From positions 10,883-74,882 of the forward strand of contig DATBCV010000019.1 in the NCBI GenBank assembly GCA_036270275.1: 64,000 bases of DNA, given 5' to 3'. The notes beneath the pieces were generated by a model. That model saw only the letters and a program-made list of their open reading frames with translations, was not told where the DNA came from and ran no database searches. The position numbers and the translations under genes were made by a program. This document shows positions 1 through 64,000 of this stretch, in pieces (position 1 is the stretch's first letter; the number at the start of each line of letters is the position of its first letter). The stretch is from Chthoniobacterales bacterium (lineage in GTDB: Bacteria; Verrucomicrobiota; Verrucomicrobiia; Chthoniobacterales; UBA10450).

Positions 1-1
1 T

Positions 2-280
2 ACCGAGCTGACGAAATCGCTCGGGTTGAATCCAAAAAGCGCGACGGCGCACAATTATCTCGGGATTACGGCGAGCCAGAAAGGCTGGCAGGAAGCGGCC
101 GAGAAAGAATTGCTCGAGGCCGTCCGGGAAAATCCCAATTACGCCGATGCGCATTTTAATTTGGCCGTGATCTACGCGACTTCGTCGCCCCCGTCGCGCG
201 AACAGGCCAAACAAGAGTACACGATCGCGACCAAGCTCGGCGCGCAACCGGACGCGAACCTCGAGAAATTGTTGCGCTAA
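2..280 (+). CDS. TPR-repeat protein, C-terminal fragment (5' end lies outside the window)
   Basis: The frame is open to the window start. TPR-like repeats are present (NPKSATAHNYLGI, NPNYADAHFNLAVIY). The stop codon is at 278-280. Confidence 0.6.
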   Translation, partial: TELTKSLGLNPKSATAHNYLGITASQKGWQEAAEKELLEAVRENPNYADAHFNLAVIYATSSPPSREQAKQEYTIATKLGAQPDANLEKLLR

Positions 281-304
281 GCAGAATCGCGCGCGCCGAG
301 CGCG

Positions 305-1030
305 ATGCTAGCTTGTCTCGTGCGACCATTCCTGACCGCGAACTGGCGTTATCTCGCCATGCTCAATTACATTGTCGATCCAAAGACCGTCGCGCCGCTC
401 GTTCCGCCCGGCACTGAAATCGATTTTGAAAATGGCGAGACGTTCTTGAGCGTCGTCGGCTTTTTGTTTCTCGACACGCGTCTGCTCGGGCTGCCGATTC
501 CGCTTCATCGCGATTTCGAGGAGGTCAACCTGCGCTTTTACGTTCGCAAAAAATCCGCGGACATGTGGCGCCGCGGCGTGGTCTTTGTTCGCGAGCTCGT
601 TCCGCGGCGCGCGATCGCGACGGTGGCGCGCGTCTTTTACGGCGAGAACTATGTCGCGCTCCCAATGAAGCATGAGATCGAGCACGTCGATTCCAAGATC
701 AGTGTGGAATATTCCTGGCGGCGCGGACGCAAATGGGAATCGCTCAAAATGAGCGCGAGCGGCGAGCCGAAAATAATTCCCGCGGGATCGCACGCGGAGT
801 TCATCACCGAACATTATTGGGGCTACACTTGTTTTCGGGGCGGGTGCAGCGAATACCGGGTCGAGCACCCGCGCTGGAAAGTTTGGAATGCCGAGCGTTT
901 CGAATTCGCGGCGGATGTCGCGACGCTTTACGGCGAACAATTCGTTGAACCGCTAAGCGCGCAGCCGCGTTCCGCATTTATCGCCGATGGCTCGCCGATC
1001 CAGGTTTTACTTCGCGAGCAGTTGCCGTAG
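305..1030 (+). CDS. DUF2071-family protein (YqjF-like)
   Basis: 241-aa ORF. The N-terminal WRYLAMLNY...DP..V..LVPPG and FLSVVGFLF pattern is typical of DUF2071. It overlaps acnA convergently by 24 nt. Confidence 0.65.
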
Positions 1031-3883
1031 CACGTACGGCAGAATTCCGCCGTGCCGGTAATAATCGATCTCGATCGCCGTATCGATTCGCACTTTGACC
1101 GGAAAGTAGCGCTGCTTCCCGTCGGCAGTCTTGATTTCAACCGTTAAGCGCTGCCCGGGTTGCAACGAGTCCGACAAACCGTTGATCGAAAATATTTGCG
1201 AACCATCAAGGCCGAGCGATTCCGCAGTCACGCCGTCGAGAAATTGCAACGGGAGCACGCCCATGCCGACGAGGTTCGAACGATGAATGCGCTCGTAGCT
1301 CGCCGCGATCACCGCTTTCACGCCGAGCAATTTCGTTCCTTTCGCCGCCCAATCGCGCGACGAACCGGTCCCGTACTCATGACCTGCGAGAATGATTAAC
1401 GGGATTCCATCTTCCTGATATTTCATGGCCGCATCAAAGATCGACATCACCTTTCCGGTATCCGCTTTCCGGTTTCCGAAATACTTCGTCACGCCGCCTT
1501 CGGTCCCCGGCACCATCAGATTTTTAATTCGGACATTGGCGAAGGTGCCGCGCGTCATGACGAGATCATTTCCGCGGCGACTGCCGTAGCTGTTGAAATC
1601 TTCCGGCTTGATTCCGCGCGATTTTAAATATTCACCGGCCGGTGAACTTGGCTTGATCGCGCCCGCTGGCGAAATGTGATCGGTCGTAACTGAGTCGCCG
1701 AAAATACCGAGCGGCCGCGCGTTCACGATGTTGTCGATCTTGCAGGCTGCCATCGAGAAATCTTTGAAGAATGGCGGCTCGTGGATGTAATCGCTCTTCT
1801 CGTCCCATTGATAAACTTCGCCGGTGCTCGACGGGATTTCATTCCACTTCGGATTCTGATCGGCAAAGTCGCGGTAAAGTTTGCGGAAAACTTCCGGCGT
1901 GAGCGCGGATTGCATCGCGTCGCGAATTTCGGTCAGCGAAGGCCAGAGATCGCGCAGATAAACTTCGCCTTCTTTTCCTTTGCCAATCGGCTCCTTGCTA
2001 AGATCGACATCCACGCGGCCGGCGAGCGCGAACGCAACTACCAGCGGCGGCGACATCAGAAAATTCGCTTTAATGTTTTGATGGACGCGCGCTTCGAAAT
2101 TTCGATTTCCGGAAAGGACAGACGCGGCGACGAGATCGAATTGATTGATCGCCTGCTCGATGTTCGGATGGAGCGGCCCGGAATTTCCGATGCAAGTCGT
2201 GCAACCGTACCCGACGAGATTAAAACCGAGCTCGTCGAGATATTTTTGCAGCCCAGTCTTATCGAGATAATCCGTGACGACACGCGAGCCTGGTGCCAGC
2301 GAAGTTTTCACGGCGGGATCGACTTTTAATCCGCGCTCCACTGCTTTTTTCGCCAACAATCCGGCCGCGAGCATCACGCTTGGGTTGCTCGTGTTCGTGC
2401 AGCTGGTGATCGCCGCGATCAAAACTGTTCCGTGACCAATCTGACTTTGGCCGTGATGAAACGGATCCGCGCTCGTATCTTCGATTTCCTTCGCGGTATC
2501 GGGCGTCGGCCGATTCGCGATCATCTCCAATTTATTGCGCTCCTCCGCGCCTTCGACTTCACCTTGGTCCGTCGAAGGCATTTCGCCGTCAGTCGGCGCG
2601 CTCCCGTTGAGTTGGACGAGATGCTTCGCGCTAAGATCGACATCGGCTTTGCCGTAACCGCCTTCTTTCACGGGTTTTTTCAGCAACGAGCGAAATGTTT
2701 CGCCGAGCGCCGGAAGATTGATCCGGTCCTGCGGCCGTTTCGGTCCGGCCACCGCCGGTTGCACGTCGCCAAGATTCAATTCGAGATCGACCGAGTAATC
2801 GATCTCGCCTTTGCGCGGCATGCCGAACACCTTTTGCGCGCGAAAATAATTTTCAAACGCGGCGCATTGTTCGTCAGTCCGTCCAGTCGCGCGCAAATAA
2901 GCGACCGATTCGCCATCAATCGGAAAGAATCCCATCGTCGCGCCATACTCTGGAGACATGTTGCCGATCGTCGCGCGATCCGGCACAGGCAATGACGCCG
3001 CGCCGTCTCCATAAAACTCGACAAATTTTTCAACAACTTTTTGTTTCCGCAGCATCTCGGTGATGTGGAGCACGAGATCGGTCGCGGTCACGCCTTCGCG
3101 CAATTTTCCGCTCATATGAACGCCGACGACTTCAGGAGTTAAAAAGTAAACCGGCTGGCCCAGCATTCCGGCTTCCGCTTCGATTCCGCCAACGCCCCAC
3201 CCGACTACGCCGAGGCCATTGATCATCGTCGTGTGCGAATCGGTGCCGACAAGCGTGTCGGGGAAAAATATTTCCGCTTTCCGGTTCCCGCTTTCCGGTT
3301 TCGATAAAACGCCTTTGGCGAGATACTCGAGATTTACCTGGTGAACGATGCCGATTCCCGGCGGGATGAGTTGGAATGTTTTAAAGGCTTGCTGGCCCCA
3401 TTTTAGAAATTGGTAACGCTCGCGGTTGCGCTTGAATTCCATGTCGAGGTTCAACTGCAACGCGCGCGGTGAGCCGAAGAAATCGACCTGGACTGAATGA
3501 TCCACCACCAGATCGACCGGCACGAGCGGCTCAATGATTTTTGGATCGCCCTTCAGCCGTTGGACGGCGCTGCGCATCGCGGCAAGATCGACAACGAGCG
3601 GCACGCCGGTGAAATCCTGGAGGACGATGCGCGCGACGACGAATGGAATTTCCTCGTTCGCTGGTTTCTTCGCGTTCCATTTCGCCAGCGTCTCGACGTC
3701 TTTGCGCTGAACCTTTTTGCCGTCGCAATTTCGCAGGACCGATTCGAGAACGATGCGAATGCTCACGGGCAATCGTGAAATTTTTCCGACGCCTTGCTCT
3801 TCCAACGCTGGCAAGGAATATAAAAATCCTTCACGGCCGCTTCCGGCGTCAAACTTCGTCAGCGTTCTAAAGTCGTCAGTCAT
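1007..3883 (-). CDS. acnA: aconitate hydratase A
   Basis: 958 aa. The Fe-S ligand motifs [13 protein letters not shown] and [12 protein letters not shown] are present, and similarity to AcnA/IRP runs the full length. Confidence 0.95.
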
Positions 3884-3890
3884 ATTTGCA

Positions 3891-3949
3891 CCACGAAGAT
3901 CACGAAGGACACGAAGTTAACAGCATAAAAATCTTCGTGTTCTTCGTGG
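3891..3949. repeat. CACGAAG-unit inverted repeat (long imperfect hairpin)
   Basis: The left arm ccacgaagatcacgaaggacacgaag faces the right arm cttcgtgttcttcgtgg. It lies between the acnA start and the peroxiredoxin stop. There is no T-run in terminator position. Confidence 0.6.
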
Positions 3950-3958
3950 CGGAAAAAA

Positions 3959-4453
3959 TCATTTTAATTCCGCGAGTTTCGCTTTGATTTTGTTGAAGTC
4001 CGGCAGCTGCTTCGCGTCGTCATTGCTCTCGGCGTATTGGATGACGCCACTCTTGTCGATGACGAAGGCGGAACGTTTCGGGACGCCGCCCATGCCGAGA
4101 TTGATTTGCGGCAAAAAGGAATCGTAAGCGACGCCGTAATCTTTGGCGATCTTGTGCTCGTAATCGCTCAGCAAGGTGACGCCGATGCTTTCTTTTTTCG
4201 CCCACGCTTCCTGCGCAAATGGATTGTCGCCGCTGATCCCGTAGACTTCGCAGTTCAGTCCGCTGTATTCGCGCAGTCCGTTGCCGACGGAGCACATTTC
4301 TTCCGTGCACGTTCCGGTGAACGCCATCGGGAAAAACAGGAGCAGCGTGTTTTTCTTGCCGAAATTGTCGCTCAACTTGATCTGCTTCGGACCGTCGGCG
4401 GTCTTCGTGGGCAAACTGAAATCTGGCGCTTCGGTTCCAACTGCAAGTGGCAT
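3959..4453 (-). CDS. peroxiredoxin (AhpC/TSA family, 1-Cys/AhpE-like)
   Basis: 164 aa with the peroxidatic Cys motif FPMAFTGTCTEE. The N-terminus GTEAPDFSLP is typical of Prx. Confidence 0.85.
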   Translation of the reverse strand: MPLAVGTEAPDFSLPTKTADGPKQIKLSDNFGKKNTLLLFFPMAFTGTCTEEMCSVGNGLREYSGLNCEVYGISGDNPFAQEAWAKKESIGVTLLSDYEHKIAKDYGVAYDSFLPQINLGMGGVPKRSAFVIDKSGVIQYAESNDDAKQLPDFNKIKAKLAELK

Positions 4454-4652
4454 AAATAATCCTCCGGTTTGAGTTTAACGGGGGAACTTCAGTATAAGAT
4501 CGACATCTGCGCGGTCAAAAGCTTTACAGAATTAACCGCTGATTGCGCGGATGAAACAGATTCAGAAAGGCTTGCTTTCCAATTCCCTCCGCTAAATTCG
4601 CGTTATCCGCGGTTCTCTTTTCTTTGACGTGCGCTGTGCTAAACTAGCGGCC

Positions 4653-5069
4653 GATGGCAGATGATCGCTGGTGAATCGCAAGATTCGCCAGAGGAAAGTC
4701 CGAACACCATACGGCAGCATGCCGCGTAGAATACGCGGGCGGCGTTCGCGCAAGCGGGCGTTGACGGAAAGTGTCACAGAAAAGACACCGCCGGTTCTTT
4801 GAGAGAACAACTGTTCTTTTTTAGCGCAGGTAAGGGTGAAAAGGCGAGGTAAGAGCTCACCGCGCGCGGAGCAATTCGCGCGGCACGAAAAACCCCATGC
4901 GGTGCAAGACAAAACAGAGGCAGGACAGCCGGTCCGATTTAATCCTCGGGTATCGTCGCATCACTTAGACTGTAGCGGCGGTCTCTGACCGTCGATCATG
5001 GTTTAAGGGCGTTCGCCACGGCGAATGAGATAAATGATCATCCACGACAGAATTCGGCTTATCGCCATC
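4653..5069 (+). ncRNA. rnpB: RNase P RNA, bacterial class A
   Basis: The universal P4 strands are present: GAGGAAAGTCCG at 4691-4702 and ACAGAATTCGGCTTAT near 5047-5062. P1 (gatggc/gccatc), P2 (gatgatc/gatcatc) and the P3 hairpin can be drawn. GGTAAGGGTGAAA and GGTAAGAGCTCACC motifs are also present. Confidence 0.9.
4970..4994 (+). repeat. CTGTAG-hairpin repeat copy inside rnpB
   Basis: The 25-mer ctgtagcggcggtctctgaccgtcg is identical to 49418-49442. Confidence 0.85.
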
Positions 5070-5076
5070 TAAATAT

Positions 5077-5116
5077 GAAGGGCGCTTTCGGAAACGAGGG
5101 CGCCCTTCGCTTTTTT
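5077..5116 (+). terminator. rho-independent terminator after rnpB
   Basis: A 9-bp GC-rich stem (gaagggcgc / gcgcccttc) with a 14-nt loop is followed by TTTTTT. Confidence 0.8.
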
Positions 5117-5507
5117 ATTTCAAAGATTCAATCTTGCCGTTAACAGTAATTGCAAACGCTGCTGAGCGCGCCGCGTACTCGGCTTGTGCAATGATTTCCG
5201 GGAAGCATCGGGTAAATTTGTTCGCCTGCTCCCAAAAACTTAGATCGGTCCATCCGGGCTTTAGGAAAAATATTGTGTGTCCTGCTTCTCTCCATGCGCG
5301 AACCTCGTGTGGATTGCGACTGATTCGGACATCAGCCGTGATGATGACCCAACCTTCCTCTGCGGATAGAGCTTTCATCCACACGATATCTTCTTCATTA
5401 GCTCGGAATTTGTCGCGCAAATGCACGACTTCGTGATCCGGCTGGACCATTTGATTTATTCCGTGGGCAAGCTTCGCCGCGAGATTGTTATCAAAGAAAA
5501 ACTTCAC
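5115..5507 (-). CDS. DUF5615-family PIN-like protein (putative toxin)
   Basis: 130 aa with the N-terminus MKFFFDNNL...L typical of DUF5615/Mut7-C-like RNases. It overlaps the upstream DUF433 gene by 4 nt. Confidence 0.65.
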   Translation of the reverse strand: MKFFFDNNLAAKLAHGINQMVQPDHEVVHLRDKFRANEEDIVWMKALSAEEGWVIITADVRISRNPHEVRAWREAGHTIFFLKPGWTDLSFWEQANKFTRCFPEIIAQAEYAARSAAFAITVNGKIESLK

Positions 5508-6202
5508 GCGGCCAGCGCTTCTTCGAACTCAACCGCTTCACGAACGGATTTAGGGTTGATTTCGAACCAGCGCGCGACCTCGTCAATGGAACCGTTAGCT
5601 TCGGCGCTGCGGGCCAAAACCTGAGTCGGAATTCCCTCGCGGAAAATGATCGGCTGACCAAAGCTACGTTTTGGATCGAGCGCGACCTGGTGACTTCTTC
5701 CACGGGGCCACCACCGAAAAGGCACTTTCGAGCTATCGAACTCAATGTCTTTGAGAAACGGTCGGATAATTTTGTCGAATACTCGCTGAAGATCACGCAT
5801 GTCCCATAGCGTGGCTTCGTTATTTCTCTCCTGAAACTCCATGAAGATTGTTTGACCGTCCGTTGCAAAGCGGTTCGTGCAAAATGGATGTGAATGTCCA
5901 ACAACCTCGCGCGCACGATCATGGACCTGTCGCAATGTTTTCCAACTAACGCCCGCGGAAACGAATGCGTCGACACACCTAATTTCCAAAAGGTCAAGGA
6001 AACCAAGCGCCATCGCGTGATCGATCGAATCGAGTTGGCTGTTCCAAACAGCTGGCGATCTGTGGCGGCCGTGTTTCACTTTGAACTCATAACCTCTGAG
6101 CCAGCGACGAATTCTGCGAGGCGAAACGTCGGCCAAGCGCGCAGCCTCGGATACGGTGTAAATACCGGTTTGAAGCAATTCGACTTTCATACTGGCTGCC
6201 AC
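5504..6202 (-). CDS. MerR-like HTH plus DUF433 domain protein (putative antitoxin)
   Basis: 232 aa. The N-terminal HTH is YTVSEAARLADVSPRRIRRW. The C-terminal DUF433-like region is GQPIIFREGIPTQVL...SIDEVARWFEI. Confidence 0.65.
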   Translation of the reverse strand: MAASMKVELLQTGIYTVSEAARLADVSPRRIRRWLRGYEFKVKHGRHRSPAVWNSQLDSIDHAMALGFLDLLEIRCVDAFVSAGVSWKTLRQVHDRAREVVGHSHPFCTNRFATDGQTIFMEFQERNNEATLWDMRDLQRVFDKIIRPFLKDIEFDSSKVPFRWWPRGRSHQVALDPKRSFGQPIIFREGIPTQVLARSAEANGSIDEVARWFEINPKSVREAVEFEEALAA

Positions 6203-6253
6203 CTAAGGGCCAACCTTAGACGAAGTCACGGTTCAATTGCAACTCGATGGCGG

Positions 6254-7345
6254 TTAATACCCGAGAACATCGTCGAGACACGCAAGCAAATGTGAAACGG
6301 TTTCTTCGGTTTCGTCGCCCATGTTGGAGAGGCGGAATGTTTTGCCGCGGAGTTTGACGTAGCCGGGATCGATGATGAGGTGATGTTTTTCGCGGAGGCG
6401 CTTTGCAAGATCGACAACGTCGATGTTTTTGTTGTTCGCGACGCAGGTAAGCGTCTTTGATCGGAAACCTTCTTCGGCAAAGAAATCGAAGCCGGCTCGT
6501 TTTACCCAATCGTGGACGAGCGCGTTCGTTTGCGAGTGGCGCGCGTAACGCGCGTCGAGACCTTTTTCGAAGATTTCTTCGAGCTTGGATTGAAGCGCGA
6601 AGATGTGGCCGATGCTCGGCGTCGTCGGCGTCATCCAAGCTTCTTGCTGTTTTTTGAACTCGAGGAAGTCGAAGTAGTAGCCGCGATCTTTTTGTTTCTC
6701 GGCGCGGGCGAACGCTTTTTCGGAGACGCTGAAGAGCGAAAATCCCGGCGGTAGGGCGAGCGCTTTTTGCGAGCCGGTGAGCATGACGTCGATGCCGAGC
6801 GCGTCCATGTCGACCTTCATGGCGGAGAATGATGAGACGGTGTCGAGGATGAGAACCACTTCGGGATATTTGGCGAGCGTGTAGCAAATTTCCGGTAACG
6901 GATTCATGACGCCGGTTGAAGTTTCATTTTGAATCAATGTGACGGTGTCGAATTTTCCGGACGCAAGCGCGCGATCGACATCTTTGTGATCGACATGTTT
7001 TCCCCAATCGACCTGAAGTGGCTCCGAGTTTTTGCCGCAGCGTCGCGCGACGTCGAGCCATTTGTCGGAGAACGCGCCACACATGCAACAAAGCACGCCG
7101 CGATTAACCAAGTTTCGGATCGACGCTTCCATCACGCCCCACGCCGATGACGTTGAAAGAAACACTGGCTGCTTCGTGCCGAAGAGCGTTTGCAGCTTCG
7201 GATGAATGTCGCGGTAGAGATTTTTAAAATCTTCGCCGCGATGACCGATCATCGGTCGCGAGAATGCGGCCATTGTTTTGGGCGAGACTTCGACCGGGCC
7301 GGGAGTGAAAAGCTTGTCGTGCGGCTGCACGAAGCAAACGTTCAA
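6254..7345 (-). CDS. class V aminotransferase (serine-glyoxylate/phosphoserine aminotransferase-like)
   Basis: 363 aa with LFTPGPVEV at the N-terminus and the SQKAL PLP-lysine region. The start is uncertain: TTG at 7345 or GTG at 7330. Confidence 0.8.
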   Translation of the reverse strand: MNVCFVQPHDKLFTPGPVEVSPKTMAAFSRPMIGHRGEDFKNLYRDIHPKLQTLFGTKQPVFLSTSSAWGVMEASIRNLVNRGVLCCMCGAFSDKWLDVARRCGKNSEPLQVDWGKHVDHKDVDRALASGKFDTVTLIQNETSTGVMNPLPEICYTLAKYPEVVLILDTVSSFSAMKVDMDALGIDVMLTGSQKALALPPGFSLFSVSEKAFARAEKQKDRGYYFDFLEFKKQQEAWMTPTTPSIGHIFALQSKLEEIFEKGLDARYARHSQTNALVHDWVKRAGFDFFAEEGFRSKTLTCVANNKNIDVVDLAKRLREKHHLIIDPGYVKLRGKTFRLSNMGDETEETVSHLLACLDDVLGY

Positions 7346-7370
7346 CGCTCAACGCTCAACGTCCAACGCC
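7337..7370. repeat. tandem heptamer repeat (AACGCTC-like, about 5 units)
   Basis: The units read aacgttc aacgctc aacgctc aacgtcc aacgcc. The repeat spans the predicted start of the aminotransferase gene (TTG at 7345) and runs into its 5' leader. Confidence 0.8.
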
Positions 7371-7396
7371 GAAATCAGAAAATGAAGTTGTCGATC

Positions 7397-7912
7397 TTAC
7401 GATCGTTCTTTTTTGATGAAGCTGATGTCGCCGCTACGCTCGAGGCGTGCAACCCGAATCTCCGATATATCTTCGGTTTTGGCGTCGAGACGCAGGTCCT
7501 CTTCGAGGTCGTGTTTGGAGACCAGACACTGCGCCATTGTTTTCCAAATGATCTCGCCATTGCGCACGAGCGTCTCGTCCACTCCTTTAATCACTTTGCC
7601 AAACCAGTGCGAACGGAAGGCAACGAATGCGAATCCCCGGTGAATAAACACGAGAATGACACCCGCGCCGATGGTTGGGAAAAACGGGGCGGCCCCGTTG
7701 ATTGCGCGGGAGAGCATCGAACCGAGCAAGACAATGAAGATCGCGTCAAATGCGGTTTTTTGGGAGAGCGAGCGGCGATCGCCGACGCGGACCATCGTCA
7801 GGCCGGCAATGAAGATGATAAGTCCGCGGATCGAAATTTGCAGAAGAGTGAGCTCCTTGGCCTGACCATCAGGGCCAATGATCATGAGGATAAAATCATG
7901 AAGCGCATTCAT
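7397..7912 (-). CDS. YetF/DUF421-family membrane protein
   Basis: TM segments are followed by a C-terminal GEII...L....L.EEDL region typical of DUF421. The start is placed at MNALHDF; the upstream part of the track ORF is probably not coding. Confidence 0.65.
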   Translation of the reverse strand: MNALHDFILMIIGPDGQAKELTLLQISIRGLIIFIAGLTMVRVGDRRSLSQKTAFDAIFIVLLGSMLSRAINGAAPFFPTIGAGVILVFIHRGFAFVAFRSHWFGKVIKGVDETLVRNGEIIWKTMAQCLVSKHDLEEDLRLDAKTEDISEIRVARLERSGDISFIKKERS

Positions 7913-8009
7913 ACCAACGTTTCGTCGCGCCAACTCGCGGCGCGCGTATGGATGTCCGAGACAAATCCAACTGCGCGCTTCAGCGCGTTTTATTAGTGGG
8001 AGGAAATTT

Positions 8010-8249
8010 ATGGCGAGAGGGAGCAAAAAGAAGTACACGCGAAAGCAAAAACGGAAGGCATCGAAGATTGAGCGCAGTTACGAGAAGCGCGGCGTAGGCA
8101 AGAAGGAAGCGAAGCGCCGCGCATGGGCCACCGTTAACAAATCCGATCGCGGCGGACGAAAACCCGGTGGCGGTGGGCGCGGAAAGAAACGGAATAAATC
8201 GCCGATGCGCAAAGGCGGGCGAAAAGGCGGCCGCAAAAAGAAACGCTAA
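8010..8249 (+). CDS. small highly basic protein (KYTxKQKRKA...RRAWATVNK family)
   Basis: 79 aa. The conserved-looking N-terminal half resembles a widespread small hypothetical family. The tail is Lys/Arg/Gly-rich. Confidence 0.5.
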   Translation: MARGSKKKYTRKQKRKASKIERSYEKRGVGKKEAKRRAWATVNKSDRGGRKPGGGGRGKKRNKSPMRKGGRKGGRKKKR

Positions 8250-8391
8250 GCGAGCCGATGTCGCATAAAATAAATCGACACTCGTACTGCCGGAGAAAGG
8301 CGGCCGCGGAGCGCGGACGAAGTCGGGCAATGAAACGGCACAATCTGCAAAGTCGCAGCAAAGCGAAAAGTGCGCGCGGAGGTTGAAGCCT

Positions 8392-8610
8392 TTACTTTTT
8401 TCCGCGACCGGTTTTTTGCTGGAGCTCTTCGATTTTTTTCGACGCTTCGGCTTTGGTAAGCTTCTCGTTAAATTCCTCGCCGGCTTCGCGGCAAAGTGTT
8501 TGCAAGTAGGATCGTTGCGGGCCGGTCATGGGTTCTTCACCGGTGGTCCAATCTTCCGGATCTTTCTCCGGATTTTGCATTGGCGGCGTGGGTTCGTCGG
8601 GAGTCATCAA
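8392..8610 (-). CDS. DUF3072-family protein
   Basis: 72 aa with DPEDWTTGEEPMTGPQRSYLQTL...LTKAEASKKIEELQ, which matches the DUF3072 pattern. Confidence 0.7.
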   Translation of the reverse strand: MMTPDEPTPPMQNPEKDPEDWTTGEEPMTGPQRSYLQTLCREAGEEFNEKLTKAEASKKIEELQQKTGRGKK

Positions 8611-8716
8611 ATACTAATCGCAGCGTGCGGGCTTCTCCCGCTTGCGCCCGCAACTTTAGCGTGGCATAAGAGCAAACTCACGCGGGTCAATCGGTCCGCC
8701 CAAGATCGACAACTAC

Positions 8717-9493
8717 ATGCCTATAGCTCCTCCAGCGACTGAACCTTCCGTGGAAGCGCGGGTCTTTTGGTTACGACACCAAAAGGAAATCGCCGCCGTC
8801 CTGATCGTTCTTCTCCTGGCGATCCTTGGTTATGGCGGATACCAGCTTTATACCAATCGGCGAAGCGCAAACGCGGCCGAGTCGTTAGGCAATGCGAAAA
8901 CGCAGCAGGATTACGAAGCGGTCATTGCGAATTATCCCGGAACGCCCGCCGGCGCGAGTGCGTATTTGCTTCTCGCTCAAAAACAACGGGAGGAAAAGAA
9001 GCTCGCTGAGGCAAACGCGACGCTACAGAAATTCGTCGACAAATATCCGGAGCACGATCTCGGTGCGACCGCTCGTGCGGCGATGGCGGCAAATTTGGAG
9101 TTAATGGGCAAGCACGACGAAGCCCTGGCGATGTATCAGCAGGTCGCGCAGAAATATCCCGACTCCTACGTCGGGCCGCTCGCGCTCATCGCGCAGGTGC
9201 CGTTGTTGAAAGCGAAGAACCGAACTGACGAAGCGCGTCATGTTTGCGAAGAAATGCTGACGAAATATCGAATGCCCGGTCAGCAAAGCGGAAGTGCGCA
9301 GGACAATCGAATGGAAACGGTTTGGGTCGGCGAAGCGATGCGGCAATTGCGCTCGCTCAAACCGCCGGAGCAAGCAAAACCGACCATGCCTCCAGCCGCG
9401 CTCGCAAAGCCGCCGCCGATGATCGCTGCTCCGTCCGTGGCACCGGCTGGACCTCCGCCGCCCGCGGGCGCGCCAACACCGAAAAAGCCGTAG
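8717..9493 (+). CDS. membrane-anchored TPR-like protein (YfgM-like) with a Pro-rich tail
   Basis: 258 aa with one N-terminal TM helix, TPR-like helical repeats and a C-terminal PPxxAP low-complexity region. Confidence 0.55.
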   Translation: MPIAPPATEPSVEARVFWLRHQKEIAAVLIVLLLAILGYGGYQLYTNRRSANAAESLGNAKTQQDYEAVIANYPGTPAGASAYLLLAQKQREEKKLAEANATLQKFVDKYPEHDLGATARAAMAANLELMGKHDEALAMYQQVAQKYPDSYVGPLALIAQVPLLKAKNRTDEARHVCEEMLTKYRMPGQQSGSAQDNRMETVWVGEAMRQLRSLKPPEQAKPTMPPAALAKPPPMIAAPSVAPAGPPPPAGAPTPKKP

Positions 9494-9535
9494 TCTGGGA
9501 TTGCGGCTGCGACGGCCGCCACTGCAGAAGTTTGA

Positions 9536-9931
9536 TTAGCGCTTCGAGAATTGAAAACGCTTGCGCGCGCCGGGCTGCCCCGATTTCTTGCGCTCTTTCA
9601 TCCGCGGATCGCGTCGAAGCAGTCCTTCTTTTTTTAACCCGCCGCGAATATTCGGATCAGTTTGGAGAAGAGCGCGCGCGATCGCGAGGCGAACCGCACC
9701 GGCCTGACCGGCAACGCCGCCGCCACTCGCATTGATTGAGACGTCGTAGGTGTTAACGACTTTCGCAGACTGTAACGGTTGGAGGACGACGTTTTGTAAC
9801 GGCACGCTTGGAAAATAATCTTCAAAGCTGCGGCCGTTGACGTCGATCTTACCGCTGCCCGCGGACATCCGAACACGCGCGACCGAAGTTTTGCGGCGGC
9901 CAGTAGCAATAAATTCTTCCGTCTGAGCCAT
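9536..9931 (-). CDS. rpsI: 30S ribosomal protein S9
   Basis: 131 aa with GGGVAGQAGAVRLAIARAL and a C-terminal KKSGQPGARKRFQFSKR. Confidence 0.95.
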   Translation of the reverse strand: MAQTEEFIATGRRKTSVARVRMSAGSGKIDVNGRSFEDYFPSVPLQNVVLQPLQSAKVVNTYDVSINASGGGVAGQAGAVRLAIARALLQTDPNIRGGLKKEGLLRRDPRMKERKKSGQPGARKRFQFSKR

Positions 9932-9943
9932 AGAGAAATTTCC

Positions 9944-10375
9944 TTACGCGACTTTTACCGCTTTGGGCTGTTGTGCCGAATGCGGATGCTCTTCGCCGCG
10001 ATAAACCTTTAATTTACGATAAACGGAACGGCCAAGACGATTGTGTGGAATCATTCCGCGAATCGCTCGTTCGACCAGTAATTCAGGATGACGCGCTCGA
10101 CGAGCGCGCACGGTCTCGGATTTGTGACCGCCGACGTAACCAGAAAAACTCATGTAGGTCTTTTGCTCTTCCTTCTTGCCCGTGACGCGCACTTTCTCGG
10201 CGTTGATGACAATCACGAAATCGCCAGTGTCGACGTGCGGAGTAAAAACGGACTTCTCCTTGCCGCGTAAAAGATTGGCTGCCTTCACCGCGACCCGCCC
10301 GAGCACCTGATCTTTGGCATCAATCAGCCACCAGTTTCGGTCGATCTCAGTTGCTTTAGCGGAAAACGTTTTCAT
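9944..10375 (-). CDS. rplM: 50S ribosomal protein L13
   Basis: The start is placed at MKTFSAK. The sequence W.LIDAKDQVLGR...GDFVIVINAEK matches L13. Confidence 0.95.
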   Translation of the reverse strand: MKTFSAKATEIDRNWWLIDAKDQVLGRVAVKAANLLRGKEKSVFTPHVDTGDFVIVINAEKVRVTGKKEEQKTYMSFSGYVGGHKSETVRARRARHPELLVERAIRGMIPHNRLGRSVYRKLKVYRGEEHPHSAQQPKAVKVA

Positions 10376-10478
10376 CGGCGTCTGGGAAAGGGCACGGAAG
10401 CTACCGGTGTGAGACAGCGCTGTCAACCGGCGGAATTGGAACCGATTTGGGCATCAAAGGTGCTTTCTAGAAATTATA

Positions 10479-11099
10479 ATGAGTCTCAGATTTCTAGTCA
10501 GCGCCCTCCTCCTTCTTTCCATCACTTCCCCCGCTTTCGCCCGCGACAAAGCCGCCCAGCCAGAATCAGCTTCCGGCGCCGCAGTTTTACGTGAAATCAA
10601 TCTCGCCCGGGAAAATCCGAGTCACTACGCAAACTTCGTCTCCGAAGCGCGTCCGCTTTTCATGAAAGAACATGGCCGTGCGGTTGATGAAGCCGTTCGC
10701 TTCTTACAAAAAGCCAGGCCACTTGCAGCGTTGAGCTTGTCGCCCGGAATGAGTCGCGCCGCAGCGGACCATTGCGCCGAGCAGATTGGCGGAGAACTCG
10801 GCCACGAAGGAAGCGATCGAAGTCACGGGGGCGATCGAATCAGCCGTTACGGAAGCTGGAGCTCAACCTGGGGTGAGAACATTTCCTACAGCAGAAAAAG
10901 CGCGCGCGAAGTTGTTGTAGCCTTACTCATCGATGATGGCGTGCGTGATCGCGGTCATCGCAAAAATATTTTTAATCCGAAATTTAATTACGCGGGAGCG
11001 GCGTTTGGACCGCACGCGCGCTATCGCACCGTCTGCACAATCGATTTCGCGGGCGGCTATGCGGAACGCGCAGAACAACTCGTCGCGAAAAACCCGTAA
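10479..11099 (+). CDS. secreted CAP/SCP (PR-1-like) domain protein
   Basis: A signal peptide ends in AFA. CAP-type motifs include LREINLAR, HEGS, GENI and HRKNIFNPKFNYAG. Confidence 0.75.
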   Translation: MSLRFLVSALLLLSITSPAFARDKAAQPESASGAAVLREINLARENPSHYANFVSEARPLFMKEHGRAVDEAVRFLQKARPLAALSLSPGMSRAAADHCAEQIGGELGHEGSDRSHGGDRISRYGSWSSTWGENISYSRKSAREVVVALLIDDGVRDRGHRKNIFNPKFNYAGAAFGPHARYRTVCTIDFAGGYAERAEQLVAKNP

Positions 11100-11163
11100 C
11101 GCATCGAGATTGTCGATCTTGGCGGGGGATCACAGTCCGCCGCGGTTTCTGCCGGGGATTTTG

Positions 11164-11439
11164 TTAAGGATCGGCTTTCAACATTGCGGCGCGCATCGCG
11201 TCACGAAATTCCTTGTGCGCCTGGCGCATTTTTTCGTGCGCCGCTTGGACAACCGGGTCCTGCATCGCCTTTTGCCGAGCGGCCTGCACTTTTTGCCGTT
11301 CGTCCGCTGAAAGATTTGCCAGCCGCTGCTCCCATCTTTTTCCACGCGCTCCGGGTGCATCGTCTTGACTGAAAACCGCCGGAGCGAATTGAAGCGCCGC
11401 GGTCAAGATCGACATCGTGACTAATGATTTCATTTTCAT
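11164..11439 (-). CDS. small secreted helical protein, unknown function
   Basis: 91 aa with a signal peptide ending in VFS, followed by Gln/Ala/Lys-rich helices. Confidence 0.45.
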   Translation of the reverse strand: MKMKSLVTMSILTAALQFAPAVFSQDDAPGARGKRWEQRLANLSADERQKVQAARQKAMQDPVVQAAHEKMRQAHKEFRDAMRAAMLKADP

Positions 11440-11525
11440 ACGTCAGATAAGACAACGGGCGACGGCAAAGGTTACGAAAAAGGCAGCTAGCCATTTGTCT
11501 CACGCCAGATTAATTCGTTCTCGCG

Positions 11526-13052
11526 ATGACGAAGGCACCTGAACAGAAGAGCGCGATCACTCCGCGGCGCGAAGAAGATTTTCCCGAGTGGTATCAACAG
11601 GTCATCCGCGCGGCGGAACTGGCCGAGCCAAGCGACGTGCGCGGTTGCATGGTGATTCGTCCGTGGGGTTACGGGATTTGGGAGAACATGCAGCGCGAGC
11701 TCGACGCCATGTTTCGCGCGACCGGACATCGGAATGCGTACTTCCCGTTGTTCATTCCGCTGAGTTATTTCGCAAAAGAAGCCGAACACGTCGAAGGCTT
11801 CGCGAAGGAATGCGCCGTTGTCACGCACACGCGCCTCGAAGCGGGCGCCGACGGAAAACTGAAACCGGGCAGCCCGTTGAACGAACCTCTCGTCGTCCGG
11901 CCGACATCGGAAACAATTATCGGAGCGAGTTACGCGAAATGGGTCCAGTCCTATCGCGATCTTCCAATTCTTTTAAATCAATGGGCAAACGTTGTCCGAT
12001 GGGAGATGCGGCCGCGGTTGTTTTTGCGAACGACGGAATTTCTTTGGCAGGAAGGCCACACCGTTCACGAGACCGAAAAAGAAGCGCGCGCGGAAGCAAT
12101 GCTCATCCTCGAGGTATATCAACGTTTCGCGCAGGAACATCTCGCCGTTCCCGTTTTTATCGGCGCGAAATCGGAGAGCGAAAAATTTCCCGGCGCGGTG
12201 GAAACACTAACGCTTGAAGCGATGGTGCAAGACCGGAAGGCGATTCAGGCGGGAACTTCGCATTTTCTGGGACAGAACTTTGCCAAGGCGAGCGGCATTC
12301 AATTTCAAAATCGCGAAGGGAAGCAGGAAGTCGGCTGGACGACGAGTTGGGGAATGACGACGCGCATGGTCGGCACGGTCGTGATGATGCACAGCGACGA
12401 TGACGGACTGGTATTGCCGCCGCGAATCGCGCCGACCCAGATCGTGATTCTGCCGATCACGCCAAAAGAAGATACGCGCGCGAAAGTTTTGGAAGCTTGC
12501 GACGCGCTTGCCCTGCAATTGCGCGGCAAACGATTCGCGGACGGTGCGCTTGAAGTGGAAGTGGACCGGCGTGATCTTGGCGGCGGCGTGAAAAATTGGG
12601 AATGGATCAAGAAAGGCGTGCCGATTCGTGTGGAAATCGGGCCGCGTGATCTTCAAACCAACTCCGTCACTGTTTCCCGCCGTGACCAACCGGGAAAATC
12701 CAAAGAGACGATGTCGATCCAGGAATTCGCGGCGAACGCGGCGGAAATTCTGATGTCGATCCAAAACAATCTCTTCGCGCGCGCTAAGAAATTTCAGGAG
12801 GAAAACACGCGAGTCATTAACTCCAAAGAAGAGTTTTACGATTTCTTCACCGCGAAAAATACTGGTAAACCGGAGATCCACGGCGGGTTCGCGCTCGCAC
12901 ACTGGAACGGGGCGCGAGAGGTGGAGGAACAAATCAAAAACGATTTGAAGGTGACCGTGCGCGTGATTCCGTTCGGCGATCCGGAACCCGGCAAATGTAT
13001 TTTCACCGGCGAACCGAGCGCCAAACGCGCGATTTGGGCGAAGTCTTATTAA
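11526..13052 (+). CDS. proS: proline--tRNA ligase (archaeal/eukaryote-like type)
   Basis: 508 aa with FPEWYQQVI...RGCMVIRPWGY, class II motifs and the C-terminal Tyr typical of this ProRS type. Confidence 0.95.
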   Translation: MTKAPEQKSAITPRREEDFPEWYQQVIRAAELAEPSDVRGCMVIRPWGYGIWENMQRELDAMFRATGHRNAYFPLFIPLSYFAKEAEHVEGFAKECAVVTHTRLEAGADGKLKPGSPLNEPLVVRPTSETIIGASYAKWVQSYRDLPILLNQWANVVRWEMRPRLFLRTTEFLWQEGHTVHETEKEARAEAMLILEVYQRFAQEHLAVPVFIGAKSESEKFPGAVETLTLEAMVQDRKAIQAGTSHFLGQNFAKASGIQFQNREGKQEVGWTTSWGMTTRMVGTVVMMHSDDDGLVLPPRIAPTQIVILPITPKEDTRAKVLEACDALALQLRGKRFADGALEVEVDRRDLGGGVKNWEWIKKGVPIRVEIGPRDLQTNSVTVSRRDQPGKSKETMSIQEFAANAAEILMSIQNNLFARAKKFQEENTRVINSKEEFYDFFTAKNTGKPEIHGGFALAHWNGAREVEEQIKNDLKVTVRVIPFGDPEPGKCIFTGEPSAKRAIWAKSY

Positions 13053-13101
13053 CGCCGATCTATTGACGGCTCGCATCGCGCATCGTTTATTTCCGTTCTT
13101 G

Positions 13102-13347
13102 ATGGAATTAAAACTTTATAGCCGCGAATGGTGTTCGTGGTGCATCGACGCCAAGGAATATCTTGAATCACGCGGCTATAAGTTTCTCGAGATCGACGTT
13201 GGCGAAGATCGACAAGCCTACGAAGAGATGAAGCAACTCTCGGAGCAAACTTACGTTCCGACGTTTGTCGCAGGCGATTACGTGCTCGCAAACTTCGACA
13301 CCGATCAGCTCGAGAAATTCCTGAGCGAGCATCAAATTACTCCCTGA
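13102..13347 (+). CDS. glutaredoxin-family protein
   Basis: The start is placed at MELKLYS. The active site is CSWC, followed by YVPTFVAGD. Confidence 0.7.
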   Translation: MELKLYSREWCSWCIDAKEYLESRGYKFLEIDVGEDRQAYEEMKQLSEQTYVPTFVAGDYVLANFDTDQLEKFLSEHQITP

Positions 13348-14162
13348 TGCTCTTCAAGCTTTTCATCCTGCTCGGGGTGGGAGTGCTCGCGGTCGCGCTC
13401 CGTAGTTTTCAAAGTTCGTTTGCACAAAAAGCCGGCGCGATCGCGATCCTGATCGTTTCCTATCTCTTCGTTTATTTCATCAGCGACAGTCATCTGCTCG
13501 GCGCAATCGCGGCCGTCGCGTGGTTTTTTCTGCCATGGGTCGAAATCCTCACGCGCATCCGGACGTTGCGTTTACCGAAAGAAAAACGTCTTCGTCCAAA
13601 ATCACCGCCCTCGAGCGACACTTTCCCGACGCTCAACGAAATCACCCGCGAGATCGAAAATGAGGGATTCGTCCACGTGAACGACGCGGGCTGGGACTGG
13701 GAAGATTACCGCCAATTTTTCCGGCTCTTTTACAAGGCGGAAGATCGCGCGCAGGCGACCATCTGCTTGAACGAGCAACACGATCTCTCGTTTTATTATT
13801 TGCGAATCTCTTCACGCGCGCGCGGCGGCGTCATTTGGACAACATGGAATTACCCGCTCTCCTACGGATTGAAACTCACGCCGCAATTTCGAATTAATCG
13901 TGAGCGGGCCGACCAATCTTTCTGGCAGCTTTATCAAAGTCACCGCGCGTTTTTGCGGAAAAATAATGTCCTGCTGGAGGCGATTGCCGAGCTCGACGAG
14001 GAAATGATCGAGAGTGAAATGGAACGCGATTTACGGGAACAGATCGCGCACAACATCGACAAAGGCGTGCTCAAACCGACGCCACAAGGCGATGTGAAAT
14101 ATTCCTGGCGCGGGATGGTTTATCTTTGGTGCCAGTTTCTTTTGGATCTCGTTCGGCTTTAG
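13347..14162 (+). CDS. membrane protein, unknown function
   Basis: 271 aa. Its ATG overlaps the glutaredoxin stop (TGATG). It has 3 N-terminal TM helices and a soluble C-terminal domain. I recognised no family. Confidence 0.5.
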   Translation: MLFKLFILLGVGVLAVALRSFQSSFAQKAGAIAILIVSYLFVYFISDSHLLGAIAAVAWFFLPWVEILTRIRTLRLPKEKRLRPKSPPSSDTFPTLNEITREIENEGFVHVNDAGWDWEDYRQFFRLFYKAEDRAQATICLNEQHDLSFYYLRISSRARGGVIWTTWNYPLSYGLKLTPQFRINRERADQSFWQLYQSHRAFLRKNNVLLEAIAELDEEMIESEMERDLREQIAHNIDKGVLKPTPQGDVKYSWRGMVYLWCQFLLDLVRL

Positions 14163-14249
14163 TTCGTGTCGCTGATTTAGCGATTTAGCGAATTGATGAC
14201 TGAGCGATTGAAATCGTTAAATCAGTGAATCGCTAATTCGTTAATTTCT

Positions 14250-14810
14250 TCACACCTTCATGATCTCAGCTTCTTTGTGCTTGAGATGATCGTCGATGGA
14301 TTTGACGAACCGGTCGGTCAGTTTTTGAATCTGGTCTTCAACATCGCTCATTTCGTCTTCGCTGATACCACCGCCCACTTTTAATTTTTTCGCTTCATCG
14401 AGTGCAGCACGGCGATTGCCACGGACGCGCACGCGCGCTTCCTCCGCCATTTTGCTTAGCGCTTTCGCGAGTTCTTTGCGGCGTTCTTCCGACAGTTCAG
14501 GAATCGGAAGGCGAATGATTTTTCCGTCGACTGCCGGCGTGATGCCGATCTTCGATTCCTTGAGCGCGCGCTCGATGTCCTGAACCGTGCCGGCGTCGAA
14601 CGGCTGCAGGACGAGCAGGCGCGATTCCGGAGTCGTGATCAATGCGAGCTGTTTGAGTTTCATGCTCGAGCCGTAGGCCTGCACGTCGATGTTTTCGACG
14701 AGCGCGGGCGACGCTTTGCCCGTGCGCACGCCGGAAAATTCGTGCACCAGATAATCGACGCTTTTTTCCATCGACACCTCGGCTTCCAAAAGAATTTCGT
14801 CTTTGTCCAT
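14250..14810 (-). CDS. frr: ribosome recycling factor
   Basis: 186 aa with full-length RRF similarity (GRASPALVENI...LPIPELSEERRKEL). Confidence 0.95.
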   Translation of the reverse strand: MDKDEILLEAEVSMEKSVDYLVHEFSGVRTGKASPALVENIDVQAYGSSMKLKQLALITTPESRLLVLQPFDAGTVQDIERALKESKIGITPAVDGKIIRLPIPELSEERRKELAKALSKMAEEARVRVRGNRRAALDEAKKLKVGGGISEDEMSDVEDQIQKLTDRFVKSIDDHLKHKEAEIMKV

Positions 14811-14822
14811 GCGCGTAAATTT

Positions 14823-15563
14823 TTACTTCGTCTCGGGATCGTCGCAAACGAGCGTGCCCACTTTTCGACCGAGCACCGCGTCCCGCAAAATGCCCGGTTT
14901 GTACATATCGAAAACCACGATCGGGATTTTGTTGTCCATGCACAAACTGAAAGCAGTCGAATCCATCACTTGCAGCCGTTTGGTCAGAGCTTCGCTAAAA
15001 GTGATGCGGTCGAATTTTTTCGCATTGGGATCCTGGTTGGGATCGCGATCGTAAACGCCGTCCACTTTGGTCGCTTTCAAAATTACGTCCGCGCCGATCT
15101 CGCTCGCGCGCAATGCCGCCGTCGTGTCCGTTGAGAAATAAGGATTGCCCGTGCCGGCGGCGAAAATTACTACGCGTCCGAGTTCCAAGTGTCGAACAGC
15201 GCGACCGAGAATAAACGGCTCGGCCACGTTTTTCATTTCAATCGCCGTTTGCACGCGCGCTTCCACGCCGATCTTTGTCAGCGTGGTGCGCAAGGCGAGC
15301 GCATTGATCACGGTGGCGAGCATTCCCATGTAGTCCGCGGTCGTCCGATCCATTCCGCGCTCCGCGGCGGACGAGCCGCGCCAAATATTTCCGCCGCCGA
15401 TTACGATCGCGATTTGCACGCCAAGCTTGCTGACCTCGCCGATGCGCTCCGCGATTTCGCGCACCACTGCCGGTGAAATGTTTTCGCGCGCGCCGCGTTC
15501 CTGAAGCGATTCGCCGCTCAACTTGAGCACAACGCGTTTGTAAGCCGGCGCCTCCGTCTTCAT
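14823..15563 (-). CDS. pyrH: UMP kinase
   Basis: The start is placed at [18 protein letters not shown]. The sequence [11 protein letters not shown] and the classic frr-pyrH neighbourhood support the call. Confidence 0.95.
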
Positions 15564-15666
15564 GGCAGGCCAAATGAAACGCGAGGATGTCGATCTTGGA
15601 AAGTACAAAGGCGCGCTGCCTGAGCGTGATCAAAAGACGTGGCCGCGATTTGTGAATCGCTAAGGC

Positions 15667-15963
15667 CTAGCCGCGCTTGCCAAAAATGCGCATCTGATCG
15701 GCCGCTTCCTGGAGCTCATCCAATTTTTCGAGCGCGGCCTTTTGCTTCGCCAACACTTCCGCGTTACCGGCCTTGATTTGTTCGAGCGCTTTGATCGCGT
15801 CGGGAATGGACTGAGTTGTAGCTGGAGCTGGCGCGGCGGTTGTCGATTTTACGGAGGTGACTGCATTCGCAGGCTGCACAATAATTGGCGCCGGAGATTG
15901 CGCGTTCAATGCGACAACTCCGATGACGAGCGGCAATAGAAAAAAAGGTTTCGCGCGGATCAT
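15667..15963 (-). CDS. small secreted coiled-coil protein (paralog 1)
   Basis: 98 aa with a signal peptide, then a helical KQKAALEKLDELQEAADQMRIFGKRG tail. Confidence 0.5.
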   Translation of the reverse strand: MIRAKPFFLLPLVIGVVALNAQSPAPIIVQPANAVTSVKSTTAAPAPATTQSIPDAIKALEQIKAGNAEVLAKQKAALEKLDELQEAADQMRIFGKRG

Positions 15964-16205
15964 TTCGATCTCTTGGTGTAAATTCGAGCTTCACGAATCG
16001 TGTTCGCGAGCTCATTCAGTTTCTGCTCGATCTTCCCCTCGTTCTCCGCCATTTGCGCTTGCTGCGCCTGAATATCTTTGACCAGAGCGAGAAGCTTTTG
16101 TTCCTGATTCGACTCCGGACTTTGTGCGGCGCCAAACGAGATCGTGAGCAACATCACGGCGATGATTGGCGTGAGGAGGCGATGCGTTACTCGAAAACTC
16201 AGCAC
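15960..16205 (-). CDS. small secreted coiled-coil protein (paralog 2)
   Basis: A GTG start at 16205 gives a signal peptide. The tail KIEQKLNELANTIREARIYTKRSK parallels paralog 1. It overlaps paralog 1 by 4 nt. Confidence 0.45.
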   Translation of the reverse strand: MLSFRVTHRLLTPIIAVMLLTISFGAAQSPESNQEQKLLALVKDIQAQQAQMAENEGKIEQKLNELANTIREARIYTKRSK

Positions 16206-16327
16206 GTAAGGTGAATTAGCAAGTCGTGTTCCGCCCGTCGAATCGCGACAGTTGATTTTGCCACCCGCGCGCACGCACGGCCCGTAACCTGCTTGCCTGT
16301 CGCTCGCCCGACAGTAAACTCCACACT

Positions 16328-17749
16328 ATGGCCGGACCTGGAATGCATCAGACGCAGAATCTTTCTCTTCAGCAGGTTCTTGCCCCGCAACTCCAACAAA
16401 GTTTGCTCATCCTTCAGGCACCGCTGCTTGAACTGCGCAATCTCGTCCAGCAGGAAATGGAAACCAATCCGGTGCTGGAAGAATTAGCCGATCCGCCCAA
16501 TCCCGACGCGCCGGCCGCAGAATCGGAAGCTCCCGCGGAAGACAATTTCAAAGAGGAATTCGATAAGCTGGCGAAGCTCGATGACGAATGGCGCGATTAC
16601 ATGGCGCAATCGTCGAGTTACAGCGGTCGCTCGCAGGAAGCGGAAGAAAAGCGCCAATTCTTTTTCGATTCAATTCCGACTCAGGAAACGTTGCAGCAAC
16701 ATTTGATGAGTCAGCTCAACCAAAACGCGCTCGACGCTGATGATCGCAAAACGGCGGAACTCATCATCGGCAACATCGACGACAATGGATTTCTTCAAAC
16801 GACGCCCGAGGAAATGGCGCTCAACACGGGCATCGCGCAGGAAGATTTCGAAACCATGCTCACGCTCATTCAGAGCTTTCATCCGCCGGGAGTGGGCGCG
16901 CGCGACTTGCGCGAATGCTTGTTGATTCAACTCAAGCGCGAAGGCCGGCAGACCAGTTTGGAATACAAGATCGTCGCCGATCATATGCAGGATTTGGGCA
17001 AGCGGCGATTTCCAGAGATCGCGCGCCGGATGGGAATCAGCGTCGAGCAAGTCCAGAAATGCGCCAACAGCATCGCGCAGCTTGATCCCCGGCCGGGAGC
17101 GATATTCGCGGAAGCGCCGAAAAATTATGTGCTGCCGGATGTCACGGTCGAAAAAATAAACGGCACCTACCAGGTCATCTTAAACGGCGAACAAATTCCG
17201 CATCTCCGCATCAGCAACACTTACAAAGACATCATGGCGCAGGACCGCAACGGCAGCGACGTGAAGGATTATATTCGCGACAAAATTCGCAGCGGAAAAT
17301 TTCTGATCAAATCGATCCACCAGCGTCAGCAGACAATTTCCAACATCGCCCACGAGATCGTGAAACGGCAGCGCGATTTTTTCGACAAAGGCTCGGCGTT
17401 TCTTAAACCGATGACGATGGTGCAAATCGCGGACGCGGTCGGCGTTCACGAAACAACCGTGAGCCGCGCGATCTCCGGCAAATACATGTCCACGCCACAG
17501 GGCGTTTTTGAGATGAAATATTTCTTCACGCCCGGTTACCAAACCGCCACCGGAGAATCGATGAGCAACACCAGCGTGAAGGAAGCGATCCTCGATCTGG
17601 TGAAAGGCGAAGAAGGCGGAGCGCCGTTGAGCGACAAAGAGATCGTCGAAATCTTGAGCAAGCGCGGGATTCCGATCGCCCGCCGCACCGTGGCGAAATA
17701 TCGGACCGAGCTGAACATCCTGCCGAGCAACATGCGCCGGCGCTATTGA
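16328..17749 (+). CDS. rpoN: RNA polymerase sigma-54 factor
   Basis: 473 aa with a Gln/Leu-rich region I, the HTH HETTVSRA and the RpoN box ARRTVAKYR. Confidence 0.95.
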   Translation: MAGPGMHQTQNLSLQQVLAPQLQQSLLILQAPLLELRNLVQQEMETNPVLEELADPPNPDAPAAESEAPAEDNFKEEFDKLAKLDDEWRDYMAQSSSYSGRSQEAEEKRQFFFDSIPTQETLQQHLMSQLNQNALDADDRKTAELIIGNIDDNGFLQTTPEEMALNTGIAQEDFETMLTLIQSFHPPGVGARDLRECLLIQLKREGRQTSLEYKIVADHMQDLGKRRFPEIARRMGISVEQVQKCANSIAQLDPRPGAIFAEAPKNYVLPDVTVEKINGTYQVILNGEQIPHLRISNTYKDIMAQDRNGSDVKDYIRDKIRSGKFLIKSIHQRQQTISNIAHEIVKRQRDFFDKGSAFLKPMTMVQIADAVGVHETTVSRAISGKYMSTPQGVFEMKYFFTPGYQTATGESMSNTSVKEAILDLVKGEEGGAPLSDKEIVEILSKRGIPIARRTVAKYRTELNILPSNMRRRY

Positions 17750-17807
17750 TTCGGCGATTGTCGATCTTGTAATTTGGAGCGAGCTCGCAGACTCTTCGAG
17801 TTCGTCA

Positions 17808-18167
17808 ATGGCTCGCTCGCTTCGCACCAAAGTAATCGCCGAATGGCGCGGTCTGCCTGAAAAAACCGTCACGCACAATCGCTGGAGCGCGCCGGTCGAT
17901 CTCTTGCCGAAGCTCATGCAGCGGCTCGGACTGAAAGATCGGTTACAGGAAACTGAAGTGCTCGAGGCTTGGAGCCACATCGTCGGTCAGTTCATTGCCG
18001 CTCATTCCGCGCCCGTCGCATTGCGCGAAGGTGTTCTTTACGTGCGCGTCCTTCAGCCGGCGTTACATTATGAACTGGAGCAAGTGGCGAAGATCGACAT
18101 CATCCGAAAACTGAAGCAGCGCTTCGGCGGCAAAGTCATTCGCGACGTTCGATTCCGGGTCGGCTGA
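17808..18167 (+). CDS. DUF721-domain protein
   Basis: 119 aa with W..IVG..IA.HS.P..L.eGvL.V.V....A.EL, typical of DUF721. Confidence 0.7.
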   Translation: MARSLRTKVIAEWRGLPEKTVTHNRWSAPVDLLPKLMQRLGLKDRLQETEVLEAWSHIVGQFIAAHSAPVALREGVLYVRVLQPALHYELEQVAKIDIIRKLKQRFGGKVIRDVRFRVG

Positions 18168-18272
18168 GCAAAAGTCCAATAGGAGGGCCAATGCGTGCAG
18201 AAGTCAGCCTCGAATGGGTCCTCTAAAAAGGTTATTGACAGACTTCGCCAGAATCCCGATAAACGACGCCCT

Positions 18273-19049
18273 ATGAAAAGATTCATTGCCTTAACTTTTA
18301 TTGTTCTTGCGCTAGTGGGACTAACGCAAATCGGATCCGCTGGGCCTGAGCGGATGAGTTCCAAAGAAATCGCGCCAGTGCCGACGCCCGAATGCGATTG
18401 GACCGGTTGGTACATCGGTGTCCACTTCGGAGGGGGCAATGCCAAGACTGATTGGCAGCCGCTCGACGACCTTCAGAACGAGGTTGTCGCAACGCAAGAT
18501 GTGCCATTCATTTTTGGCGGATTGCAGGTTGGTTACAACCGTCAGGTCAATAACTGGCTCGTTGTCGGATGGGAACTGACTGCATCAGGCGGCGGCCTCG
18601 ATGACACAAAGAGCATGCTGGTCGATAGTGGCGAAGAGCTCGACCACTATAAGAGCGAGAGTCATTTTATGGCCACACGTGCTGGCCGGATCGGTTTCAC
18701 CAGCATGAACAATCACGCGCTTTTCTATGTTCGCGGGGGTATGGCAGCCACGCAGTGGGAGTTTGATTTCCTTCACGATGAAAACCCGGGTCTAATCTTT
18801 GGTGGGTCCGCAGAGTTCGACCACTGGAATGAAAGCGGGTGGACAGTCGATCCCGTGCTTGGAATCGGCATTGAATACATGTTCAATTGTCATTGGTCCA
18901 TGAAGATGGAGTATAACCATATCTTCATTACGGACTTCTCGGTCCAAGGGACGTTGCACGAAGATTTCGAATCTCCCGAGGGGGATCATGGATATCAATA
19001 CCAGATCAAGCACGACACCGTGCAGCTGGGCGTGAACTATCATTTCTAA
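18273..19049 (+). CDS. outer-membrane beta-barrel protein (OmpA-like barrel / OMP_b-brl)
   Basis: The start at MKRFIAL gives a signal peptide. Alternating beta-strand sequence ends in a terminal aromatic (VNYHF). Confidence 0.7.
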   Translation: MKRFIALTFIVLALVGLTQIGSAGPERMSSKEIAPVPTPECDWTGWYIGVHFGGGNAKTDWQPLDDLQNEVVATQDVPFIFGGLQVGYNRQVNNWLVVGWELTASGGGLDDTKSMLVDSGEELDHYKSESHFMATRAGRIGFTSMNNHALFYVRGGMAATQWEFDFLHDENPGLIFGGSAEFDHWNESGWTVDPVLGIGIEYMFNCHWSMKMEYNHIFITDFSVQGTLHEDFESPEGDHGYQYQIKHDTVQLGVNYHF

Positions 19050-19071
19050 GCTGTTTCAAGCGAATTAGCTG

Positions 19072-19110
19072 AAACGCCGGAGGCGCTCGTCGTCTCCGGC
19101 GTTTTCTTTT
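19072..19110 (+). terminator. rho-independent terminator
   Basis: An 11-bp stem (aaacgccggag / ctccggcgttt) is followed by a T-rich run. Confidence 0.8.
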
Positions 19111-19130
19111 CGGCTGGAGATCCGGAGCGC

Positions 19131-20564
19131 TTAATTTTCCTTCGATCGCAACTCGAACGGATTCGCTGAGGGATAATTTTGGTTTGGGGGAGGAAGCGGT
19201 TCGTGGATCGACAACAGCCAGCGTGGGCGGCCCAGTGTCCGCGGTTCCGCGGCTAGATCGACATTTGGATCCAGATAAAGCTCCGGTTTGCGTCCATTTA
19301 GGGAAACGAAGATACGTGCTTCCACTTTGATCGGTTCGGGCCCCCGACGGGGTACGACATTGGCCAGAAAATGCGCGAATTGGAGCGGGTAATCGGGCAG
19401 CGTCGCCATCAATCCAGTTTGCCGTTCGTTAAGGAATTGTCCGGGATTAACGCGGAGCGTCCTTCCGGTACTCGGATCGGTGACATAGAAATATGCGAGG
19501 GTGTAATATCTGTTCATCATCATCCGCCAACTGAAGCGGTGCTCCGCGTACCTCCATTCAATGCCTCCACTCCACAAAAAATGCCGAAGTGGAACAATAA
19601 TTTGGATCGCGATGTAGAGCGTTACGAAACTGAGAACGACAAATTGTTTGCGAGCGGATGGCAGTTTCCAGTCGCTTGGCGTAGGGGCGGACTCGACCCG
19701 TCTAAAAAATCCGACGAACCGTCGCGGCCAGCTCGGCGACAGGAACAAAGCGGTAGCCGCGATGGCAAGCCAGGGAAAGATGCCGATCTCAAACCATCGC
19801 GCATTAGTTAGATGGAAGGCGACAGCCACACAAAACGCGGCAATTCGCGTCCGACGCCAGAGCAGAAGCGGGACGAGGAATAAATCGAGCAGAATCGCGC
19901 CGTAACTCACCAGGTACACCCCCCATTCTTCATGGAGAAACCGACCGAAGATCGGGAAATCAGTTCTATGAGATAACCGCGTTCGCATCGGCTCGCCGCG
20001 AAGCCAGTCCGGCGTCAGTTTTGCAATTCCTCCATAAAAATAAACGACGCCCATTTGCGCGCGTAACAGCCAGAGGGACCACGCCGGTGTGGTGTTCGAG
20101 CGCAATCGCGGGTAGAGCCAGGCATCCACCGAAAACGCCCGATGCGCGGGAACAAAGATGAACAAGAAACTAAAAAGGCAGATGAGATAGGTGTGGTTTA
20201 CGTACTGCGCTTCATCGAGAAGAAAAAAATATGTGTAACTGAGGAAAAGCAGGGCGGCGCTCGCGCGGTAGAAAAAACCAATCGCAACGAAGAGTGCTAA
20301 GACCCCTATCGCCACCCAATGAATATAAAGCCAATGCGCCGACCACGGATGGACCCATGAAAAACCGCAGAACTTGAACAAGAATCGCGGTTCGAGCCAA
20401 AAGCGCCCGACCCTATTGAGCGCGCAGTAACTCCAAACGTGCCAAATTAAAAGAGCGCCGAACGCAATCCGGAAAAAGACAAGCGATGCGATATCGACTG
20501 GTGCAAATGCGCTTTCGCGGACCTTGGTCAGAAGGATTTTAAGTTTCCCGTCACTCGACTTCAT
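19131..20564 (-). CDS. HTTM-domain (vitamin K-dependent gamma-carboxylase-like) membrane protein
   Basis: 477 aa and polytopic. The N-terminal SLVFFRIAFGALLIWHVW...FKFCGFSWV matches the HTTM pattern. Confidence 0.75.
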   Translation of the reverse strand: MKSSDGKLKILLTKVRESAFAPVDIASLVFFRIAFGALLIWHVWSYCALNRVGRFWLEPRFLFKFCGFSWVHPWSAHWLYIHWVAIGVLALFVAIGFFYRASAALLFLSYTYFFLLDEAQYVNHTYLICLFSFLFIFVPAHRAFSVDAWLYPRLRSNTTPAWSLWLLRAQMGVVYFYGGIAKLTPDWLRGEPMRTRLSHRTDFPIFGRFLHEEWGVYLVSYGAILLDLFLVPLLLWRRTRIAAFCVAVAFHLTNARWFEIGIFPWLAIAATALFLSPSWPRRFVGFFRRVESAPTPSDWKLPSARKQFVVLSFVTLYIAIQIIVPLRHFLWSGGIEWRYAEHRFSWRMMMNRYYTLAYFYVTDPSTGRTLRVNPGQFLNERQTGLMATLPDYPLQFAHFLANVVPRRGPEPIKVEARIFVSLNGRKPELYLDPNVDLAAEPRTLGRPRWLLSIHEPLPPPNQNYPSANPFELRSKEN

Positions 20565-20597
20565 TTGGCAGTAAAATCAGGATGCGGATTCTACATC

Positions 20598-20733
20598 ACG
20601 TCCGGTTCGTGGCCAGCTCTCTTCGCCGGCACCATACGTTTCAGCGAAGATTCGAAGATCGACATCATCCGAAATCTGAAGCTGCGCTTCGGCTGAAAAG
20701 TCATTCCGGGACGTCCGTTTTCGAGTCGGCTAA
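20598..20733 (+). pseudogene. degenerate duplicate of the DUF721 gene 3' end
   Basis: It aligns with 18033-18167. It translates as YITSGSWPALF...SKIDIIRNLKLRFG*, against YVRVLQPALHYELEQVAKIDIIRKLKQRFGGK... in the intact gene. It carries a premature stop and a frameshift. Confidence 0.65.
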
Positions 20734-20799
20734 CTAACGAATAACCACGAAGCTTTTCTGTTGACTCGCCGGAGCGTAGCCTCCTACGATGCGCGCTCC

Positions 20800-21705
20800 A
20801 TGGAAGCCTTTACCTTAACCAAACATTTTCGCCAGTTGCTCCTGACGATGGTTGTCGCCATCGCCGCGGGAATTTTCACATCGGCCTTCGCCGGGCCTGA
20901 GGTGTTGCCTTCAGCCAAAGACAAAAACCCGATCGTCGAAATACCGACCTGCAAAACGACCTGGTATTTCACGATCAGCGGCGGCGCCGATTTCGATCTC
21001 GGCGCGACCGATATCAACAAGTCGAGAACTCAGAGCATAATTCCAGGATTTGTGACGGCGTTCATTAAACAGCACGACTTCAACGATGCATTCGATGACG
21101 TCGGCTACCACGTTCAGGGTGAGCTCGGTTTTGCGGTCGGCAATTACTGGGAATTTTTTGGGCTCTTTAAATGGGAACATGTCGATGCCAGCGGTCGCAC
21201 CTCCGGAAGCCATGTCCTGATTAGCGTCCCGCGCGTAATCATCGCGGACATTCCATTCGGGAGCGAGTTCGGTGACTACAATTCTTATGGATTCGAATTT
21301 GGCGCCCGCTTCTTTTTTCTTTCGCGCCAGGCACGATTTCGCCCATACATCTCGGTCTCTGGCGGACCGACCGAGGCAGATGCCATCGACATCACAACCT
21401 TCACCGACTTTTCCTCGATCGGTGGTCCGAGCAATGTGAAACTCTTTCACGGCCGATATTTGTCGGACACTTTGATCGGCACGGGCGCGGCGATGCTCGG
21501 AGCTGAGTACGCCATCAACTGTCATGTCTCGATCGGCGTGGAAGGCGGCATTCGTTATGAATCGCCGCTAGATGATGATGATCGCACGTTCGAACATCGG
21601 TCGGTTTTAGGAATCGTTCCCCTCGGTTTCTTGCGCTCGGTCAATAACGGCGTGGGAGATCGGTTGGTCGTTCCAGCGAGCGGTTACGTGAAGCTGCGCT
21701 GGTAG
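20800..21705 (+). CDS. outer-membrane beta-barrel protein
   Basis: An ATG at 20800 gives a signal peptide ending in AFA. Beta-strand periodicity and a C-terminal aromatic (KLRW) support the call. Confidence 0.6.
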   Translation: MEAFTLTKHFRQLLLTMVVAIAAGIFTSAFAGPEVLPSAKDKNPIVEIPTCKTTWYFTISGGADFDLGATDINKSRTQSIIPGFVTAFIKQHDFNDAFDDVGYHVQGELGFAVGNYWEFFGLFKWEHVDASGRTSGSHVLISVPRVIIADIPFGSEFGDYNSYGFEFGARFFFLSRQARFRPYISVSGGPTEADAIDITTFTDFSSIGGPSNVKLFHGRYLSDTLIGTGAAMLGAEYAINCHVSIGVEGGIRYESPLDDDDRTFEHRSVLGIVPLGFLRSVNNGVGDRLVVPASGYVKLRW

Positions 21706-21731
21706 ACGCAATAAGACTGTAATTCTAAGCG

Positions 21732-21765
21732 AGCCCGCTCCGACAAGGGCGGGCTTTCTTTTTGT
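21732..21765 (+). terminator. rho-independent terminator
   Basis: A 7-bp stem (agcccgc / gcgggct) is followed by ttctttttgtg. Confidence 0.6.
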
Positions 21766-21823
21766 GTCTGAGCGGCGCGAAGTGTCGTGACGCCGGCCCT
21801 GCGCTCAGTTAAAATAAACGCGA

Positions 21824-23269
21824 ATGCTGCGCCCCCCGCACAAAGCTTCTTCGGCCGCCCATTACTCGCGATTATTCGGCGGACCTTTTCGCGGCCACGA
21901 TGAAATGCATCTGCGCGAATTGTCCGCGCGCATGAAAGACATCCCTGAAAATCGACGCGGGCGGCCGCGCCAGGGAGATCTCGCGCCGTCCGCTTTCGTT
22001 TACCTCGGCCAATTTCTCGATCACGACCTGACCCGCGATTGCACCGGGCTGGAGAACGCATCGCATCCTCCGGAAAACACGGCGAATCTTCATCAGCCAA
22101 GATTAAATCTCGAAAGCGTTTACGGCGGCGGGCCGGAAGAATCGCCGGAACTCTACGACTTATCCGAACGCGGAGCCGAGCGGTTTTTGCTCGGACAGAC
22201 CAAAGCGACGCCGATAGTTTCATCCACTCGTGACGATTTGCCGCAGCGTGACGGCACAACTTTGCTGGCCGATCCGCGCAACGATCAGCATCTCATCATC
22301 TCCCAGCTCCACGTCGCCTTCCTGAAATTTCACAACCGAATTGTCGATCTTGTGAGACGCGGCGAATTGGACCAAGTCGCGCTCCCGAATGAAAAGGTTT
22401 TTCAAATCGCGCGCCGTCTGACCGTCTGGCATTACCAGTGGATTGTTCGCAACGAATTCCTGAGCTGGTTTGTCTTGCCGGAAGTCTTGCAGCACATCGA
22501 GCGGAATGGTGCGCGATTTTTTAAAGCGGAGACCGGCGCACAAGCTCTAACGCTCCCGATCGAATTCACTCAAGCTGTTTTCCGGTTCGGGCATAGCACT
22601 GTCCAACCTCAATACGATGTTAATCGCTGGACCGGACTGGTTCGATTGCGCGAGCTGATTCGTAAAAAACCGCACGAGAAAGAGAGCGAGCCACTCGCGG
22701 CAGACCGGACCGTCGATTGGGACAGATTCACTCGAACTTGGGCGGGCAATGCGAACTTTGCCGAGAACATCGACACCTTGATCTCGGAAGACATGTTCGA
22801 TCTTCCCGCGGCCGCAATGCCGATTCCTTTCAAGACTGCGCCGCCGCCTTTGCCGGAAATGACGCTTTTACGCGGATCGCGAATCGGTTTGCCTTCCGGA
22901 CAAGAAGCGTGTCGCGCGGCTGACGTGCCTTCGCTCAAGCCTTGCCAGATCGGATTCGACGACGAAGGAAACGAGTTTCTCCGGCGACGCGGGCTGCACG
23001 AGAGAACGCCGCTTTGGTATTACATTTTGCGCGAGGCTGAAGTTCTCGGCGTCCGGAAGCTCCGCGGTGGCGAATGTCTCGGCCCGCTCGGTAGCCGAGT
23101 TGTCGCCGAAGTCATACTCGGGATCATGAACGCCGACCCGGAACATTATCTAAATGTCGATCCAAACTGGAAACCGCTTATGGCCAACCTGCCGCGAGTG
23201 TCCGGGCCCCGCCCGATCGGTCGGTTGCGAAACTTCCTGGCCTTTGCGAACGAGCGACAATTTCTTTGA
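21824..23269 (+). CDS. haem peroxidase, peroxidase-cyclooxygenase (animal haem peroxidase) superfamily, cytoplasmic
   Basis: 481 aa. The distal-His motif YLGQFLDHDLT and the proximal-His motif FRFGHS are present. There is no signal peptide. Confidence 0.85.
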   Translation: MLRPPHKASSAAHYSRLFGGPFRGHDEMHLRELSARMKDIPENRRGRPRQGDLAPSAFVYLGQFLDHDLTRDCTGLENASHPPENTANLHQPRLNLESVYGGGPEESPELYDLSERGAERFLLGQTKATPIVSSTRDDLPQRDGTTLLADPRNDQHLIISQLHVAFLKFHNRIVDLVRRGELDQVALPNEKVFQIARRLTVWHYQWIVRNEFLSWFVLPEVLQHIERNGARFFKAETGAQALTLPIEFTQAVFRFGHSTVQPQYDVNRWTGLVRLRELIRKKPHEKESEPLAADRTVDWDRFTRTWAGNANFAENIDTLISEDMFDLPAAAMPIPFKTAPPPLPEMTLLRGSRIGLPSGQEACRAADVPSLKPCQIGFDDEGNEFLRRRGLHERTPLWYYILREAEVLGVRKLRGGECLGPLGSRVVAEVILGIMNADPEHYLNVDPNWKPLMANLPRVSGPRPIGRLRNFLAFANERQFL

Positions 23270-24750
23270 TCGCAAACGCAGAGCGAGTCGCACGCGATTT
23301 GCGCGTTTTAATCGACAAACAGCGTGGGCAAGCGTCGAGAACAATTGAGCAATCGCTTGAGCCGTTGGTGACTTTCGCGCTCAACCGCTTGCAAAGTCTT
23401 GCGCCGGATGCGGCCAACGAAATTGTGGCGCCGTCGGGCTGGCTCACCTTGGCCGAACATTTAACCAGACGGCTCGTGTTCGCACTCGGACCGACTTTGC
23501 GGATCGAGCACATTGCCGCCAAAGCAATATCGCTCAATTCTAAAAGCAAGAGCGCAGGCCCTGGACTCGCACTGAGCGAAGCGGTCCGCGCTTTTCCGGG
23601 CCTGTTCGAAACGGCCGCTCACCTTCTGGGCGCTTGGGTCGACGCGCAGAGTGAAACACTGAAACGCTTGAAGCGTGACCGCGCGCTGTTGGCAGAATGT
23701 TTTGGCTTCGACCGGCGAGCTTCGCGCGCTACGAAGATTCAAGCGGGATTATCCGATCCGCACGACCGCGGAAGGAGCGTTACGCTGATCGAGTTTTCCG
23801 ATCGTGCCCGCATAATCTACAAACCGCGCTCGTGTGATGGAGAAGAACTTTGGTTCGCAGCTCTCCGCTGGCTCAACCAAAACGGAATCGACGCGGGTTT
23901 TTACATTCCGCGGCTGCTCGCGCGTGAAAAGTACTGTTGGATGGAATTTCTCCAGGCTAAGGCCTGCTCAAGCCTCAACGCGGTTCATTCCTTTTATTTT
24001 CGGTGGGGCGTGCAGACCGCGCTCGCCACGGTTTTAGAAGCGTCGGATCTACACAAAGAAAACTGGATTGCGTTAAACTCGCAGCCAATTCTGGTCGACG
24101 CCGAAGCTCTAGGCGCTGCATCGTCGGGTTCGCATGCTCGCAAGAAGAAAAGTTTAGATCGACAATCGCTGCCTTCACTTCTCGAAACCGGCCTACTACC
24201 GTTTACTTCGCGCGATCGCGCCGGGCGCTACTGGGGCATCGCACCTTTTGATGCGACGCTGGCGGAAATCGCCGCCGATAGTTGTTGGCCTCGCTATAAA
24301 GGGGAGTCGCAACCGCCGTGGAGATACTTGAGCCATCTCCTTCGCGGATTCGACGCTGCCGCGAGGCTTTTTGTAAAACCGTCTTCAGCCCGGAACTTTC
24401 TCGACGAAATAATTTCTAGGGCGCGAATCGGAAAGCAGCGCTTGTTTTTTCGCTCGAGCGCGGACTATGCGCGCATGTTGCGCGAATCGCTCGAGCCGTC
24501 GCTGATGATTTTGCCAGAATGCCGCAAGCGCTGGCTGGCGCAAAAATGTTGCGCCTCCGCAGTCAATCGAGCCAGCGGCATCGCCGAGGCGCGCGCGCTT
24601 CTGCGTTGCGACTTGCCAAAATTTGTGATCCCGCGAAAAACTTTCCGGATTTCGCGAAAGCGATTTTCAACGGAAGTCGCCCGGCTCAGGCTCAGTCGGC
24701 AACTATTACGACGCCGCGTTCTGCTGCGAACGCGCAGTCATTACCGTTGA
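23266..24750 (+). CDS. stand-alone LanM-type dehydratase/kinase domain protein (DUF4135), no LanC cyclase domain
   Basis: 494 aa. SDPHDRGRSV, IIYKPRS, SDLHKENWIA and ILVDAEAL match the LanM N-domain catalytic motifs. The putative TTG start overlaps the peroxidase TGA (TTGA). Confidence 0.8.
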   Translation: MIANAERVARDLRVLIDKQRGQASRTIEQSLEPLVTFALNRLQSLAPDAANEIVAPSGWLTLAEHLTRRLVFALGPTLRIEHIAAKAISLNSKSKSAGPGLALSEAVRAFPGLFETAAHLLGAWVDAQSETLKRLKRDRALLAECFGFDRRASRATKIQAGLSDPHDRGRSVTLIEFSDRARIIYKPRSCDGEELWFAALRWLNQNGIDAGFYIPRLLAREKYCWMEFLQAKACSSLNAVHSFYFRWGVQTALATVLEASDLHKENWIALNSQPILVDAEALGAASSGSHARKKKSLDRQSLPSLLETGLLPFTSRDRAGRYWGIAPFDATLAEIAADSCWPRYKGESQPPWRYLSHLLRGFDAAARLFVKPSSARNFLDEIISRARIGKQRLFFRSSADYARMLRESLEPSLMILPECRKRWLAQKCCASAVNRASGIAEARALLRCDLPKFVIPRKTFRISRKRFSTEVARLRLSRQLLRRRVLLRTRSHYR

Positions 24751-24812
24751 GCGAAAGCAAACTCGGTGGCGAAACTGCAAAACTTTGTGATCGCGGGAGA
24801 ACCAGTCGCGCA

Positions 24813-25121
24813 TCACCAAACGACGTACGAGCAGCGCACATACTCCATGGCGTGTTCGTTTCCGTGACCATTGGCGGCAGGAGGGATCTCGAGCACGAGC
24901 GAGCCGGCTCCATCTCGTTTGGCTTTATCGAGATCACCTTCTGGCAAGAAGACGACTTTGGCGTCTTCCGGCACGTCGATTTTGCCAACGCTGCGAAACG
25001 CTTCACGGGCAAACTCTTCCGATTTAAGACATTTCGCGCCGAAGGTTTCGTCGCTGCTGATTTTGTTTAAGACGGCGATACAGGCCGCTTTTTTGTGGTC
25101 TGGATTATTCCATGTTCTCAT
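24813..25121 (-). CDS. small protein with a nitrile-hydratase-like leader peptide (NHLP)-like region, candidate RiPP precursor
   Basis: 102 aa, starting 25 nt after the kinase stop on the same strand. DETFGAKCLKSEEFAREAFRSVGKIDVPEDAKVVFLPEG...SLVLEIPP resembles NHLP leaders. The tail is NGHGNEHAMEYVRCSYVVW. The similarity was judged by eye only. Confidence 0.5.
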   Translation of the reverse strand: MRTWNNPDHKKAACIAVLNKISSDETFGAKCLKSEEFAREAFRSVGKIDVPEDAKVVFLPEGDLDKAKRDGAGSLVLEIPPAANGHGNEHAMEYVRCSYVVW

Positions 25122-25146
25122 AGGGAGGTTTGATTCTTTGGTTTGT

Positions 25147-27858
25147 TTATTCGTTGGAGACCCATTTCGTTGCCTTGGAAAGTTCTTCGACGCGCAGCTT
25201 CAGTTTTCCCAGAATCGCTTGGAAACGAACATTGTCCGCGATGGGATCGAATCGGGGATCGAGAGAAAGCGAACGGTAGTCGGTCCAGCCCGCCTTGATC
25301 GCGGACTGCAAATGTTCGAGTGCGGGTTCTGTTTTGCCGAGAGAGGATTCGACGGCCGAAATTCGGTAAAGAACATCGGGATTATCGGGAGCGAGTCCGA
25401 GCTGCGCGAACTCCTTGCCGAGACATTCTTGCAAGAGAATTACTTTCCGCGCGGCGTTATCAGTCAATCTGCCGAGTGCCGACTTGTAACCAATGCCGCC
25501 GTAAAACGATCCGCCACCGTCTGGATCCTTTTGTTCGAGGGCTGCGTAAAGTTTTTGCGCTTCGTCGAAGTTCCGTGAAAAAAACTCAATTTGCGCAGCC
25601 AGCCGAGTGCCTTCCAGATCCTCCGGATCATGGCTGCGAAGTTCGCGAGATAACGAACGAGCGCTGGCGAAGTCCGCGCTGAGCAAATCGAGACGCGCAG
25701 TTGAAATCCAACCCTGAGAACGCTCAGGATGCAAATCAATCGAACGGCGATAAGCCATTCGCGCTTTCGCATCATCGCCAAGAGAGGTCCAACAATCGCC
25801 GATGTGGCATTCGTATTCGCCTGCTCGCGCATCAAAGCGTTTTGCCAATTCGAACCAGCGCAAGGCCTGATCGGGCCGGCCGATGTCTTCATAAACCATT
25901 CCAAGCAACGCCGCGGATTTTCCGTCGGGCGCGCCCGTTTCAACGGAGCGCAGCCCGTCCTCAAGGGCTGCGCGGAAAAGCCCGCGCTGATAATTCACCC
26001 CGGCGAGCACGCGTAGGACATCCCCGGAGTTTGGAGCGAGACGCGAAGCCTCTTCCGCTTCGCGTTGCGCGTAGGTCAGCAGACTCGGGTCGGCCAAGTA
26101 GTGTGTGTGAGCGGCCGCGGAGCTGGCGAGATAAGCGTGGCCCAAAGCGGAGTGCGGCTCCAAGAGCAGCGCTTTTTCAAAACAATGGATCGCTCGCTCG
26201 AAATCGGAAACTCGGTAATGAAAAGTGAGTTCGCGGCCAGCGGCAAGAAATTCGCGCGCTTGTTCGTTACGCAAACCTGGATCGCGATTCGCTGCGATGG
26301 AAGCGGACCAATCGCTCGCACTGATTAACTGAAAGAGCGCGGGAGCAACACTGCGTGTCAGCTCGGCCGGATTGCTTAGATCGACAACGTGCTGAAAAAG
26401 CAAATCGCCGTCCGGCGTCAGGAGTTGGATGGAAAGTCGGGTTTTATTGCCTACCTGCCGCCGCGTCCCGAAAAGCGCGCTCCGTGTTTTGAATTCTCGC
26501 GTCGCCGCTTTCAGCTCCGTCGCATTCGCGCTCGCCTCTACTCGCGCAGGGCCAATCGCTGACAGCGCTTTTCCAAACTCTTTGGCAAAGTTTTCCGTCC
26601 AACGTGGTTGAGCGCTGGCCGTATCGAGATCGAGGAAAGGCAAAATCGTGACCGAATTTTTGGCGAGCTCGCTTTTGCGCACTTCTTTCTGCAGCTTCCA
26701 ATTTTGAACCTGCCGTCCGGCCAGGACCCCGGCGCCTGCCAGACAAATTGCCAAAGCTCCAGCCAGAGCCGGACTTCGCCGCGCCCAGCGATAAACGCGC
26801 GCGGGAATTGAAATTGGACGGGCAGTAATGGGCCGTCCTTCCAGCCAGCGTTCGAGATCTTCGGCTAACGCTGCTGCGGACGCGTAGCGGAGCTCCGGCT
26901 CGCGCTGCAAACATCGCGCACAAATCGTTTCGAGATCGCGCGAAATCTTCGGCACAATCGAGCGCAATTTTGGCGGGTCATTCTCGGCCGCTTGTCGCAG
27001 AACGGCCAGGGCATGTTCTCCAAGGAATGGCGGGCGCCCCGCGAGTAGCTCGAACAAAATTGCGCCGAGACTGTAAACGTCGGTGGCTGGTGTCAGATTC
27101 GCAGTTGTTCCATCCGCTTGTTCAGGCGCGATGTATCCTGGAGTTCCAAAAACGGTGAGCGTGCGCGTCAGATCGCTCCCCGCTTCGAGCCATTTCGCCA
27201 GACCGAAATCGCTAACTAGTGGTTCACCACGCGCATCGAGCAAAATGTTTCCCGGTTTCAAATCGCGGTGAAGAATTCCCTGTTCGTGGGCGTGGCCAAC
27301 GGCGAACGCGACGCTCGAGATCAGTTTCGCCGCGCGCCGGGGTGAGTCGCGAAACGCCTTAGTCGCCCCGAGCAGACTGCCGCCGGTTGCGAACTTCATC
27401 GTAAAGAACGGAAGTCGGTCCTCCGTCGCGCCGACGTCGTAAATCGGAAGAATATTAGGATGATCGAGGCTGGCAGCCGCGCGCGCTTCACGCTGAAAAC
27501 GGACGAGCGTTTCCTGCGAATCGCCGTGATAATTGAGGACCCGCTTCAGCGCTACGACACGCTGCGATGGAATGTGCCGTGCCCGATAAATCACGCCCAT
27601 TCCGCCGCGGCCGATTTCCTCTAAAATCCGGTATTGGCCGAGGCGCCAATCGCGATCCGGGACATCCACCGATGCGAGAAAGGCATCGAAATCTTCCGAG
27701 GCGGCTTCGCTGGATTCCAAACCGCGCCGTAACAAACAACTCGCACACAAGCCGGATGCGACTCGGACAAGCGAGCCACAGCGACAGCGTAAATCATGTT
27801 GGTCGGAGCCTAATGGCAAATCGCTCAGACCCGGGGGGAAACTTTGCTCGTCATTCAT
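25147..27858 (-). CDS. Ser/Thr protein kinase with N-terminal Cys-rich segment, one TM helix and C-terminal TPR repeats
   Basis: Kinase motifs GRGGMGVIYRA, HRDLKPGNILL, DFG and APE are present. The start at MNDEQSF overlaps the sigma gene stop (ATGA). TPR-like repeats occupy the C-terminal half. Confidence 0.9.
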   Translation of the reverse strand: MNDEQSFPPGLSDLPLGSDQHDLRCRCGSLVRVASGLCASCLLRRGLESSEAASEDFDAFLASVDVPDRDWRLGQYRILEEIGRGGMGVIYRARHIPSQRVVALKRVLNYHGDSQETLVRFQREARAAASLDHPNILPIYDVGATEDRLPFFTMKFATGGSLLGATKAFRDSPRRAAKLISSVAFAVGHAHEQGILHRDLKPGNILLDARGEPLVSDFGLAKWLEAGSDLTRTLTVFGTPGYIAPEQADGTTANLTPATDVYSLGAILFELLAGRPPFLGEHALAVLRQAAENDPPKLRSIVPKISRDLETICARCLQREPELRYASAAALAEDLERWLEGRPITARPISIPARVYRWARRSPALAGALAICLAGAGVLAGRQVQNWKLQKEVRKSELAKNSVTILPFLDLDTASAQPRWTENFAKEFGKALSAIGPARVEASANATELKAATREFKTRSALFGTRRQVGNKTRLSIQLLTPDGDLLFQHVVDLSNPAELTRSVAPALFQLISASDWSASIAANRDPGLRNEQAREFLAAGRELTFHYRVSDFERAIHCFEKALLLEPHSALGHAYLASSAAAHTHYLADPSLLTYAQREAEEASRLAPNSGDVLRVLAGVNYQRGLFRAALEDGLRSVETGAPDGKSAALLGMVYEDIGRPDQALRWFELAKRFDARAGEYECHIGDCWTSLGDDAKARMAYRRSIDLHPERSQGWISTARLDLLSADFASARSLSRELRSHDPEDLEGTRLAAQIEFFSRNFDEAQKLYAALEQKDPDGGGSFYGGIGYKSALGRLTDNAARKVILLQECLGKEFAQLGLAPDNPDVLYRISAVESSLGKTEPALEHLQSAIKAGWTDYRSLSLDPRFDPIADNVRFQAILGKLKLRVEELSKATKWVSNE

Positions 27859-28634
27859 TGCTCGCTTGCCAGCGCCGCGCACAGGTAACGAATTTCGTCA
27901 TCGATCTCCGCCGGATTCGAGACTGTGCGAGCGACTTCTTCTCGCAAAATCGCGCGGTAGCGGACGCGCATTTGATGAAGCACTCGCTTGAGTGTTGTCT
28001 CAGAGACTCCGAGCGAGGCAGAGAGGCTCGGATAAGAAGTGTCCACGCGCTCCCCGCTCAGGAATTTGCTTAGCGCGGTGAACATTCTCAGCCGGCCGCG
28101 CCTTTCGCATTCTTCGCTCAAACGCTGCAGCGCTTGCTCGGCAATGGTCGCGGCCCATCGCACATCAAAGATGCGTTCGGGCGAGGAGTTTTGAAGCTCC
28201 CGGCCGTAGATCGACAATTGTGATGGCGCCTCGGCGATCCAATCATCCCACGGGACATAGCGCATCCTGCCGCGATCCGTCTTCCGGAACGCCGCGCGCC
28301 GCTTGTCACTGAGAAAATTTTGCAGCGCAGCGCATAACAACGAACGAAATCGTCCGCGCGATGGGTCCGCCAATGAGAGCAAACTTCCGTTAAGCAGCAT
28401 CACGAAAAAATCCTGGGTTAAATCCTGCGCGTCGGCCACCGAGTGTCCGTTCCGGCAGATGGTTGCAAAAACCGGCCGCCAGTAGGCGCGGCAAAGCTCC
28501 GTTTGCGCTTTCCGCGCGATCTCCGGAGCGTCGCTCGTTTTGGCGGACGAAAGGACGATGGTCCAGTGGGTCGTCTTGAACCGGCTGCGCTGAAGTGTGT
28601 CCCTGTCGCCCGGTTCGCTTTTCACGCACGACAA
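27855..28634 (-). CDS. ECF-type RNA polymerase sigma factor (PVC/Acidobacteria TTHWT-type)
   Basis: 259 aa. The N-terminal RFKTTHWTIV signature, a region 2-like DAQDLTQDFF and a region 4 HTH LGVSETTLKRVLHQMR are present. Confidence 0.85.
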   Translation of the reverse strand: MSCVKSEPGDRDTLQRSRFKTTHWTIVLSSAKTSDAPEIARKAQTELCRAYWRPVFATICRNGHSVADAQDLTQDFFVMLLNGSLLSLADPSRGRFRSLLCAALQNFLSDKRRAAFRKTDRGRMRYVPWDDWIAEAPSQLSIYGRELQNSSPERIFDVRWAATIAEQALQRLSEECERRGRLRMFTALSKFLSGERVDTSYPSLSASLGVSETTLKRVLHQMRVRYRAILREEVARTVSNPAEIDDEIRYLCAALASEQ

Positions 28635-28817
28635 TGATGAGATTTTGGCGACGCCCCGACAAGCACAAAGGGTTTGGGATGGGCTGGAGAGAACGCCGTT
28701 TCATGCTCGACACACTTGCCTTTCAATTACTCAATACGAGTTTTTCAGACCGAAGTTCTCGAAAATCTTTAAAAATCGCCATTTCGCCTAGAAATATCGC
28801 GTTGAAGGACATCAAGG

Positions 28818-29189
28818 ATGAGAGTTAGCGCCGAGCATCAAATCCACGTCGAGCAGCTCCAGCTTCGCGCGCGAGTCGGAGTCTCCGCCGCCGAACGCAA
28901 GAAACGGCAGCGCCTGGTCCTGAACATCACCGTTTGGCCGGCGCGCGATCCTCGCGACATTCGGGATGCGGTCGAAAGGACGGTCGACTATTCGTTGCTC
29001 TGCCGTGAAACGAAGAACTTCATCACGGCGCGTGCTCCCAAACTTCTCGAAACGCTGGCCGCCGATCTTGCGGACCATCTTCTCTGCAAATTCCGTGTCC
29101 GCCAAATCAACGTTGAGATCCGCAAGTTCGTTCTCAAGGATGCGGCCTACGCTTCCATTTCGGTGACGCGCTCCGCCTCGATCGACTGA
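28818..29189 (+). CDS. folB: dihydroneopterin aldolase
   Basis: 123 aa with the FolB pattern GVSAAERKKRQRLVLNI...DYS. Confidence 0.75.
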   Translation: MRVSAEHQIHVEQLQLRARVGVSAAERKKRQRLVLNITVWPARDPRDIRDAVERTVDYSLLCRETKNFITARAPKLLETLAADLADHLLCKFRVRQINVEIRKFVLKDAAYASISVTRSASID

Positions 29190-29193
29190 GATC

Positions 29194-30564
29194 ATGCGTA
29201 AAGGACGATTTCAAAAATCGCTGGCGAAAGTCGCGCAACGTTACAGCCAATCCATTTCCTTCGATCATCGCCTTTACCGTCACGACATAACCGGCTCCAT
29301 CGCTCACGCCGCCGCGCTTGCGCAGGCTGGAATCATTTCTCACGCGGACAAAAAGAAAATCGAGTCCGGCCTGCGCGAAATTCAGAAGAAGATCGAGTCT
29401 GGAAAATTTTGCTGGGATGAAGCGCTCGAAGACGTTCATATGAATATCGAGAGCGCATTGACTGAAAAAATTGGCGATGCCGGGGCAAAGCTGCACACCG
29501 CGCGCAGCCGGAACGATCAAATCGCGCTCGATCTCCGCCTCTATGTTAAAGAGCAAATCGAATCGATTTCCGCGGCGCTCCGAAGACTTCAGGCCGCCCT
29601 TCTTGGGCCCGCCCAGAACCATGTCGATCTTGTCATGCCCGGTTACACGCATTTGCAGCGCGCGCAGCCGGTTCTCTTTTCGCATTACTTGTTAGGCCAA
29701 ATCGAAGCCTTAGCGCGCGACCGCGAACGGCTGCGCGATTGTCTCGAGCGCGCCGATGTTCTTCCGCTCGGCTCCGGCGCGCTTGCTGGATCGACAATCG
29801 CTTTGGATCGCGAGCTCATCGCCCGCGAGCTCGGTTTTTCCCGCGTAAGTCAAAATAGTCTCGACGCAGTGAGCGACCGCGATTTTGTCTGCGAGTTCGT
29901 TTTCGCGCTCGCAATGATCGGAATGCATCTCTCGCGTCTGAGCGAGGACCTCATTGTTTGGAGCACGAGCGAATTCTGTTTCGTCGAATTCAGCGAAGAG
30001 TTTTCAACCGGCTCGAGTTTAATGCCGCACAAGAAAAATCCCGACATGGCCGAGCTCACCCGCGGCAAAACCGGCCGCCTTTACGGAAATCTAATGTCGA
30101 TCCTGACCACGTTGAAAGCGCTGCCCAGTTCCTACAACCGTGACCTTCAGGAGGATAAGGAGGCATTGTTTGATTCAGTCGATACCGTTTCGAGCGCGCT
30201 CGAATTGTTTTCCGCGATGCTGCCGCGATTGAAAATTAATCGAGAGAGAATGAAGGCCGCGGCGAACGATCCAAATCTTCTCGCCACCGATCTCGCGGAA
30301 TATCTCGTCAAAAAAGGAATGCCCTTTCGAAAAGCGCACGAGCTTGTCGGAAAAATCGTGAGCGATGCCGCGCGCAAAGGCGTAAAGCTCAACGCGCTAA
30401 AGCCAGCCGAGCTCAAAAAACTTTCCCCCACCTTGAATGTCGATCTTGCAAAGATCTTCGATGTTCGACGTTCGCTTGCGGCGCGGACCGCGGCCGGCGC
30501 GCCATCGCCCAGGAACGTGAAAGCGCAGATCGCCCGCTGGCGGAAAGAGCTCCGGGGAGAATGA
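29194..30564 (+). CDS. argH: argininosuccinate lyase
   Basis: 456 aa with the fumarate-lyase signature GSSLMPHKKNPD and full-length ArgH similarity. Confidence 0.95.
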   Translation: MRKGRFQKSLAKVAQRYSQSISFDHRLYRHDITGSIAHAAALAQAGIISHADKKKIESGLREIQKKIESGKFCWDEALEDVHMNIESALTEKIGDAGAKLHTARSRNDQIALDLRLYVKEQIESISAALRRLQAALLGPAQNHVDLVMPGYTHLQRAQPVLFSHYLLGQIEALARDRERLRDCLERADVLPLGSGALAGSTIALDRELIARELGFSRVSQNSLDAVSDRDFVCEFVFALAMIGMHLSRLSEDLIVWSTSEFCFVEFSEEFSTGSSLMPHKKNPDMAELTRGKTGRLYGNLMSILTTLKALPSSYNRDLQEDKEALFDSVDTVSSALELFSAMLPRLKINRERMKAAANDPNLLATDLAEYLVKKGMPFRKAHELVGKIVSDAARKGVKLNALKPAELKKLSPTLNVDLAKIFDVRRSLAARTAAGAPSPRNVKAQIARWRKELRGE

Positions 30565-30637
30565 ATCGCGCCTCTACCAAACTGCTCGACAGCCGCGCTG
30601 CGATTAGTTCAAGATCGACCTCGAACCTCCGCCGCTT

Positions 30638-31036
30638 ATGAGACAACTACCCAAAACCGAATTGTCGCCGGACAACGGCTGCATCATCGACATGAAATGG
30701 AAACTGGGATCGCTCGGCTATCACGCGAGCGCCGCCGGCAAGGAGAGCGTCGAGCCCAGCAAAGAAGTTATCCGCCTGCCCGAGCTTGTTCTTTACGATC
30801 ATACCGGATTCAAGGGCGCTTATGCCCGGACGAATCTCAGTTTTCATTACGTGGGCGATTATTGGAACGATCGCATGAGCTGCATCATCGTGGTCAGCGG
30901 GGTTTGGAGATTTTATCGGGACGAATATTACAAAGGCCCGCACTGGGACCTCGGCCCCGGTTACTACGAGAGTTTCTTCGCCGCCAAAGGCCCCGACGAC
31001 GTCGTCAGCTCCTTTCAGTGCGTCGCGCTCACGTAA
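30638..31036 (+). CDS. beta/gamma-crystallin-like domain protein
   Basis: A Greek-key-like sequence is present (LYDHTGFKGAY...VGDYWNDRMSCIIVVSGVWRFYRDEYYKGP). The start is uncertain. Confidence 0.5.
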   Translation: MRQLPKTELSPDNGCIIDMKWKLGSLGYHASAAGKESVEPSKEVIRLPELVLYDHTGFKGAYARTNLSFHYVGDYWNDRMSCIIVVSGVWRFYRDEYYKGPHWDLGPGYYESFFAAKGPDDVVSSFQCVALT

Positions 31037-31428
31037 ATACTAAGATAATTCGCGGCGTCGCAATTTTATCGGTCAGTTGCGCGATAACTTGGGCTGCTGC
31101 GCAGACGTCGAATGATGGCAAGAGTGCACTTGCAAAGAATTCCGCGTTAGTCGCGACTTACGCCCCAAAACCAGAATACACATACTTCGAGCGTTCCCGT
31201 CACATGACAGGAGCCGGCGTGTTCTTACTGCACATTCGAGCTGATGGCACAGTGCGGTTGGTGGAGACGGTTCAGAGCACCGGACATCGAGAGTTAGACG
31301 ACTCAACAATTGCTGCGTTTCAGAGATGGCGTTTCCAAGTAAGTCGTTCAAGCCAGGTAAAAATCCCAATCACATATTCGATGGGCAAAGTTGGCACCGG
31401 CCAACCCATTCCAGCCATTAGTCGTTAG
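31018..31428 (+). CDS. TonB C-terminal domain protein (small, secreted)
   Basis: A GTG at 31018 gives a signal-like N-terminus. The C-terminus GTVRLVETVQSTGHRELDDSTIAAFQRWRFQ matches the TonB_C pattern. Confidence 0.5.
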   Translation: MRRAHVNTKIIRGVAILSVSCAITWAAAQTSNDGKSALAKNSALVATYAPKPEYTYFERSRHMTGAGVFLLHIRADGTVRLVETVQSTGHRELDDSTIAAFQRWRFQVSRSSQVKIPITYSMGKVGTGQPIPAISR

Positions 31429-31482
31429 CAACTTCGAAAACATTTTCGGCGCAGCCCCAGGAAGAGTAAAGCAGGAGCGACC
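31418..31482 (-). pseudogene. remnant copy of the D-amino-acid oxidase gene 3' end
   Basis: The minus strand reads ...SWGCAENVFEVAND*, against the intact SWGCAENVFELAKRA* at 32872-32937. A 25-nt exact match links 31439-31463 to 32896-32920. Confidence 0.65.
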
Positions 31483-31492
31483 GGGAATTTTT

Positions 31493-32800
31493 ATGAGCAG
31501 TCGTCGTCAAAATCTCATCGCCGGTGCGATTTGTTTTGTTTCGTTTCTGTTTCTTTACGGAATCACGTCGCGCGGAAAACTTCAGGCATCGGATGAAGCG
31601 GCGGTTTTCGCGAGCGGGATTTCGCTCGCGACCACTGGTCATCTTGCGATCGATCAGCTCAAACCGCTCCAGGAAAAAGTAAATCTCGGCAGCGAAGGAC
31701 CGGACGGACATCTCTACACCAAATATTTTCCCGGAAATGTTTTTGCCGTCGCGCTCGTTTACAAACTGACTGCGCGAGAAAACGATCAGCCGTACGTCTG
31801 GACGACAGCGATCGCGCCGTCAGTCACTGGCGTGCGCTGGGCGCTTTGCTTGAATGCGTTCTGGGGCGCGCTCGGTATGACCGCGCTCTTGCTCGTCGTT
31901 CGAAAAATTTTTGATTGGCCAACGGCAATCGCAACCGTCATTGCAATCGGACTCTGTGCCGATTGGTGGTATCAATCGCGCGGTTTGTATTCGGAAGTCG
32001 CCGCCGGCGCACTCGTGGCCTGGAGTTTGTTCTTTCTGTTTTCGGAGCGCACGTATGCCGGCAGCGCGATGCTCGCGTTGTCGATCTTGTTTCGACCAAC
32101 GACTTTGCTCGCGCTTCCATTCGTCGTCCGCGACAACACGCGAAAGCCGCGCGTGTTGCTGACGAGCGCGATCATTGTCGGCGCGGGTTTGCTCGCATTG
32201 GCGGCATACAATTGGGCGCGATTCGGCACTCCGTTTAAATCCGGTTATCCGCCTGGGAATCTGAGCGTCCCATTGTTTACCGGATTGTCCGTTCTCTTAT
32301 TTAGTCCCGGCCGCTCCATTTTTGTTTATTCGCCCATTCTGCTGCTCGCGATTCCTGGCGCGTGGCTGTTTTACAAGAGAGAAAGAGCGATCGCGCTTTG
32401 TTGCCTGTTTTTCATTGTTGGGCACATGCTGGTCGTCGCGTGCTGGGGCCCGCTCGGCTGGGGATTGAGCTGGGGCAGTCGATTAATGACGCTGACGCTG
32501 CCGGTGTTCGGATTGCTGATCGCTGCGGCACTCGACGCAATTCGCAGGAACAAATGGATGCTGCCAATTCCGGTTCTCCTGGGAATACTCGGCTTCGCGA
32601 TTCAACTCATCGCGATGCTCCGCGATCCGACGCACGTGTTGATCGATCGTGTGCAAAGCGGCGAAGTGAAATTCGAGGACACGATTTACAGCGTGCGCCA
32701 TTCGTGGCTCGCACTCCAAATCGAGGCCACGCGCAATCCGCAGCCATGCGAGCTCGATTCTTACAATTTGCGGCGGTTGTTCACGAGCTGCCCGGATTAA
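31493..32800 (+). CDS. GT-C fold membrane glycosyltransferase (family 39 / ArnT-PMT-like)
   Basis: About 435 aa and polytopic. An early-loop SDEAAVF acidic motif is typical of ArnT-like enzymes. The start is at ATG 31493. Confidence 0.55.
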   Translation: MSSRRQNLIAGAICFVSFLFLYGITSRGKLQASDEAAVFASGISLATTGHLAIDQLKPLQEKVNLGSEGPDGHLYTKYFPGNVFAVALVYKLTARENDQPYVWTTAIAPSVTGVRWALCLNAFWGALGMTALLLVVRKIFDWPTAIATVIAIGLCADWWYQSRGLYSEVAAGALVAWSLFFLFSERTYAGSAMLALSILFRPTTLLALPFVVRDNTRKPRVLLTSAIIVGAGLLALAAYNWARFGTPFKSGYPPGNLSVPLFTGLSVLLFSPGRSIFVYSPILLLAIPGAWLFYKRERAIALCCLFFIVGHMLVVACWGPLGWGLSWGSRLMTLTLPVFGLLIAAALDAIRRNKWMLPIPVLLGILGFAIQLIAMLRDPTHVLIDRVQSGEVKFEDTIYSVRHSWLALQIEATRNPQPCELDSYNLRRLFTSCPD

Positions 32801-32871
32801 CGACTCCTCACCCTAAACCCTCCCCTCGAACGAGGAGGAGAGGGAATTCTCACATCATCGTTTGCGCGACA

Positions 32872-33819
32872 TCACGCGCGCTTCGCCAATTCAAAAACAT
32901 TTTCGGCGCAGCCCCAGGAAAGTGTAAACCCCGAGCCGCCGTGGCCGTAATTGTGAATCACGGCGCGACCGTCGCGCAGTTTTTCTTTTTCCAAACGCAC
33001 GCCTGTTTTTCGAAACGGGCGGAGACCGACGCGCTCGCGAAGCACAGTCGGCGTTTCTATTTCCAAAACGCGGCTGCATTCGGCGAGGATCGCTTTTGTT
33101 GTGTTTGCGTCCGGAGAAAGATCGTCACTCAACTCATTCGTGCCGCCAAAGAGACAATCGTTGCTTCGCGGAATGACATACATGAGCGGATCGTCGTCAC
33201 AAACAATCGCGCGATCGAGATTGTCGATCTTGGGAACGATGACGACCTGGCCGCGATGCGGTTCGAGGTCGGCATCGTGAGCGAGCTCGCGTGCGCCGAT
33301 GCCTGCGCAGTTAACCACAAGAGCGAACTTTGAATCGACATCCTCAAAGCTTTCGAAGCGCATATTACTTTTGATTTTGCCGCCGGCCTTTTCGAAACGA
33401 TTGATCAAGTAATCGAGATAGACGGTTGTGTCGGTCAGGGGAACGCGAAGCGAAAAGCCATCCGAGAAGAGACCGGAAATATTTAGAGATTTCTCCACTG
33501 CGGTCGAAATGGCAGAGGCCCAATCGGGAAGTTGAATTTTGCCGGCGCGGCAATATTGGCGGAGCTCGATCAATGAAACGCCGCTGAGAGGATTTTTTGC
33601 AAGATCGACAAGTATTTTGCAAGTGCTGAGCGCCCAAGGGATAACTTTTTCGGCAGGCTCGGCATCGTAAGGAAACCAGAGCGCACCCGCGGCGCCGGAA
33701 GTTGTTTGCCTGCCGATTTCATGCGCAAAAATTGTTGCGCGAAATCCGCGCTCCGCGAAAACAACGCCACAAGTCAGTCCGGAAACGCCGGCGCCAATAA
33801 TCGCGACAGATTTTTGCAT
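32872..33819 (-). CDS. D-amino-acid oxidase (FAD-dependent)
   Basis: 315 aa with the N-terminal GAGVSGLT dinucleotide fold and the C-terminal HNYGHGGSGFTLSWG signature. Confidence 0.85.
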   Translation of the reverse strand: MQKSVAIIGAGVSGLTCGVVFAERGFRATIFAHEIGRQTTSGAAGALWFPYDAEPAEKVIPWALSTCKILVDLAKNPLSGVSLIELRQYCRAGKIQLPDWASAISTAVEKSLNISGLFSDGFSLRVPLTDTTVYLDYLINRFEKAGGKIKSNMRFESFEDVDSKFALVVNCAGIGARELAHDADLEPHRGQVVIVPKIDNLDRAIVCDDDPLMYVIPRSNDCLFGGTNELSDDLSPDANTTKAILAECSRVLEIETPTVLRERVGLRPFRKTGVRLEKEKLRDGRAVIHNYGHGGSGFTLSWGCAENVFELAKRA

Positions 33820-33847
33820 CGGCGGATTCTAAACGTAACTTCGGCGC

Positions 33848-34714
33848 GTGAAAGCCTTGGCGTTCCTGTTTCTGGCGGCGAGCGCGACCGGGTCAATCGC
33901 GGCGCCGATCGTGAGCGAATCGAAATCTGTCGAGATCGATCACGTCAAAGTGCATTACACGAACTACGGCAAAGGCGAGAGTGCGCTGTTGTTGGTGCAC
34001 GGCTGGGCCTGTGACGAAAGCGTTTGGGAAGAACAAGCGCCGGCCCTGGCGGAAAAAATTCGGCTGATCACGATCGATCTGCCGGGCCATGGTCAAAGCG
34101 ATAAACCAAACACGATTTCGTACGACAAGAATCTTTATACGCGCGCGATCGATGGCGTGCTTAAAGACGGCGGGGTCAAGTCGGTCGTTCCGATTGGTCA
34201 CAGCAACGGCGCCCCCTTTGTTCGTGAATATTACCGGAAATTTCCCGACAAAGTCAAAGCGCTGATCATCGTCGAAGGGCCGCTGCACGCGATGTTCGAC
34301 CGCGACACGATGGAAAAACTTGTCGTTCCGTTGAAGGGAGATAATTACCCGGAAGCGGCGGGGCGCGCGATTGCCGGAATGACGAACGCGATGAAGGATG
34401 CTGCGGTGCGCGACAAAATTCGGGCGTTAATGTTGAAGACGCCGCAGCACGTCGCGGTGAGCGAATTCGAAGCGACGGCCGATGAAGATTTATGGAAAGC
34501 GGATAAGATCGACATCCCAGTCTTGATGATCATGGCCAGGCAGCCGGCATGGTCGCCGGAATACGAACAGTTCGTGCGCGGGCTGATTCCGAAATTGGAT
34601 TACCAGGTCTGGCCAGACGTTTCGCACTTTTTGATGATGGAGAAACCGCGCGAGTTCAACGCGGCGGTGTTGAAATTTTTGGAGGAGAACAAACTCCTGC
34701 CAAAGGGCTCGTAA
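33848..34714 (+). CDS. secreted alpha/beta hydrolase
   Basis: A signal peptide, HGW, the nucleophile elbow GHSNG and a C-terminal His region (SHFLMMEKP) are present. Confidence 0.8.
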   Translation: MKALAFLFLAASATGSIAAPIVSESKSVEIDHVKVHYTNYGKGESALLLVHGWACDESVWEEQAPALAEKIRLITIDLPGHGQSDKPNTISYDKNLYTRAIDGVLKDGGVKSVVPIGHSNGAPFVREYYRKFPDKVKALIIVEGPLHAMFDRDTMEKLVVPLKGDNYPEAAGRAIAGMTNAMKDAAVRDKIRALMLKTPQHVAVSEFEATADEDLWKADKIDIPVLMIMARQPAWSPEYEQFVRGLIPKLDYQVWPDVSHFLMMEKPREFNAAVLKFLEENKLLPKGS

Positions 34715-34744
34715 GTCGAGCGCTGCTCTACTAAACTGGAAGCG

Positions 34745-35836
34745 ATGGTTGCGTTGAATCGAAACCGCCTAAGCGACAAAGTGCTCGAGGAAAAACGGAT
34801 TTCGCCGGAGGAAGCGCTCGAGCTTTATCGATTGCCGCTGGAAGAACTCGGCTCACTCGCAAACGCGCGCCGGAACCTGGCGAAAGAAAAAAGCTACGGC
34901 GGACGCGGACGCGGGATCGTGACTTACATCGCGGACCGCAACATTAATTACACCAACGTCTGCAATGTTTATTGCAAGTTCTGCGCATTTTATCGAACTG
35001 AGCGTGACGAAGATCATTACGTGCTCTCGCGCGAACAGCTCGATCAGAAATTGGACGAGCTCACCGCCGCCGGCGGCGTTCAGATCCTGATGCAAGGCGG
35101 ACATCATCGGAAGCTGCCGTTCCAATGGTATGTCGATCTTTTGCAGCACATCCGAAAAAAATATCCGCACATCAACATTCACGGATTCAGTCCGCCCGAG
35201 TTCCAGCATTTCGCGGAAACGTTTCAAATGCCGTTGCGCGACGTGATCTCGGAATTTAAGAAAGCCGGCCTTGGTTCGATTCCGGGCGGAGGCGGCGAGA
35301 TCCTGGTGGATCGCGTCCGCAAAAAAATTTCGCCGCTAAAAATCGATAGCGATGGGTGGCTGGAAGTCATGCAGGTCGCGCACGAGCTGGGATTGAAATC
35401 GAGCGCGACAATGATGTTCGGTCACGTCGAGACGATTGAAGAACGCATCGAACATTTGCGGCGGGTTCGAGATCAACAGGACAAAAGCGGCGGGTTCACC
35501 GCGTTCATTTGCTGGACATTTCAGCCGCAGCATACCGTGTTGAAAGTGAAACAGCCGACCGGTGTGGCGGAATATTTGCGGATGCAAGCGCTCTCGCGGA
35601 TTTTTTTGGATAACATCGACAACATCCAGAGTTCGTGGGTCACGCAAGGTCCGGAAATTGGCCAGGTGGCGTTGAAATATGGCGCGAACGACTTCGGTTC
35701 GGTCATGATGGAGGAAAATGTCGTGAGCGCCGCGGGAACGACGTTTCGCTTGGACGCGGAGAAAATCGAGGCGCTGATCCGTGATGCCGGATACGAACCT
35801 AGGCGTCGAAATAATTCCTACGAACTGTTGAACTGA
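34745..35836 (+). CDS. mqnC: radical SAM enzyme of the futalosine menaquinone pathway (MqnC-like; MqnE not excluded)
   Basis: 363 aa with the CNVYCKFC cluster motif, plus SATMMFGHVETIEERIEHL and QDKSGGFTAFICW. Confidence 0.75.
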   Translation: MVALNRNRLSDKVLEEKRISPEEALELYRLPLEELGSLANARRNLAKEKSYGGRGRGIVTYIADRNINYTNVCNVYCKFCAFYRTERDEDHYVLSREQLDQKLDELTAAGGVQILMQGGHHRKLPFQWYVDLLQHIRKKYPHINIHGFSPPEFQHFAETFQMPLRDVISEFKKAGLGSIPGGGGEILVDRVRKKISPLKIDSDGWLEVMQVAHELGLKSSATMMFGHVETIEERIEHLRRVRDQQDKSGGFTAFICWTFQPQHTVLKVKQPTGVAEYLRMQALSRIFLDNIDNIQSSWVTQGPEIGQVALKYGANDFGSVMMEENVVSAAGTTFRLDAEKIEALIRDAGYEPRRRNNSYELLN

Positions 35837-35967
35837 AGGGCCGCTCGCGCTGTCTATCAGAGTCGCCAAACCCTTCTCCGAGAAAATCCTGCCTTGACGA
35901 TAGCCCGCTTCTCCTCTATTTCCGCCGTGTCCCGCGCCAGTTTTAGGACTGCGCGGGATTCGGCATC

Positions 35968-38502
35968 TTGATTGTTATGACAGATTTTCGGGGATCGGTG
36001 TGGGGCTGGACAGTGGCGGCGGTTTTCGTCGCGGCGTCAGCGACATTCGCGCCACAAGTAACGTTGGGTCAGGCAGCGCAACAGCCTGAAGCGCCGCTCA
36101 TTCGCGCGATCGAAGTGCAATACTCCGGGCCGGCGACCGTTTCCAAGGAAGCGATCCTCGCGCAAATGCGCACGAGCGTTGGCCAGCCCTATTCGGACAC
36201 AACGGTCGAAGAGGATATCCGAAATCTTTACAAGACCGGAACGGTTCAGAACGTTCGCATTTTCGCGCAACCGGAAGGCGATGGAGTGAAAGTGATTGTC
36301 GCGGTGCAAACGCGCCAGGTTCTCCGAGAGCTGGTCGTTGACGGAGCGCATCGAGTGAGCGCAAAGAAACTGCGCAAGGAAATCGGCGTGAGATTAAACG
36401 CGCCGGTGAACGAAGATGATTTGCAAAAAGCGCGGCAAAAAATCATCGACACCTATCAGAGCAAAGGTTTCACCGACGTGTCGGTCGATTTCAAGGTGGA
36501 ACCGATCGAGGAAAGTCGCGGGACCGCGCGCGTGATTTACACGGTCGAGGAAGGCGCGAAGGGCGCGGTGAGCAAAATCCATTTTGCGGGTAACGAGCAT
36601 TTCGGCGAGCGGATTTTGCGCAAGCAAATGAAAACGAAAGGCAAGACGATGCTTTCCTTCGTTGATAAATCGGGACGGCTCGATGAAGCGCAGCTGCAGC
36701 AGGACCTCGACAGCGTCAAAGAGTTTTACCAGAACCATGGCTACGTGGACGTGGAGGTGACGGAAGCAAGCCGGGAACGAAGACATGGCGGCCCGCTCGT
36801 AATCACGGTCGGCATTAAAGAAGGCGCTCAGTACCACGTGAACAAGCTCACCTTCGCCGGCTATAAGCTGACGGACGAACAAAAGCTGCGCAAAACGATT
36901 AAGTTAAAAGAAGGGGACGTTTACTCGCCCAAACAATTACACGATGACGCGAAAGCGATCGCGGACGGCTACGGCAGCGGTGGCTATGTCGATCTTGTCA
37001 TTCTTCCGCAAGGAACTCCTGCCGGGCCGGGTTTGATCGACGTGCATTACAAGATTGAGGAAGGCAATCGCTCATTCGTGGAGCGGATCAACATCGTCGG
37101 CAACAGCCGGACGAAGGACAAGGTGATCCGCCGGGAAGTTTTGATCGCGCCCGGCGACGTGTTTAACACGGTGCGGGTGGAAACAACGAAGAAGCGTTTG
37201 GAGAATTTGGGCTACTTCTCCAAGGTGGAAACGTTTCCGGAAGAAACCGGAGTGGAGGGACGCAAAGATCTGGTTGTCCAGGTGGAAGAAAAACGCACTG
37301 GCTCGCTCAACTTCGGCGCGGGCTACAGCACAATCGACAGCGTGATTGGCTTCGTCGAATTGACTCAAAGCAACTTCGACATCACGAACTGGCCCAGTAT
37401 GACCGGCGGCGGCCAGCGATTCCGCGCCAAAGCGCAAATCGGCAGTCAGCGAAAAGACTTCAACGTCAGCTTGACCGAGCCTTATTTCCTCAACCGGCGG
37501 TTCTCGCTCAGCGGTTCGGCATTCTATTCAGAGGCGAATTATCTCAGCTCGGTTTACGATCAACGAAATTATGGCGCTTCGCTGGAGGCGCGGAAACCGA
37601 TCTGGTCCTGGATCTACGGCGTGCTGGGATACAGCATTCAAAATTTCGAGATCTACAACGTCGCCACTGACGCGTCGCCAGAGATCCAGGCGCAAGGAGG
37701 AACCACTTCGCAGAGCATGGTGACTGGCTCTCTGGTTTGGGACCGCAGAGATAATCCGTTTCTCACTCGCAAAGGTGAGCGAATTTCGCTCGCCTCCTAC
37801 GTCGCAGGCGGCCCGCTCGGCGGCGATGTTCAAATCTATGGGTTCGATTTTCAGGCAACGAAGTACATCCGCGTCTGGAAGGACATTATTTTGTTGGGCG
37901 ACGCGGAAGTAAGCACGGTGGATGTGTGGGACAAACCCGAAACCAAGTTGTTCGAGGCGAGCGGAGATGTCACCGCCACCGGCGTCCCGAAGGGCGTCGT
38001 GGAACGATTCGTTCAGGAGGTTCCGAGCGTTCCAATTTTCGATCGCCTCTATTTGGGCGGGTCCAACAATTTGCGCGGTTTTCGTTTTAGAGATATTGGC
38101 CCGAGAGATTCTCGAAATCAGCCGATCGGCGGCCAATCGTTAGTGCGAGCCACGGTCGAAGTAAGTTTCCCCATTATCGAAAAAGCCCGCGGCGCTTTCT
38201 TCTACGACTGTGGATTTGTAAATCCGGATCCGTGGAACTTCACTCCGGACACAATCGCGGTACCGCGCGGGAATACCGCCATTGCAAATGCCATCTTCCT
38301 CGGCGCTCCTAACCCTTTCCCGAATGCTCCTCCGGGCGTTAGTCCCCGGCGCACGTTCGATTCTTTCGCGTCGGACTACGGCGTCGGTCTCCGCCTTGAC
38401 TTACCCATCGGACCATTGCGCCTTGATTACGGCTTCCCACTCGATACCGCCGGCAACGGCAAACATGGCCACCTGAATTTCAGCGTCGGCTATCAATTTT
38501 AA
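35968..38502 (+). CDS. bamA: outer membrane protein assembly factor BamA
   Basis: 844 aa with POTRA repeats followed by an Omp85 barrel (RGF...G, terminal GYQF). Confidence 0.9.
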   Translation: MIVMTDFRGSVWGWTVAAVFVAASATFAPQVTLGQAAQQPEAPLIRAIEVQYSGPATVSKEAILAQMRTSVGQPYSDTTVEEDIRNLYKTGTVQNVRIFAQPEGDGVKVIVAVQTRQVLRELVVDGAHRVSAKKLRKEIGVRLNAPVNEDDLQKARQKIIDTYQSKGFTDVSVDFKVEPIEESRGTARVIYTVEEGAKGAVSKIHFAGNEHFGERILRKQMKTKGKTMLSFVDKSGRLDEAQLQQDLDSVKEFYQNHGYVDVEVTEASRERRHGGPLVITVGIKEGAQYHVNKLTFAGYKLTDEQKLRKTIKLKEGDVYSPKQLHDDAKAIADGYGSGGYVDLVILPQGTPAGPGLIDVHYKIEEGNRSFVERINIVGNSRTKDKVIRREVLIAPGDVFNTVRVETTKKRLENLGYFSKVETFPEETGVEGRKDLVVQVEEKRTGSLNFGAGYSTIDSVIGFVELTQSNFDITNWPSMTGGGQRFRAKAQIGSQRKDFNVSLTEPYFLNRRFSLSGSAFYSEANYLSSVYDQRNYGASLEARKPIWSWIYGVLGYSIQNFEIYNVATDASPEIQAQGGTTSQSMVTGSLVWDRRDNPFLTRKGERISLASYVAGGPLGGDVQIYGFDFQATKYIRVWKDIILLGDAEVSTVDVWDKPETKLFEASGDVTATGVPKGVVERFVQEVPSVPIFDRLYLGGSNNLRGFRFRDIGPRDSRNQPIGGQSLVRATVEVSFPIIEKARGAFFYDCGFVNPDPWNFTPDTIAVPRGNTAIANAIFLGAPNPFPNAPPGVSPRRTFDSFASDYGVGLRLDLPIGPLRLDYGFPLDTAGNGKHGHLNFSVGYQF

Positions 38503-38558
38503 TCCGAATATTGACACTTGCGGTCGGAACAGTTTCCGACGACTTATTTAGCCCTCTT

Positions 38559-39212
38559 ATGAAAAAACTGCTCTTATTGACTCTGGTTTCTCTTCTCATG
38601 CTGCCAATCGCGGCCCGGGCGCAAGGAACCTTGAAGATCGGCACCGTCGACATGAACAAGACCTTCCGCGAATACAACAAGACGAAGGACGCCGAAGCGA
38701 AAATCAACGATGCCAAGAACCAGGCCAAGAAGGAGTACGACGAGCGCGCCGATTCCTACAAAAAGGCGCTCGATGACATCAACAATCTGAACAAACAACT
38801 CGAAGCCCCGGCTTTGAGCGCGGACGCTAAAGCGGCCAAGGCCAAAGAGCGCGACGACAAGATCGCGAACATAAAAAACATGGAGCGCGAGATCACGGAA
38901 TTTCGTCAGACCCGTGAGCGTCAGCTTCAAGAGCAGGCGTTGCGCATGCGCGAAGGCATCGTCAAGGAAATCAGCGACGTCGTGATGGAGCGCGTCAAAG
39001 CAAACAATCTCGATTTGGTTTTCGACAAATCCGGCAACAGTCTTAACGGCGTTCCGGTGCTCATGTATTCTCGCGACAATGTGGACTTCACTACTGATGT
39101 CATCGCGGCTTTGAACAAGCCCGGCCGCGTAAGCTCCGTTACTACCACCACCGCCAGCCCGGCCAAAGAAAGCACTGGCGCGACGACTACAGCGACGCCG
39201 AAGAAACCTTAA
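38559..39212 (+). CDS. skp: OmpH/Skp-family periplasmic chaperone
   Basis: An ATG at 38559 gives a signal peptide. A coiled-coil OmpH pattern follows, and the gene lies immediately downstream of bamA. Confidence 0.8.
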   Translation: MKKLLLLTLVSLLMLPIAARAQGTLKIGTVDMNKTFREYNKTKDAEAKINDAKNQAKKEYDERADSYKKALDDINNLNKQLEAPALSADAKAAKAKERDDKIANIKNMEREITEFRQTRERQLQEQALRMREGIVKEISDVVMERVKANNLDLVFDKSGNSLNGVPVLMYSRDNVDFTTDVIAALNKPGRVSSVTTTTASPAKESTGATTTATPKKP

Positions 39213-39230
39213 CAACACTTCCAAGCAACG

Positions 39231-39268
39231 AAACACACGCGGGACCCAATCTCGCGTGTGTTTTTTTT
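39231..39268 (+). terminator. rho-independent terminator after skp
   Basis: An 11-bp stem (aaacacacgcg / cgcgtgtgttt) runs into TTTTTTTT. Confidence 0.85.
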
Positions 39269-39311
39269 GTACCGGTCAATTCATGGATAGATTGCGCGCG
39301 GGATCGACATC

Positions 39312-40112
39312 GTGAAAGATCGACATCTAGTTTTCCTCGCCGCCCTGTTGCTTGCCTCACGCGGATCGCTCCTGGCGGCTCCGGCTTGGGAAGCGAATTT
39401 AACCAGCGATCCGCCCGGCAATTTCCCGGAGCTCCGTCCCGTCCGCGCGACTTATCATTTCGGCTGGTCTGGAATTACCGCCGGCGCAGGTGAGGTTCAT
39501 TTTAGCAAGGTCGATAAACGATTTCAGTTGGAAGCCGGAGGCCGAAGCGTTGGCCTGGCCCGCGCCTTGTGGAGATTGGACGCGAGTTACCGCGGGCTCG
39601 CTGATTCGCAAACGCTGCGGCCGATCGAAAGCAAACAGACCGAGACTTATCGAAAGAAAAAATTGGTGACCGATCTCGCGTTCACCAATTCGGGAGTGAC
39701 GCGAACGCGCACCGAAGTTCCGGGCAACACCAACACCAAACCGTTTAACTTTCCCAATCTTTTCGATCTGCAGAGCGCCTTGCTCTATTTGCGCAGCCAA
39801 CCTTTGGCCGACAACAGCGTCTATCGCATCGTCGTTTATCCGGCGACTTCGGCATACCTCACCACCGTGAAAGTCTTGGGACGCGAACGCGTCTCCGTCC
39901 GCGCTGGCAGCTACAACGCAATCAAGATCGACATCGACTTGAAGCGGGTCGGTAAGAAATTCGAGCTCGAGCCGCACCGGAAATTTCGGAAAGCGACGAT
40001 CTGGATTTCGGATGACGAAAATCGCATCCCGCTCCGAATCGAGGCGCAAATTTTTGTCGGCACCGTTTTTGCCGAGTTACAATCGATGCGTTTCGACCCG
40101 GATAAATCCTGA
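39312..40112 (+). CDS. DUF3108-domain protein
   Basis: 266 aa from a GTG start, with a signal peptide. The pattern ATYHFGWSGITAGAGEV is DUF3108-like. Confidence 0.65.
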   Translation: MKDRHLVFLAALLLASRGSLLAAPAWEANLTSDPPGNFPELRPVRATYHFGWSGITAGAGEVHFSKVDKRFQLEAGGRSVGLARALWRLDASYRGLADSQTLRPIESKQTETYRKKKLVTDLAFTNSGVTRTRTEVPGNTNTKPFNFPNLFDLQSALLYLRSQPLADNSVYRIVVYPATSAYLTTVKVLGRERVSVRAGSYNAIKIDIDLKRVGKKFELEPHRKFRKATIWISDDENRIPLRIEAQIFVGTVFAELQSMRFDPDKS

Positions 40113-40113
40113 A

Positions 40114-40863
40114 TCAACGGTCGCGGATCCACTCGCCGCGCACCGGCTCATCACGGCGGCCGCGGTGCGCGCGATAAATTGGCGCGTGCGAACCTGGCAG
40201 CAGTTGCAGCGCCGCGAGAGTCTCGAGATCCAGCCGGCCGGTCGTTGGCAGGCGAACGCGCGCCTGATACGCGCGCAGCGAAAATTCCAGATCAGGCCCG
40301 GCCGCTCCGTTAAATGCTCCGCGATATAATCCCTGGCGCGCCAAAATATTTTGCGCGGACAGAATTACGTCGTGCTGAACTTCCCGGGACGAATTCGCAT
40401 ACGGCGTTCCGGCGAAATGTCCGCCGGGCACGATCGGCGCCGCATCCTCATCGAGCGGCACTGGAGGTTGTCGATCTTGTTGGTCGGGAAATGGTTGACC
40501 GGTCATTGGATTTGTCGGAGTGGAACTTTCACGCTGCTCCTCGCGTAATTCCGGACGCTCCTGCGATTCTGCCGGTTGCGGCGCAGTGGTCGGCGAAGCT
40601 TTTACGACGGCGTGCACGCCGGACGCATCGACGCCGAGAGACTTCAAAGTTTCATCGTTCAAATCGCCGCTGATTTGCAGTCCGTTGCGAATTTGATAGC
40701 GCCGAATCGCCGCGGTTGTGTCGGCATCTTTGGTTCCGGTGACCTCACCGAAATAATAACCCTCATCCTTGAGCGATTGCTGGACGTTGTGGATTAAATC
40801 GTCCGCCCGGACGGAAATTGCGACCGTGGCCAGCAATGCCAGCGCTGCGACTCGAAGTTTCAT
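40114..40863 (-). CDS. secreted protein with two peptidoglycan-binding (PG_binding_1) domains
   Basis: A signal peptide is present, with TTAAIRRYQIRNGLQISGDLNDETL and LRAYQARVRLPTTGRLDLETL. Confidence 0.7.
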   Translation of the reverse strand: MKLRVAALALLATVAISVRADDLIHNVQQSLKDEGYYFGEVTGTKDADTTAAIRRYQIRNGLQISGDLNDETLKSLGVDASGVHAVVKASPTTAPQPAESQERPELREEQRESSTPTNPMTGQPFPDQQDRQPPVPLDEDAAPIVPGGHFAGTPYANSSREVQHDVILSAQNILARQGLYRGAFNGAAGPDLEFSLRAYQARVRLPTTGRLDLETLAALQLLPGSHAPIYRAHRGRRDEPVRGEWIRDR

Positions 40864-40893
40864 TTGATCTGCTTTGACGCCGAATTCACGGCG

Positions 40894-41691
40894 CTATTCA
40901 GTCCCCGCGCCGGCCACGGCGAGAGGTAATTGTCGATCTTTTAAAACTTCACGGTAACGCAGAATGCCTTCGCTGATCGCCGCCGCCATTTGGTCCCGGT
41001 AATCGTTGCTGTCCAACTTCGCGAGCTCTTCCTTATTTAGGAATCCGCCCTCCACCAGGACCGCCGGTACCGCGACATGCGCGATCACGAAAAATTGCTC
41101 GGCCTTAGTTCCACGATCCGGCGCTTTCGTGCGCGCGATCATCGCTTCCTGAATAAATTTGGCGAGGCTTTGGCTTGCTACCGTCGGTGATTCCGCTGCC
41201 GGGCCCTGGAAAAACGGAATCCACGAGACCAGCCGCGGAGCGGGCGCGCTCTGATGCTCGGCGTAATAAGTTTCAATACCGCTCGCGATTTTCTTGCTCT
41301 CGTTAAAATGAATGCTGACAAAAATGCAATCGCGCGCGCGACTGGTGACGGCGGCGCGGTCCTGAAGTGAAACGTAACTGTCCCCAACACGCGTCATCAA
41401 CGTGGCCAGGCCCTGCGATTGGAGCAGTCGATCCAGGCGCTGCGCAATGTCGAGCGTCAAATCTTTCTCATACACCGGTCCGCACATCGCGCCGGAATCT
41501 TGTCCGCCGTGTCCGGGATCTATCACCACCAAAGTAAAAGGCGCGGGCGCAGCAGTGTGTTGCGTGGAAACTGGCGTCGGCCGCGGCACCGACAAAATTT
41601 GCCACCAAACGAATGAGGCGAGCATGAGCGCGAGTCCAACCCACGCGAGAACGTTTCTGATTGCCCCCCCGAAACCCCGTCGCGAAGACAT
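40894..41691 (-). CDS. N-acetylmuramoyl-L-alanine amidase (Amidase_3)
   Basis: VVIDPGHGGQDSGA and SIHFNE zinc-ligand motifs are present, with an N-terminal TM/signal anchor. Confidence 0.85.
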   Translation of the reverse strand: MSSRRGFGGAIRNVLAWVGLALMLASFVWWQILSVPRPTPVSTQHTAAPAPFTLVVIDPGHGGQDSGAMCGPVYEKDLTLDIAQRLDRLLQSQGLATLMTRVGDSYVSLQDRAAVTSRARDCIFVSIHFNESKKIASGIETYYAEHQSAPAPRLVSWIPFFQGPAAESPTVASQSLAKFIQEAMIARTKAPDRGTKAEQFFVIAHVAVPAVLVEGGFLNKEELAKLDSNDYRDQMAAAISEGILRYREVLKDRQLPLAVAGAGTE

Positions 41692-41693
41692 CG

Positions 41694-42476
41694 TTATGTT
41701 TCCAGGATCGAACGCAGCTCTTCGTCGGACAAAGTGCGATAACGAATCGCGCTCCGGCTATCGCGCTCGAGAACCGCTCCCTCCACGCTGGAATTCGCGA
41801 GCTGCTCGCTCCGATATTTTCGCACCGCCTCACGATCGGGCAGGTCCTTCGTCGCAGTTTCGCCGCCGAGCGCGAGCCGTCCAACGCTCCACGCGTCGGC
41901 AGCGGTGGCAATTGCATCGACCAATGTCGCGTCGGTCGCGTGATTTTGTTGCAAGAACTTGTCCATTAATTCAGCCGACGCCTTTGTCCCACCCAACACG
42001 GCAAATCGTTGTCGCGGTTGGGCGGACGGACCATCAGCTGTGATCGAACCGTCGTAGTCCACCGACAAAAACAAATCTTCTTTTGGGCTCGAACCGATTT
42101 CGGCAAACAAGAGCCGCGCCAGATAAGGCGGCCCGTAAATTTGCTCGAACGCGCTTTTCATCACCGGGCTGAGCGAATAATGCGCCAGGCGTCGCAGTGA
42201 AACGTCCGCGGCCGCTCGCGTAAATCCTTCGGTGCTCGCCAGCTCAATCGCCGCCAGCCGCAAGCGTTCGATGTCGCCCGGATGACCAATCGCTCCCATC
42301 GCGATGCGATCGTAAATCTCAAAAAGCTTTTGCCGCGAACGCCGGCCAATCGTGAGGAACACAATACCGTCGCGATAACCGACTGCCGCAATCGGGCTGC
42401 CCTGCGCGAGCTGCGTCTCGATGTACTCGCGCCGGTTCGCGATCGCTTCCACCCATCGGTATGGTTCTTCGATCAT
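41694..42476 (-). CDS. prcA: proteasome alpha subunit (bacterial 20S)
   Basis: 260 aa with a PrcA-like N-terminal region. It overlaps prcB by 4 nt. Confidence 0.75.
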   Translation of the reverse strand: MIEEPYRWVEAIANRREYIETQLAQGSPIAAVGYRDGIVFLTIGRRSRQKLFEIYDRIAMGAIGHPGDIERLRLAAIELASTEGFTRAAADVSLRRLAHYSLSPVMKSAFEQIYGPPYLARLLFAEIGSSPKEDLFLSVDYDGSITADGPSAQPRQRFAVLGGTKASAELMDKFLQQNHATDATLVDAIATAADAWSVGRLALGGETATKDLPDREAVRKYRSEQLANSSVEGAVLERDSRSAIRYRTLSDEELRSILET

Positions 42477-43288
42477 CCCACTCGCGCGTTAAAAACCTGC
42501 GAAACTTTTTCTTCGCTCAAAGTCGTGATCCCTTCGCGCGAAACGATTTTGATTAAAGGAAAAATTTTGCCGCTGCGATCGACTCCGCCCGTTGCGGTGT
42601 CGGCTTCAGCCGCCGTGTCTAACGCGCGCAACGCCACCGCGACCGCTTCGTCCTGGTCCAAATCGTGGAGCTTTTTCGGGCCCCACTGATTTTCGTAATA
42701 AAGAATCCCGCGCACGGCCGGCGAGCCCGAACCCGTCGCCGCGAAATCCGCCACTTCAAACTGCGCGCCCATCGCATCGTAAAAATACAAACGCGCTTCC
42801 GGTTTGGAGTTGTCGTCGTAGGTAGCGAAGATCGGTACGACGATGCCGACGCCTTGCATGACGAATCCGAAATTGTCTCGCAATAATTTCGAAAGCGCGC
42901 GCACTTTGCCGTCCACACTCATTTCCTGCAATTGCGTGCGGCGGAAATATTGAAACGAATGTTCCAGGACGCGCGCCATTTCCCAAGCCGTCGCCGGCAC
43001 GCCCGCGATCGCCATGATCGAGTGTCGATCTATCTCGAGCACTTTGTCCGCGCGATCATAAACCACGGTGTTGCCCGCGGTCGCGCGACGATCGCCCGCA
43101 ACGAGCACGCCGCCGGAAAATTTGAAGGCGAGGATGGTGGTCGATTCCGTCGGCAAGAATGTTTGGTTCGTTGCGCCTGCGACATTTTCGGGCGCGATTT
43201 GCAGCAGCCCTTTTCTGCGCAACACCGCCGGAAAATCTTCGCTCGCTCCCGAAAAATTCGGATCGAGCACCAGTGGCGGCTTGTCCAT
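42473..43288 (-). CDS. prcB: proteasome beta subunit (with propeptide)
   Basis: The start is placed at MDKPP. The mature N-terminus is TTILAFKFSGGVLVAGDRRAT, with the catalytic Thr. Confidence 0.85.
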   Translation of the reverse strand: MDKPPLVLDPNFSGASEDFPAVLRRKGLLQIAPENVAGATNQTFLPTESTTILAFKFSGGVLVAGDRRATAGNTVVYDRADKVLEIDRHSIMAIAGVPATAWEMARVLEHSFQYFRRTQLQEMSVDGKVRALSKLLRDNFGFVMQGVGIVVPIFATYDDNSKPEARLYFYDAMGAQFEVADFAATGSGSPAVRGILYYENQWGPKKLHDLDQDEAVAVALRALDTAAEADTATGGVDRSGKIFPLIKIVSREGITTLSEEKVSQVFNARVG

Positions 43289-43464
43289 TATTGACCGGTG
43301 CGCTGGCGGTAGCGCTTCGATTGGTTGGGGTCGACCTTCCGCATTTTCTTTAGCAAATCCTTTGTGTCCGGACGGGAGATATCGGGGGAACGCGGACCAC
43401 CTTCGTCCCCCTGCTTCGGACCCCACGGAGCGGGATCAATCGGCTTCTGCACGCGCTCCGGCAT
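43288..43464 (-). CDS. UBact, Pup-like prokaryotic ubiquitin-like modifier
   Basis: This 58-aa ORF is below the track cutoff: MPERVQKPIDPAPWGPKQGDEGGPRSPDISRPDTKDLLKKMRKVDPNQSKRYRQRTGQ. The C-terminal YRQRTGQ matches the UBact signature. A TAATG overlap links it to prcB. Confidence 0.75.
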   Translation of the reverse strand: MPERVQKPIDPAPWGPKQGDEGGPRSPDISRPDTKDLLKKMRKVDPNQSKRYRQRTGQ

Positions 43465-43564
43465 ATCAAAAATTTAAGGCGAAAAAGTAGGAAGGCAAGC
43501 TGACCGCAATTGTCCGCCGCCCTCGCTTGCCAGGCAAAGCCCCTAATGCCAAACTCGAGGTCCC

Positions 43565-44068
43565 ATGAAATTGCTGGCTGGAGGAATCTTATGCGCGCTA
43601 GCTGTCGCCGCTTTCACAATTTCGACCGCTTCCGCCCAGACCTTCGCCTCGACACCCAATCCCGCCGCGAGCGAGACGGCGCAACTTCAGGAGCTCACGA
43701 AAAAAATCGAAGAACAAAATGCGAAGATCGACATGTTGTCGCAGCAGATTTTGAAACTTCAACAGCAACTCGGCGAGCATAAGCCGGGCGTCATGATTGG
43801 CGAAGCGACGTCGCCATCGCCTGCTGGATCGACGATCGCAAAATCGACATCCACTCCGGTTTCCTCGACTTCGGCCTCGCCGGACGACGGAAATACGCAT
43901 GTTGTCGCGCGCGGTGAAACGCTCACCTCGATCGCTCATCAGCACAACGTCAGTGTGAGTGATCTTCAGAAATTCAATCACATCGAAAACCCGTTGAAGT
44001 TGCAGGCCGGACAGACTCTCCAGATTCCGCCGTCGCCGGTTCCATCGCCTTCTTCATCGGGCGAGTAA
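43565..44068 (+). CDS. secreted LysM-domain protein
   Basis: A signal peptide and a coiled coil are followed by the LysM domain HVVARGETLTSIAHQHNVSVSDLQKFN...LQAGQTLQIP. Confidence 0.75.
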   Translation: MKLLAGGILCALAVAAFTISTASAQTFASTPNPAASETAQLQELTKKIEEQNAKIDMLSQQILKLQQQLGEHKPGVMIGEATSPSPAGSTIAKSTSTPVSSTSASPDDGNTHVVARGETLTSIAHQHNVSVSDLQKFNHIENPLKLQAGQTLQIPPSPVPSPSSSGE

Positions 44069-44071
44069 ACG

Positions 44072-44584
44072 ATGGACGAAGTTTCCAGTCAGGCCTGGTT
44101 TCTGCGCAAATACCAGGATGGCGCCGTGTTTGGTCCGGTCTCGTTCGACCAACTCGCAGCCTGGGCCGCTAGCGCTCAAGTCGCCCCGCACGATCTCGTT
44201 TCAACCGATCAGCTCGCGTGGTTGAAAGCTCCGATGATTCCGCAGCTGGCCATGGATTGGCTCGTGGAAGTAACGAGCGAGCTTCTTTACGGCCCGACCA
44301 CGGTCGGCGCGGTTCAGGAATTCATTCGCCTCGGCGACATTAACGCTGACACCTTCGTGATCAATTCCTGCGACGGGACGCGACGCCAAATCCGCGAATT
44401 GCCCACGCTTTTCAAGATCAATGCGCCGCGCATAAACGAAAGTGAAGTCGCGAGCGAACCGGCAAGCACCGGCATTTCTATTCGTCTTCAGGAGCGCATT
44501 CGTGATCTCGAACAAACATTGCGCGAAGAGCGCCGCGCTTACGTGGAGTTAGAAGAAAAATACCACGCGCTGCTCACCAGGTAG
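44072..44584 (+). CDS. GYF_2-like (DUF4339) domain protein
   Basis: 170 aa. WFLRKYQDGAVFGPVSFDQLAAWA and a second similar module are present, with a C-terminal coiled coil. Confidence 0.45.
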   Translation: MDEVSSQAWFLRKYQDGAVFGPVSFDQLAAWAASAQVAPHDLVSTDQLAWLKAPMIPQLAMDWLVEVTSELLYGPTTVGAVQEFIRLGDINADTFVINSCDGTRRQIRELPTLFKINAPRINESEVASEPASTGISIRLQERIRDLEQTLREERRAYVELEEKYHALLTR

Positions 44585-44616
44585 GGGCGATCGCCCTCAA
44601 TCGCCCGCAGACGCTG

Positions 44617-46485
44617 TTAGATCGACATCTGTTCGTCGGGCGATGCGATTGGCGCTTCTTCCAATTCTTCGTCGCGCTCCGCAACGTCGCGTGGCGATTC
44701 GAGCAAGCTTTGCTCGCACAACCGCGCATATTTTCCACCGTGCGCGATCAATTCCTCGTGCGTGCCGCGTTCAATGATTCGACCGTGCTCAAGCACCAGG
44801 ATCTGATCGGCGTGAATGATGGTCGAAAGTCGATGCGCGATCACGATCGACGTCCGGTTCGCCATTAAATGTTCGAGCGCTTCCTGGATTAATCGCTCGG
44901 TCGCTGTGTCCACGCTCGCGGTCGCCTCGTCCAAAATGAGAATCGGCGGATCTTTCAGCAGCGCCCGCGCAATCGAGAGGCGTTGTTTTTCGCCGACGCT
45001 CAACTTCACCCCGCGCTCGCCCACGACGCTCTCCAATTTTTTTGGCAACCGTTCGATGAATTGTCGCGCGTTCGCAGCGTCCACCGCGCGCCAAATCTCC
45101 GCGTCGGTTGCATCCGGTTTTCCGAACAAAAGATTTTCGCGGACGGTTCCGTTGAAAAGAAAACTCTCCTGCGTCACCACACCGATATTTTCCCTGAGCG
45201 AGCGGATGCTGTATTCGCGAATCTCTTTGTCATCGATAAAAATTTTGCCGTCGTTCTCGGGCAATTCGTAGAAGCGCGGCAGCAAACTCGCCAACGTGGA
45301 TTTTCCCGCGCCCGTGGTGCCGACGAGGGCCACAGTTTGTCCCGGCTGCGCGTGAAACGAGACGTGATCCAAGGCGAGTCGCGCGTCCGCGCTGTAGCTG
45401 AACGTGACATTTTCGTAGCGAACATCGCCGGCAATCGCCGATGTCGATCCTGCGCTCAGCCAGCCCGGCTCGATTGGTTCGTCGATGATTTCGAAAACAC
45501 GTTCGCCAGCAGCGCGGCCTGCTTGCACGAGTTGATTGAGCTGATGCAGCTTACCGACCGGCTCATAAAGATAACCGGTCAGCAAAAGCAACGCACCGAG
45601 CTGGCCGAGCTGCATCGTGCCATCAAGCACTGCGCGAGTGCCGACAAACACCGTGACGATTACCCCGAGCGTCCCGATCAAATACATCGACGGATTGTAC
45701 ATCGCCCACACTTTCATCACGATGAGCGTCGCGCGGCGCAGTTCGTCGCTCACCCGATTGAATCGCCGGTGTTCCTGTTCTTCGCGCGCGAAACTCCGGA
45801 TTTGCCGAATGCCGGAGAGGTTATCGTGCAAGAGTGCGTTCATCGCGGACGATGCGCGCCGTTGCAATCGATAACGGCGATGCGCGGTGAGCGTGTACCA
45901 AAGTGCGCCCGCCGCGAGAAATGGCACCGGGCTGAGCGCAAACAAAGTCAATTTCAGGCTGAAGTAACACATCATCGCAAGCACGAGCACCATTTGCAGC
46001 ACTGCCACGACGCCTTGTTCCACTCCATCGATCAACATTCGCTCCACCGAAGTGACGTCCTCGAGCATTCGCGTCATGAGATCGCCCGTCGCGCGATTGT
46101 CGAACCACTTCAGCGGAAGCAATTGAATGTGCGAGTAAAGATCGCTCCGCAGATCGAAAATGACTTTTTGTTCGAACGTGTTGTTGAGGACCAATCGCAG
46201 CGAATTCAGTCCGTTTTGCAAAAGTGCGGCAAACACGCCGAGTAAAACCAGCGGCATGAGTTTTTCGGGATGGTGCTGCCCGATCACGACATCGAGCACC
46301 TGTTTCGTCACCACCGGAAAAACATAGACCATCAATGTTGAGCCGATCGCGCAGGCGAGCATTCCGATCGCCAGGGCTGGATAGCGTTTCAAATAACGAA
46401 AGACGCGCCAAACGATTTTCATGTCGCGCTTGCCCGTCGGCGCGTCGGCCGAGCCGGCCGCGTGACTTCCGTGAAATCCGCCCAT
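44617..46485 (-). CDS. ABC exporter, fused permease/ATPase (MsbA-like)
   Basis: Six TM helices are followed by Walker A GTTGAGKST, the signature LSVGEKQR and Walker B ILILDEATS. The real start may be MKIVWRV at 46422. Confidence 0.9.
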   Translation of the reverse strand: MGGFHGSHAAGSADAPTGKRDMKIVWRVFRYLKRYPALAIGMLACAIGSTLMVYVFPVVTKQVLDVVIGQHHPEKLMPLVLLGVFAALLQNGLNSLRLVLNNTFEQKVIFDLRSDLYSHIQLLPLKWFDNRATGDLMTRMLEDVTSVERMLIDGVEQGVVAVLQMVLVLAMMCYFSLKLTLFALSPVPFLAAGALWYTLTAHRRYRLQRRASSAMNALLHDNLSGIRQIRSFAREEQEHRRFNRVSDELRRATLIVMKVWAMYNPSMYLIGTLGVIVTVFVGTRAVLDGTMQLGQLGALLLLTGYLYEPVGKLHQLNQLVQAGRAAGERVFEIIDEPIEPGWLSAGSTSAIAGDVRYENVTFSYSADARLALDHVSFHAQPGQTVALVGTTGAGKSTLASLLPRFYELPENDGKIFIDDKEIREYSIRSLRENIGVVTQESFLFNGTVRENLLFGKPDATDAEIWRAVDAANARQFIERLPKKLESVVGERGVKLSVGEKQRLSIARALLKDPPILILDEATASVDTATERLIQEALEHLMANRTSIVIAHRLSTIIHADQILVLEHGRIIERGTHEELIAHGGKYARLCEQSLLESPRDVAERDEELEEAPIASPDEQMSI

Positions 46486-46488
46486 CCC

Positions 46489-47400
46489 CTAACTTACACG
46501 CGAATCGCTCCCGCGGCCGCGGGATTTATGTCGATCTTTGAAAGTCAGCTCGGCGATGCCTGATTTGTCCAACTCGCCCAAGCCTTCCGCGATCATCCGC
46601 TCGTATTGTTGCTTCGTCGCGCGCGCCAGTGGCAATTCTAAGCCAAGCTGACGCGCGAGCTCGAGCGCGATGCCGCTGTCTTTCGCCGCGTGCCCCGCCG
46701 AAAAGAAAGGAGTGTGCTCGCGGTTTTGCATGTCTTCGCCGTCGGTTTCGAGCACGCGCGAGTTCGCGCCGGTCTGCGCGAAAACTTCTCGAAGCATTTT
46801 CAAATCGAGACCGAGCGCGGCACCGAGGCCGAGTCCTTCGGCCAGGCCCGCGGTGTTGATATTCATCACCATGTTGACCAACGCTTTCACTTTGGCCGCC
46901 TCGCCCGCTTTGCCGATGAATCGAAGACTCGCGGCGAGCTCTTTCAAAATCGGTTCGGCTTTGCGAAACGCTTTCTCGCTTCCACCGCACATCAAATAAA
47001 GTTTTCCTTCGCGCGCCTGCGTGATGCTCGACGCCATGCAAGCCTCGAGCGATTCCGCGCCGGCTTCTTTTGCCAGCTTTTCAACATCGACATGCACTTG
47101 CGGCGAAATCGTCGCGCAATTGATGAAAAGTTTTCCGCGCGCGTTCTTCAGCAGATTATCGCCGCTTCCCGAAAAAATTTGGCGCATCGCATTGTCGTCA
47201 GTGACAACGGTGAAGATGATGTCCGACTCCGCAGTAACCTCCGACAAATCCTGGGCCGCCGCGCAACCGAGCTCGCCCGCCAAATCCGTCGCCGCTTTTC
47301 GATTCGAATCGTAGACCGCGGTCACGTGGAAACCGCGTTCCTTCAAACGGCGCGCCATATTCGCGCCCATTCGACCGACTCCGACAAAACCAACGTTCAT
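46489..47400 (-). CDS. NAD(P)-dependent 3-hydroxyisobutyrate dehydrogenase-family oxidoreductase
   Basis: 303 aa with the GFVGVGRMGANMA Rossmann motif and an HIBADH-type core. Confidence 0.85.
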   Translation of the reverse strand: MNVGFVGVGRMGANMARRLKERGFHVTAVYDSNRKAATDLAGELGCAAAQDLSEVTAESDIIFTVVTDDNAMRQIFSGSGDNLLKNARGKLFINCATISPQVHVDVEKLAKEAGAESLEACMASSITQAREGKLYLMCGGSEKAFRKAEPILKELAASLRFIGKAGEAAKVKALVNMVMNINTAGLAEGLGLGAALGLDLKMLREVFAQTGANSRVLETDGEDMQNREHTPFFSAGHAAKDSGIALELARQLGLELPLARATKQQYERMIAEGLGELDKSGIAELTFKDRHKSRGRGSDSRVS

Positions 47401-47412
47401 GATGCAATCTCC

Positions 47413-49410
47413 TCAGCCGCGCTTGACTTGCCAGTCTTCGACCAGCTTGTTCGGAATTTCTTTCAAGAACCGCGATGGCCGCTGAAAAACGTCGCCGTAA
47501 CCGCCGGTCAATCGCATGTGCGGATAAGTGAGATAAAGCTCGTCCTTCGCTCGCGTGATCGCGACGTAAAACAAACGCCGCTCTTCTTCCAAGTCCTTGC
47601 GATTGTCCATCGAGCGGCTGCTCGGAAACATTCCGTCGGTTAGCCAAATGACAAAGACGGTGTGAAACTCGAGCCCTTTCGCTTGATGAACGGTGGAAAG
47701 GTTCACCGCTTCTTTGTCGGCGTTTTGATTTGGCGCCGCTTCGGCGTCGACGTTGCTGATGAGCGCGAGCTGCGATAGAAATTCGTTCAAATCCTTGAAT
47801 TGGCGCGCAAACGCAGCGAGCTGAGTCAAATCTTCTTTGCGCAATTCGTAATTCGTAAAGTTCACCTTCGCGTAATCATCATAGATCGCTTCCACGACCG
47901 AGGTGATCATTTCCGACGGCGGATTCGGCTGACCGCCCGGCGCGATTTCATCCAAGGTGTGAGCGAGCTGCGCCCAATGTTTCTTCGATTTCGCGCTCAC
48001 GTTCATTGGAAGTAATCGCTCGCTCCACGACGTGATCTCGCCCCGCTCGTTCAATAATTGGTCCCACGCGTTCCAAAGATTTTCCGCACTCCGGTTTCCA
48101 ATTCCCGGCAACAATTTCACCATTCGCTTGAACGCTACCTCGTCGCGCGGGTTCGCGACCAGGCGCAAAAACGAAACAACATCTTTAATGTGTGCCTGCT
48201 CGAAAAATCGAATCCCGCTCGTGATTTGATACGGAATTCCGCGGCGCGAAAGTTCGAGCTGCAACTCAAGCGCGTGATAATGCGCGCGGTAAAGCACCGC
48301 GATCTCGTTTAGATCGACATTTTCATCGCGCAGCTCGAGGATTCGTTGCGCCACAAACTGCGCTTGTTCGCTGCCGTCATTCAACGCGACAATCGCCGGC
48401 TTGGCCGAGTTCGATCCGCGCACCGGCTGCAGATTTTTTTTGAATTGGTCAACGTTCGCCGTGATCGCCGCGTTCGCGACGGTCAAAATCTCCGGCACGC
48501 TCCGATAATTCATCTCGATCTTAAAAACCTGCGCGTCCGGATAACGTTTCGGAAATTCGAGAATGTTTTGGAAATTCGCGCCGCGCCACGAATAAATGGA
48601 CTGCGCGTCGTCGCCCACGACCATCAAATTACGACTCTCGCGCGCGAGCAGGTCGATGAAATCCGCCTGGATCTTGTTCGTGTCCTGATATTCGTCGACG
48701 AGGATGAATTGAAATTGCCGGCGATAAACCTGCGCGATGTGCTCGTGCTTTTGCAACATCGTGAGCGTCTTTTCGAGCAGATCGTCGAAATCGACCGAAT
48801 TCGTCGCCTTCTTCTTTTTTTCGTAGCGGACGTGAACGTCCTGAATTTTTTCGAGCAACGGCAGGAAATAGGGAAACTTCGTGGCGAGTAATTCTTCGAG
48901 CGGCGTCTCGGTGTTCACCACGAAACTGAACAACTCCGCCAGCACGTCGCCTTTTGGAAATCGGATTTCTTTCGGATCGATACCCGCGCTTGCGACCACA
49001 GTGTTGATCAAATCCTTTTGATCTTCGCGGTCCATGATACTGAAACCGCTGTTGTATCCAAGCGCGCTGCCGTGCCGGCGCAGCATCCGGTTGCCGACCG
49101 AATGAAATGTCCCGCCCCAAATTCCGCTCGCGTCGATCGGCAATAAATTCGTGACCCTCTCGAGCATTTGTCGCGCGGCTTTGTTCGTGAACGTGAGCAG
49201 CAAAATATTGCGTGGATCGATTCCGTTCTCGAGCAAGTAGGCGACGCGATAAGTCAGCGTCCGCGTTTTTCCCGAGCCCGCGCCGGCGATAATCAATTGC
49301 GGTCCCGGCGGCGCGGTCACGGCCGCGAGCTGCTGTTCGTTCAGCTCCGCGGCGTAATCGATGTGGATCGATGTCGATCTTGCGCTATGCAGCGTGTATT
49401 GACGGGACAC
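47413..49410 (-). CDS. ATP-dependent DNA helicase, UvrD/PcrA/Rep family
   Basis: 665 aa with AGAGSGKT, DEYQDTN and VHQAKGLEF motifs. Confidence 0.9.
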   Translation of the reverse strand: MSRQYTLHSARSTSIHIDYAAELNEQQLAAVTAPPGPQLIIAGAGSGKTRTLTYRVAYLLENGIDPRNILLLTFTNKAARQMLERVTNLLPIDASGIWGGTFHSVGNRMLRRHGSALGYNSGFSIMDREDQKDLINTVVASAGIDPKEIRFPKGDVLAELFSFVVNTETPLEELLATKFPYFLPLLEKIQDVHVRYEKKKKATNSVDFDDLLEKTLTMLQKHEHIAQVYRRQFQFILVDEYQDTNKIQADFIDLLARESRNLMVVGDDAQSIYSWRGANFQNILEFPKRYPDAQVFKIEMNYRSVPEILTVANAAITANVDQFKKNLQPVRGSNSAKPAIVALNDGSEQAQFVAQRILELRDENVDLNEIAVLYRAHYHALELQLELSRRGIPYQITSGIRFFEQAHIKDVVSFLRLVANPRDEVAFKRMVKLLPGIGNRSAENLWNAWDQLLNERGEITSWSERLLPMNVSAKSKKHWAQLAHTLDEIAPGGQPNPPSEMITSVVEAIYDDYAKVNFTNYELRKEDLTQLAAFARQFKDLNEFLSQLALISNVDAEAAPNQNADKEAVNLSTVHQAKGLEFHTVFVIWLTDGMFPSSRSMDNRKDLEEERRLFYVAITRAKDELYLTYPHMRLTGGYGDVFQRPSRFLKEIPNKLVEDWQVKRG

Positions 49411-49417
49411 ATGTTAT

Positions 49418-49442
49418 CTGTAGCGGCGGTCTCTGACCGTCG
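49418..49442 (+). repeat. CTGTAG-hairpin repeat copy
   Basis: This 25-mer is identical to 4970-4994. It lies between the helicase start and the pbpC stop. Confidence 0.85.
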
Positions 49443-49446
49443 CAAT

Positions 49447-51804
49447 TCAATGCACAACCACGTTGCACGAACTCGCGCGGCCATGATCATCAAGTGCCGT
49501 CAATTCGTAATCGCCGGCGTGCGTGTCCCAGCCCAGAAACTCATTCGGTTCCGCCTGGCCGATGAACTTTTTCCCGGCGAACCAATAAACTTTCCGGACG
49601 TCGCCATCCACTTTCGCCCGCAGCGGAATGGATTTCGCCGATGCGAGAAGAATTTCTTTCCCCGCCGGCGAAACGATCCGCGGACTGCGACCGGTGCGAC
49701 CGATGAGCTCGCTTGCCATTTCCGGCAAAAACGGCGGCGGCGTTTTGCGGGGCACGCCCGCCTGCTCGAACAGTTTCAAAATGTCCCCAGGCCAAAATTC
49801 GTAAACCTCGCGGCGCAATTCGCGCGTGCCGTCATCGATCGGCACTCGCAAGCCGCTCGCGCGGTCGACCAATACTTCGCGGTGCACATCGCAAGTTTTG
49901 ATCGGCGACATTCCGGGAATGAACCAGCCTTCGACGCGTTGCGTGCAATGCTCGTTCGGTAAATCGCCAGACAGCGCGCAGAATTCGACCCGCTTTAAAT
50001 TCGCGCCCGGTGGCGGAAGATGCGGCGTGTTCGGTTCGGGCCAGCTCGCGCGCAAATTGTCGACGATTTGAAACAACAGCGGCGCGGCCGCGGTGCGTCC
50101 GACAAAGGCAGGGTTTGCGCGTCCATCGAAATTCCCGACCCAGACTCCCAGCACGTAATGATCAAAGACCGCAATCGACCATGCGTCGCGAAATCCGTGC
50201 GACGTTCCCGTTTTCCAAAAAACCGGCGCGCTGCGATTACCGTCCGCGCAATTCATTTCCGGCCGCGGAACATTGCCGAGCATTTCCAAAGTGAGAAACG
50301 CCGCTTCCGGCGAAAGAATCTTCTTCGGTTGCGGAATCGATTCGCTCTTTGTGAACCGCAGCGGGCGCAGATCGCCGTTGTTCGCGAGCGCGGCGTAAAG
50401 TTTCACGAGGTCCTGCATCGAAACTTCCGCGCCACCGAGCGGAAGCGCGAGTCCGTAAAAAGATTCGGCTTTTGGCAATCGAACGCCTGACGTTTTGAGA
50501 AATTGATAAAGCGTCGGATGCGCGAGACGCGACGTCAGCTCGACCGCCGGAACGTTGCGGCTCCGCGTGAGCGCGTCGCAAGCGCGAATCGGCCCGAGAA
50601 ATTCGCGATCGAAATTTTCCGGATTGTATTCGCCGAAACTGCGCGGCGCATCGGCGAGGATCGACAATGGATGAATCAACCCCTGCTCGAGCGCGAGCGC
50701 GTACACGAAAGGCTTTAATGTTGAACCCGGCGATCGCAGCATTCGCGTTCCATCGACCTGGCCGTTGATGTCGATCTTGTCGAAATCGGCCGAGCCAACT
50801 TGCGCGAGCACCTCCATCGTGCGCGTGTCGACGAGCATCGCGGCGGCGTTTTCAATTCCGCGGTTGCGACTCCAGGCAACGTAGTCGGTAATTCTTCGCT
50901 CGATCGACCGCTGCTTCTCCAAGTCGAGCGTTGTTACGATTTCCTCGCGACCGTGTGACGTTTCCAGCAGCTGTTGCACGAAATGCGGCGCGAGAAGTTT
51001 GCCGTCGCGCTGTATCCGCGCACGAAATTCGCGCCCGGAAAAATCGCGCGCCTCAGAGATGCGGCTGCGATCGTACCAATTCGATTGCGCTTGATTGACC
51101 GAACGGTTATCGCGCTCCGCGAAGAGCGCGCGACGGCTTGGGCTTTGCGGAATCACGCCGAGCGCGACCGATTCGGGCCCGGTCAACTGCGCAGCCGGTT
51201 TATCAAAATAAATCAAACTCGCCGCGCCGATCCCTTCGATGTTCCGGCCGTAGGGCGCGAGATTCAGATACGCTTCGAGGATTTCATCTTTCGAATAGTG
51301 CCGCTCCAATTCGAGCGCGCGCAGAATTTGTTGGAGCTTTCCGGGAATCGTTCGCGTGTGCAGATGAAATCGCAGCCGCGCGAGCTGCATCGTGATCGTC
51401 GATCCACCCGCGGTTGCGCGTTGAAACCGAACGACATCAATCGCGCAACGCACGAGCGCGATCGGATTTACGCCCGGATGCTTCGAGTAGTATTTGTCTT
51501 CGTAGCGCAGGGTCGCGTCGATCAGGTCCGGCGAGATTTTCTGAAGCGGCGTCCACATTCTGAACTTCTGATCGCTGCTAAGCGCAACGCGCAGTAATTT
51601 TCCGTTTCGATCGCGCACGATTTGCGAAAACGAGATTCCGTCGACCAGGGGCGGCTTTGGAAGAAAATACCACACGAACCACGCCGTCATCCCGAGCAGA
51701 GCGAGGGATCTCACCCACGGAGCGCGGACCACACAATATAATTTGTGCGCTCCATCACCCTTTGAGCGATCCCTCACTTCGTTCGGGATGACACGCGTTT
51801 TCAT
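49447..51804 (-). CDS. pbpC: penicillin-binding protein 1C (class A PBP)
   Basis: GT51 motifs RYEDKYYSKHPGVNP and GGSTITMQLAR are present, with transpeptidase motifs STLK and KTGTS. The gene lies next to alpha-2-macroglobulin. The true start is probably downstream of 51804, because the first 35-40 codons run through a palindromic repeat. Confidence 0.9.
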   Translation of the reverse strand: MKTRVIPNEVRDRSKGDGAHKLYCVVRAPWVRSLALLGMTAWFVWYFLPKPPLVDGISFSQIVRDRNGKLLRVALSSDQKFRMWTPLQKISPDLIDATLRYEDKYYSKHPGVNPIALVRCAIDVVRFQRATAGGSTITMQLARLRFHLHTRTIPGKLQQILRALELERHYSKDEILEAYLNLAPYGRNIEGIGAASLIYFDKPAAQLTGPESVALGVIPQSPSRRALFAERDNRSVNQAQSNWYDRSRISEARDFSGREFRARIQRDGKLLAPHFVQQLLETSHGREEIVTTLDLEKQRSIERRITDYVAWSRNRGIENAAAMLVDTRTMEVLAQVGSADFDKIDINGQVDGTRMLRSPGSTLKPFVYALALEQGLIHPLSILADAPRSFGEYNPENFDREFLGPIRACDALTRSRNVPAVELTSRLAHPTLYQFLKTSGVRLPKAESFYGLALPLGGAEVSMQDLVKLYAALANNGDLRPLRFTKSESIPQPKKILSPEAAFLTLEMLGNVPRPEMNCADGNRSAPVFWKTGTSHGFRDAWSIAVFDHYVLGVWVGNFDGRANPAFVGRTAAAPLLFQIVDNLRASWPEPNTPHLPPPGANLKRVEFCALSGDLPNEHCTQRVEGWFIPGMSPIKTCDVHREVLVDRASGLRVPIDDGTRELRREVYEFWPGDILKLFEQAGVPRKTPPPFLPEMASELIGRTGRSPRIVSPAGKEILLASAKSIPLRAKVDGDVRKVYWFAGKKFIGQAEPNEFLGWDTHAGDYELTALDDHGRASSCNVVVH
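51686..51792. repeat. 107-nt palindromic intergenic element with 25-nt terminal inverted repeats
   Basis: The arm gtcatcccgagcagagcgagggatc (51686-51710) faces gatccctcacttcgttcgggatgac (51768-51792). An inner palindrome is ggagcgc...gcgctcc. Confidence 0.75.
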
Positions 51805-51821
51805 TTTGCGCTACGAGGCCG

Positions 51822-54800
51822 TCATTCCGTCACGGTGATTTTACCGCCAATGCCGCGGCCTTTGAGGTTGCGATCGTACATCGATTGCGCGAACACGGGC
51901 GGGACGATGAAGTTTCCGCGGTTGTCCGACTTGATTTGGTAATCGATTTCGAGCGCATTGGTCGGCGCGGTCACAAAGAACACTGCGCGATCTTCGCGGA
52001 CGTCCACATAATCGACGCCCGGCGTGGACCCGGTCCCGGTGTGGATCGACGAATCCACCACTTCGAATCCGCCCGGCAAAAGATCGACAATCGCCACGTT
52101 CGTGATCGGCTCGCGATTCAAGCTGCGCACATGAATGCGGACGTGCAGTTGTTCGCCGAGTTTCGTGCGCGACGCAGCTTCACTATTCTTGCCGAGAACT
52201 TCGCGATAAACTTCCAGGCCGTTCTTGAGCGCTTCGTTCGGAACATTTCGGTCGAATCCTGCTTCAACGATTTGGAAGAACGCGCCCGGTCCGGTCAATC
52301 GTTGCGCGGAGTTAAAACGAACGCCTCTCGCTTTGTCCGTCAGATCGGCGCGCAACAGCGCTTTCGTTCCATTCACCAAACGGGTTTCAATTTTATCTTT
52401 GTGGAGCTCGCTGATCGAAAGCTCGAGCGGATGTTGGGCGATCGCGTGGGAGTAAGCTTTCAGAGCGCGCACGGCATACGCGGACGAGAGCGTGTTAAAT
52501 TCGCCGTCGCCGATCGGTCTCAGAATGTTTTGGAATTGCTCGGGTGAAATCTTGCGCAGCCGCGCGGGGAATTCGCGCGCGGTCACAGCGATGTATTGCG
52601 AATTCGTTCCGAGCGGCTGGCAAAAATCCCAGCGCTCAATCATTTTGTTATCGGCGATTTTGTAATTGTCGATCAAGCGCTCGGCGTCAGCGTCCTTGTG
52701 GAGCAGGTGCAGCGCGCCGGCGAGATAAACGGCGGTGATATCGCGCAGCCATTCCTCTTTGCGGTTTTTCTCGAGCCAATCGCGAAGATTCAAAATATAA
52801 TTGGTCGTGATGACGCCTTCGCGCGTCAGTGTGTAGATCGAATAGGCGAGCGTGCGTGTGTCGTTCAAGTCTTGCGGTGTGCGCGCCACAATCTTTTGTA
52901 AATTGCGCAGACCGTTCGCGAACATCTCCTGCGGCGGCACGAACCCGCTCGCTTTCGATTCGCTCAAGAAATCCATCACGTAAGCCGAAACGAAGCTGAT
53001 GTGCTCGCCATTTTCCGGCGCCCAATATCCGAACGCGCCCTGATCGTTTTGGCGACGCGCCAAAATTCCGAAGGTGTGTTCGAGTTGCTTGTTAATCTCG
53101 GCGCGGCTCAAACCAAAATCGGCTTCGTCGGCGAGCATCAACCGGCAAAATGCGCCGCTTGTGATTTGTTCGCTGCAACCGTAAGGAAAATCTTTCAAGT
53201 AAGCATCAAGCCCGCGCGCGAGGCCGAGCGGCACAGCCGAAACGCTCGCCTCGAGCTTGCGAAACTCCGGATGCATCTCCCGCGTGAGCTTGATGTCGAT
53301 CTTGTCCTTGAAACTTCCGCTGTGGATTTCAGTCATGTAGGGCGCGGGCGGCCGGACACTCAATGTCGCGCGACGTTTTGTTTCGTGGCCGTTCGCTTTC
53401 GCAAAAAACGAAATTTCGCCGGAACCGAGTTTTTCGTTCGCGCGGAATTTGAAGATCGCGGTCTGCTCGCGCCCTTCCGCGATGCGCAATGTCTGCGTGG
53501 AGCCGCTAACGATCGATAATCGATCATTCGGTTGCGCGCGGAGCTCGACTTCCGCGTTTTGTCCGGAACCTTCGACGTTATTCGCGATGGTTACGCCGGT
53601 TTCAAACTCATCGCCCGGCGCGGCGAGCACCGGCACGCTTGGCGTGATGACGAACGGTCCGCGAATTAACGATTCGCGTTCGTTCGAGCCGACGGTGTCG
53701 TTCGCAATCGCGACCGCCATGATTTTCAATGTGCCGTCGAAATAATCCGGCACGTCATAGACGATTTCGCGCGCGGTTGTGTCGGAATCGAGAATGCCCG
53801 ACCAAAACACGACCGGCTTTTCGGTGACGCGCTTGAAGGGATTCAGCTTTTGGATGTCGCCGCCGCCGCCGTAAGCCGAGACCGAGCGCAGAAGCGAGAA
53901 CTCGGGAATGATAAGATCGACAATCTGCGAAGTCTCGACGCGCAGCGTGCATTTGCGGAAATAAAACGCGAGCGGGTCTGGCGTTTTGTAATTCGTGACT
54001 TGAAGAATTCCCTGATCGACAGCGAAGATGACAATCTTGCTGGGCCGGTCGGATTTGTAACTGATGCGCAACGGTTCGCCCGGCTTTGCGGTTGCGAGCG
54101 CTTTCACGTCCAGGACGAGCCGGCGTTTTTCTTTGTTCGCGGTGAAAGGAACGACGCCATAGCTGAGCGGGCTGACGAAAATTTCCTTGGAATCGAGCGC
54201 GCGCACGAACGCGACATTGACGTAACCGCTGCCCTCGAAATTTTCCGGGACGCGGATGTGTTGAACGCTGCTCGCGCTGTTCGCTTGAAACCATTGCTGC
54301 GCATAAACGTGGTCGCGCTCGATTGTGATCAAGCCGCTGCCGGCATATGGCGCGGTGATGCTGACCGCAATTTCGTCGCCGCTGTTGTATTGCTCGCGAT
54401 CGAGCTTGACCTGCAGCTCCGAATTTTTCTCAAGCGATTTCGAGACTGCGCCGTGGCCGACAACGGAGAATTGGACTTTGGCCAAACGGCGATCTTGATC
54501 GTCGCGCAATTCGAAAATATAATTGCCGGGTTCATTTGTCGGCAGGTCGTACTTGGAACCATTCGCCGCGACCGAAATCTTTTCCGATTTGGTCGTGCGC
54601 TCTTTAAGGACCGACTCGTAAGCGAACTTGCCGCTTTCCTGTTTCGTCAAAACCGAAACGTATTCTTGCGCGATGACGTTTGCGGTCACGTTGCCGAGCG
54701 CGATCCGATTCAATTGCGGATCGACCGCGACAAGATCGACAACGCGCGTTTTGTTCGTGTCAATGTAACGCAAATCGCCGTCGGCTTTGCAGCCGATGAC

Positions 54801-57683
54801 GTAAGGCAAAGCCGAAATGAGGACCGTGGTCGTGCTCGTCACGCTCCGGCCGCCTTCGGCTTCAAATCCTTCCGCGATGAATCGCATCGAGTAAGTCGCA
54901 TCCGCAAAGCGCTCGAGTTGCAGATCAAACTGCGTCTGCCCCGCGCTATCGGTTTTGTTTTCGCCGAGCTCGATCGTTTGTTCGGTGCGTTCTTTCTTTG
55001 GATCGTGGAGCGGATCGAAAAAAGTGTAATCGCGGAACTCAGGAAAGGAGAAGGCCGTCGGCATCAGCTCGATTTTGGAAACGATGCGGCGCTCGGTTGC
55101 CGGTGTGCCATAGAGATTCGCGAGCGAAACAGTCGCGCGCATTTCCTTCGGCTGAATCCAACCCTTCGGCGAAGTTTGCGACAGACGAGTGTCGATCTTC
55201 ATCCGGTCGGGCAAAAATTCTTTGATGTTCGCAGTTGTGCCACCGAGAAGCGTCGAGCGTTTGCTGTTCTTAACTAGATAAACGTTGAAGGTATAGAGAC
55301 CGGTCGCCGATTCGTTCGCGGTTTGGTAAACGAAGTCGACAAAAGCGGAATCGGGTAAATTGATCTTGCGCGTTTGCACGCTGTGACCGCGCGCGTCGAT
55401 CACTTCGGTCTCGAGCGGCAAGCCTTTGAGGTTCCCCTGCCAGTTTCGTTGCTTAACGGCGAGCGCGATGTGAACTTCGTCGCCCGGCCGATAAACACCG
55501 CGCTCGGTGAAGACGAACGCGTCGAGATTTTCCGGGAGCACGCTGTCGACGCCATCAATGTCGAACCTGGAAAAGTTCAGTTGTCGATCTTCGCGCGCGT
55601 AAGGAATGAATGAAACGTCGTCACCGTTGCGCGCGACAAACGCGACCGGCAATTTTTCGCGCAGCGATTTGTCGACGGACGTGAATGCGCAGCGACCATT
55701 GCCGTCGCTCGTCGCGGTTTGCAGCGGGATGCCGTTCTTGCCGAGAAGATCGACAACCACGTTCGCGAGCGGCTTGCCTTCTTTGATCGACATCAGAAAA
55801 ACGTCGTGACTGCCGTCCGCGTTTTTCTTTGTCAGAATTCCAATGTCGGTGACGAGAATGAAACGCGAATCACGAACGTCGATTAACTTCTTCTTTTCCG
55901 GGTCCCAACCCTGCGCGCTCAGGAAAAACAGACCGCGCTCGCTGCCGCCATCGGCCGGTTTGCGAAGATGCTCGCTGAAATCGAACGCGGAATAATTGGC
56001 TTTCCATTTATTCTCCAGCGCGATGTTCTGCCGCTCGGTCGCGATGCGCGAAATATTTTCCTTGTTGAAGTACCCGGCATTCGCAAAGAGCGGCGATTCG
56101 AATTTGCCCTCAGTCTGGCTAACCAGATGATTGATCTGCGTGGTCGCGACGCGGCTGATTTCAAAGTCGATCGTGCTGAGAGCGCGCGAACGGATCGACA
56201 GCTTCTTTTCGCCATTCAATGCCAGCACTCCGCCCTCGCCTTCAATCTGGACTTCACGCGGCAATGACGGCACTGCCACGACGGCGTCGTAGTCATCGCT
56301 CAGCGGATAATCGCCCGCGGCGCGAACACCTTTTTTCACGCGCACGTAAAGCTCGCCGTCGGTCTCGACCCGAACGCGAAACGCGTGTTGTCGATCTTGC
56401 GCTTTTTCCGAGGGCAATGCTTGAAACTTGATTGATTTCGCCTCGTCGAGAATTTCATCCGGAACTGCGTCCGCGCTTTTCCAAAGCTCGACTTCTTTCA
56501 ACTGCGAGCCAATTTCTTCGCCAGATTCACTCTCGTCCGGCGTCGTTGTCGGAGTCGGTGACGCTTCGTCGGTTTCATCGGAGTTATCGACCTCTGCTTC
56601 TTTCTCTTCATCCGAGGCTTTGCGCTTCGGGAGCAACTTCAGCTCAAGCGCTTTGGCGAGATCGCGCGTGCTGATGTCGCTCGTGGTGTTAAGCACGATC
56701 AACTGCTCCGGCTCGCCGTTTTTATTTCGCGCGATCGTCGTTTCGATCGAATCGATCTTGAACATCGAAGCGACGGACGGGATTTGAACCTTTTGCTCGA
56801 GATCGGTCTTGTATTGCGCGCCGCCCTGAGCGGTGCGGACGCCTTTGTTCAAAATCAATTTCGCGAAGTCGTCCCGCTCCGGCAGCACAACCGGCGAGCT
56901 CTGGAGATAAGCCACTCGTTGATGCAAACCGAAAGTGATTTTGAAATGCGGCGCGGGATCGCTCGCGGCAAAGAGATTTGCCCCGCTAACGGTCGCGAAG
57001 CGCAGATGTCGATCCAACTCGCCCGCGTCGACCGCGTGCGTCAGCTCGATGGTCGCAGTGAGCGCTCGCTGAGTTGAATTCGCTGGGTCCTGATAAAGCT
57101 CGAGCTTTTTGATCGCGATCCCGAACGGCGGCGTCTGCGTTTCGTAAACGAAACGCTCTATTCGCACCTGGGTCGGGAAAAATTTCTTGTCGAAAATGAC
57201 TCGGAACTTCGTGTCGGCCGGCCAATCTTCGGTCGGTTCGAAAACAAGGATGTCATCCTTGATCCAGTGCCAGGCGCCGTTGAGATGCGGCCGCAGTTCG
57301 ACTCCCTGAACGCTCGGCTTTTTCAAATCTTCGAGAGGCGCCGCTGATTCGCTAAAGGAAATAATCATGCGCGGAAACTTGAGGTCCTTTTCCAACTTCG
57401 TGACTTCAATCGGCGAGATCTTCGCGGTCACTCGGTGCGGTTTCGGCAGATGCGAATACCAATTCCAGGTCCAGGCGCTCGCGCACAGAATGGCGAGGAT
57501 ACCGGGCGCGATGACTCTTGGATACGCGCGCTCGAGTCTCTTCCAACGTTCGCCGACTTGGCTAAGCCATTGTGGCGGTCGCCATGAAATGTTTCCGAAA
57601 ATCTGCGCTGCGATTCGACGGAAAAAATGGCCGGCGGCCGTGAGCGATTCGAGCGCTTTTAAAAGAGGCGCGGGAGTTTTCAT
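51822..57683 (-). CDS. bacterial alpha-2-macroglobulin (YfhM-like), thioester-containing
   Basis: 1953 aa with an N-terminal membrane anchor, the thioester motif FPYGCSEQ and the canonical pairing with pbpC. Confidence 0.9.
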   Translation of the reverse strand: MKTPAPLLKALESLTAAGHFFRRIAAQIFGNISWRPPQWLSQVGERWKRLERAYPRVIAPGILAILCASAWTWNWYSHLPKPHRVTAKISPIEVTKLEKDLKFPRMIISFSESAAPLEDLKKPSVQGVELRPHLNGAWHWIKDDILVFEPTEDWPADTKFRVIFDKKFFPTQVRIERFVYETQTPPFGIAIKKLELYQDPANSTQRALTATIELTHAVDAGELDRHLRFATVSGANLFAASDPAPHFKITFGLHQRVAYLQSSPVVLPERDDFAKLILNKGVRTAQGGAQYKTDLEQKVQIPSVASMFKIDSIETTIARNKNGEPEQLIVLNTTSDISTRDLAKALELKLLPKRKASDEEKEAEVDNSDETDEASPTPTTTPDESESGEEIGSQLKEVELWKSADAVPDEILDEAKSIKFQALPSEKAQDRQHAFRVRVETDGELYVRVKKGVRAAGDYPLSDDYDAVVAVPSLPREVQIEGEGGVLALNGEKKLSIRSRALSTIDFEISRVATTQINHLVSQTEGKFESPLFANAGYFNKENISRIATERQNIALENKWKANYSAFDFSEHLRKPADGGSERGLFFLSAQGWDPEKKKLIDVRDSRFILVTDIGILTKKNADGSHDVFLMSIKEGKPLANVVVDLLGKNGIPLQTATSDGNGRCAFTSVDKSLREKLPVAFVARNGDDVSFIPYAREDRQLNFSRFDIDGVDSVLPENLDAFVFTERGVYRPGDEVHIALAVKQRNWQGNLKGLPLETEVIDARGHSVQTRKINLPDSAFVDFVYQTANESATGLYTFNVYLVKNSKRSTLLGGTTANIKEFLPDRMKIDTRLSQTSPKGWIQPKEMRATVSLANLYGTPATERRIVSKIELMPTAFSFPEFRDYTFFDPLHDPKKERTEQTIELGENKTDSAGQTQFDLQLERFADATYSMRFIAEGFEAEGGRSVTSTTTVLISALPYVIGCKADGDLRYIDTNKTRVVDLVAVDPQLNRIALGNVTANVIAQEYVSVLTKQESGKFAYESVLKERTTKSEKISVAANGSKYDLPTNEPGNYIFELRDDQDRRLAKVQFSVVGHGAVSKSLEKNSELQVKLDREQYNSGDEIAVSITAPYAGSGLITIERDHVYAQQWFQANSASSVQHIRVPENFEGSGYVNVAFVRALDSKEIFVSPLSYGVVPFTANKEKRRLVLDVKALATAKPGEPLRISYKSDRPSKIVIFAVDQGILQVTNYKTPDPLAFYFRKCTLRVETSQIVDLIIPEFSLLRSVSAYGGGGDIQKLNPFKRVTEKPVVFWSGILDSDTTAREIVYDVPDYFDGTLKIMAVAIANDTVGSNERESLIRGPFVITPSVPVLAAPGDEFETGVTIANNVEGSGQNAEVELRAQPNDRLSIVSGSTQTLRIAEGREQTAIFKFRANEKLGSGEISFFAKANGHETKRRATLSVRPPAPYMTEIHSGSFKDKIDIKLTREMHPEFRKLEASVSAVPLGLARGLDAYLKDFPYGCSEQITSGAFCRLMLADEADFGLSRAEINKQLEHTFGILARRQNDQGAFGYWAPENGEHISFVSAYVMDFLSESKASGFVPPQEMFANGLRNLQKIVARTPQDLNDTRTLAYSIYTLTREGVITTNYILNLRDWLEKNRKEEWLRDITAVYLAGALHLLHKDADAERLIDNYKIADNKMIERWDFCQPLGTNSQYIAVTAREFPARLRKISPEQFQNILRPIGDGEFNTLSSAYAVRALKAYSHAIAQHPLELSISELHKDKIETRLVNGTKALLRADLTDKARGVRFNSAQRLTGPGAFFQIVEAGFDRNVPNEALKNGLEVYREVLGKNSEAASRTKLGEQLHVRIHVRSLNREPITNVAIVDLLPGGFEVVDSSIHTGTGSTPGVDYVDVREDRAVFFVTAPTNALEIDYQIKSDNRGNFIVPPVFAQSMYDRNLKGRGIGGKITVTE

Positions 57684-57758
57684 GAGTGGACTACGTCTAC
57701 CCGCGAATAATCTTTCAACGGACTTTTCCTTCGTGATTCGACCCGCTAAAACGATGGT

Positions 57759-58379
57759 GTGAGAAGCGCAGGATTAGCCACCACGCGACGCAGTTTGGTA
57801 GATCGTCTCGCAAATTGGGACGATCAGCGACGCTGGCAGGAATTTTTCGACACCTATTGGAAATTGATTTACTCGGCCGCGCGCAAAGCAGGCCTCACCG
57901 ATGCCGAGGCGCAGGAGGTCGTGCAGGAAACGGTGATTACCGTCGCCAAGAAGATCGATAAGTTGAAATACGATCCGGCGATCGGTTCCTTCAAAGGCTG
58001 GTTGTTGCAAATCACCCGCTGGCGAATTGTCGATCAATTCCGCAAACGTCAGCCGGGCGATGCGAAACGTCCGCGCGACATCGACGACCGCATGACCGCG
58101 ACAATCGAGCGGGTGCCGGACCCGCGCGTTGTCGATCTTGACGAACTGTGGGAAAAGGAGTGGAAAGAAAACCTGTTCGAAGCGGCGATCACGCGGGCAA
58201 AAAAGAAAGTCGACCCAAAACAGTTTCAAATTTTCGATTGCTACGTGCGCAAGGAATGGCCGGCGCAGAAAGTGGCCGAGCAATTAAAGGTGAGCGTGGG
58301 TCAGGTTTATCTGGCCCGACATCGCGTGGGCGCGGTTTTGAAAAAAGAAATCAAAGCGCTCGAAAAGAAGAATCTGTAG
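57759..58379 (+). CDS. ECF-type RNA polymerase sigma factor
   Basis: 206 aa from a GTG start. Region 2 is AEAQEVVQETVITV...FKGWLLQITRWRIVDQFRKR. The region 4 HTH is LKVSVGQVYLARHRV. Confidence 0.85.
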   Translation: MRSAGLATTRRSLVDRLANWDDQRRWQEFFDTYWKLIYSAARKAGLTDAEAQEVVQETVITVAKKIDKLKYDPAIGSFKGWLLQITRWRIVDQFRKRQPGDAKRPRDIDDRMTATIERVPDPRVVDLDELWEKEWKENLFEAAITRAKKKVDPKQFQIFDCYVRKEWPAQKVAEQLKVSVGQVYLARHRVGAVLKKEIKALEKKNL

Positions 58380-58439
58380 TTGGCCGCCGCCACGGCGGCT
58401 TGAGCCAAGAATTGCCGCTGAGGACAGCGGCCTCTACAG
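58374..58439. repeat. pair of inverted CTGTAG-hairpin repeats
   Basis: The element reads ctgtag-ttg-GCCGCCgccacGGCGGC ... GCCGCTGaggaCAGCGGC-ctctacag. It lies between the sigma stop and the kinase start. Confidence 0.7.
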
Positions 58440-58454
58440 AAACGCTCCCCGGAA

Positions 58455-60953
58455 TTGCCTCTCCTTCACGCTTTATGTAGAATCGCGGCCATCGAAGTTT
58501 CGGCCCAGATTCCAATCATTCCCGATCACGAATTGCTGCGCGTGATTGGGCGCGGCGCTTACGGCGAAATCTGGCTGGCGCGCACGGTGACGGGCGCGCT
58601 GCGCGCGGTGAAAATTGTTTATCGCAGCACGTTCGAAAGTGAGCGCGCGTTTCTGCGCGAGTTCGAAGGCATGTCGGCGTTCGAACCGATCTCGCGCGAG
58701 CACGCCGGATTTGTCGACATTCTGCACGTCGGCCGGACGAGCGAATATCTCTACTACAGCATGGAGCTGGCGGACGATCACGTGGCCGGACGCAAGATCG
58801 ACATCGCGCATTACGAGCCGCGAACTTTGAAGAGCGATCTCGGCCGTCACAAACGTCTGTCCGCGGCGGAATCGATTCGGCTCGGTGTTTCGTTAACGGA
58901 AGCGCTCGACGCGTTGCATTCATGCGGGCTCGCGCATCGCGACATCAAACCTTCCAATATAATTTTCACCGAAGGCGTGCCGAAATTGGCCGATATCGGA
59001 TTGGTCGCGACGAGCGGGCAACAATCGTTCGTCGGAACGGAAGGTTACGTCCCGCCGGAAGGTCCGGGCACGCCGCAGGCGGATCTCTACAGTCTCGGCA
59101 AACTTCTTTACGAAACGTGCACCGGCAAAGACCGGCTCGATTTTCCCGAGATCGATTCGCAATTGAGCCAGCGACCCGACCGCGATCAGCTGCTCCAGCT
59201 CAACAACGTTCTGGTAAAAGCATGCGCGAACGAGCCGAAGAAACGTTACAGCTCGGCCGCGGAAATGAATCGCGATTTGCTCGCGCTCGAGCGCGGCGAA
59301 CGTCCGAGAAAATCGCGCACGGGTTTGCTTCTTGCGATGTTGTCTGTCCTCGCGCTCGCGGCCGCGGGCGTTTGGTTTTGGACGCAACAAAAACAACCGA
59401 GCGCCGGCCTGCATCTGCAGACCGTAATTCGAACCGAGCCGCCCGGTGCGCTCGTCGTCCTGGGCGATCACGCGCAAAAAAGCCCGGCGAGGTTCGAAGA
59501 TCTCGAGCCGCGCAAATATAATGTGCGCATCATGGCGCCGGGTTATGATCCGATCGAAACGACTGTCGATCTCAGTCCGCGCCGCGCGCCGGTGTTGCCG
59601 GCATTTCATTTGGCGCGGAGTAAAGGCGCGCTCGAAATTCAATCGGAGCCGACCGGCGCAGAGTTTTCGATTCGCAGCGAGGACGGTCAGATCTCGCGCA
59701 ACGGAACAACGCCCCAATCGATTGTCGATCTTCCGACCGGAAAATATTCGATCGTGACGCACCGCGGCGATTGGGAAATGCGCGATGAGGTGGAAGTCCA
59801 GCGCGGTCAAAAGGCGAGTAAAGGGTTCGCCTTCGTCAGCTCGATCGCGACCATCACGAGCGAGCCGGCCGGCGCGGAGATTTCGGTGGACGGAAAGTCG
59901 ACCGGGCGAACACCGCTGCGTCTGGAGTTGCCGGCTCGCGCTCATGAATTGACCGCGCATCTCGACGGCTGGCCTAACGAACAACAGAAGATCGACATCG
60001 AACGAGGCCGCGAGAACGCGGCGCATTTCGTTTTCGCCAACGGCAGCGTGAAGATCACGAGCGCGCCGGGCGGGGCGATTGTTTTGGCTAACGGCAGGGA
60101 GCTCGGACCAACGCCCTTGGTGATCGAGGAAGTGAAGCCGGGCGAGGTGAATTACGAACTGCGCTTGAGCGGTTACAAAGCGACGACGATCAACGGCAAG
60201 GTCGAACCGCAGCAGCAAACGTTTCTTGCCGCGCGCTTGGAAAAGAGTGTCGGCCCCGCGCCGGGACAGCCGTTCACGAATTCGCTCGGGATGAAATTTG
60301 TGCCGATGGGCGACGTTCGTATTTCAATTTGGGAAACGCGCGTCCAGGATTATGGGACGTTTGTGCAAGCAACCGGACGCCGTTACGAGCCGCCCGATTT
60401 TCAACAGGCGCCGAATCATCCGATTGTGAAAGCGAACTGGTTCGACGCGCTCGCGTTTTGCAAATGGCTGACGGAAAAAGAACGCGAAGAAAACCTGATC
60501 GAAGATCGACAATCGTATCGTTTGCCGACCGATAAGGAGTGGAGCCAGGCGGTTGGATTGCCAAACGAGGCCGGTTCGACGCCGCAGGCGCGCGACGGAA
60601 AGATCAAAAACGAATTTCCGTGGGGCAAACAATGGCCGCCGCCGTCCAGCGCCGGGAATTATTCAATGTCGCAAAAGCGCGGCGGAACTTTGCCGGTCGG
60701 AAACTTCAAGGCAAACTCGTTAGGCCTGTTTGATCTCGGCGGCAACGTGTGGGAATGGTGCGCCGATACTTACAAAGGCGGAGCGAGCAGTGGCGCGGCG
60801 CGGGATTGGGGCGTACTGCGCGGCGGCTCGTGGGCGACCAAAAATCGGCTCGAAATGCAATCGTCTTATCGCAACGTGATCGATCGGAACGATCGCGACG
60901 TGATTTACGGATTCCGCTGCGTCCTAGCGCCGGAAAGTATCGAAACGCGTTAG
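58455..60953 (+). CDS. Ser/Thr protein kinase with TM helix, PEGA repeats and C-terminal FGE-sulfatase (SUMF1-like) domain
   Basis: Kinase motifs GRGAYGEIWLA and HRDIKPSNIIF are present. A TM helix lies near residue 300. There are four PEGA-like modules. The C-terminus carries GGNVWEWCADTY...LRGGSW. The start codon is uncertain (TTG at 58455). Confidence 0.9.
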   Translation: MPLLHALCRIAAIEVSAQIPIIPDHELLRVIGRGAYGEIWLARTVTGALRAVKIVYRSTFESERAFLREFEGMSAFEPISREHAGFVDILHVGRTSEYLYYSMELADDHVAGRKIDIAHYEPRTLKSDLGRHKRLSAAESIRLGVSLTEALDALHSCGLAHRDIKPSNIIFTEGVPKLADIGLVATSGQQSFVGTEGYVPPEGPGTPQADLYSLGKLLYETCTGKDRLDFPEIDSQLSQRPDRDQLLQLNNVLVKACANEPKKRYSSAAEMNRDLLALERGERPRKSRTGLLLAMLSVLALAAAGVWFWTQQKQPSAGLHLQTVIRTEPPGALVVLGDHAQKSPARFEDLEPRKYNVRIMAPGYDPIETTVDLSPRRAPVLPAFHLARSKGALEIQSEPTGAEFSIRSEDGQISRNGTTPQSIVDLPTGKYSIVTHRGDWEMRDEVEVQRGQKASKGFAFVSSIATITSEPAGAEISVDGKSTGRTPLRLELPARAHELTAHLDGWPNEQQKIDIERGRENAAHFVFANGSVKITSAPGGAIVLANGRELGPTPLVIEEVKPGEVNYELRLSGYKATTINGKVEPQQQTFLAARLEKSVGPAPGQPFTNSLGMKFVPMGDVRISIWETRVQDYGTFVQATGRRYEPPDFQQAPNHPIVKANWFDALAFCKWLTEKEREENLIEDRQSYRLPTDKEWSQAVGLPNEAGSTPQARDGKIKNEFPWGKQWPPPSSAGNYSMSQKRGGTLPVGNFKANSLGLFDLGGNVWEWCADTYKGGASSGAARDWGVLRGGSWATKNRLEMQSSYRNVIDRNDRDVIYGFRCVLAPESIETR

Positions 60954-61460
60954 TTATTTCGCGGCGAGGATTTCGAGGAGACGATCGAGAAAAGGAATTT
61001 GCGCGGGATTCAATTTGCGTCGCGCGATTTCATCGGAGAAAAACTCGGCGCGATCGACTTCCGGAAATTCTCGAAAGTTTCCCGAGTGCGGCGGGAACTC
61101 GAGTTGGAACGTGTTCGACTTCAGCTCGAAATCTTGCGGCAAGTCGCCTTCGAACGCCCATGCGTGAACGGTTTTGCCGCCTTTTTGTTTGATTGAACCG
61201 AGCGGGATCCAATTGCCCGAAGGTTTGTTCCCCAATTCCTCTTCAAATTCAATCTGCGCGCGCGCCAACAAATCTTCGCCGGGCTCAACTTGTCCCTTCG
61301 GGATCGACCACGCGCCATCATCTTTGTTTTTCCAAAACGGTCCGCCGGGATGAACGAGAAGAAATTCGACAATGTCGATCTTTGGCCGCCGAAACATTAG
61401 AAGCCCGGCGCTGACGTTGCTGGTTTTCTTTGGCTTCTGCGACGCGGGCGGATTCACCAC
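60954..61460 (-). CDS. NUDIX hydrolase
   Basis: The Nudix box is GQVEPGEDLLARAQIEFEEELG. The conserved SAGLL N-terminus requires a GTG start at 61460 or 61457. The remainder of the 268-aa track ORF is unlikely to be coding. Confidence 0.8.
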   Translation of the reverse strand: MVNPPASQKPKKTSNVSAGLLMFRRPKIDIVEFLLVHPGGPFWKNKDDGAWSIPKGQVEPGEDLLARAQIEFEEELGNKPSGNWIPLGSIKQKGGKTVHAWAFEGDLPQDFELKSNTFQLEFPPHSGNFREFPEVDRAEFFSDEIARRKLNPAQIPFLDRLLEILAAK

Positions 61461-61495
61461 GCCATTTTCAACGCCAATTCGGCGCGCGTTGCAAG

Positions 61496-62410
61496 TTAGC
61501 GAATTACTCCGAGCGAACCGAGCGTCGCCGCGTCGACAGTGTAAGTGATTGGGAGTCGATGATCGCTTTGATATTGTCCGATCGCGGCGCGAGTTTGCGC
61601 GCCCATTCGGCCGTCGATCGCGAAATTGTAATAACCTTGTTGCTGCAACGCGACCTGCGCACTGGCGATGATTTGTTCGGGCGTGAGGTCGCCATCGCCA
61701 TAGATCGGCTCGTTGTAGCCGTAATAAGAATACGAATCGTAACCCCAGGCCGGATACCACCAGCCGTCAGACCAACCCCACCAACCCCAGTCCCAGAAAA
61801 TGAAGGTGACGCAATGATGCCGCCACCAATCGTGATCGTGATGGTGACGCAAGTTGTTCAGATGATTTTGGCGCGCCTGATTCGCGCTCGAAACGTTTCC
61901 GTTCCAATTGCGCAAACGCGCGGAGCTTTGCGGATCGAGTTTGTGTTTGGCCGCGAGATTGATCGCTCCCGCGTGTTGCGAATTCCCGCCGGTCCGAAGA
62001 TTGCCGCGATTGAGTCGCGTAATTGCGGCGTTTGCCTGAACATTGCCGCTCTTGCCATGGATCGCGGTTGCGTTCGTGTTGTTCGCGAAATTTGCATGCG
62101 CGGAACGTTGCACGCCAGAACCTGCCACCGCCGGATAATTGAAAGTGCGCTGCCCATTTTTGTAGGTCACGGTCGGCCGATAGATCGACATCGGCCGCGC
62201 GCCTTGCGAAATTCCGTTTCCAAAATGTTGAACGCCGCTCAAATGTGGCGCGCCGGCGCTCGGAGTGGCCGGGGCGGAGCCCGATGAGCTGTGGACCGCC
62301 GGGGCGGAATTGCCACCGCCACCACCATGATTGTTGCCTCCAGCTAATGCGGAGAGCGCCGAGAACGCGAGCGCGGCAACGACAACAACGTATGGATTTT
62401 TCATAAACAC
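61496..62410 (-). CDS. secreted protein with a Trp/His-rich segment and a C-terminal peptidoglycan-binding domain
   Basis: A signal peptide and a Gly/Asn-rich region are followed by HHHDHDWWRHH...WDWGWWGWSDGWWYPAWGY. A PG_binding_1-like region QQGYYNFAIDGRMGAQTRAAIGQYQ ends the protein. Confidence 0.6.
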   Translation of the reverse strand: MFMKNPYVVVVAALAFSALSALAGGNNHGGGGGNSAPAVHSSSGSAPATPSAGAPHLSGVQHFGNGISQGARPMSIYRPTVTYKNGQRTFNYPAVAGSGVQRSAHANFANNTNATAIHGKSGNVQANAAITRLNRGNLRTGGNSQHAGAINLAAKHKLDPQSSARLRNWNGNVSSANQARQNHLNNLRHHHDHDWWRHHCVTFIFWDWGWWGWSDGWWYPAWGYDSYSYYGYNEPIYGDGDLTPEQIIASAQVALQQQGYYNFAIDGRMGAQTRAAIGQYQSDHRLPITYTVDAATLGSLGVIR

Positions 62411-62465
62411 GACCTCGACAATGAAACCATTGTAGCGTGCTTTGGTTGCGCTTTGCTACGGTGAT

Positions 62466-64000
62466 TTATGCCGCGCTCGGCGCAGGAAGTTCTTTTTCTC
62501 GAGAGCCTGCGTCCTTTGGGCTAAAGCTTCGCCAGTGTTCCAACGGCAAACTCGCCGCGGTGATCAGCGCGAGTTGACTAATCATGAAGCCGAGCAGCCA
62601 CGGAAACGCTTTCTGCATGAAGCCGTAGGAATGCAGACCGACGCCGAGCATGTTAACGCCGAACCACGAGAAACTCGTCACGATGTTTCCAAAAATCGCC
62701 ATCACCATCAGTCCACGTTGCCGAATGAATCCGCCCCAGCGCGCGTGCAAAACGATCGCGCACCAAAGCACAATGAGCACCGCGCCGTTTTCTTTCGGGT
62801 CCCAACCCCAGAAACGTCCCCACGATTGATCGGCCCAGATTCCACCGAGCACGGTGCCGACAAAACTGAACAACGTCGCAAAACAAACGACGCCGTAAGT
62901 CATGCGCGCCAATGAGTCGGCCGTTTGCTTTGTCAGCGAGCGCGTGAACACACCACGCACGACGTAAATGATCGCGAGCATTCCGGCGAGAAACATCGCG
63001 GAGTAACCGGTGGTGATCGCGACCACGTGCGTCGCGAGCCAAATATTTGTGTCGAGCACCGCTTGCAACATTTCCAGCGTGTCGCCACTGCCTGCGAGAT
63101 GATGAGCGATGATCAAAGTGACAAAACCGATCGCCCCGGCGCAGGCCGCTCCGATTCCATCGCGAAAGATTCGTTCCAGAATCAAAGCGACAATCACGGC
63201 GCCCCAGCCGATGAAAATTGCGGATGAATAAAGATTCGTGACCGGGGGCCGTTCCTGCAGATACATGCGCGCAAACAGGCCGAAGCTGTGGATCATCAGC
63301 GCGAGGACCAGGAAATAGAACGCGGAGCGATTCAAGGTGCGGTTCCAAACAAGCCAGGACGTGCACGCGAGGAGAAATGCGAGCAGATAGATCGCCATGC
63401 TTTGGCTGAATGGCTGCAGGCGATTAAAGAGAAACTCGAATGACGCCCGCTTCACCACGTTCGGCTGCTCGTTGGCGAAAAATTTCGCGGCAAGATCGAC
63501 ATGTTCGTTGAAGCGCGCGTGATCTTTCGCGCGATACGCATCGCCGATCAGCGCGTATTCTTTGACGATGGGATGAATTTCTCCGGTCGCGACCGAGTGA
63601 AGCAAGCTGTCACCGATCGAATGCCAGTCGCTCTGCCCTTTCACAGGCGGAACGGCGAGGATGTAGGCCATCTCGGAAAGCTTCTCGTATTTTTGAATCA
63701 ACTCGACGACTTCGTTGAGCTTCTCATCGTCGAATTGTTCGCCTTGCTGATGTTGATGAGCGGCTTTCGCGGCCTCCGGCACGGCGGCGATGTAAAATTG
63801 AAGCTCACCCGCGTAATTTTGACTGCCTTCGAGCTGCACGCTGTTCTTCAGGCGTTCGTAAAGCGTGAGCGCGTTCCGCAAATTCAGGATCGCGGTTTGA
63901 AACGCGGAACGCTGGACCGCTTCGAGTTTGTCCGCCTGGTCGCCTTGTTCCTGAATTTGTTGAAGGAACTGCGCGAGTTCCGTGAAGCTGAAATATTTCC
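62466..64000 (-). CDS. ccsA: cytochrome c biogenesis protein CcsA/ResC-type (5' end lies outside the window)
   Basis: The WWD haem-handling motif WGRFWGWDPKENGA is present and the protein is polytopic. The reading frame stays open upstream of the track start (TTG at 63881) to the window end. Confidence 0.8.
   Translation of the reverse strand, partial: KYFSFTELAQFLQQIQEQGDQADKLEAVQRSAFQTAILNLRNALTLYERLKNSVQLEGSQNYAGELQFYIAAVPEAAKAAHQHQQGEQFDDEKLNEVVELIQKYEKLSEMAYILAVPPVKGQSDWHSIGDSLLHSVATGEIHPIVKEYALIGDAYRAKDHARFNEHVDLAAKFFANEQPNVVKRASFEFLFNRLQPFSQSMAIYLLAFLLACTSWLVWNRTLNRSAFYFLVLALMIHSFGLFARMYLQERPPVTNLYSSAIFIGWGAVIVALILERIFRDGIGAACAGAIGFVTLIIAHHLAGSGDTLEMLQAVLDTNIWLATHVVAITTGYSAMFLAGMLAIIYVVRGVFTRSLTKQTADSLARMTYGVVCFATLFSFVGTVLGGIWADQSWGRFWGWDPKENGAVLIVLWCAIVLHARWGGFIRQRGLMVMAIFGNIVTSFSWFGVNMLGVGLHSYGFMQKAFPWLLGFMISQLALITAASLPLEHWRSFSPKDAGSREKELPAPSAA

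Follow-up and report, generated by a model that had tools for sequence, protein, structure and literature searches.

Why should one 10-nucleotide word recur about once every 1.3 kb, in both orientations, through the ordinary housekeeping genes of a soil bacterium that is as yet uncultured? The word, AAGATCGACA, is found in a 64,000-nt stretch (the window) of the core chromosome of a soil member of the Chthoniobacterales (Verrucomicrobiota). An exact recount gives 48 copies, 24 on each strand (0.75 per kb), which agrees with the number claimed in the first-pass annotation. Shuffled versions of the sequence would hold 0.24 copies (maximum 1). Markov models of order 1–4 predict 0.2–0.9, and the fact that even order 4 yields fewer than one copy refutes base composition as the source. 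A JGI metagenome contig (L247) matches positions 1–10301 independently at 99.96% identity and keeps 9/9 word copies of that stretch, which excludes an assembly artefact as the origin of the window sequence.

The 10-mer is the core of an asymmetric motif of 11–12 bp, [A>T]AGATCGACA[A/T](C). The base following the word is A or T in 94% of copies and the next one C in 56%, as the weak [A/T]C noticed earlier had suggested. The remaining flanks are unconserved, and a 3-nt periodic C downstream arises because of codon phase. Nine more copies in the window keep the 9-mer AGATCGACA with another first base, T in eight and G in one: TAGATCGACA at 19254–19263, 24155–24164, 26377–26386, 28207–28216, 44618–44627, 48310–48319 and 62181–62190 (all +) and 43023–43032 (−), and GAGATCGACA at 59564–59573 (−). 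All nine had been listed, two with misplaced starts (24165 for 24155 and 43024 for 43023); the list of 48 exact copies contained a single slip (39923 for 39924), and both 8-mers reported at 6971–6993 are present. Among one-mismatch variants of the word, those with T at position 1 are the most frequent (15 observed against 0.28 expected), and GATCGACA occurs 75 times in the window. The mismatch spectrum comprises 196 exact and 112 one-mismatch copies, about 33 of the latter being expected, with the central T-C-G almost invariant among them. Spacing between copies is no more even than random.

Forty-one sites in the window lie in genes and seven are not fully inside a called gene. Relative to gene direction the genic copies are 22 sense and 19 antisense, and they are read as xVDL (17), KIDx (11), xDRQ/H (9) and others (4). 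Antisense copies read as xVDL occur in the aconitase gene (1007–3883, −) at 2000–2009 (+, DVDL), 2633–2642 (+, DVDL) and 3584–3593 (+, VVDL), and in genes for a class-V aminotransferase (6407–6416, +, VVDL), a haem-peroxidase-like protein (22342–22351, −, IVDL), argininosuccinate lyase (29622–29631, −, HVDL; 30438–30447, −, NVDL), an FAD oxidoreductase (33601–33610, +, LVDL), an MqnC/CofH-like radical SAM protein (35131–35140, −, YVDL), BamA (36987–36996, −, YVDL), an alpha-2-macroglobulin (52080–52089, +, IVDL; 53913–53922, +, IVDL; 54732–54741, +, VVDL; 55746–55755, +, VVDL), an ECF sigma factor (58130–58139, −, VVDL), a Ser/Thr kinase (59723–59732, −, IVDL) and cytochrome c assembly (63492–63501, +, HVDL). 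Sense copies encode KIDx in the aconitase (1732–1741, −, KIDN), dciA-like (18090–18099, +, KIDI, at the start of a 54-nt repeat), FAD oxidoreductase (33222–33231, −, KIDN), alpha/beta hydrolase (34505–34514, +, KIDI), DUF3108 (39924–39933, +, KIDI), LysM (43724–43733, +, KIDM), PBP1 (50769–50778, −, KIDI), alpha-2-macroglobulin (53294–53303, −, KIDI; 55190–55199, −, KIDT) and Ser/Thr kinase-PEGA-FGE (58794–58803, +, KIDI; 59988–59997, +, KIDI) genes. DRQ or DRH is encoded, again in sense, in a small ORF at 13063–13347 (13205–13214, +, EDRQ), a peptidoglycan-binding gene (40469–40478, −, QDRQ), the alpha-2-macroglobulin gene (55582–55591, −, EDRQ; 56389–56398, −, QDRQ) and the Ser/Thr kinase gene (60502–60511, +, EDRQ), near the 3′ ends of amidase (40931–40940, −, KDRQ) and dehydrogenase (46529–46538, −, KDRH) genes, and at the extreme 5′ end of the DUF3108 gene (39316–39325, +, KDRH). 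Other readings are MSIF antisense in the aconitase gene (1437–1446, +), LSIL antisense in the ORF at 31391–32800 (32079–32088, −), and PRST (15588–15597, −) and ARST (49372–49381, −) at the 5′ ends of an amino-acid-kinase (UMP kinase-like) gene and a uvrD-like gene. Intergenic copies are located between a peroxiredoxin gene and the RNase P RNA (4496–4505, +), at 7389–7398 (−), 6 nt upstream of a TPR_21 gene (8702–8711, +), just after a CAP-domain gene (11111–11120, −), upstream of the prolyl-tRNA synthetase gene proS (11405–11414, +), between rpoN and the dciA-like gene (17759–17768, −), at the start of the second copy of the 54-nt repeat (20655–20664, +; first copy at 18090) and at 61373–61382 (−). 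The peptides proposed earlier are borne out except at 11405, where the ORF is judged spurious and the copy is therefore counted as intergenic.

Most copies thus fall in three frames encoding VDL, KID and DRQ, tripeptides over-represented 3–5 times in the window, and the word could be the by-product of an abundant peptide, or equally of codon usage, composition or remnants of a dispersed repeat. Codon choice is decisive against the peptide. VDL occurs 26 times (6.9 expected) and is encoded by GTCGATCTT in 17/26 cases against 0.8 expected; KID occurs 15 times (2.8 expected), 12 of them as AAGATCGAC; and all eight DRQ (2.9 expected) are encoded by GATCGACAA. Synonymous encodings are almost unused, three frames and both strands are employed, and seven window copies are intergenic. 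A dispersed-repeat origin is refuted by the unconserved flanks and by alignments that contain no insertions. The probability left to an artefact of any of these kinds is negligible. The word acts at the level of DNA, not via a peptide, as had been concluded from the use of several frames.

Strand-polar chromosome signals of the Chi, KOPS or architecture-imparting type are also over-represented, lineage-specific words. Compared with Chi in E. coli, AAGATCGACA is the longer word and occurs at about five times the density. Its orientation within 32 independent loci fits 50:50 (chi-square 32.9, 32 degrees of freedom, p = 0.42); with an 80:20 polarity the same test would return about 103. Together with the 24/24 split in 64 kb this effectively refutes a polar signal, an explanation that we regard as very improbable and that the first-pass annotation had already set aside. 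No coding-strand or replication-direction bias of the word was found. More than 80% of copies are intragenic, and the intergenic share is 17.5% of copies against 10.6% of the sequence; the word sits wherever the reading frame tolerates it, both orientations equally.

Comparison with relatives reveals how this distribution came about. AAGATCGACA is the top 10-mer in 11 of 80 related species loci, and 14 of the 80 pass the density threshold for word-bearing loci. Those 14 loci and random soil-metagenome fragments have 0.6–1.8 copies per kb; 69 such fragments hold 292 copies in 480 kb, a count that leaves out the word pair by which each fragment was found. The word is enriched genome-wide as well as in relatives. 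In word-bearing loci 62 of 92 window sites (67%) are kept, the figure for aligned 10-mers as a whole being 13%. Other relatives that have diverged to a similar extent keep 53/324, 46 of the 53 coming from two protein-constrained sites, and window sites in equally distant word-free relatives are at background conservation. In the aconitase alignment the word-bearing lineages have converged on the perfect word where relatives have sequences 1–3 mismatches from it. The copy at 1437 is conserved in 12/14 word-bearing relatives. At 1732 word-free relatives have HIT, HIK and the like, and the amino acids have changed from HIT/HIK to KID. No insertions at word sites were found in alignments with relatives, and the earlier view that the copies are not those of a mobile element holds. 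The word spread by point substitution at pre-existing near-matches, not by insertion, and in doing so altered the codons used for housekeeping proteins and even some of their amino acids. Within one group of soil Chthoniobacterales lineages it has been driven to about 0.6–1.8 copies per kb over the whole chromosome, and only there is it held against mutational decay.

What force could drive a word in this manner? Neisseria and Haemophilus recognise their own DNA by DNA uptake sequences. Orientation-neutral hyper-abundant words are known in two classes, the uptake sequences (DUS/USS) and HIP1; the link to transformation is direct for DUS/USS and has come from recent reports for HIP1. DUS/USS are words of 9–10 nt with hundreds to thousands of copies per genome. 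AAGATCGACA matches them in density and orientation neutrality, as first proposed, and its ratio of exact to one-mismatch copies (196:112) is similar to that of the USS of H. influenzae (about 1471 perfect and about 750 one-mismatch). The likeness is incomplete. DUS/USS have about half of their copies in terminators, frequently paired in inverted orientation, whereas AAGATCGACA has no terminator association, with more than 80% of its copies intragenic, and partners within 60 nt are more rarely inverted (11/202) than direct (26/202). We tentatively infer, at somewhat less than even confidence, that AAGATCGACA is a word of the DUS/USS kind, which biased transmission in natural transformation has spread. 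A receptor for DNA on the cell surface, probably carried by a competence pilus, would bind double-stranded fragments bearing the word; these would enter through ComEC and then be recombined by RecA. Word-bearing alleles would thereby replace word-free ones and the word would accumulate by molecular drive, as with Neisseria DUS and Pasteurellaceae USS.

A ratchet linked to methylation or mismatch repair, like that already proposed for HIP1, in which sequence-specific modification or nicking biases the repair of near-matches towards the exact word, would need no DNA uptake and fits every demonstrated step equally well. The word contains GATC overlapping TCGA, and its T-C-G centre is the invariant part, features in favour of the methylation alternative raised at the outset. 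That alternative is weakened by the GATC count, since the word accounts for only 75 of the window's 534 GATC sites. One-mismatch neighbours are not depleted but about three times as common as expected, and neither a methyltransferase gene nor a Vsr/MutH-like one lies in the window. With its asymmetry and its length of 10–12 bp the word is unlike the palindromic HIPs of the literature, and HIP1 itself is now reported to enhance transformation. A further difficulty is a second word, GCCTAACGA, found in other Chthoniobacterales. It is unrelated to AAGATCGACA and behaves identically, and it has neither GATC nor any palindrome. It is orientation-neutral (114/108) with unconserved flanks; its conservation is 35% within the lineages that carry it, where the baseline is 12%, and 3% in others. 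We know of no DNA methyltransferase with a recognition site as long as 10–12 bp. The ratchet is for these reasons judged unlikely.

About equally unlikely is a dense array of sites bound by a sequence-specific chromosomal protein that organises the nucleoid, acts in segregation or regulates globally, with each site maintained by ordinary selection. An asymmetric 10–12 bp word with an invariant core suits a DNA-binding protein, the intergenic enrichment is mild but present, and lineage-specific conservation is expected if the protein exists only there. Against this, spacing is random, orientation is unrelated to genes or replication, and close relatives have a completely different word or none. 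Moreover, the mostly intragenic copies change the amino acids and codon use of conserved enzymes, which should require a force per site far above what selection could exert on any one site among several thousand redundant ones; this is the argument classically put forward for USS.

Depletion in foreign DNA bears on a third possibility. The final 4.6 kb of contig L254, which encode a phage-type primase, hold no word copies, compared with 21 in the preceding 16.5 kb, and no word-rich contigs were found among 2.9 million viral contigs. The analysis counts this as foreign-DNA depletion, for the uptake reading. It also suits a packaging signal for a gene-transfer agent or DNA-secretion system, or a self label against a defence nuclease, as do the orientation neutrality and the genome-wide, lineage-specific occurrence of the word. 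Gene-transfer-agent, type IV secretion and defence genes are absent from the window, the analysis gave no positive support, and no packaging or self-marker system with a 10–12 bp word at about one copy per kb is known to us; such a signal seems improbable.

Transformation would call for competence machinery. The suggested search for it was answered in part: the clade has a ComEC homologue that is complete in its domains, and neither the window nor 756 kb of word-bearing DNA yielded a pilin, PilQ, PilT, DprA or ComEA gene, a sample too small to show absence. No receptor gene was found either. The distribution of comEC does not follow that of the words: the gene is intact in GCCTAACGA lineages, in a relative, L255, that has neither of them, and in Candidatus Udaeobacter, whose loci in this comparison also lack both. 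L254 is the sole AAGATCGACA-rich contig in which comEC was found; there a frameshift at a T-run divides the gene, and three contigs have the same truncated product on record. We know of no demonstration of natural transformation in Verrucomicrobiota.

To our knowledge DNA uptake sequences have never been described in this phylum, and neither AAGATCGACA nor GCCTAACGA is mentioned in any paper found. Some genomes carry both at high density, and there the two words together occupy about 2% of the DNA, equal to the highest value cited for DUS/USS. Known DUS/USS dialects differ by a few bases, whereas these two words are unrelated, and their coexistence in one genome would call for a pair of receptors or for specificity to have switched recently. 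On the uptake reading GCCTAACGA in sister lineages would represent another specificity within this type of system, and the word would additionally mark DNA as 'self'. That related lineages use a second, unrelated word, and that some genomes combine the two, extends beyond what a single window could reveal.

The 10-mer AAGATCGACA (the word) occurs 48 times in the window, 24 times in each orientation, where Markov models of order 1-4 expect 0.2-0.9 copies and dinucleotide-preserving shuffles of the window average 0.24 and never exceed 1. The recount agrees with the first-pass annotation in total and in split, and the start positions listed there hold for every copy except the one placed at 39923, which begins at 39924. 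Nine additional copies of AGATCGACA with a different first base had also been described; the number stands, two of the coordinates were slightly wrong, and the first base is T in eight of them and G in one. The 8-mer GATCGACA is found 75 times in the window, and masking the word leaves no further hyper-abundant word there. Because a JGI metagenome contig (L247) that is 99.96% identical to window 1-10301 keeps all nine copies of that segment, the array is no assembly artefact. Counted over 258 kb of word-bearing DNA, exact copies number 196 and one-mismatch copies 112, with about 33 of the latter expected. The central T-C-G is nearly invariant (3, 1 and 1 variants, respectively) and change is tolerated at the outer positions.

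The motif extends by two positions at its 3′ end, the first being A or T in 94% of 195 copies and the second, weaker, C in 56%. Past position +2 the information content of the flanks is about zero, save for a C recurring every 3 nt that is due to codon phase. Weak flank conservation had been the reason for denying that the copies belong to a mobile element, a view with which both the alignments and the flank information agree. A REP, MITE or other dispersed repeat is refuted by the unconserved flanks and the lack of indels, and the sole longer repeat that contains the word is one 54-nt pair. This direct repeat, with 93% identity between its copies at 18088-18141 and 20653-20706, begins each time with the word and flanks OMP and HTTM genes; one copy lies at the 3′ end of a dciA-like gene and the other is intergenic, and a third, partial copy (19518-19546) is located inside the HTTM gene. 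A gene cluster at 19131-24750 is unusual for a bacterium, comprising genes that resemble HTTM/vitamin-K-dependent gamma-carboxylase, animal haem peroxidase and DUF4135 (LanM-like) proteins.

Otherwise the window is an unremarkable piece of core chromosome with genes for aconitase, prolyl-tRNA synthetase, ribosomal proteins S9 and L13, ribosome recycling factor and RpoN, together with BamA/Skp, UvrD, a class A penicillin-binding protein, a bacterial alpha-2-macroglobulin, argininosuccinate lyase, Ser/Thr kinases and RNase P RNA. The last of these is of bacterial class A (4653-5073, plus strand, 208.6 bits) and has a copy of the word at 4496, 148 nt upstream. Two neighbouring genes of the proteasome subunit family (PF00227) are found at 41694-43426 beside peptidoglycan amidase and binding genes. 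The nearest genomes come from soil and are MAGs of the order Chthoniobacterales in the Verrucomicrobiota, the best aconitase match having 92% amino-acid identity. Tetranucleotide usage in the window is extremely biased: CTAG, GTAC and TATA are depleted (observed/expected 0.08, 0.15 and 0.15) and CGCG, GCGC, TCGA, AATT and GATC are enriched (3.3, 2.8, 2.8, 2.5 and 2.2). A restriction system might lie behind the avoidance of GTAC.

Most copies lie within genes. In the window 41 are genic and 7 fall between genes, the non-coding share being about 8%, and relative to the gene strand 22 of the genic copies are sense and 19 antisense. In 16 word-bearing loci 82% of the copies are entirely within called genes, and those not fully genic amount to 17.5% against 10.6% of the sequence, a mild intergenic excess. 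The first-pass annotation had noted that every codon phase is used and had concluded that selection acts on the DNA word. Action at the level of DNA is borne out, although the frames are far from evenly used: 37 of the 41 genic copies in the window occupy three of the six frames, reading xVDL (17), KIDx (11) and xDRQ/H (9), with 4 in the others. These peptides are 3-5 times over-represented in the window genes. VDL is observed 26 times where composition expects 6.9, and 17 of these are encoded as GTCGATCTT, for which codon usage predicts 0.8. KID occurs 15 times against 2.8 expected, 12 of them as AAGATCGAC (1.5 expected from codon usage), and DRQ occurs 8 times against 2.9, all 8 as GATCGACAA (0.3 expected). 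The word-biased encoding thus excludes peptide motifs and codon usage as explanations, and the excess of the tripeptides results from the word rather than the reverse. An artefact of composition is refuted in the same way, since Markov models predict less than one copy and the synonymous encodings are nearly unused.

Orientation is neutral beyond the window. Within 32 independent loci it fits a 50:50 binomial (chi-square 32.9, 32 df, p = 0.42), where a polarity of 80:20 would give about 103. Polar signals of the Chi, KOPS or AIMS type are therefore excluded, and the argument first made from the equal counts in the window is confirmed by the wider sample. Chi and the KOPS or architecture-imparting sequences are over-represented and lineage-specific, and they are also replication-polar, only 5-8 nt long and sparser; the word, in contrast, is non-polar, longer and denser. 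Neither terminators nor inverted pairs are associated with the word: an inverted partner is present within 60 nt for 11 of 202 copies and a direct partner for 26 of 202. The tightest pairs, with gaps of 6-26 nt, are all direct and none is inverted (L018 4093, L014 9368, L022 4923, L018 8856 and L017 20545; L-numbers denote fetched related-species loci or metagenome contigs).

The phenomenon is far wider than the window. Eighty related-species loci were fetched around the aconitase gene, and those with at least 3 copies and 2.5 copies per 10 kb were counted as word-bearing. The word is the commonest 10-mer in 11 of the 80; 14 are above the threshold, the highest density being 17.8 per 10 kb, and most of the remaining loci are at background. 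A metagenome scan that required two close copies returned 120 loci, of which 69 had 52-60% G+C and extra copies, namely 292 additional ones over 480 kb (0.61 per kb). Many soil metagenomes contributed these fragments, whose genomic locations are unrelated. Over the related-species loci and the random metagenome fragments the density is 0.6-1.8 per kb. The same two-copy scan of 2.9 million viral contigs found none that was word-rich, only local tandem pairs in unrelated sequences. In the fetched loci of AAGATCGACA lineages the aconitase-DUF2071-TPR block has different genes after it, and comEC is therefore outside what these loci cover.

Conservation of the word is limited to particular lineages. 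In a codon alignment of aconitase, word-bearing lineages have the exact word where other relatives are 1-3 mismatches off, with zero indels. The conversions are mostly synonymous; one is not, giving KID where relatives have HIT, HIK and similar tripeptides. Word sites of the window are conserved in 62 of 92 comparisons (67%) with the 14 word-bearing loci, against a baseline of 13% for all aligned 10-mers being identical. In the 66 other loci, which are of similar divergence, the figure is 53 of 324 (16%) against 11%, and 46 of those 53 are accounted for by two protein-constrained sites. The word is therefore kept far above baseline in the relatives that bear it. From this lineage-limited conservation and the invariant core it follows that either selection or drive actively maintains the word in some lineages, and that neither does so in their close relatives. 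That it is a real, DNA-level and lineage-specific word held by one of these forces can be stated with high confidence. An array of binding sites for a chromosomal protein fits these data poorly, as the copies are intragenic and costly to proteins, their turnover between relatives is rapid and their spacing is random (coefficient of variation of the gaps indistinguishable from random placement in 8 loci, Stouffer z = 0.7).

Many other Chthoniobacterales loci, for example L055, L057, L064, L015, L250 and L253, are rich in an unrelated 9-mer, GCCTAACGA, at 2-7 copies per 10 kb. Its orientations are balanced (114 plus, 108 minus) and its flanks are unconserved. The sites are conserved at 35% in the lineages rich in it against a baseline of 12%, and at 3% elsewhere. 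The variants GCCTAACAA and GACTAACGA are also enriched. The window itself has three copies of GCCTAACGA, at 8882-8890 (minus), 59972-59980 (plus) and 60717-60725 (minus), where 0.3 are expected. On an approximate aconitase tree (a single gene, neighbour-joining, with genes defined by tblastn) GCCTAACGA is the more widespread, AAGATCGACA marks a patchy subset of a lower-G+C clade, and a Udaeobacter-like clade is without either. Both words are dense in the related locus L018, in the metagenome contig L254 and in contigs of the metagenome Ga0070741, four large ones among them (L128, L134, L137, L165, L171, L182 and L186). These genomes carry 10-26 copies of AAGATCGACA and 2-10 of GCCTAACGA per 10 kb, jointly about 2% of the DNA; they show no third word, only one-mismatch variants of GCCTAACGA. 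Such genomes would represent either two specificities in one cell or a recent switch of specificity.

The second word also bears on a ratchet of methylation or repair like that proposed for HIP1, the iterated palindrome of cyanobacteria. A ratchet of this kind would explain the spread by substitution, the imprint on the proteome and the lineage-limited upkeep equally well. HIP1 (GCGATCGC) is palindromic, 8 bp long and quasi-periodically spaced, and it falls on the recognition sites of methyltransferases. It resembles the word in being hyper-abundant at about one copy per kb, in having spread by substitution without indels, in containing GATC, in its conservation in coding and non-coding DNA and in its patchy phylogenetic distribution. 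The word differs in being asymmetric, 10-12 bp long and randomly spaced. Both AAGATCGACA, with its extended motif, and GCCTAACGA are unlike their own reverse complements, and GCCTAACGA lacks a palindrome or GATC. The first-pass annotation had offered a methylation-linked site as an alternative on the ground that the core contains GATC. The observation is correct, since GATC and TCGA both lie within AAGATCGACA, yet neither is present in GCCTAACGA and only 75 of the 534 GATC sites of the window are inside the word. One-mismatch neighbours are, moreover, enriched and not depleted. Overall, the ratchet fits poorly.

Biased transmission, or molecular drive, would be a more plausible force than site-by-site selection for amino-acid changes at thousands of redundant sites. 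The drive in question would be sequence-biased DNA uptake in natural transformation, which is to our knowledge the only demonstrated mechanism of biased transmission of that kind. On genomic grounds the word may thus be an uptake word comparable to the DNA uptake sequences (DUS) of Neisseriaceae and the uptake signal sequences (USS) of Pasteurellaceae, a reading whose probability we place just short of one half. Its asymmetry, density, balance of orientations, frame bias, proteome imprint, spread by substitution and lineage-limited upkeep, with variation among relatives that recalls dialects, match the genomic signature of DUS as described in a 2025 survey. The resemblance to both systems had been suggested from the sequence of the window; density, orientation, frames and proteome imprint uphold it and the association with terminators does not.

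The Neisseriaceae DUS, whose receptor is the minor pilin ComP, is likewise an asymmetric element of 10-12 bp with about one copy per kb that makes up to about 2% of the genome; words of the DUS/USS class number hundreds to thousands in each genome. It too is found equally in both orientations, in genic and intergenic positions with a frame bias, and in lineage-specific forms; it is present in core genes and missing from recently acquired DNA, a property of which L254 may provide one example here. Sequence and phylum, in contrast, are unrelated. Transcriptional terminators account for about half of the DUS/USS copies, which are often paired there in inverted orientation, and AAGATCGACA has no such association. 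DUS dialects differ by 1-3 nt, whereas the second word here is unrelated and can share a genome with the first. The Pasteurellaceae USS, like the word, has a core of 9-10 bp with a weaker flank preference and some almost invariable core positions; most of its copies are genic in frames that tolerate them, and the proteome has an excess of the tripeptides that they encode. Perfect and one-mismatch USS copies stand at about 2:1, as for AAGATCGACA. Unlike the USS, the word belongs to another phylum, lacks AT-rich phased flanks and is spaced no more evenly than at random.

The gene content of word-bearing DNA has been searched for an uptake apparatus. Pfam scans of roughly 50 window genes reveal no pilin, competence or DNA methyltransferase gene. 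A further 756 kb of word-bearing DNA is about a tenth of one genome's worth and derives from several genomes, so the searches of it with seeds and a prepilin motif are uninformative. In phmmer comparisons none of twelve E. coli seeds (dam, hofQ, hofM, dprA, ycaI, hofC, hofB, ppdD, yggR, ybaV, yhgH and yifB) has a match in these 756 kb, and a regular expression for the prepilin motif gives zero matches in word-bearing DNA, about a tenth of one genome's worth. Neither a ComP-like pilin nor any other pilin, nor a PilQ secretin, PilT, DprA or ComEA, was found in the window or the 756 kb, a sample of insufficient size to demonstrate absence. The clade does have a ComEC homologue, whose domains are DUF4131, Competence and Lactamase_B. 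Eight such homologues were traced, six on contigs of GCCTAACGA lineages, one on a wordless contig (L255) and one on L254, which has both words and is the one AAGATCGACA-rich contig in which comEC was found. A PilC-like T2SSF platform gene is present in L010 and L255. It adjoins an Lhr helicase gene in both (L010 832-6306; L255 3755-12301), and in L255 a RarA/MgsA gene and comEC come after this pair. The region could be a small DNA-uptake neighbourhood of the Chthoniobacterales.

The distribution of comEC argues against the uptake reading. The gene does not track the words: intact copies are present in the six contigs of GCCTAACGA lineages, in L255, and also in Candidatus Udaeobacter, both words being missing from the loci of the latter studied here. 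In L254 (JGI 3300044827, contig Ga0467040_0000001) one frameshift at a T-run (about 11080-11095) breaks comEC (10001-12290) into two ORFs, 372 and 348 residues long, and the remainder of the gene aligns full-length to intact homologues. The truncated L254-type ComEC is recorded from three contigs (NCBI, JGI and Logan). The gene contains no AAGATCGACA, though 21 copies surround it. VDL, KID and DRQ footprints in 229 ComEC proteins were tried as a marker of word-rich genomes and the marker fails, the comEC of word-rich L254 having zero. Two further observations argue in the same direction, namely the missing terminator association with more than 80% of the copies intragenic, and the ability of two unrelated words to share one genome, unlike dialects that differ by a few bases. 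A word-free stretch of L254 fits uptake. In this one example, 4.6 kb (16560-21119) have 0 copies and the adjoining 16.5 kb have 21; besides small unknown ORFs the stretch encodes a phage-type DNA primase/helicase (AAA_25; phrog_2597, E = 4e-56), and it is probably an integrated mobile element. Nothing supports two other possibilities, that the words are donor-side packaging signals or that they serve as self-markers in defence.

In full-text searches neither word nor its reverse complement is mentioned as a genomic signal, the matches being primers and the like, and no report of uptake sequences or natural transformation was found for Verrucomicrobia, Udaeobacter or Chthoniobacter. According to the 2025 survey, sequence-specific uptake words are known only in Neisseriaceae and Pasteurellaceae, two proteobacterial families; HIP1, the other hyper-abundant word known to be neutral in orientation, has recently been proposed as a third case and is now reported to enhance transformation. 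In its genomic behaviour the word is of the DUS/USS type, and what is new here is the phylum, the sequences, the lack of a terminator association and the ability of two unrelated words to share a genome.

Soil Chthoniobacterales are among the most abundant uncultured soil bacteria. It is possible, with the balance tilted somewhat against it, that they have a new form of sequence-specific recognition of self-DNA during gene exchange in which at least two unrelated words, AAGATCGACA and GCCTAACGA, have been gained, lost and sometimes combined. Gain, loss and combination among close lineages would imply modular or interchangeable receptors. If true, this would be the first system of the DUS/USS type outside the Proteobacteria and the first evidence of natural transformation in Verrucomicrobiota, and a third or fourth independent case, from a soil phylum that is abundant and uncultured, would suggest that bacteria recognise self-DNA in gene exchange more commonly than has been supposed. 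The pairing of two unrelated words within one genome has no counterpart among the surveyed DUS/USS dialects and bears on how uptake specificities originate or switch. Word density can be scored in any MAG, so that phylogenetic profiling could be turned to the search for the receptor; the words could also help to place metagenomic contigs in their lineages and to pick out foreign DNA. Uptake would also be a sign that unculturable soil bacteria recombine actively and within species limits. Whether or not uptake is involved, a force that rewrites housekeeping codons and amino acids about once per kb needs explaining.

Follow-up and report, generated by a model that had tools for sequence, protein, structure and literature searches.

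A UBact–proteasome operon in Udaeobacter-like Chthoniobacterales and its probable Mpa–Dop counterpart at a separate chromosomal locus

A gene for a Pup-like modifier that lies directly 5' of the genes for both subunits of a 20S proteasome, with neither a ligase nor an ATPase gene nearby, raises the question of whether it is an orphan or one half of a dispersed system. We addressed this question for a 64-kb stretch of DNA (hereafter the window) that originates from a Udaeobacter-like Chthoniobacterales bacterium (Verrucomicrobiota), and in which a first-pass annotation, made from the sequence alone, had pointed out a 58-residue UBact-like reading frame linked in expression to prcB and prcA. The analysis led us to conclude that the system is dispersed, not orphan. 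The features of the locus are listed below.

43565..44068, plus strand: LysM-domain protein, divergent (PF01476, 52.6 bits)
43465..43564, no strand: divergent intergenic region between the UBact and LysM genes, 100 bp, presumed promoter region of the operon (from the sequence)
43288..43464, minus strand: UBact gene, 58 aa plus TAA, C-terminal end DLLKKMRKVDPNQSKRYRQRTGQ
43286..43290, minus strand: TAATG stop/start overlap of UBact and prcB (read directly from the sequence)
42473..43288, minus strand: prcB, 20S proteasome beta subunit, 271 aa (PF00227, 107.5 bits)
41694..42476, minus strand: prcA, 20S proteasome alpha subunit, 260 aa (PF00227, 25.9 bits; cut-off 22.4)
40894..41691, minus strand: N-acetylmuramoyl-L-alanine amidase, Amidase_3 (PF01520, 159.6 bits)
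40114..40863, minus strand: peptidoglycan-binding protein, PG_binding_1 (PF01471, 84.5 bits)

The minus-strand frame at 43464-43288 encodes the 58-residue peptide MPERVQKPIDPAPWGPKQGDEGGPRSPDISRPDTKDLLKKMRKVDPNQSKRYRQRTGQ. Its initial identification as UBact was upheld by the curated models of the family, to which the peptide aligned far above the cut-offs (82.9 bits against NCBIfam NF033388, cut-off 35; 81.1 bits against Pfam PF20513, cut-off 27.8). The protein is short, within the range of about 50-90 aa taken for the family, and its tail reads RYRQRTGQ, in keeping with the RYRQR-x-G-[QE] ending that defines UBact, and the terminal Gln, as claimed at the outset, can be read from the translation. 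A search of the PDB with UBact gave no match even at E<=10, Pup included. The gene had also been presented as unlisted, which is correct for the first stage of the analysis, where it fell below a threshold of 60 residues, and is due to that threshold and to nothing else; in the public record the claim does not stand, as gene callers had already called the 58-aa gene on JGI, ENA and NCBI contigs and tagged it PF20513. Identical proteins in NCBI (HEX4638180.1 and HZR78783.1) are named "ubiquitin-like protein UBact [Chthoniobacterales bacterium]", the 90% cluster around them has 960 members, and a PrcB identical to that of the window is recorded, on a contig of 75,979 bp, for a MAG TPA Chthoniobacterales bacterium. 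Neither the UBact family nor its occurrence in Verrucomicrobia is new, and an annotation exists for this exact protein. To our knowledge, UBact systems are known from bioinformatics alone, and we found no experimental work on UBact conjugation in the searchable literature.

UBact loci were surveyed with one genome per species, which yielded at least 300 loci, the best 80 of which were used. Nearly all of these best 80 are labelled Chthoniobacterales, Candidatus Udaeobacter or unclassified Verrucomicrobia MAGs, and two carry other phylum labels. The small ORF, whose conservation upstream of prcB had been taken as a test of the UBact call, is present in all 80 species representatives, where the gene order is ABC transporter-GYF-LysM<>UBact-PrcB-PrcA-Amidase_3-PG_binding<-DUF-OmpH-BamA. 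Identity among these loci ranges from 88 to 100% for UBact and falls to 40-60% for the neighbouring proteins. Within a set of 92 related sequences, every UBact is 58 aa long, the last 29 residues are nearly invariant, and the protein ends in Gln in 87 cases and in Glu in 5. Synonymous change is near saturation (pS 0.59), and the pN/pS ratio is 0.062 for the whole protein and 0.018 for its C-terminal half. The fixed length, together with these pS and pN/pS values, indicates that the 58-aa ORF is not a product of chance.

The same data bear on the start of prcB. An open frame of 317 aa, starting at GTG 43426, does exist in the prcB frame; were it used, the small ORF would not be a gene and its resemblance to UBact would be accidental. 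This is almost certainly wrong, since the UBact frame displays abundant synonymous and almost no replacement change, the UBact HMM scores exceed twice the cut-offs, independent gene callers delineate both the 58-aa UBact and the 271-aa prcB genes, and the ATG within TAATG is conserved. Indeed, 88 of the 92 related loci have a stop/start overlap with prcB (TAATG in 84, TGATG in 4). The 317-aa start was thus ruled out by the conserved TAATG and the pN/pS pattern of UBact, and prcB begins at the ATG within TAATG, as the first-pass annotation had it.

The TAA of UBact and the ATG of prcB have one base in common, and the start of prcA overlaps the stop of prcB by 4 nt (ATGA); the translational coupling that had been proposed for the three genes is thus borne out by two successive overlaps. 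UBact, prcB and prcA form an operon with overlapping stop and start codons, the half of the system that comprises the tag and the core protease. In every relative whose locus extends that far, prcA lies 3' of prcB. PrcB and PrcA fall under the NCBIfam bacterial equivalog cut-offs (171.5 bits against 191.9 for TIGR03690, and 86.8 bits against 139 for TIGR03691) and above that of Pfam PF00227, and are therefore divergent members of their families. The best PDB matches to PrcB are the beta subunits of Rhodococcus and M. tuberculosis. In these alignments Thr50 of PrcB (TTILAF) coincides with the mature Thr1 of the Rhodococcus and Mycobacterium subunits, which corroborates the catalytic Thr and the propeptide suggested earlier and gives the latter a length of 49 residues. 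When residues are numbered from Thr50, Asp17 and Lys33 are likewise present; the region TTILAF...GDRRAT...DRADKV is kept in 88 relatives. The residue preceding Thr1 is Ser or Ala; it is Gly in the best PDB match, from Rhodococcus.

On either side of the operon, the LysM protein and the murein amidase that had been named as neighbours were recovered as matches to PF01476 and PF01520. The LysM gene is kept in 86 loci. The amidase gene starts 2 nt past the prcA stop and is found at this position in 75 loci; in relatives the prcA stop and the amidase ATG are mostly 1-38 nt apart. The PG_binding_1 gene, 30 nt past the amidase gene, is kept in 71 loci. The amidase gene is probably co-transcribed with prcA and is a context gene, outside the known parts of the UBact system. 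A consensus scan of 43465..43564 found no sigma-70-like site, and a search for promoters and terminators across the operon region returned no signal exceeding shuffled controls.

In order to locate conjugation enzymes, we compared 20 of the largest ORFs of the window with Pfam, and two of those that had no Pfam match with NCBIfam as well. No gene of the Pup-ligase family and no proteasomal Mpa/AAA gene was found in the 64-kb window among the 20 ORFs scanned against Pfam, and NCBIfam revealed nothing relevant in the other comparison. We also ran tblastn searches, the 12 probes for which included the PafA, Dop and Mpa of M. tuberculosis (validated against NCBIfam at 803, 806 and 880 bits, respectively), Nitrospira PafA, the Dop and Mpa of the lineage described below, and UBact-type PafAs. 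No match at E<=0.01 was obtained in the window and 91 related loci (1.36 Mb), and in none of the 80 species do PafA, Dop or Mpa genes lie within 10 kb of UBact. The absence of these enzymes near UBact, claimed at first for the 64 kb and supported there by profile scans and tblastn alike, is real and conserved across the clade. That UBact does not adjoin Dop/PafA and Mpa here is a matter of how the genes are arranged rather than of the protein family itself.

The missing components were searched for at other loci by scanning metagenome contigs for the NTRDEPH motif encoded with the A/T-ending Asp/Glu codons that this genome prefers, and the resulting 120 loci were ranked by the correlation (r) of their tetranucleotide composition with that of the window. 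The median r was 0.95 for the 80 UBact loci versus 0.62 for a random PafA/Dop sample. Five loci of Udaeobacter-like composition (L135, L205, L208, L148 and L131) carry Mpa-Dop alone, without UBact, PrcB or PrcA, and L135 has the highest r of the Mpa-Dop loci (0.955). The best 120 homologues of its Dop are soil sequences at least 86% identical to it, one of which bears the name "PafA2 family protein [Candidatus Udaeobacter sp.]". Two of these homologues belong to MAGs that hold both loci on separate contigs, the composition of which agrees (r 0.95-0.96).

GCA_036495045.1: Mpa-Dop on DASXNN010000113.1; UBact-prcBA on DASXNN010000003.1 (L041)
GCA_046727935.1: Mpa-Dop on JBKPDP010000121.1; UBact-prcBA on JBKPDP010000118.1 (L046)

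The second locus has a conserved organisation, Mpa (561 aa)-Dop (506-525 aa), <-guaA, ->aat, the last being the gene for Leu/Phe-tRNA-protein transferase. Its ATPase scored 460 bits with TIGR03689, and the Mpa-like proteins end in ...GVI, not in a GQYL-type docking motif. The second enzyme scored 473.8 bits with TIGR03688 (Dop) versus 373.8 with the PafA model, narrowly missing the Dop cut-off of 492.3; both Dop and Mpa scores are slightly under the NCBIfam equivalog cut-offs. With positions that discriminate Dop from PafA taken from PMC7947786, the enzyme was seen to carry the Dop-loop insertion and DHAHPEY around the catalytic Asp, and DHAHPEY is listed as Dop-specific (Hecht et al.). Its higher score for Dop than for PafA, the Dop-loop and DHAHPEY thus identify it as Dop-type. 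Chthoniobacterales are among the orders reported to bear Dop/PafA homologues (Hecht et al.). The first-pass annotation had made its call conditional on Mpa and Pup-ligase-family homologues existing in the genome; Mpa and Dop homologues were found at another locus of the lineage, including two MAGs with the UBact operon, in all cases in relatives of the window's source. A homologue search with Nitrospira PafA (from the PMC7947786 supplement) returned Nitrospirota alone, and a search of representatives produced 6,584 family clusters, ten of which were looked up (including Moduliflexus, Tectomicrobia, Gemmatimonadota and Entotheonellia), none being named verrucomicrobial. An orphan soil Pup-ligase, P0244, was considered as the complementary locus and rejected, as its GC content of 63% and r of 0.73 versus the window place it outside this lineage.

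From these data we consider it likely that the lineage has a split UBact (Pup-like) proteasome system, with UBact-prcB-prcA in the window and Mpa-Dop elsewhere in the chromosome, which would work by analogy with Pup. The link to Mpa-Dop is drawn from relatives whose PrcB is 79-80% identical and from MAG binning, the genome of the window having been searched across 64 kb; that genome presumably carries an Mpa-Dop locus as well. By the Pup analogy, Dop would deamidate UBact at its C-terminal Gln, yielding Glu, and the expected PafA-type ligase would then join the gamma-carboxylate of UBact to substrate lysines. Mpa would recognise the tag and feed the substrates into the PrcA/PrcB 20S core, and Dop may also remove the tag. 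The split organisation is probably derived, since the canonical Mpa-Dop-UBact-PrcB-PrcA-PafA cluster is intact in less closely related loci.

The ligase is the component of this scheme for which another explanation has to be considered, namely that PafA was lost from the lineage while UBact, the 20S core, Mpa and Dop remained, with ligation by a Dop-type or unrelated enzyme, or with a non-covalent mode of action. In canonical loci PafA lies directly past prcA, a place that is taken here by the amidase, and no PafA-type ligase or other second Pup-ligase paralogue was seen within 10 kb of the UBact loci (80 species, 1.36 Mb) or of 17 Mpa-Dop loci (0.23 Mb). Dop has moreover been converted to a ligase with 20 substitutions (PMC7947786), so that the two activities are mutationally close. 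However, the enzyme of the lineage has the Dop-specific DHAHPEY and the Dop-loop and lacks ligase features, and a retained deamidase with a Gln terminus under strong selection is best explained by subsequent ligation. The scan also demanded NTRDEPH, a pattern that cannot match UBact-type PafA, which carries NTRDEPL (AAYACNCGNGAYGARCCNYTN); a scan of viral contigs with UBact-type PafA gave nothing, as expected. Lastly, all proteasome components have been reported (Brewer et al.). The loss of PafA is thus unlikely, and PafA encoded elsewhere in the genome is likelier than missing, given the retained deamidase, the strongly selected Gln/Glu terminus and the statement of Brewer et al.; a PafA would be expected in the genome of the window.

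The envelope genes around the operon suggest a different role, in which UBact-prcBA would be co-expressed with the murein amidase and the PG-binding protein and serve envelope or division control, not general proteolysis. The short distance from prcA to the amidase gene in most relatives is in agreement with this, as is the preservation of the LysM, amidase, PG-binding, OmpH and BamA neighbourhood in 65-86 loci; in addition, a canonical Nitrospira locus has an M23 peptidase gene directly past PafA, followed 8 kb on by an Omp85/BamA-type gene. Nevertheless, an order of genes shared within one clade may be mere inheritance, and the start of the amidase, MSSRRGFGGAIRNVLAWVGLALMLASFVWW, has a hydrophobic stretch that by eye resembles a membrane anchor or signal; the enzyme would then lie outside the cytoplasm, apart from the proteasome. 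We regard such a dedicated role as highly improbable. A Udaeobacter UBact-proteasome pathway that both dispenses with a PafA-type ligase, conjugation being Dop-type, by an unrelated enzyme or replaced by non-covalent action, and has its modifier-proteasome operon co-regulated with peptidoglycan-hydrolase genes, appears quite unlikely.

The split system is of interest in that it shows how a tag-plus-core-protease operon can persist under very strong selection apart from its ATPase and deamidase, in a clade (Udaeobacter) that is among the most abundant soil bacteria. Searches based on gene neighbourhood will under-call UBact systems split in this manner. Whether the PafA ligase is dispensable can also be examined in this clade as a natural test: if PafA is merely elsewhere, a known pathway has been rearranged in an ordinary way, and if complete genomes truly lack it, the interest rises from modest to high.

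Clusters of UBact conjugation and proteasome genes in Gram-negative phyla were reportedly described by Lehmann and co-workers in 2017. Our Nitrospira reference locus (L096) reads Mpa-Dop-PrcB-PrcA-PafA with no UBact-like ORF detectable there, and the canonical comparison was for this reason drawn from metagenomic loci. Full Mpa-Dop-UBact-PrcB-PrcA-PafA clusters occur in other metagenomic lineages (L151, L132 and L112), and four further loci (L216, L104, L121 and L215) are complete from Dop to PafA with the Mpa side cut off, in line with the earlier statement that in described loci Mpa-like and Dop/PafA-like enzymes flank these genes. UBact is 47-68% and PrcB 45-51% identical between the canonical loci and the window. 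The two arrangements are alike in the modifier family, in its ...RYRQRTG[QE] end, in the position of UBact directly 5' of prcB-prcA and in having homologous Mpa and Dop, those of our lineage being 50-57% identical to those of L151 and L132. They differ in that here Mpa-Dop is separate, PafA does not adjoin prcA, and UBact-prcBA is set among envelope genes.

The mpa, dop, pup, prcB, prcA, pafA system of M. tuberculosis shares the order pup-prcB-prcA and a terminal Gln that needs deamidation by Dop, and the Q/E alternation at the UBact terminus is that of Pup. The M. tuberculosis homologues of the lineage enzymes are 38% (Mpa) and 42% (Dop) identical to them. In contrast to the actinobacterial system, UBact has no detectable match in the PDB, Pup included, the C-terminus of Mpa is devoid of GQYL, and the enzymes are absent from the 64-kb region around UBact. 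Pup orthologues outside actinobacteria, verrucomicrobia included, were reported earlier, and a PafA homologue was stated to neighbour the Pup gene "invariably" (Iyer et al. 2008, PMC2588565), a generalisation to which this clade is an exception. In Plesiocystis and Rhodopirellula, Pup and a membrane-anchored Pup ligase occur unlinked to proteasome genes (Iyer et al. 2008, PMC2588565); there, too, the modifier/ligase and proteasome modules are genomically uncoupled, but the modifier stays with the ligase, whereas here it accompanies the proteasome, with the enzymes encoded elsewhere. What is new is thus the organisation, that is, a system held in at least two loci in an abundant soil clade.

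The operon that encodes the modifier UBact and the 20S core subunits PrcB and PrcA is flanked in the window by peptidoglycan-related genes, as follows:

window 40114-41691, minus strand: genes for an Amidase_3 and a PG_binding_1 protein, flanking the proteasome operon
window 43565-44068, plus strand: gene for a LysM protein, divergent, flanking the proteasome operon

The proteasome operon is probably co-transcribed with the flanking peptidoglycan genes. OmpH and BamA genes are also found near it. Other features recorded in the window were:

window 4653-5073, plus strand: RNase P RNA, bacterial class A, scoring 208.6 bits against RF00010
window 19131-24750: a vitamin-K-dependent gamma-carboxylase-like protein, with an animal-haem-peroxidase-like gene nearby
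window 49447-57683, minus strand: a 1953-aa alpha-2-macroglobulin-domain protein and an adjoining penicillin-binding protein

The gamma-carboxylase-like protein (477 aa) carries HTTM and VKGC lumenal domains, and a DUF4135 gene overlaps the peroxidase-like gene (window 21824-24750). The penicillin-binding protein, which displays transglycosylase, transpeptidase and PBP C-terminal (BiPBP_C) domains, is read as PBP1C-type.

The gene aat encodes the Leu/Phe-tRNA-protein transferase, a bacterial N-end-rule enzyme, and was recognized by profile TIGR00667 (216.9 bits). It lies approximately 2 kb from the Mpa-Dop genes (ATPase and deamidase/depupylase) in most Udaeobacter-type loci that are sufficiently long, including two related loci:

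L218:10310-10876: aat
L220:13738-14304: aat

With this N-end-rule enzyme encoded so near to Mpa-Dop, two degradation-tagging systems would be located side by side at such loci. We note that the Udaeobacter-type UBact operon or Dop also occurs on contigs assigned to Alphaproteobacteria, Candidatus Dormiibacterota and Candidatus Binatus (genome contigs L064 and L072, and P0502), labels that probably reflect mis-binning in public MAGs. Separately, soil metagenome contigs (L092-L095) carry an orphan Pup_ligase gene (484 aa) in a soil organism with 63% GC. Its neighbours encode a Ku protein, an ECF sigma factor and an O6-methylguanine methyltransferase, and no gene for a proteasome subunit, Mpa or a modifier lies close by.

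The reference locus of a Nitrospiraceae MAG (L096; JAXLZC010000001.1) has the order Mpa-Dop-PrcB-PrcA-PafA, in which just 40 nt separate Dop from PrcB, and neither tblastn nor a scan for ORFs ending in G[QE]* revealed a UBact- or Pup-like ORF in it. This canonical locus, like the operon in the window, has envelope-related neighbours: an M23 peptidase directly follows PafA, and an Omp85/BamA-type gene lies 8 kb beyond.

Two sites were compared with known systems:

window 43138-43143: PrcB residues 49-50, before and at the catalytic Thr1
L135:2936-4615, minus strand: Mpa-like ATPase of a related locus, C-terminal tail examined

Throughout the clade (88 related loci) the residue preceding Thr1 is Ser or Ala, whereas Rhodococcus PrcB, the best PDB match, has Gly at its autoprocessing site. 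The Mpa-like ATPases of UBact systems (L135, L205, L217, L218, L151, L132, L201, L103 and L127) end in ...GVI, ...ATI, ...RVI or ...QII; in contrast, the tail at the Nitrospira locus, ...GHYL, is close to the GQYL of the M. tuberculosis Mpa probe, which we take to be the 20S-docking motif. This difference in tail sequence suggests that the ATPases of UBact systems dock onto the 20S core in a different mode.
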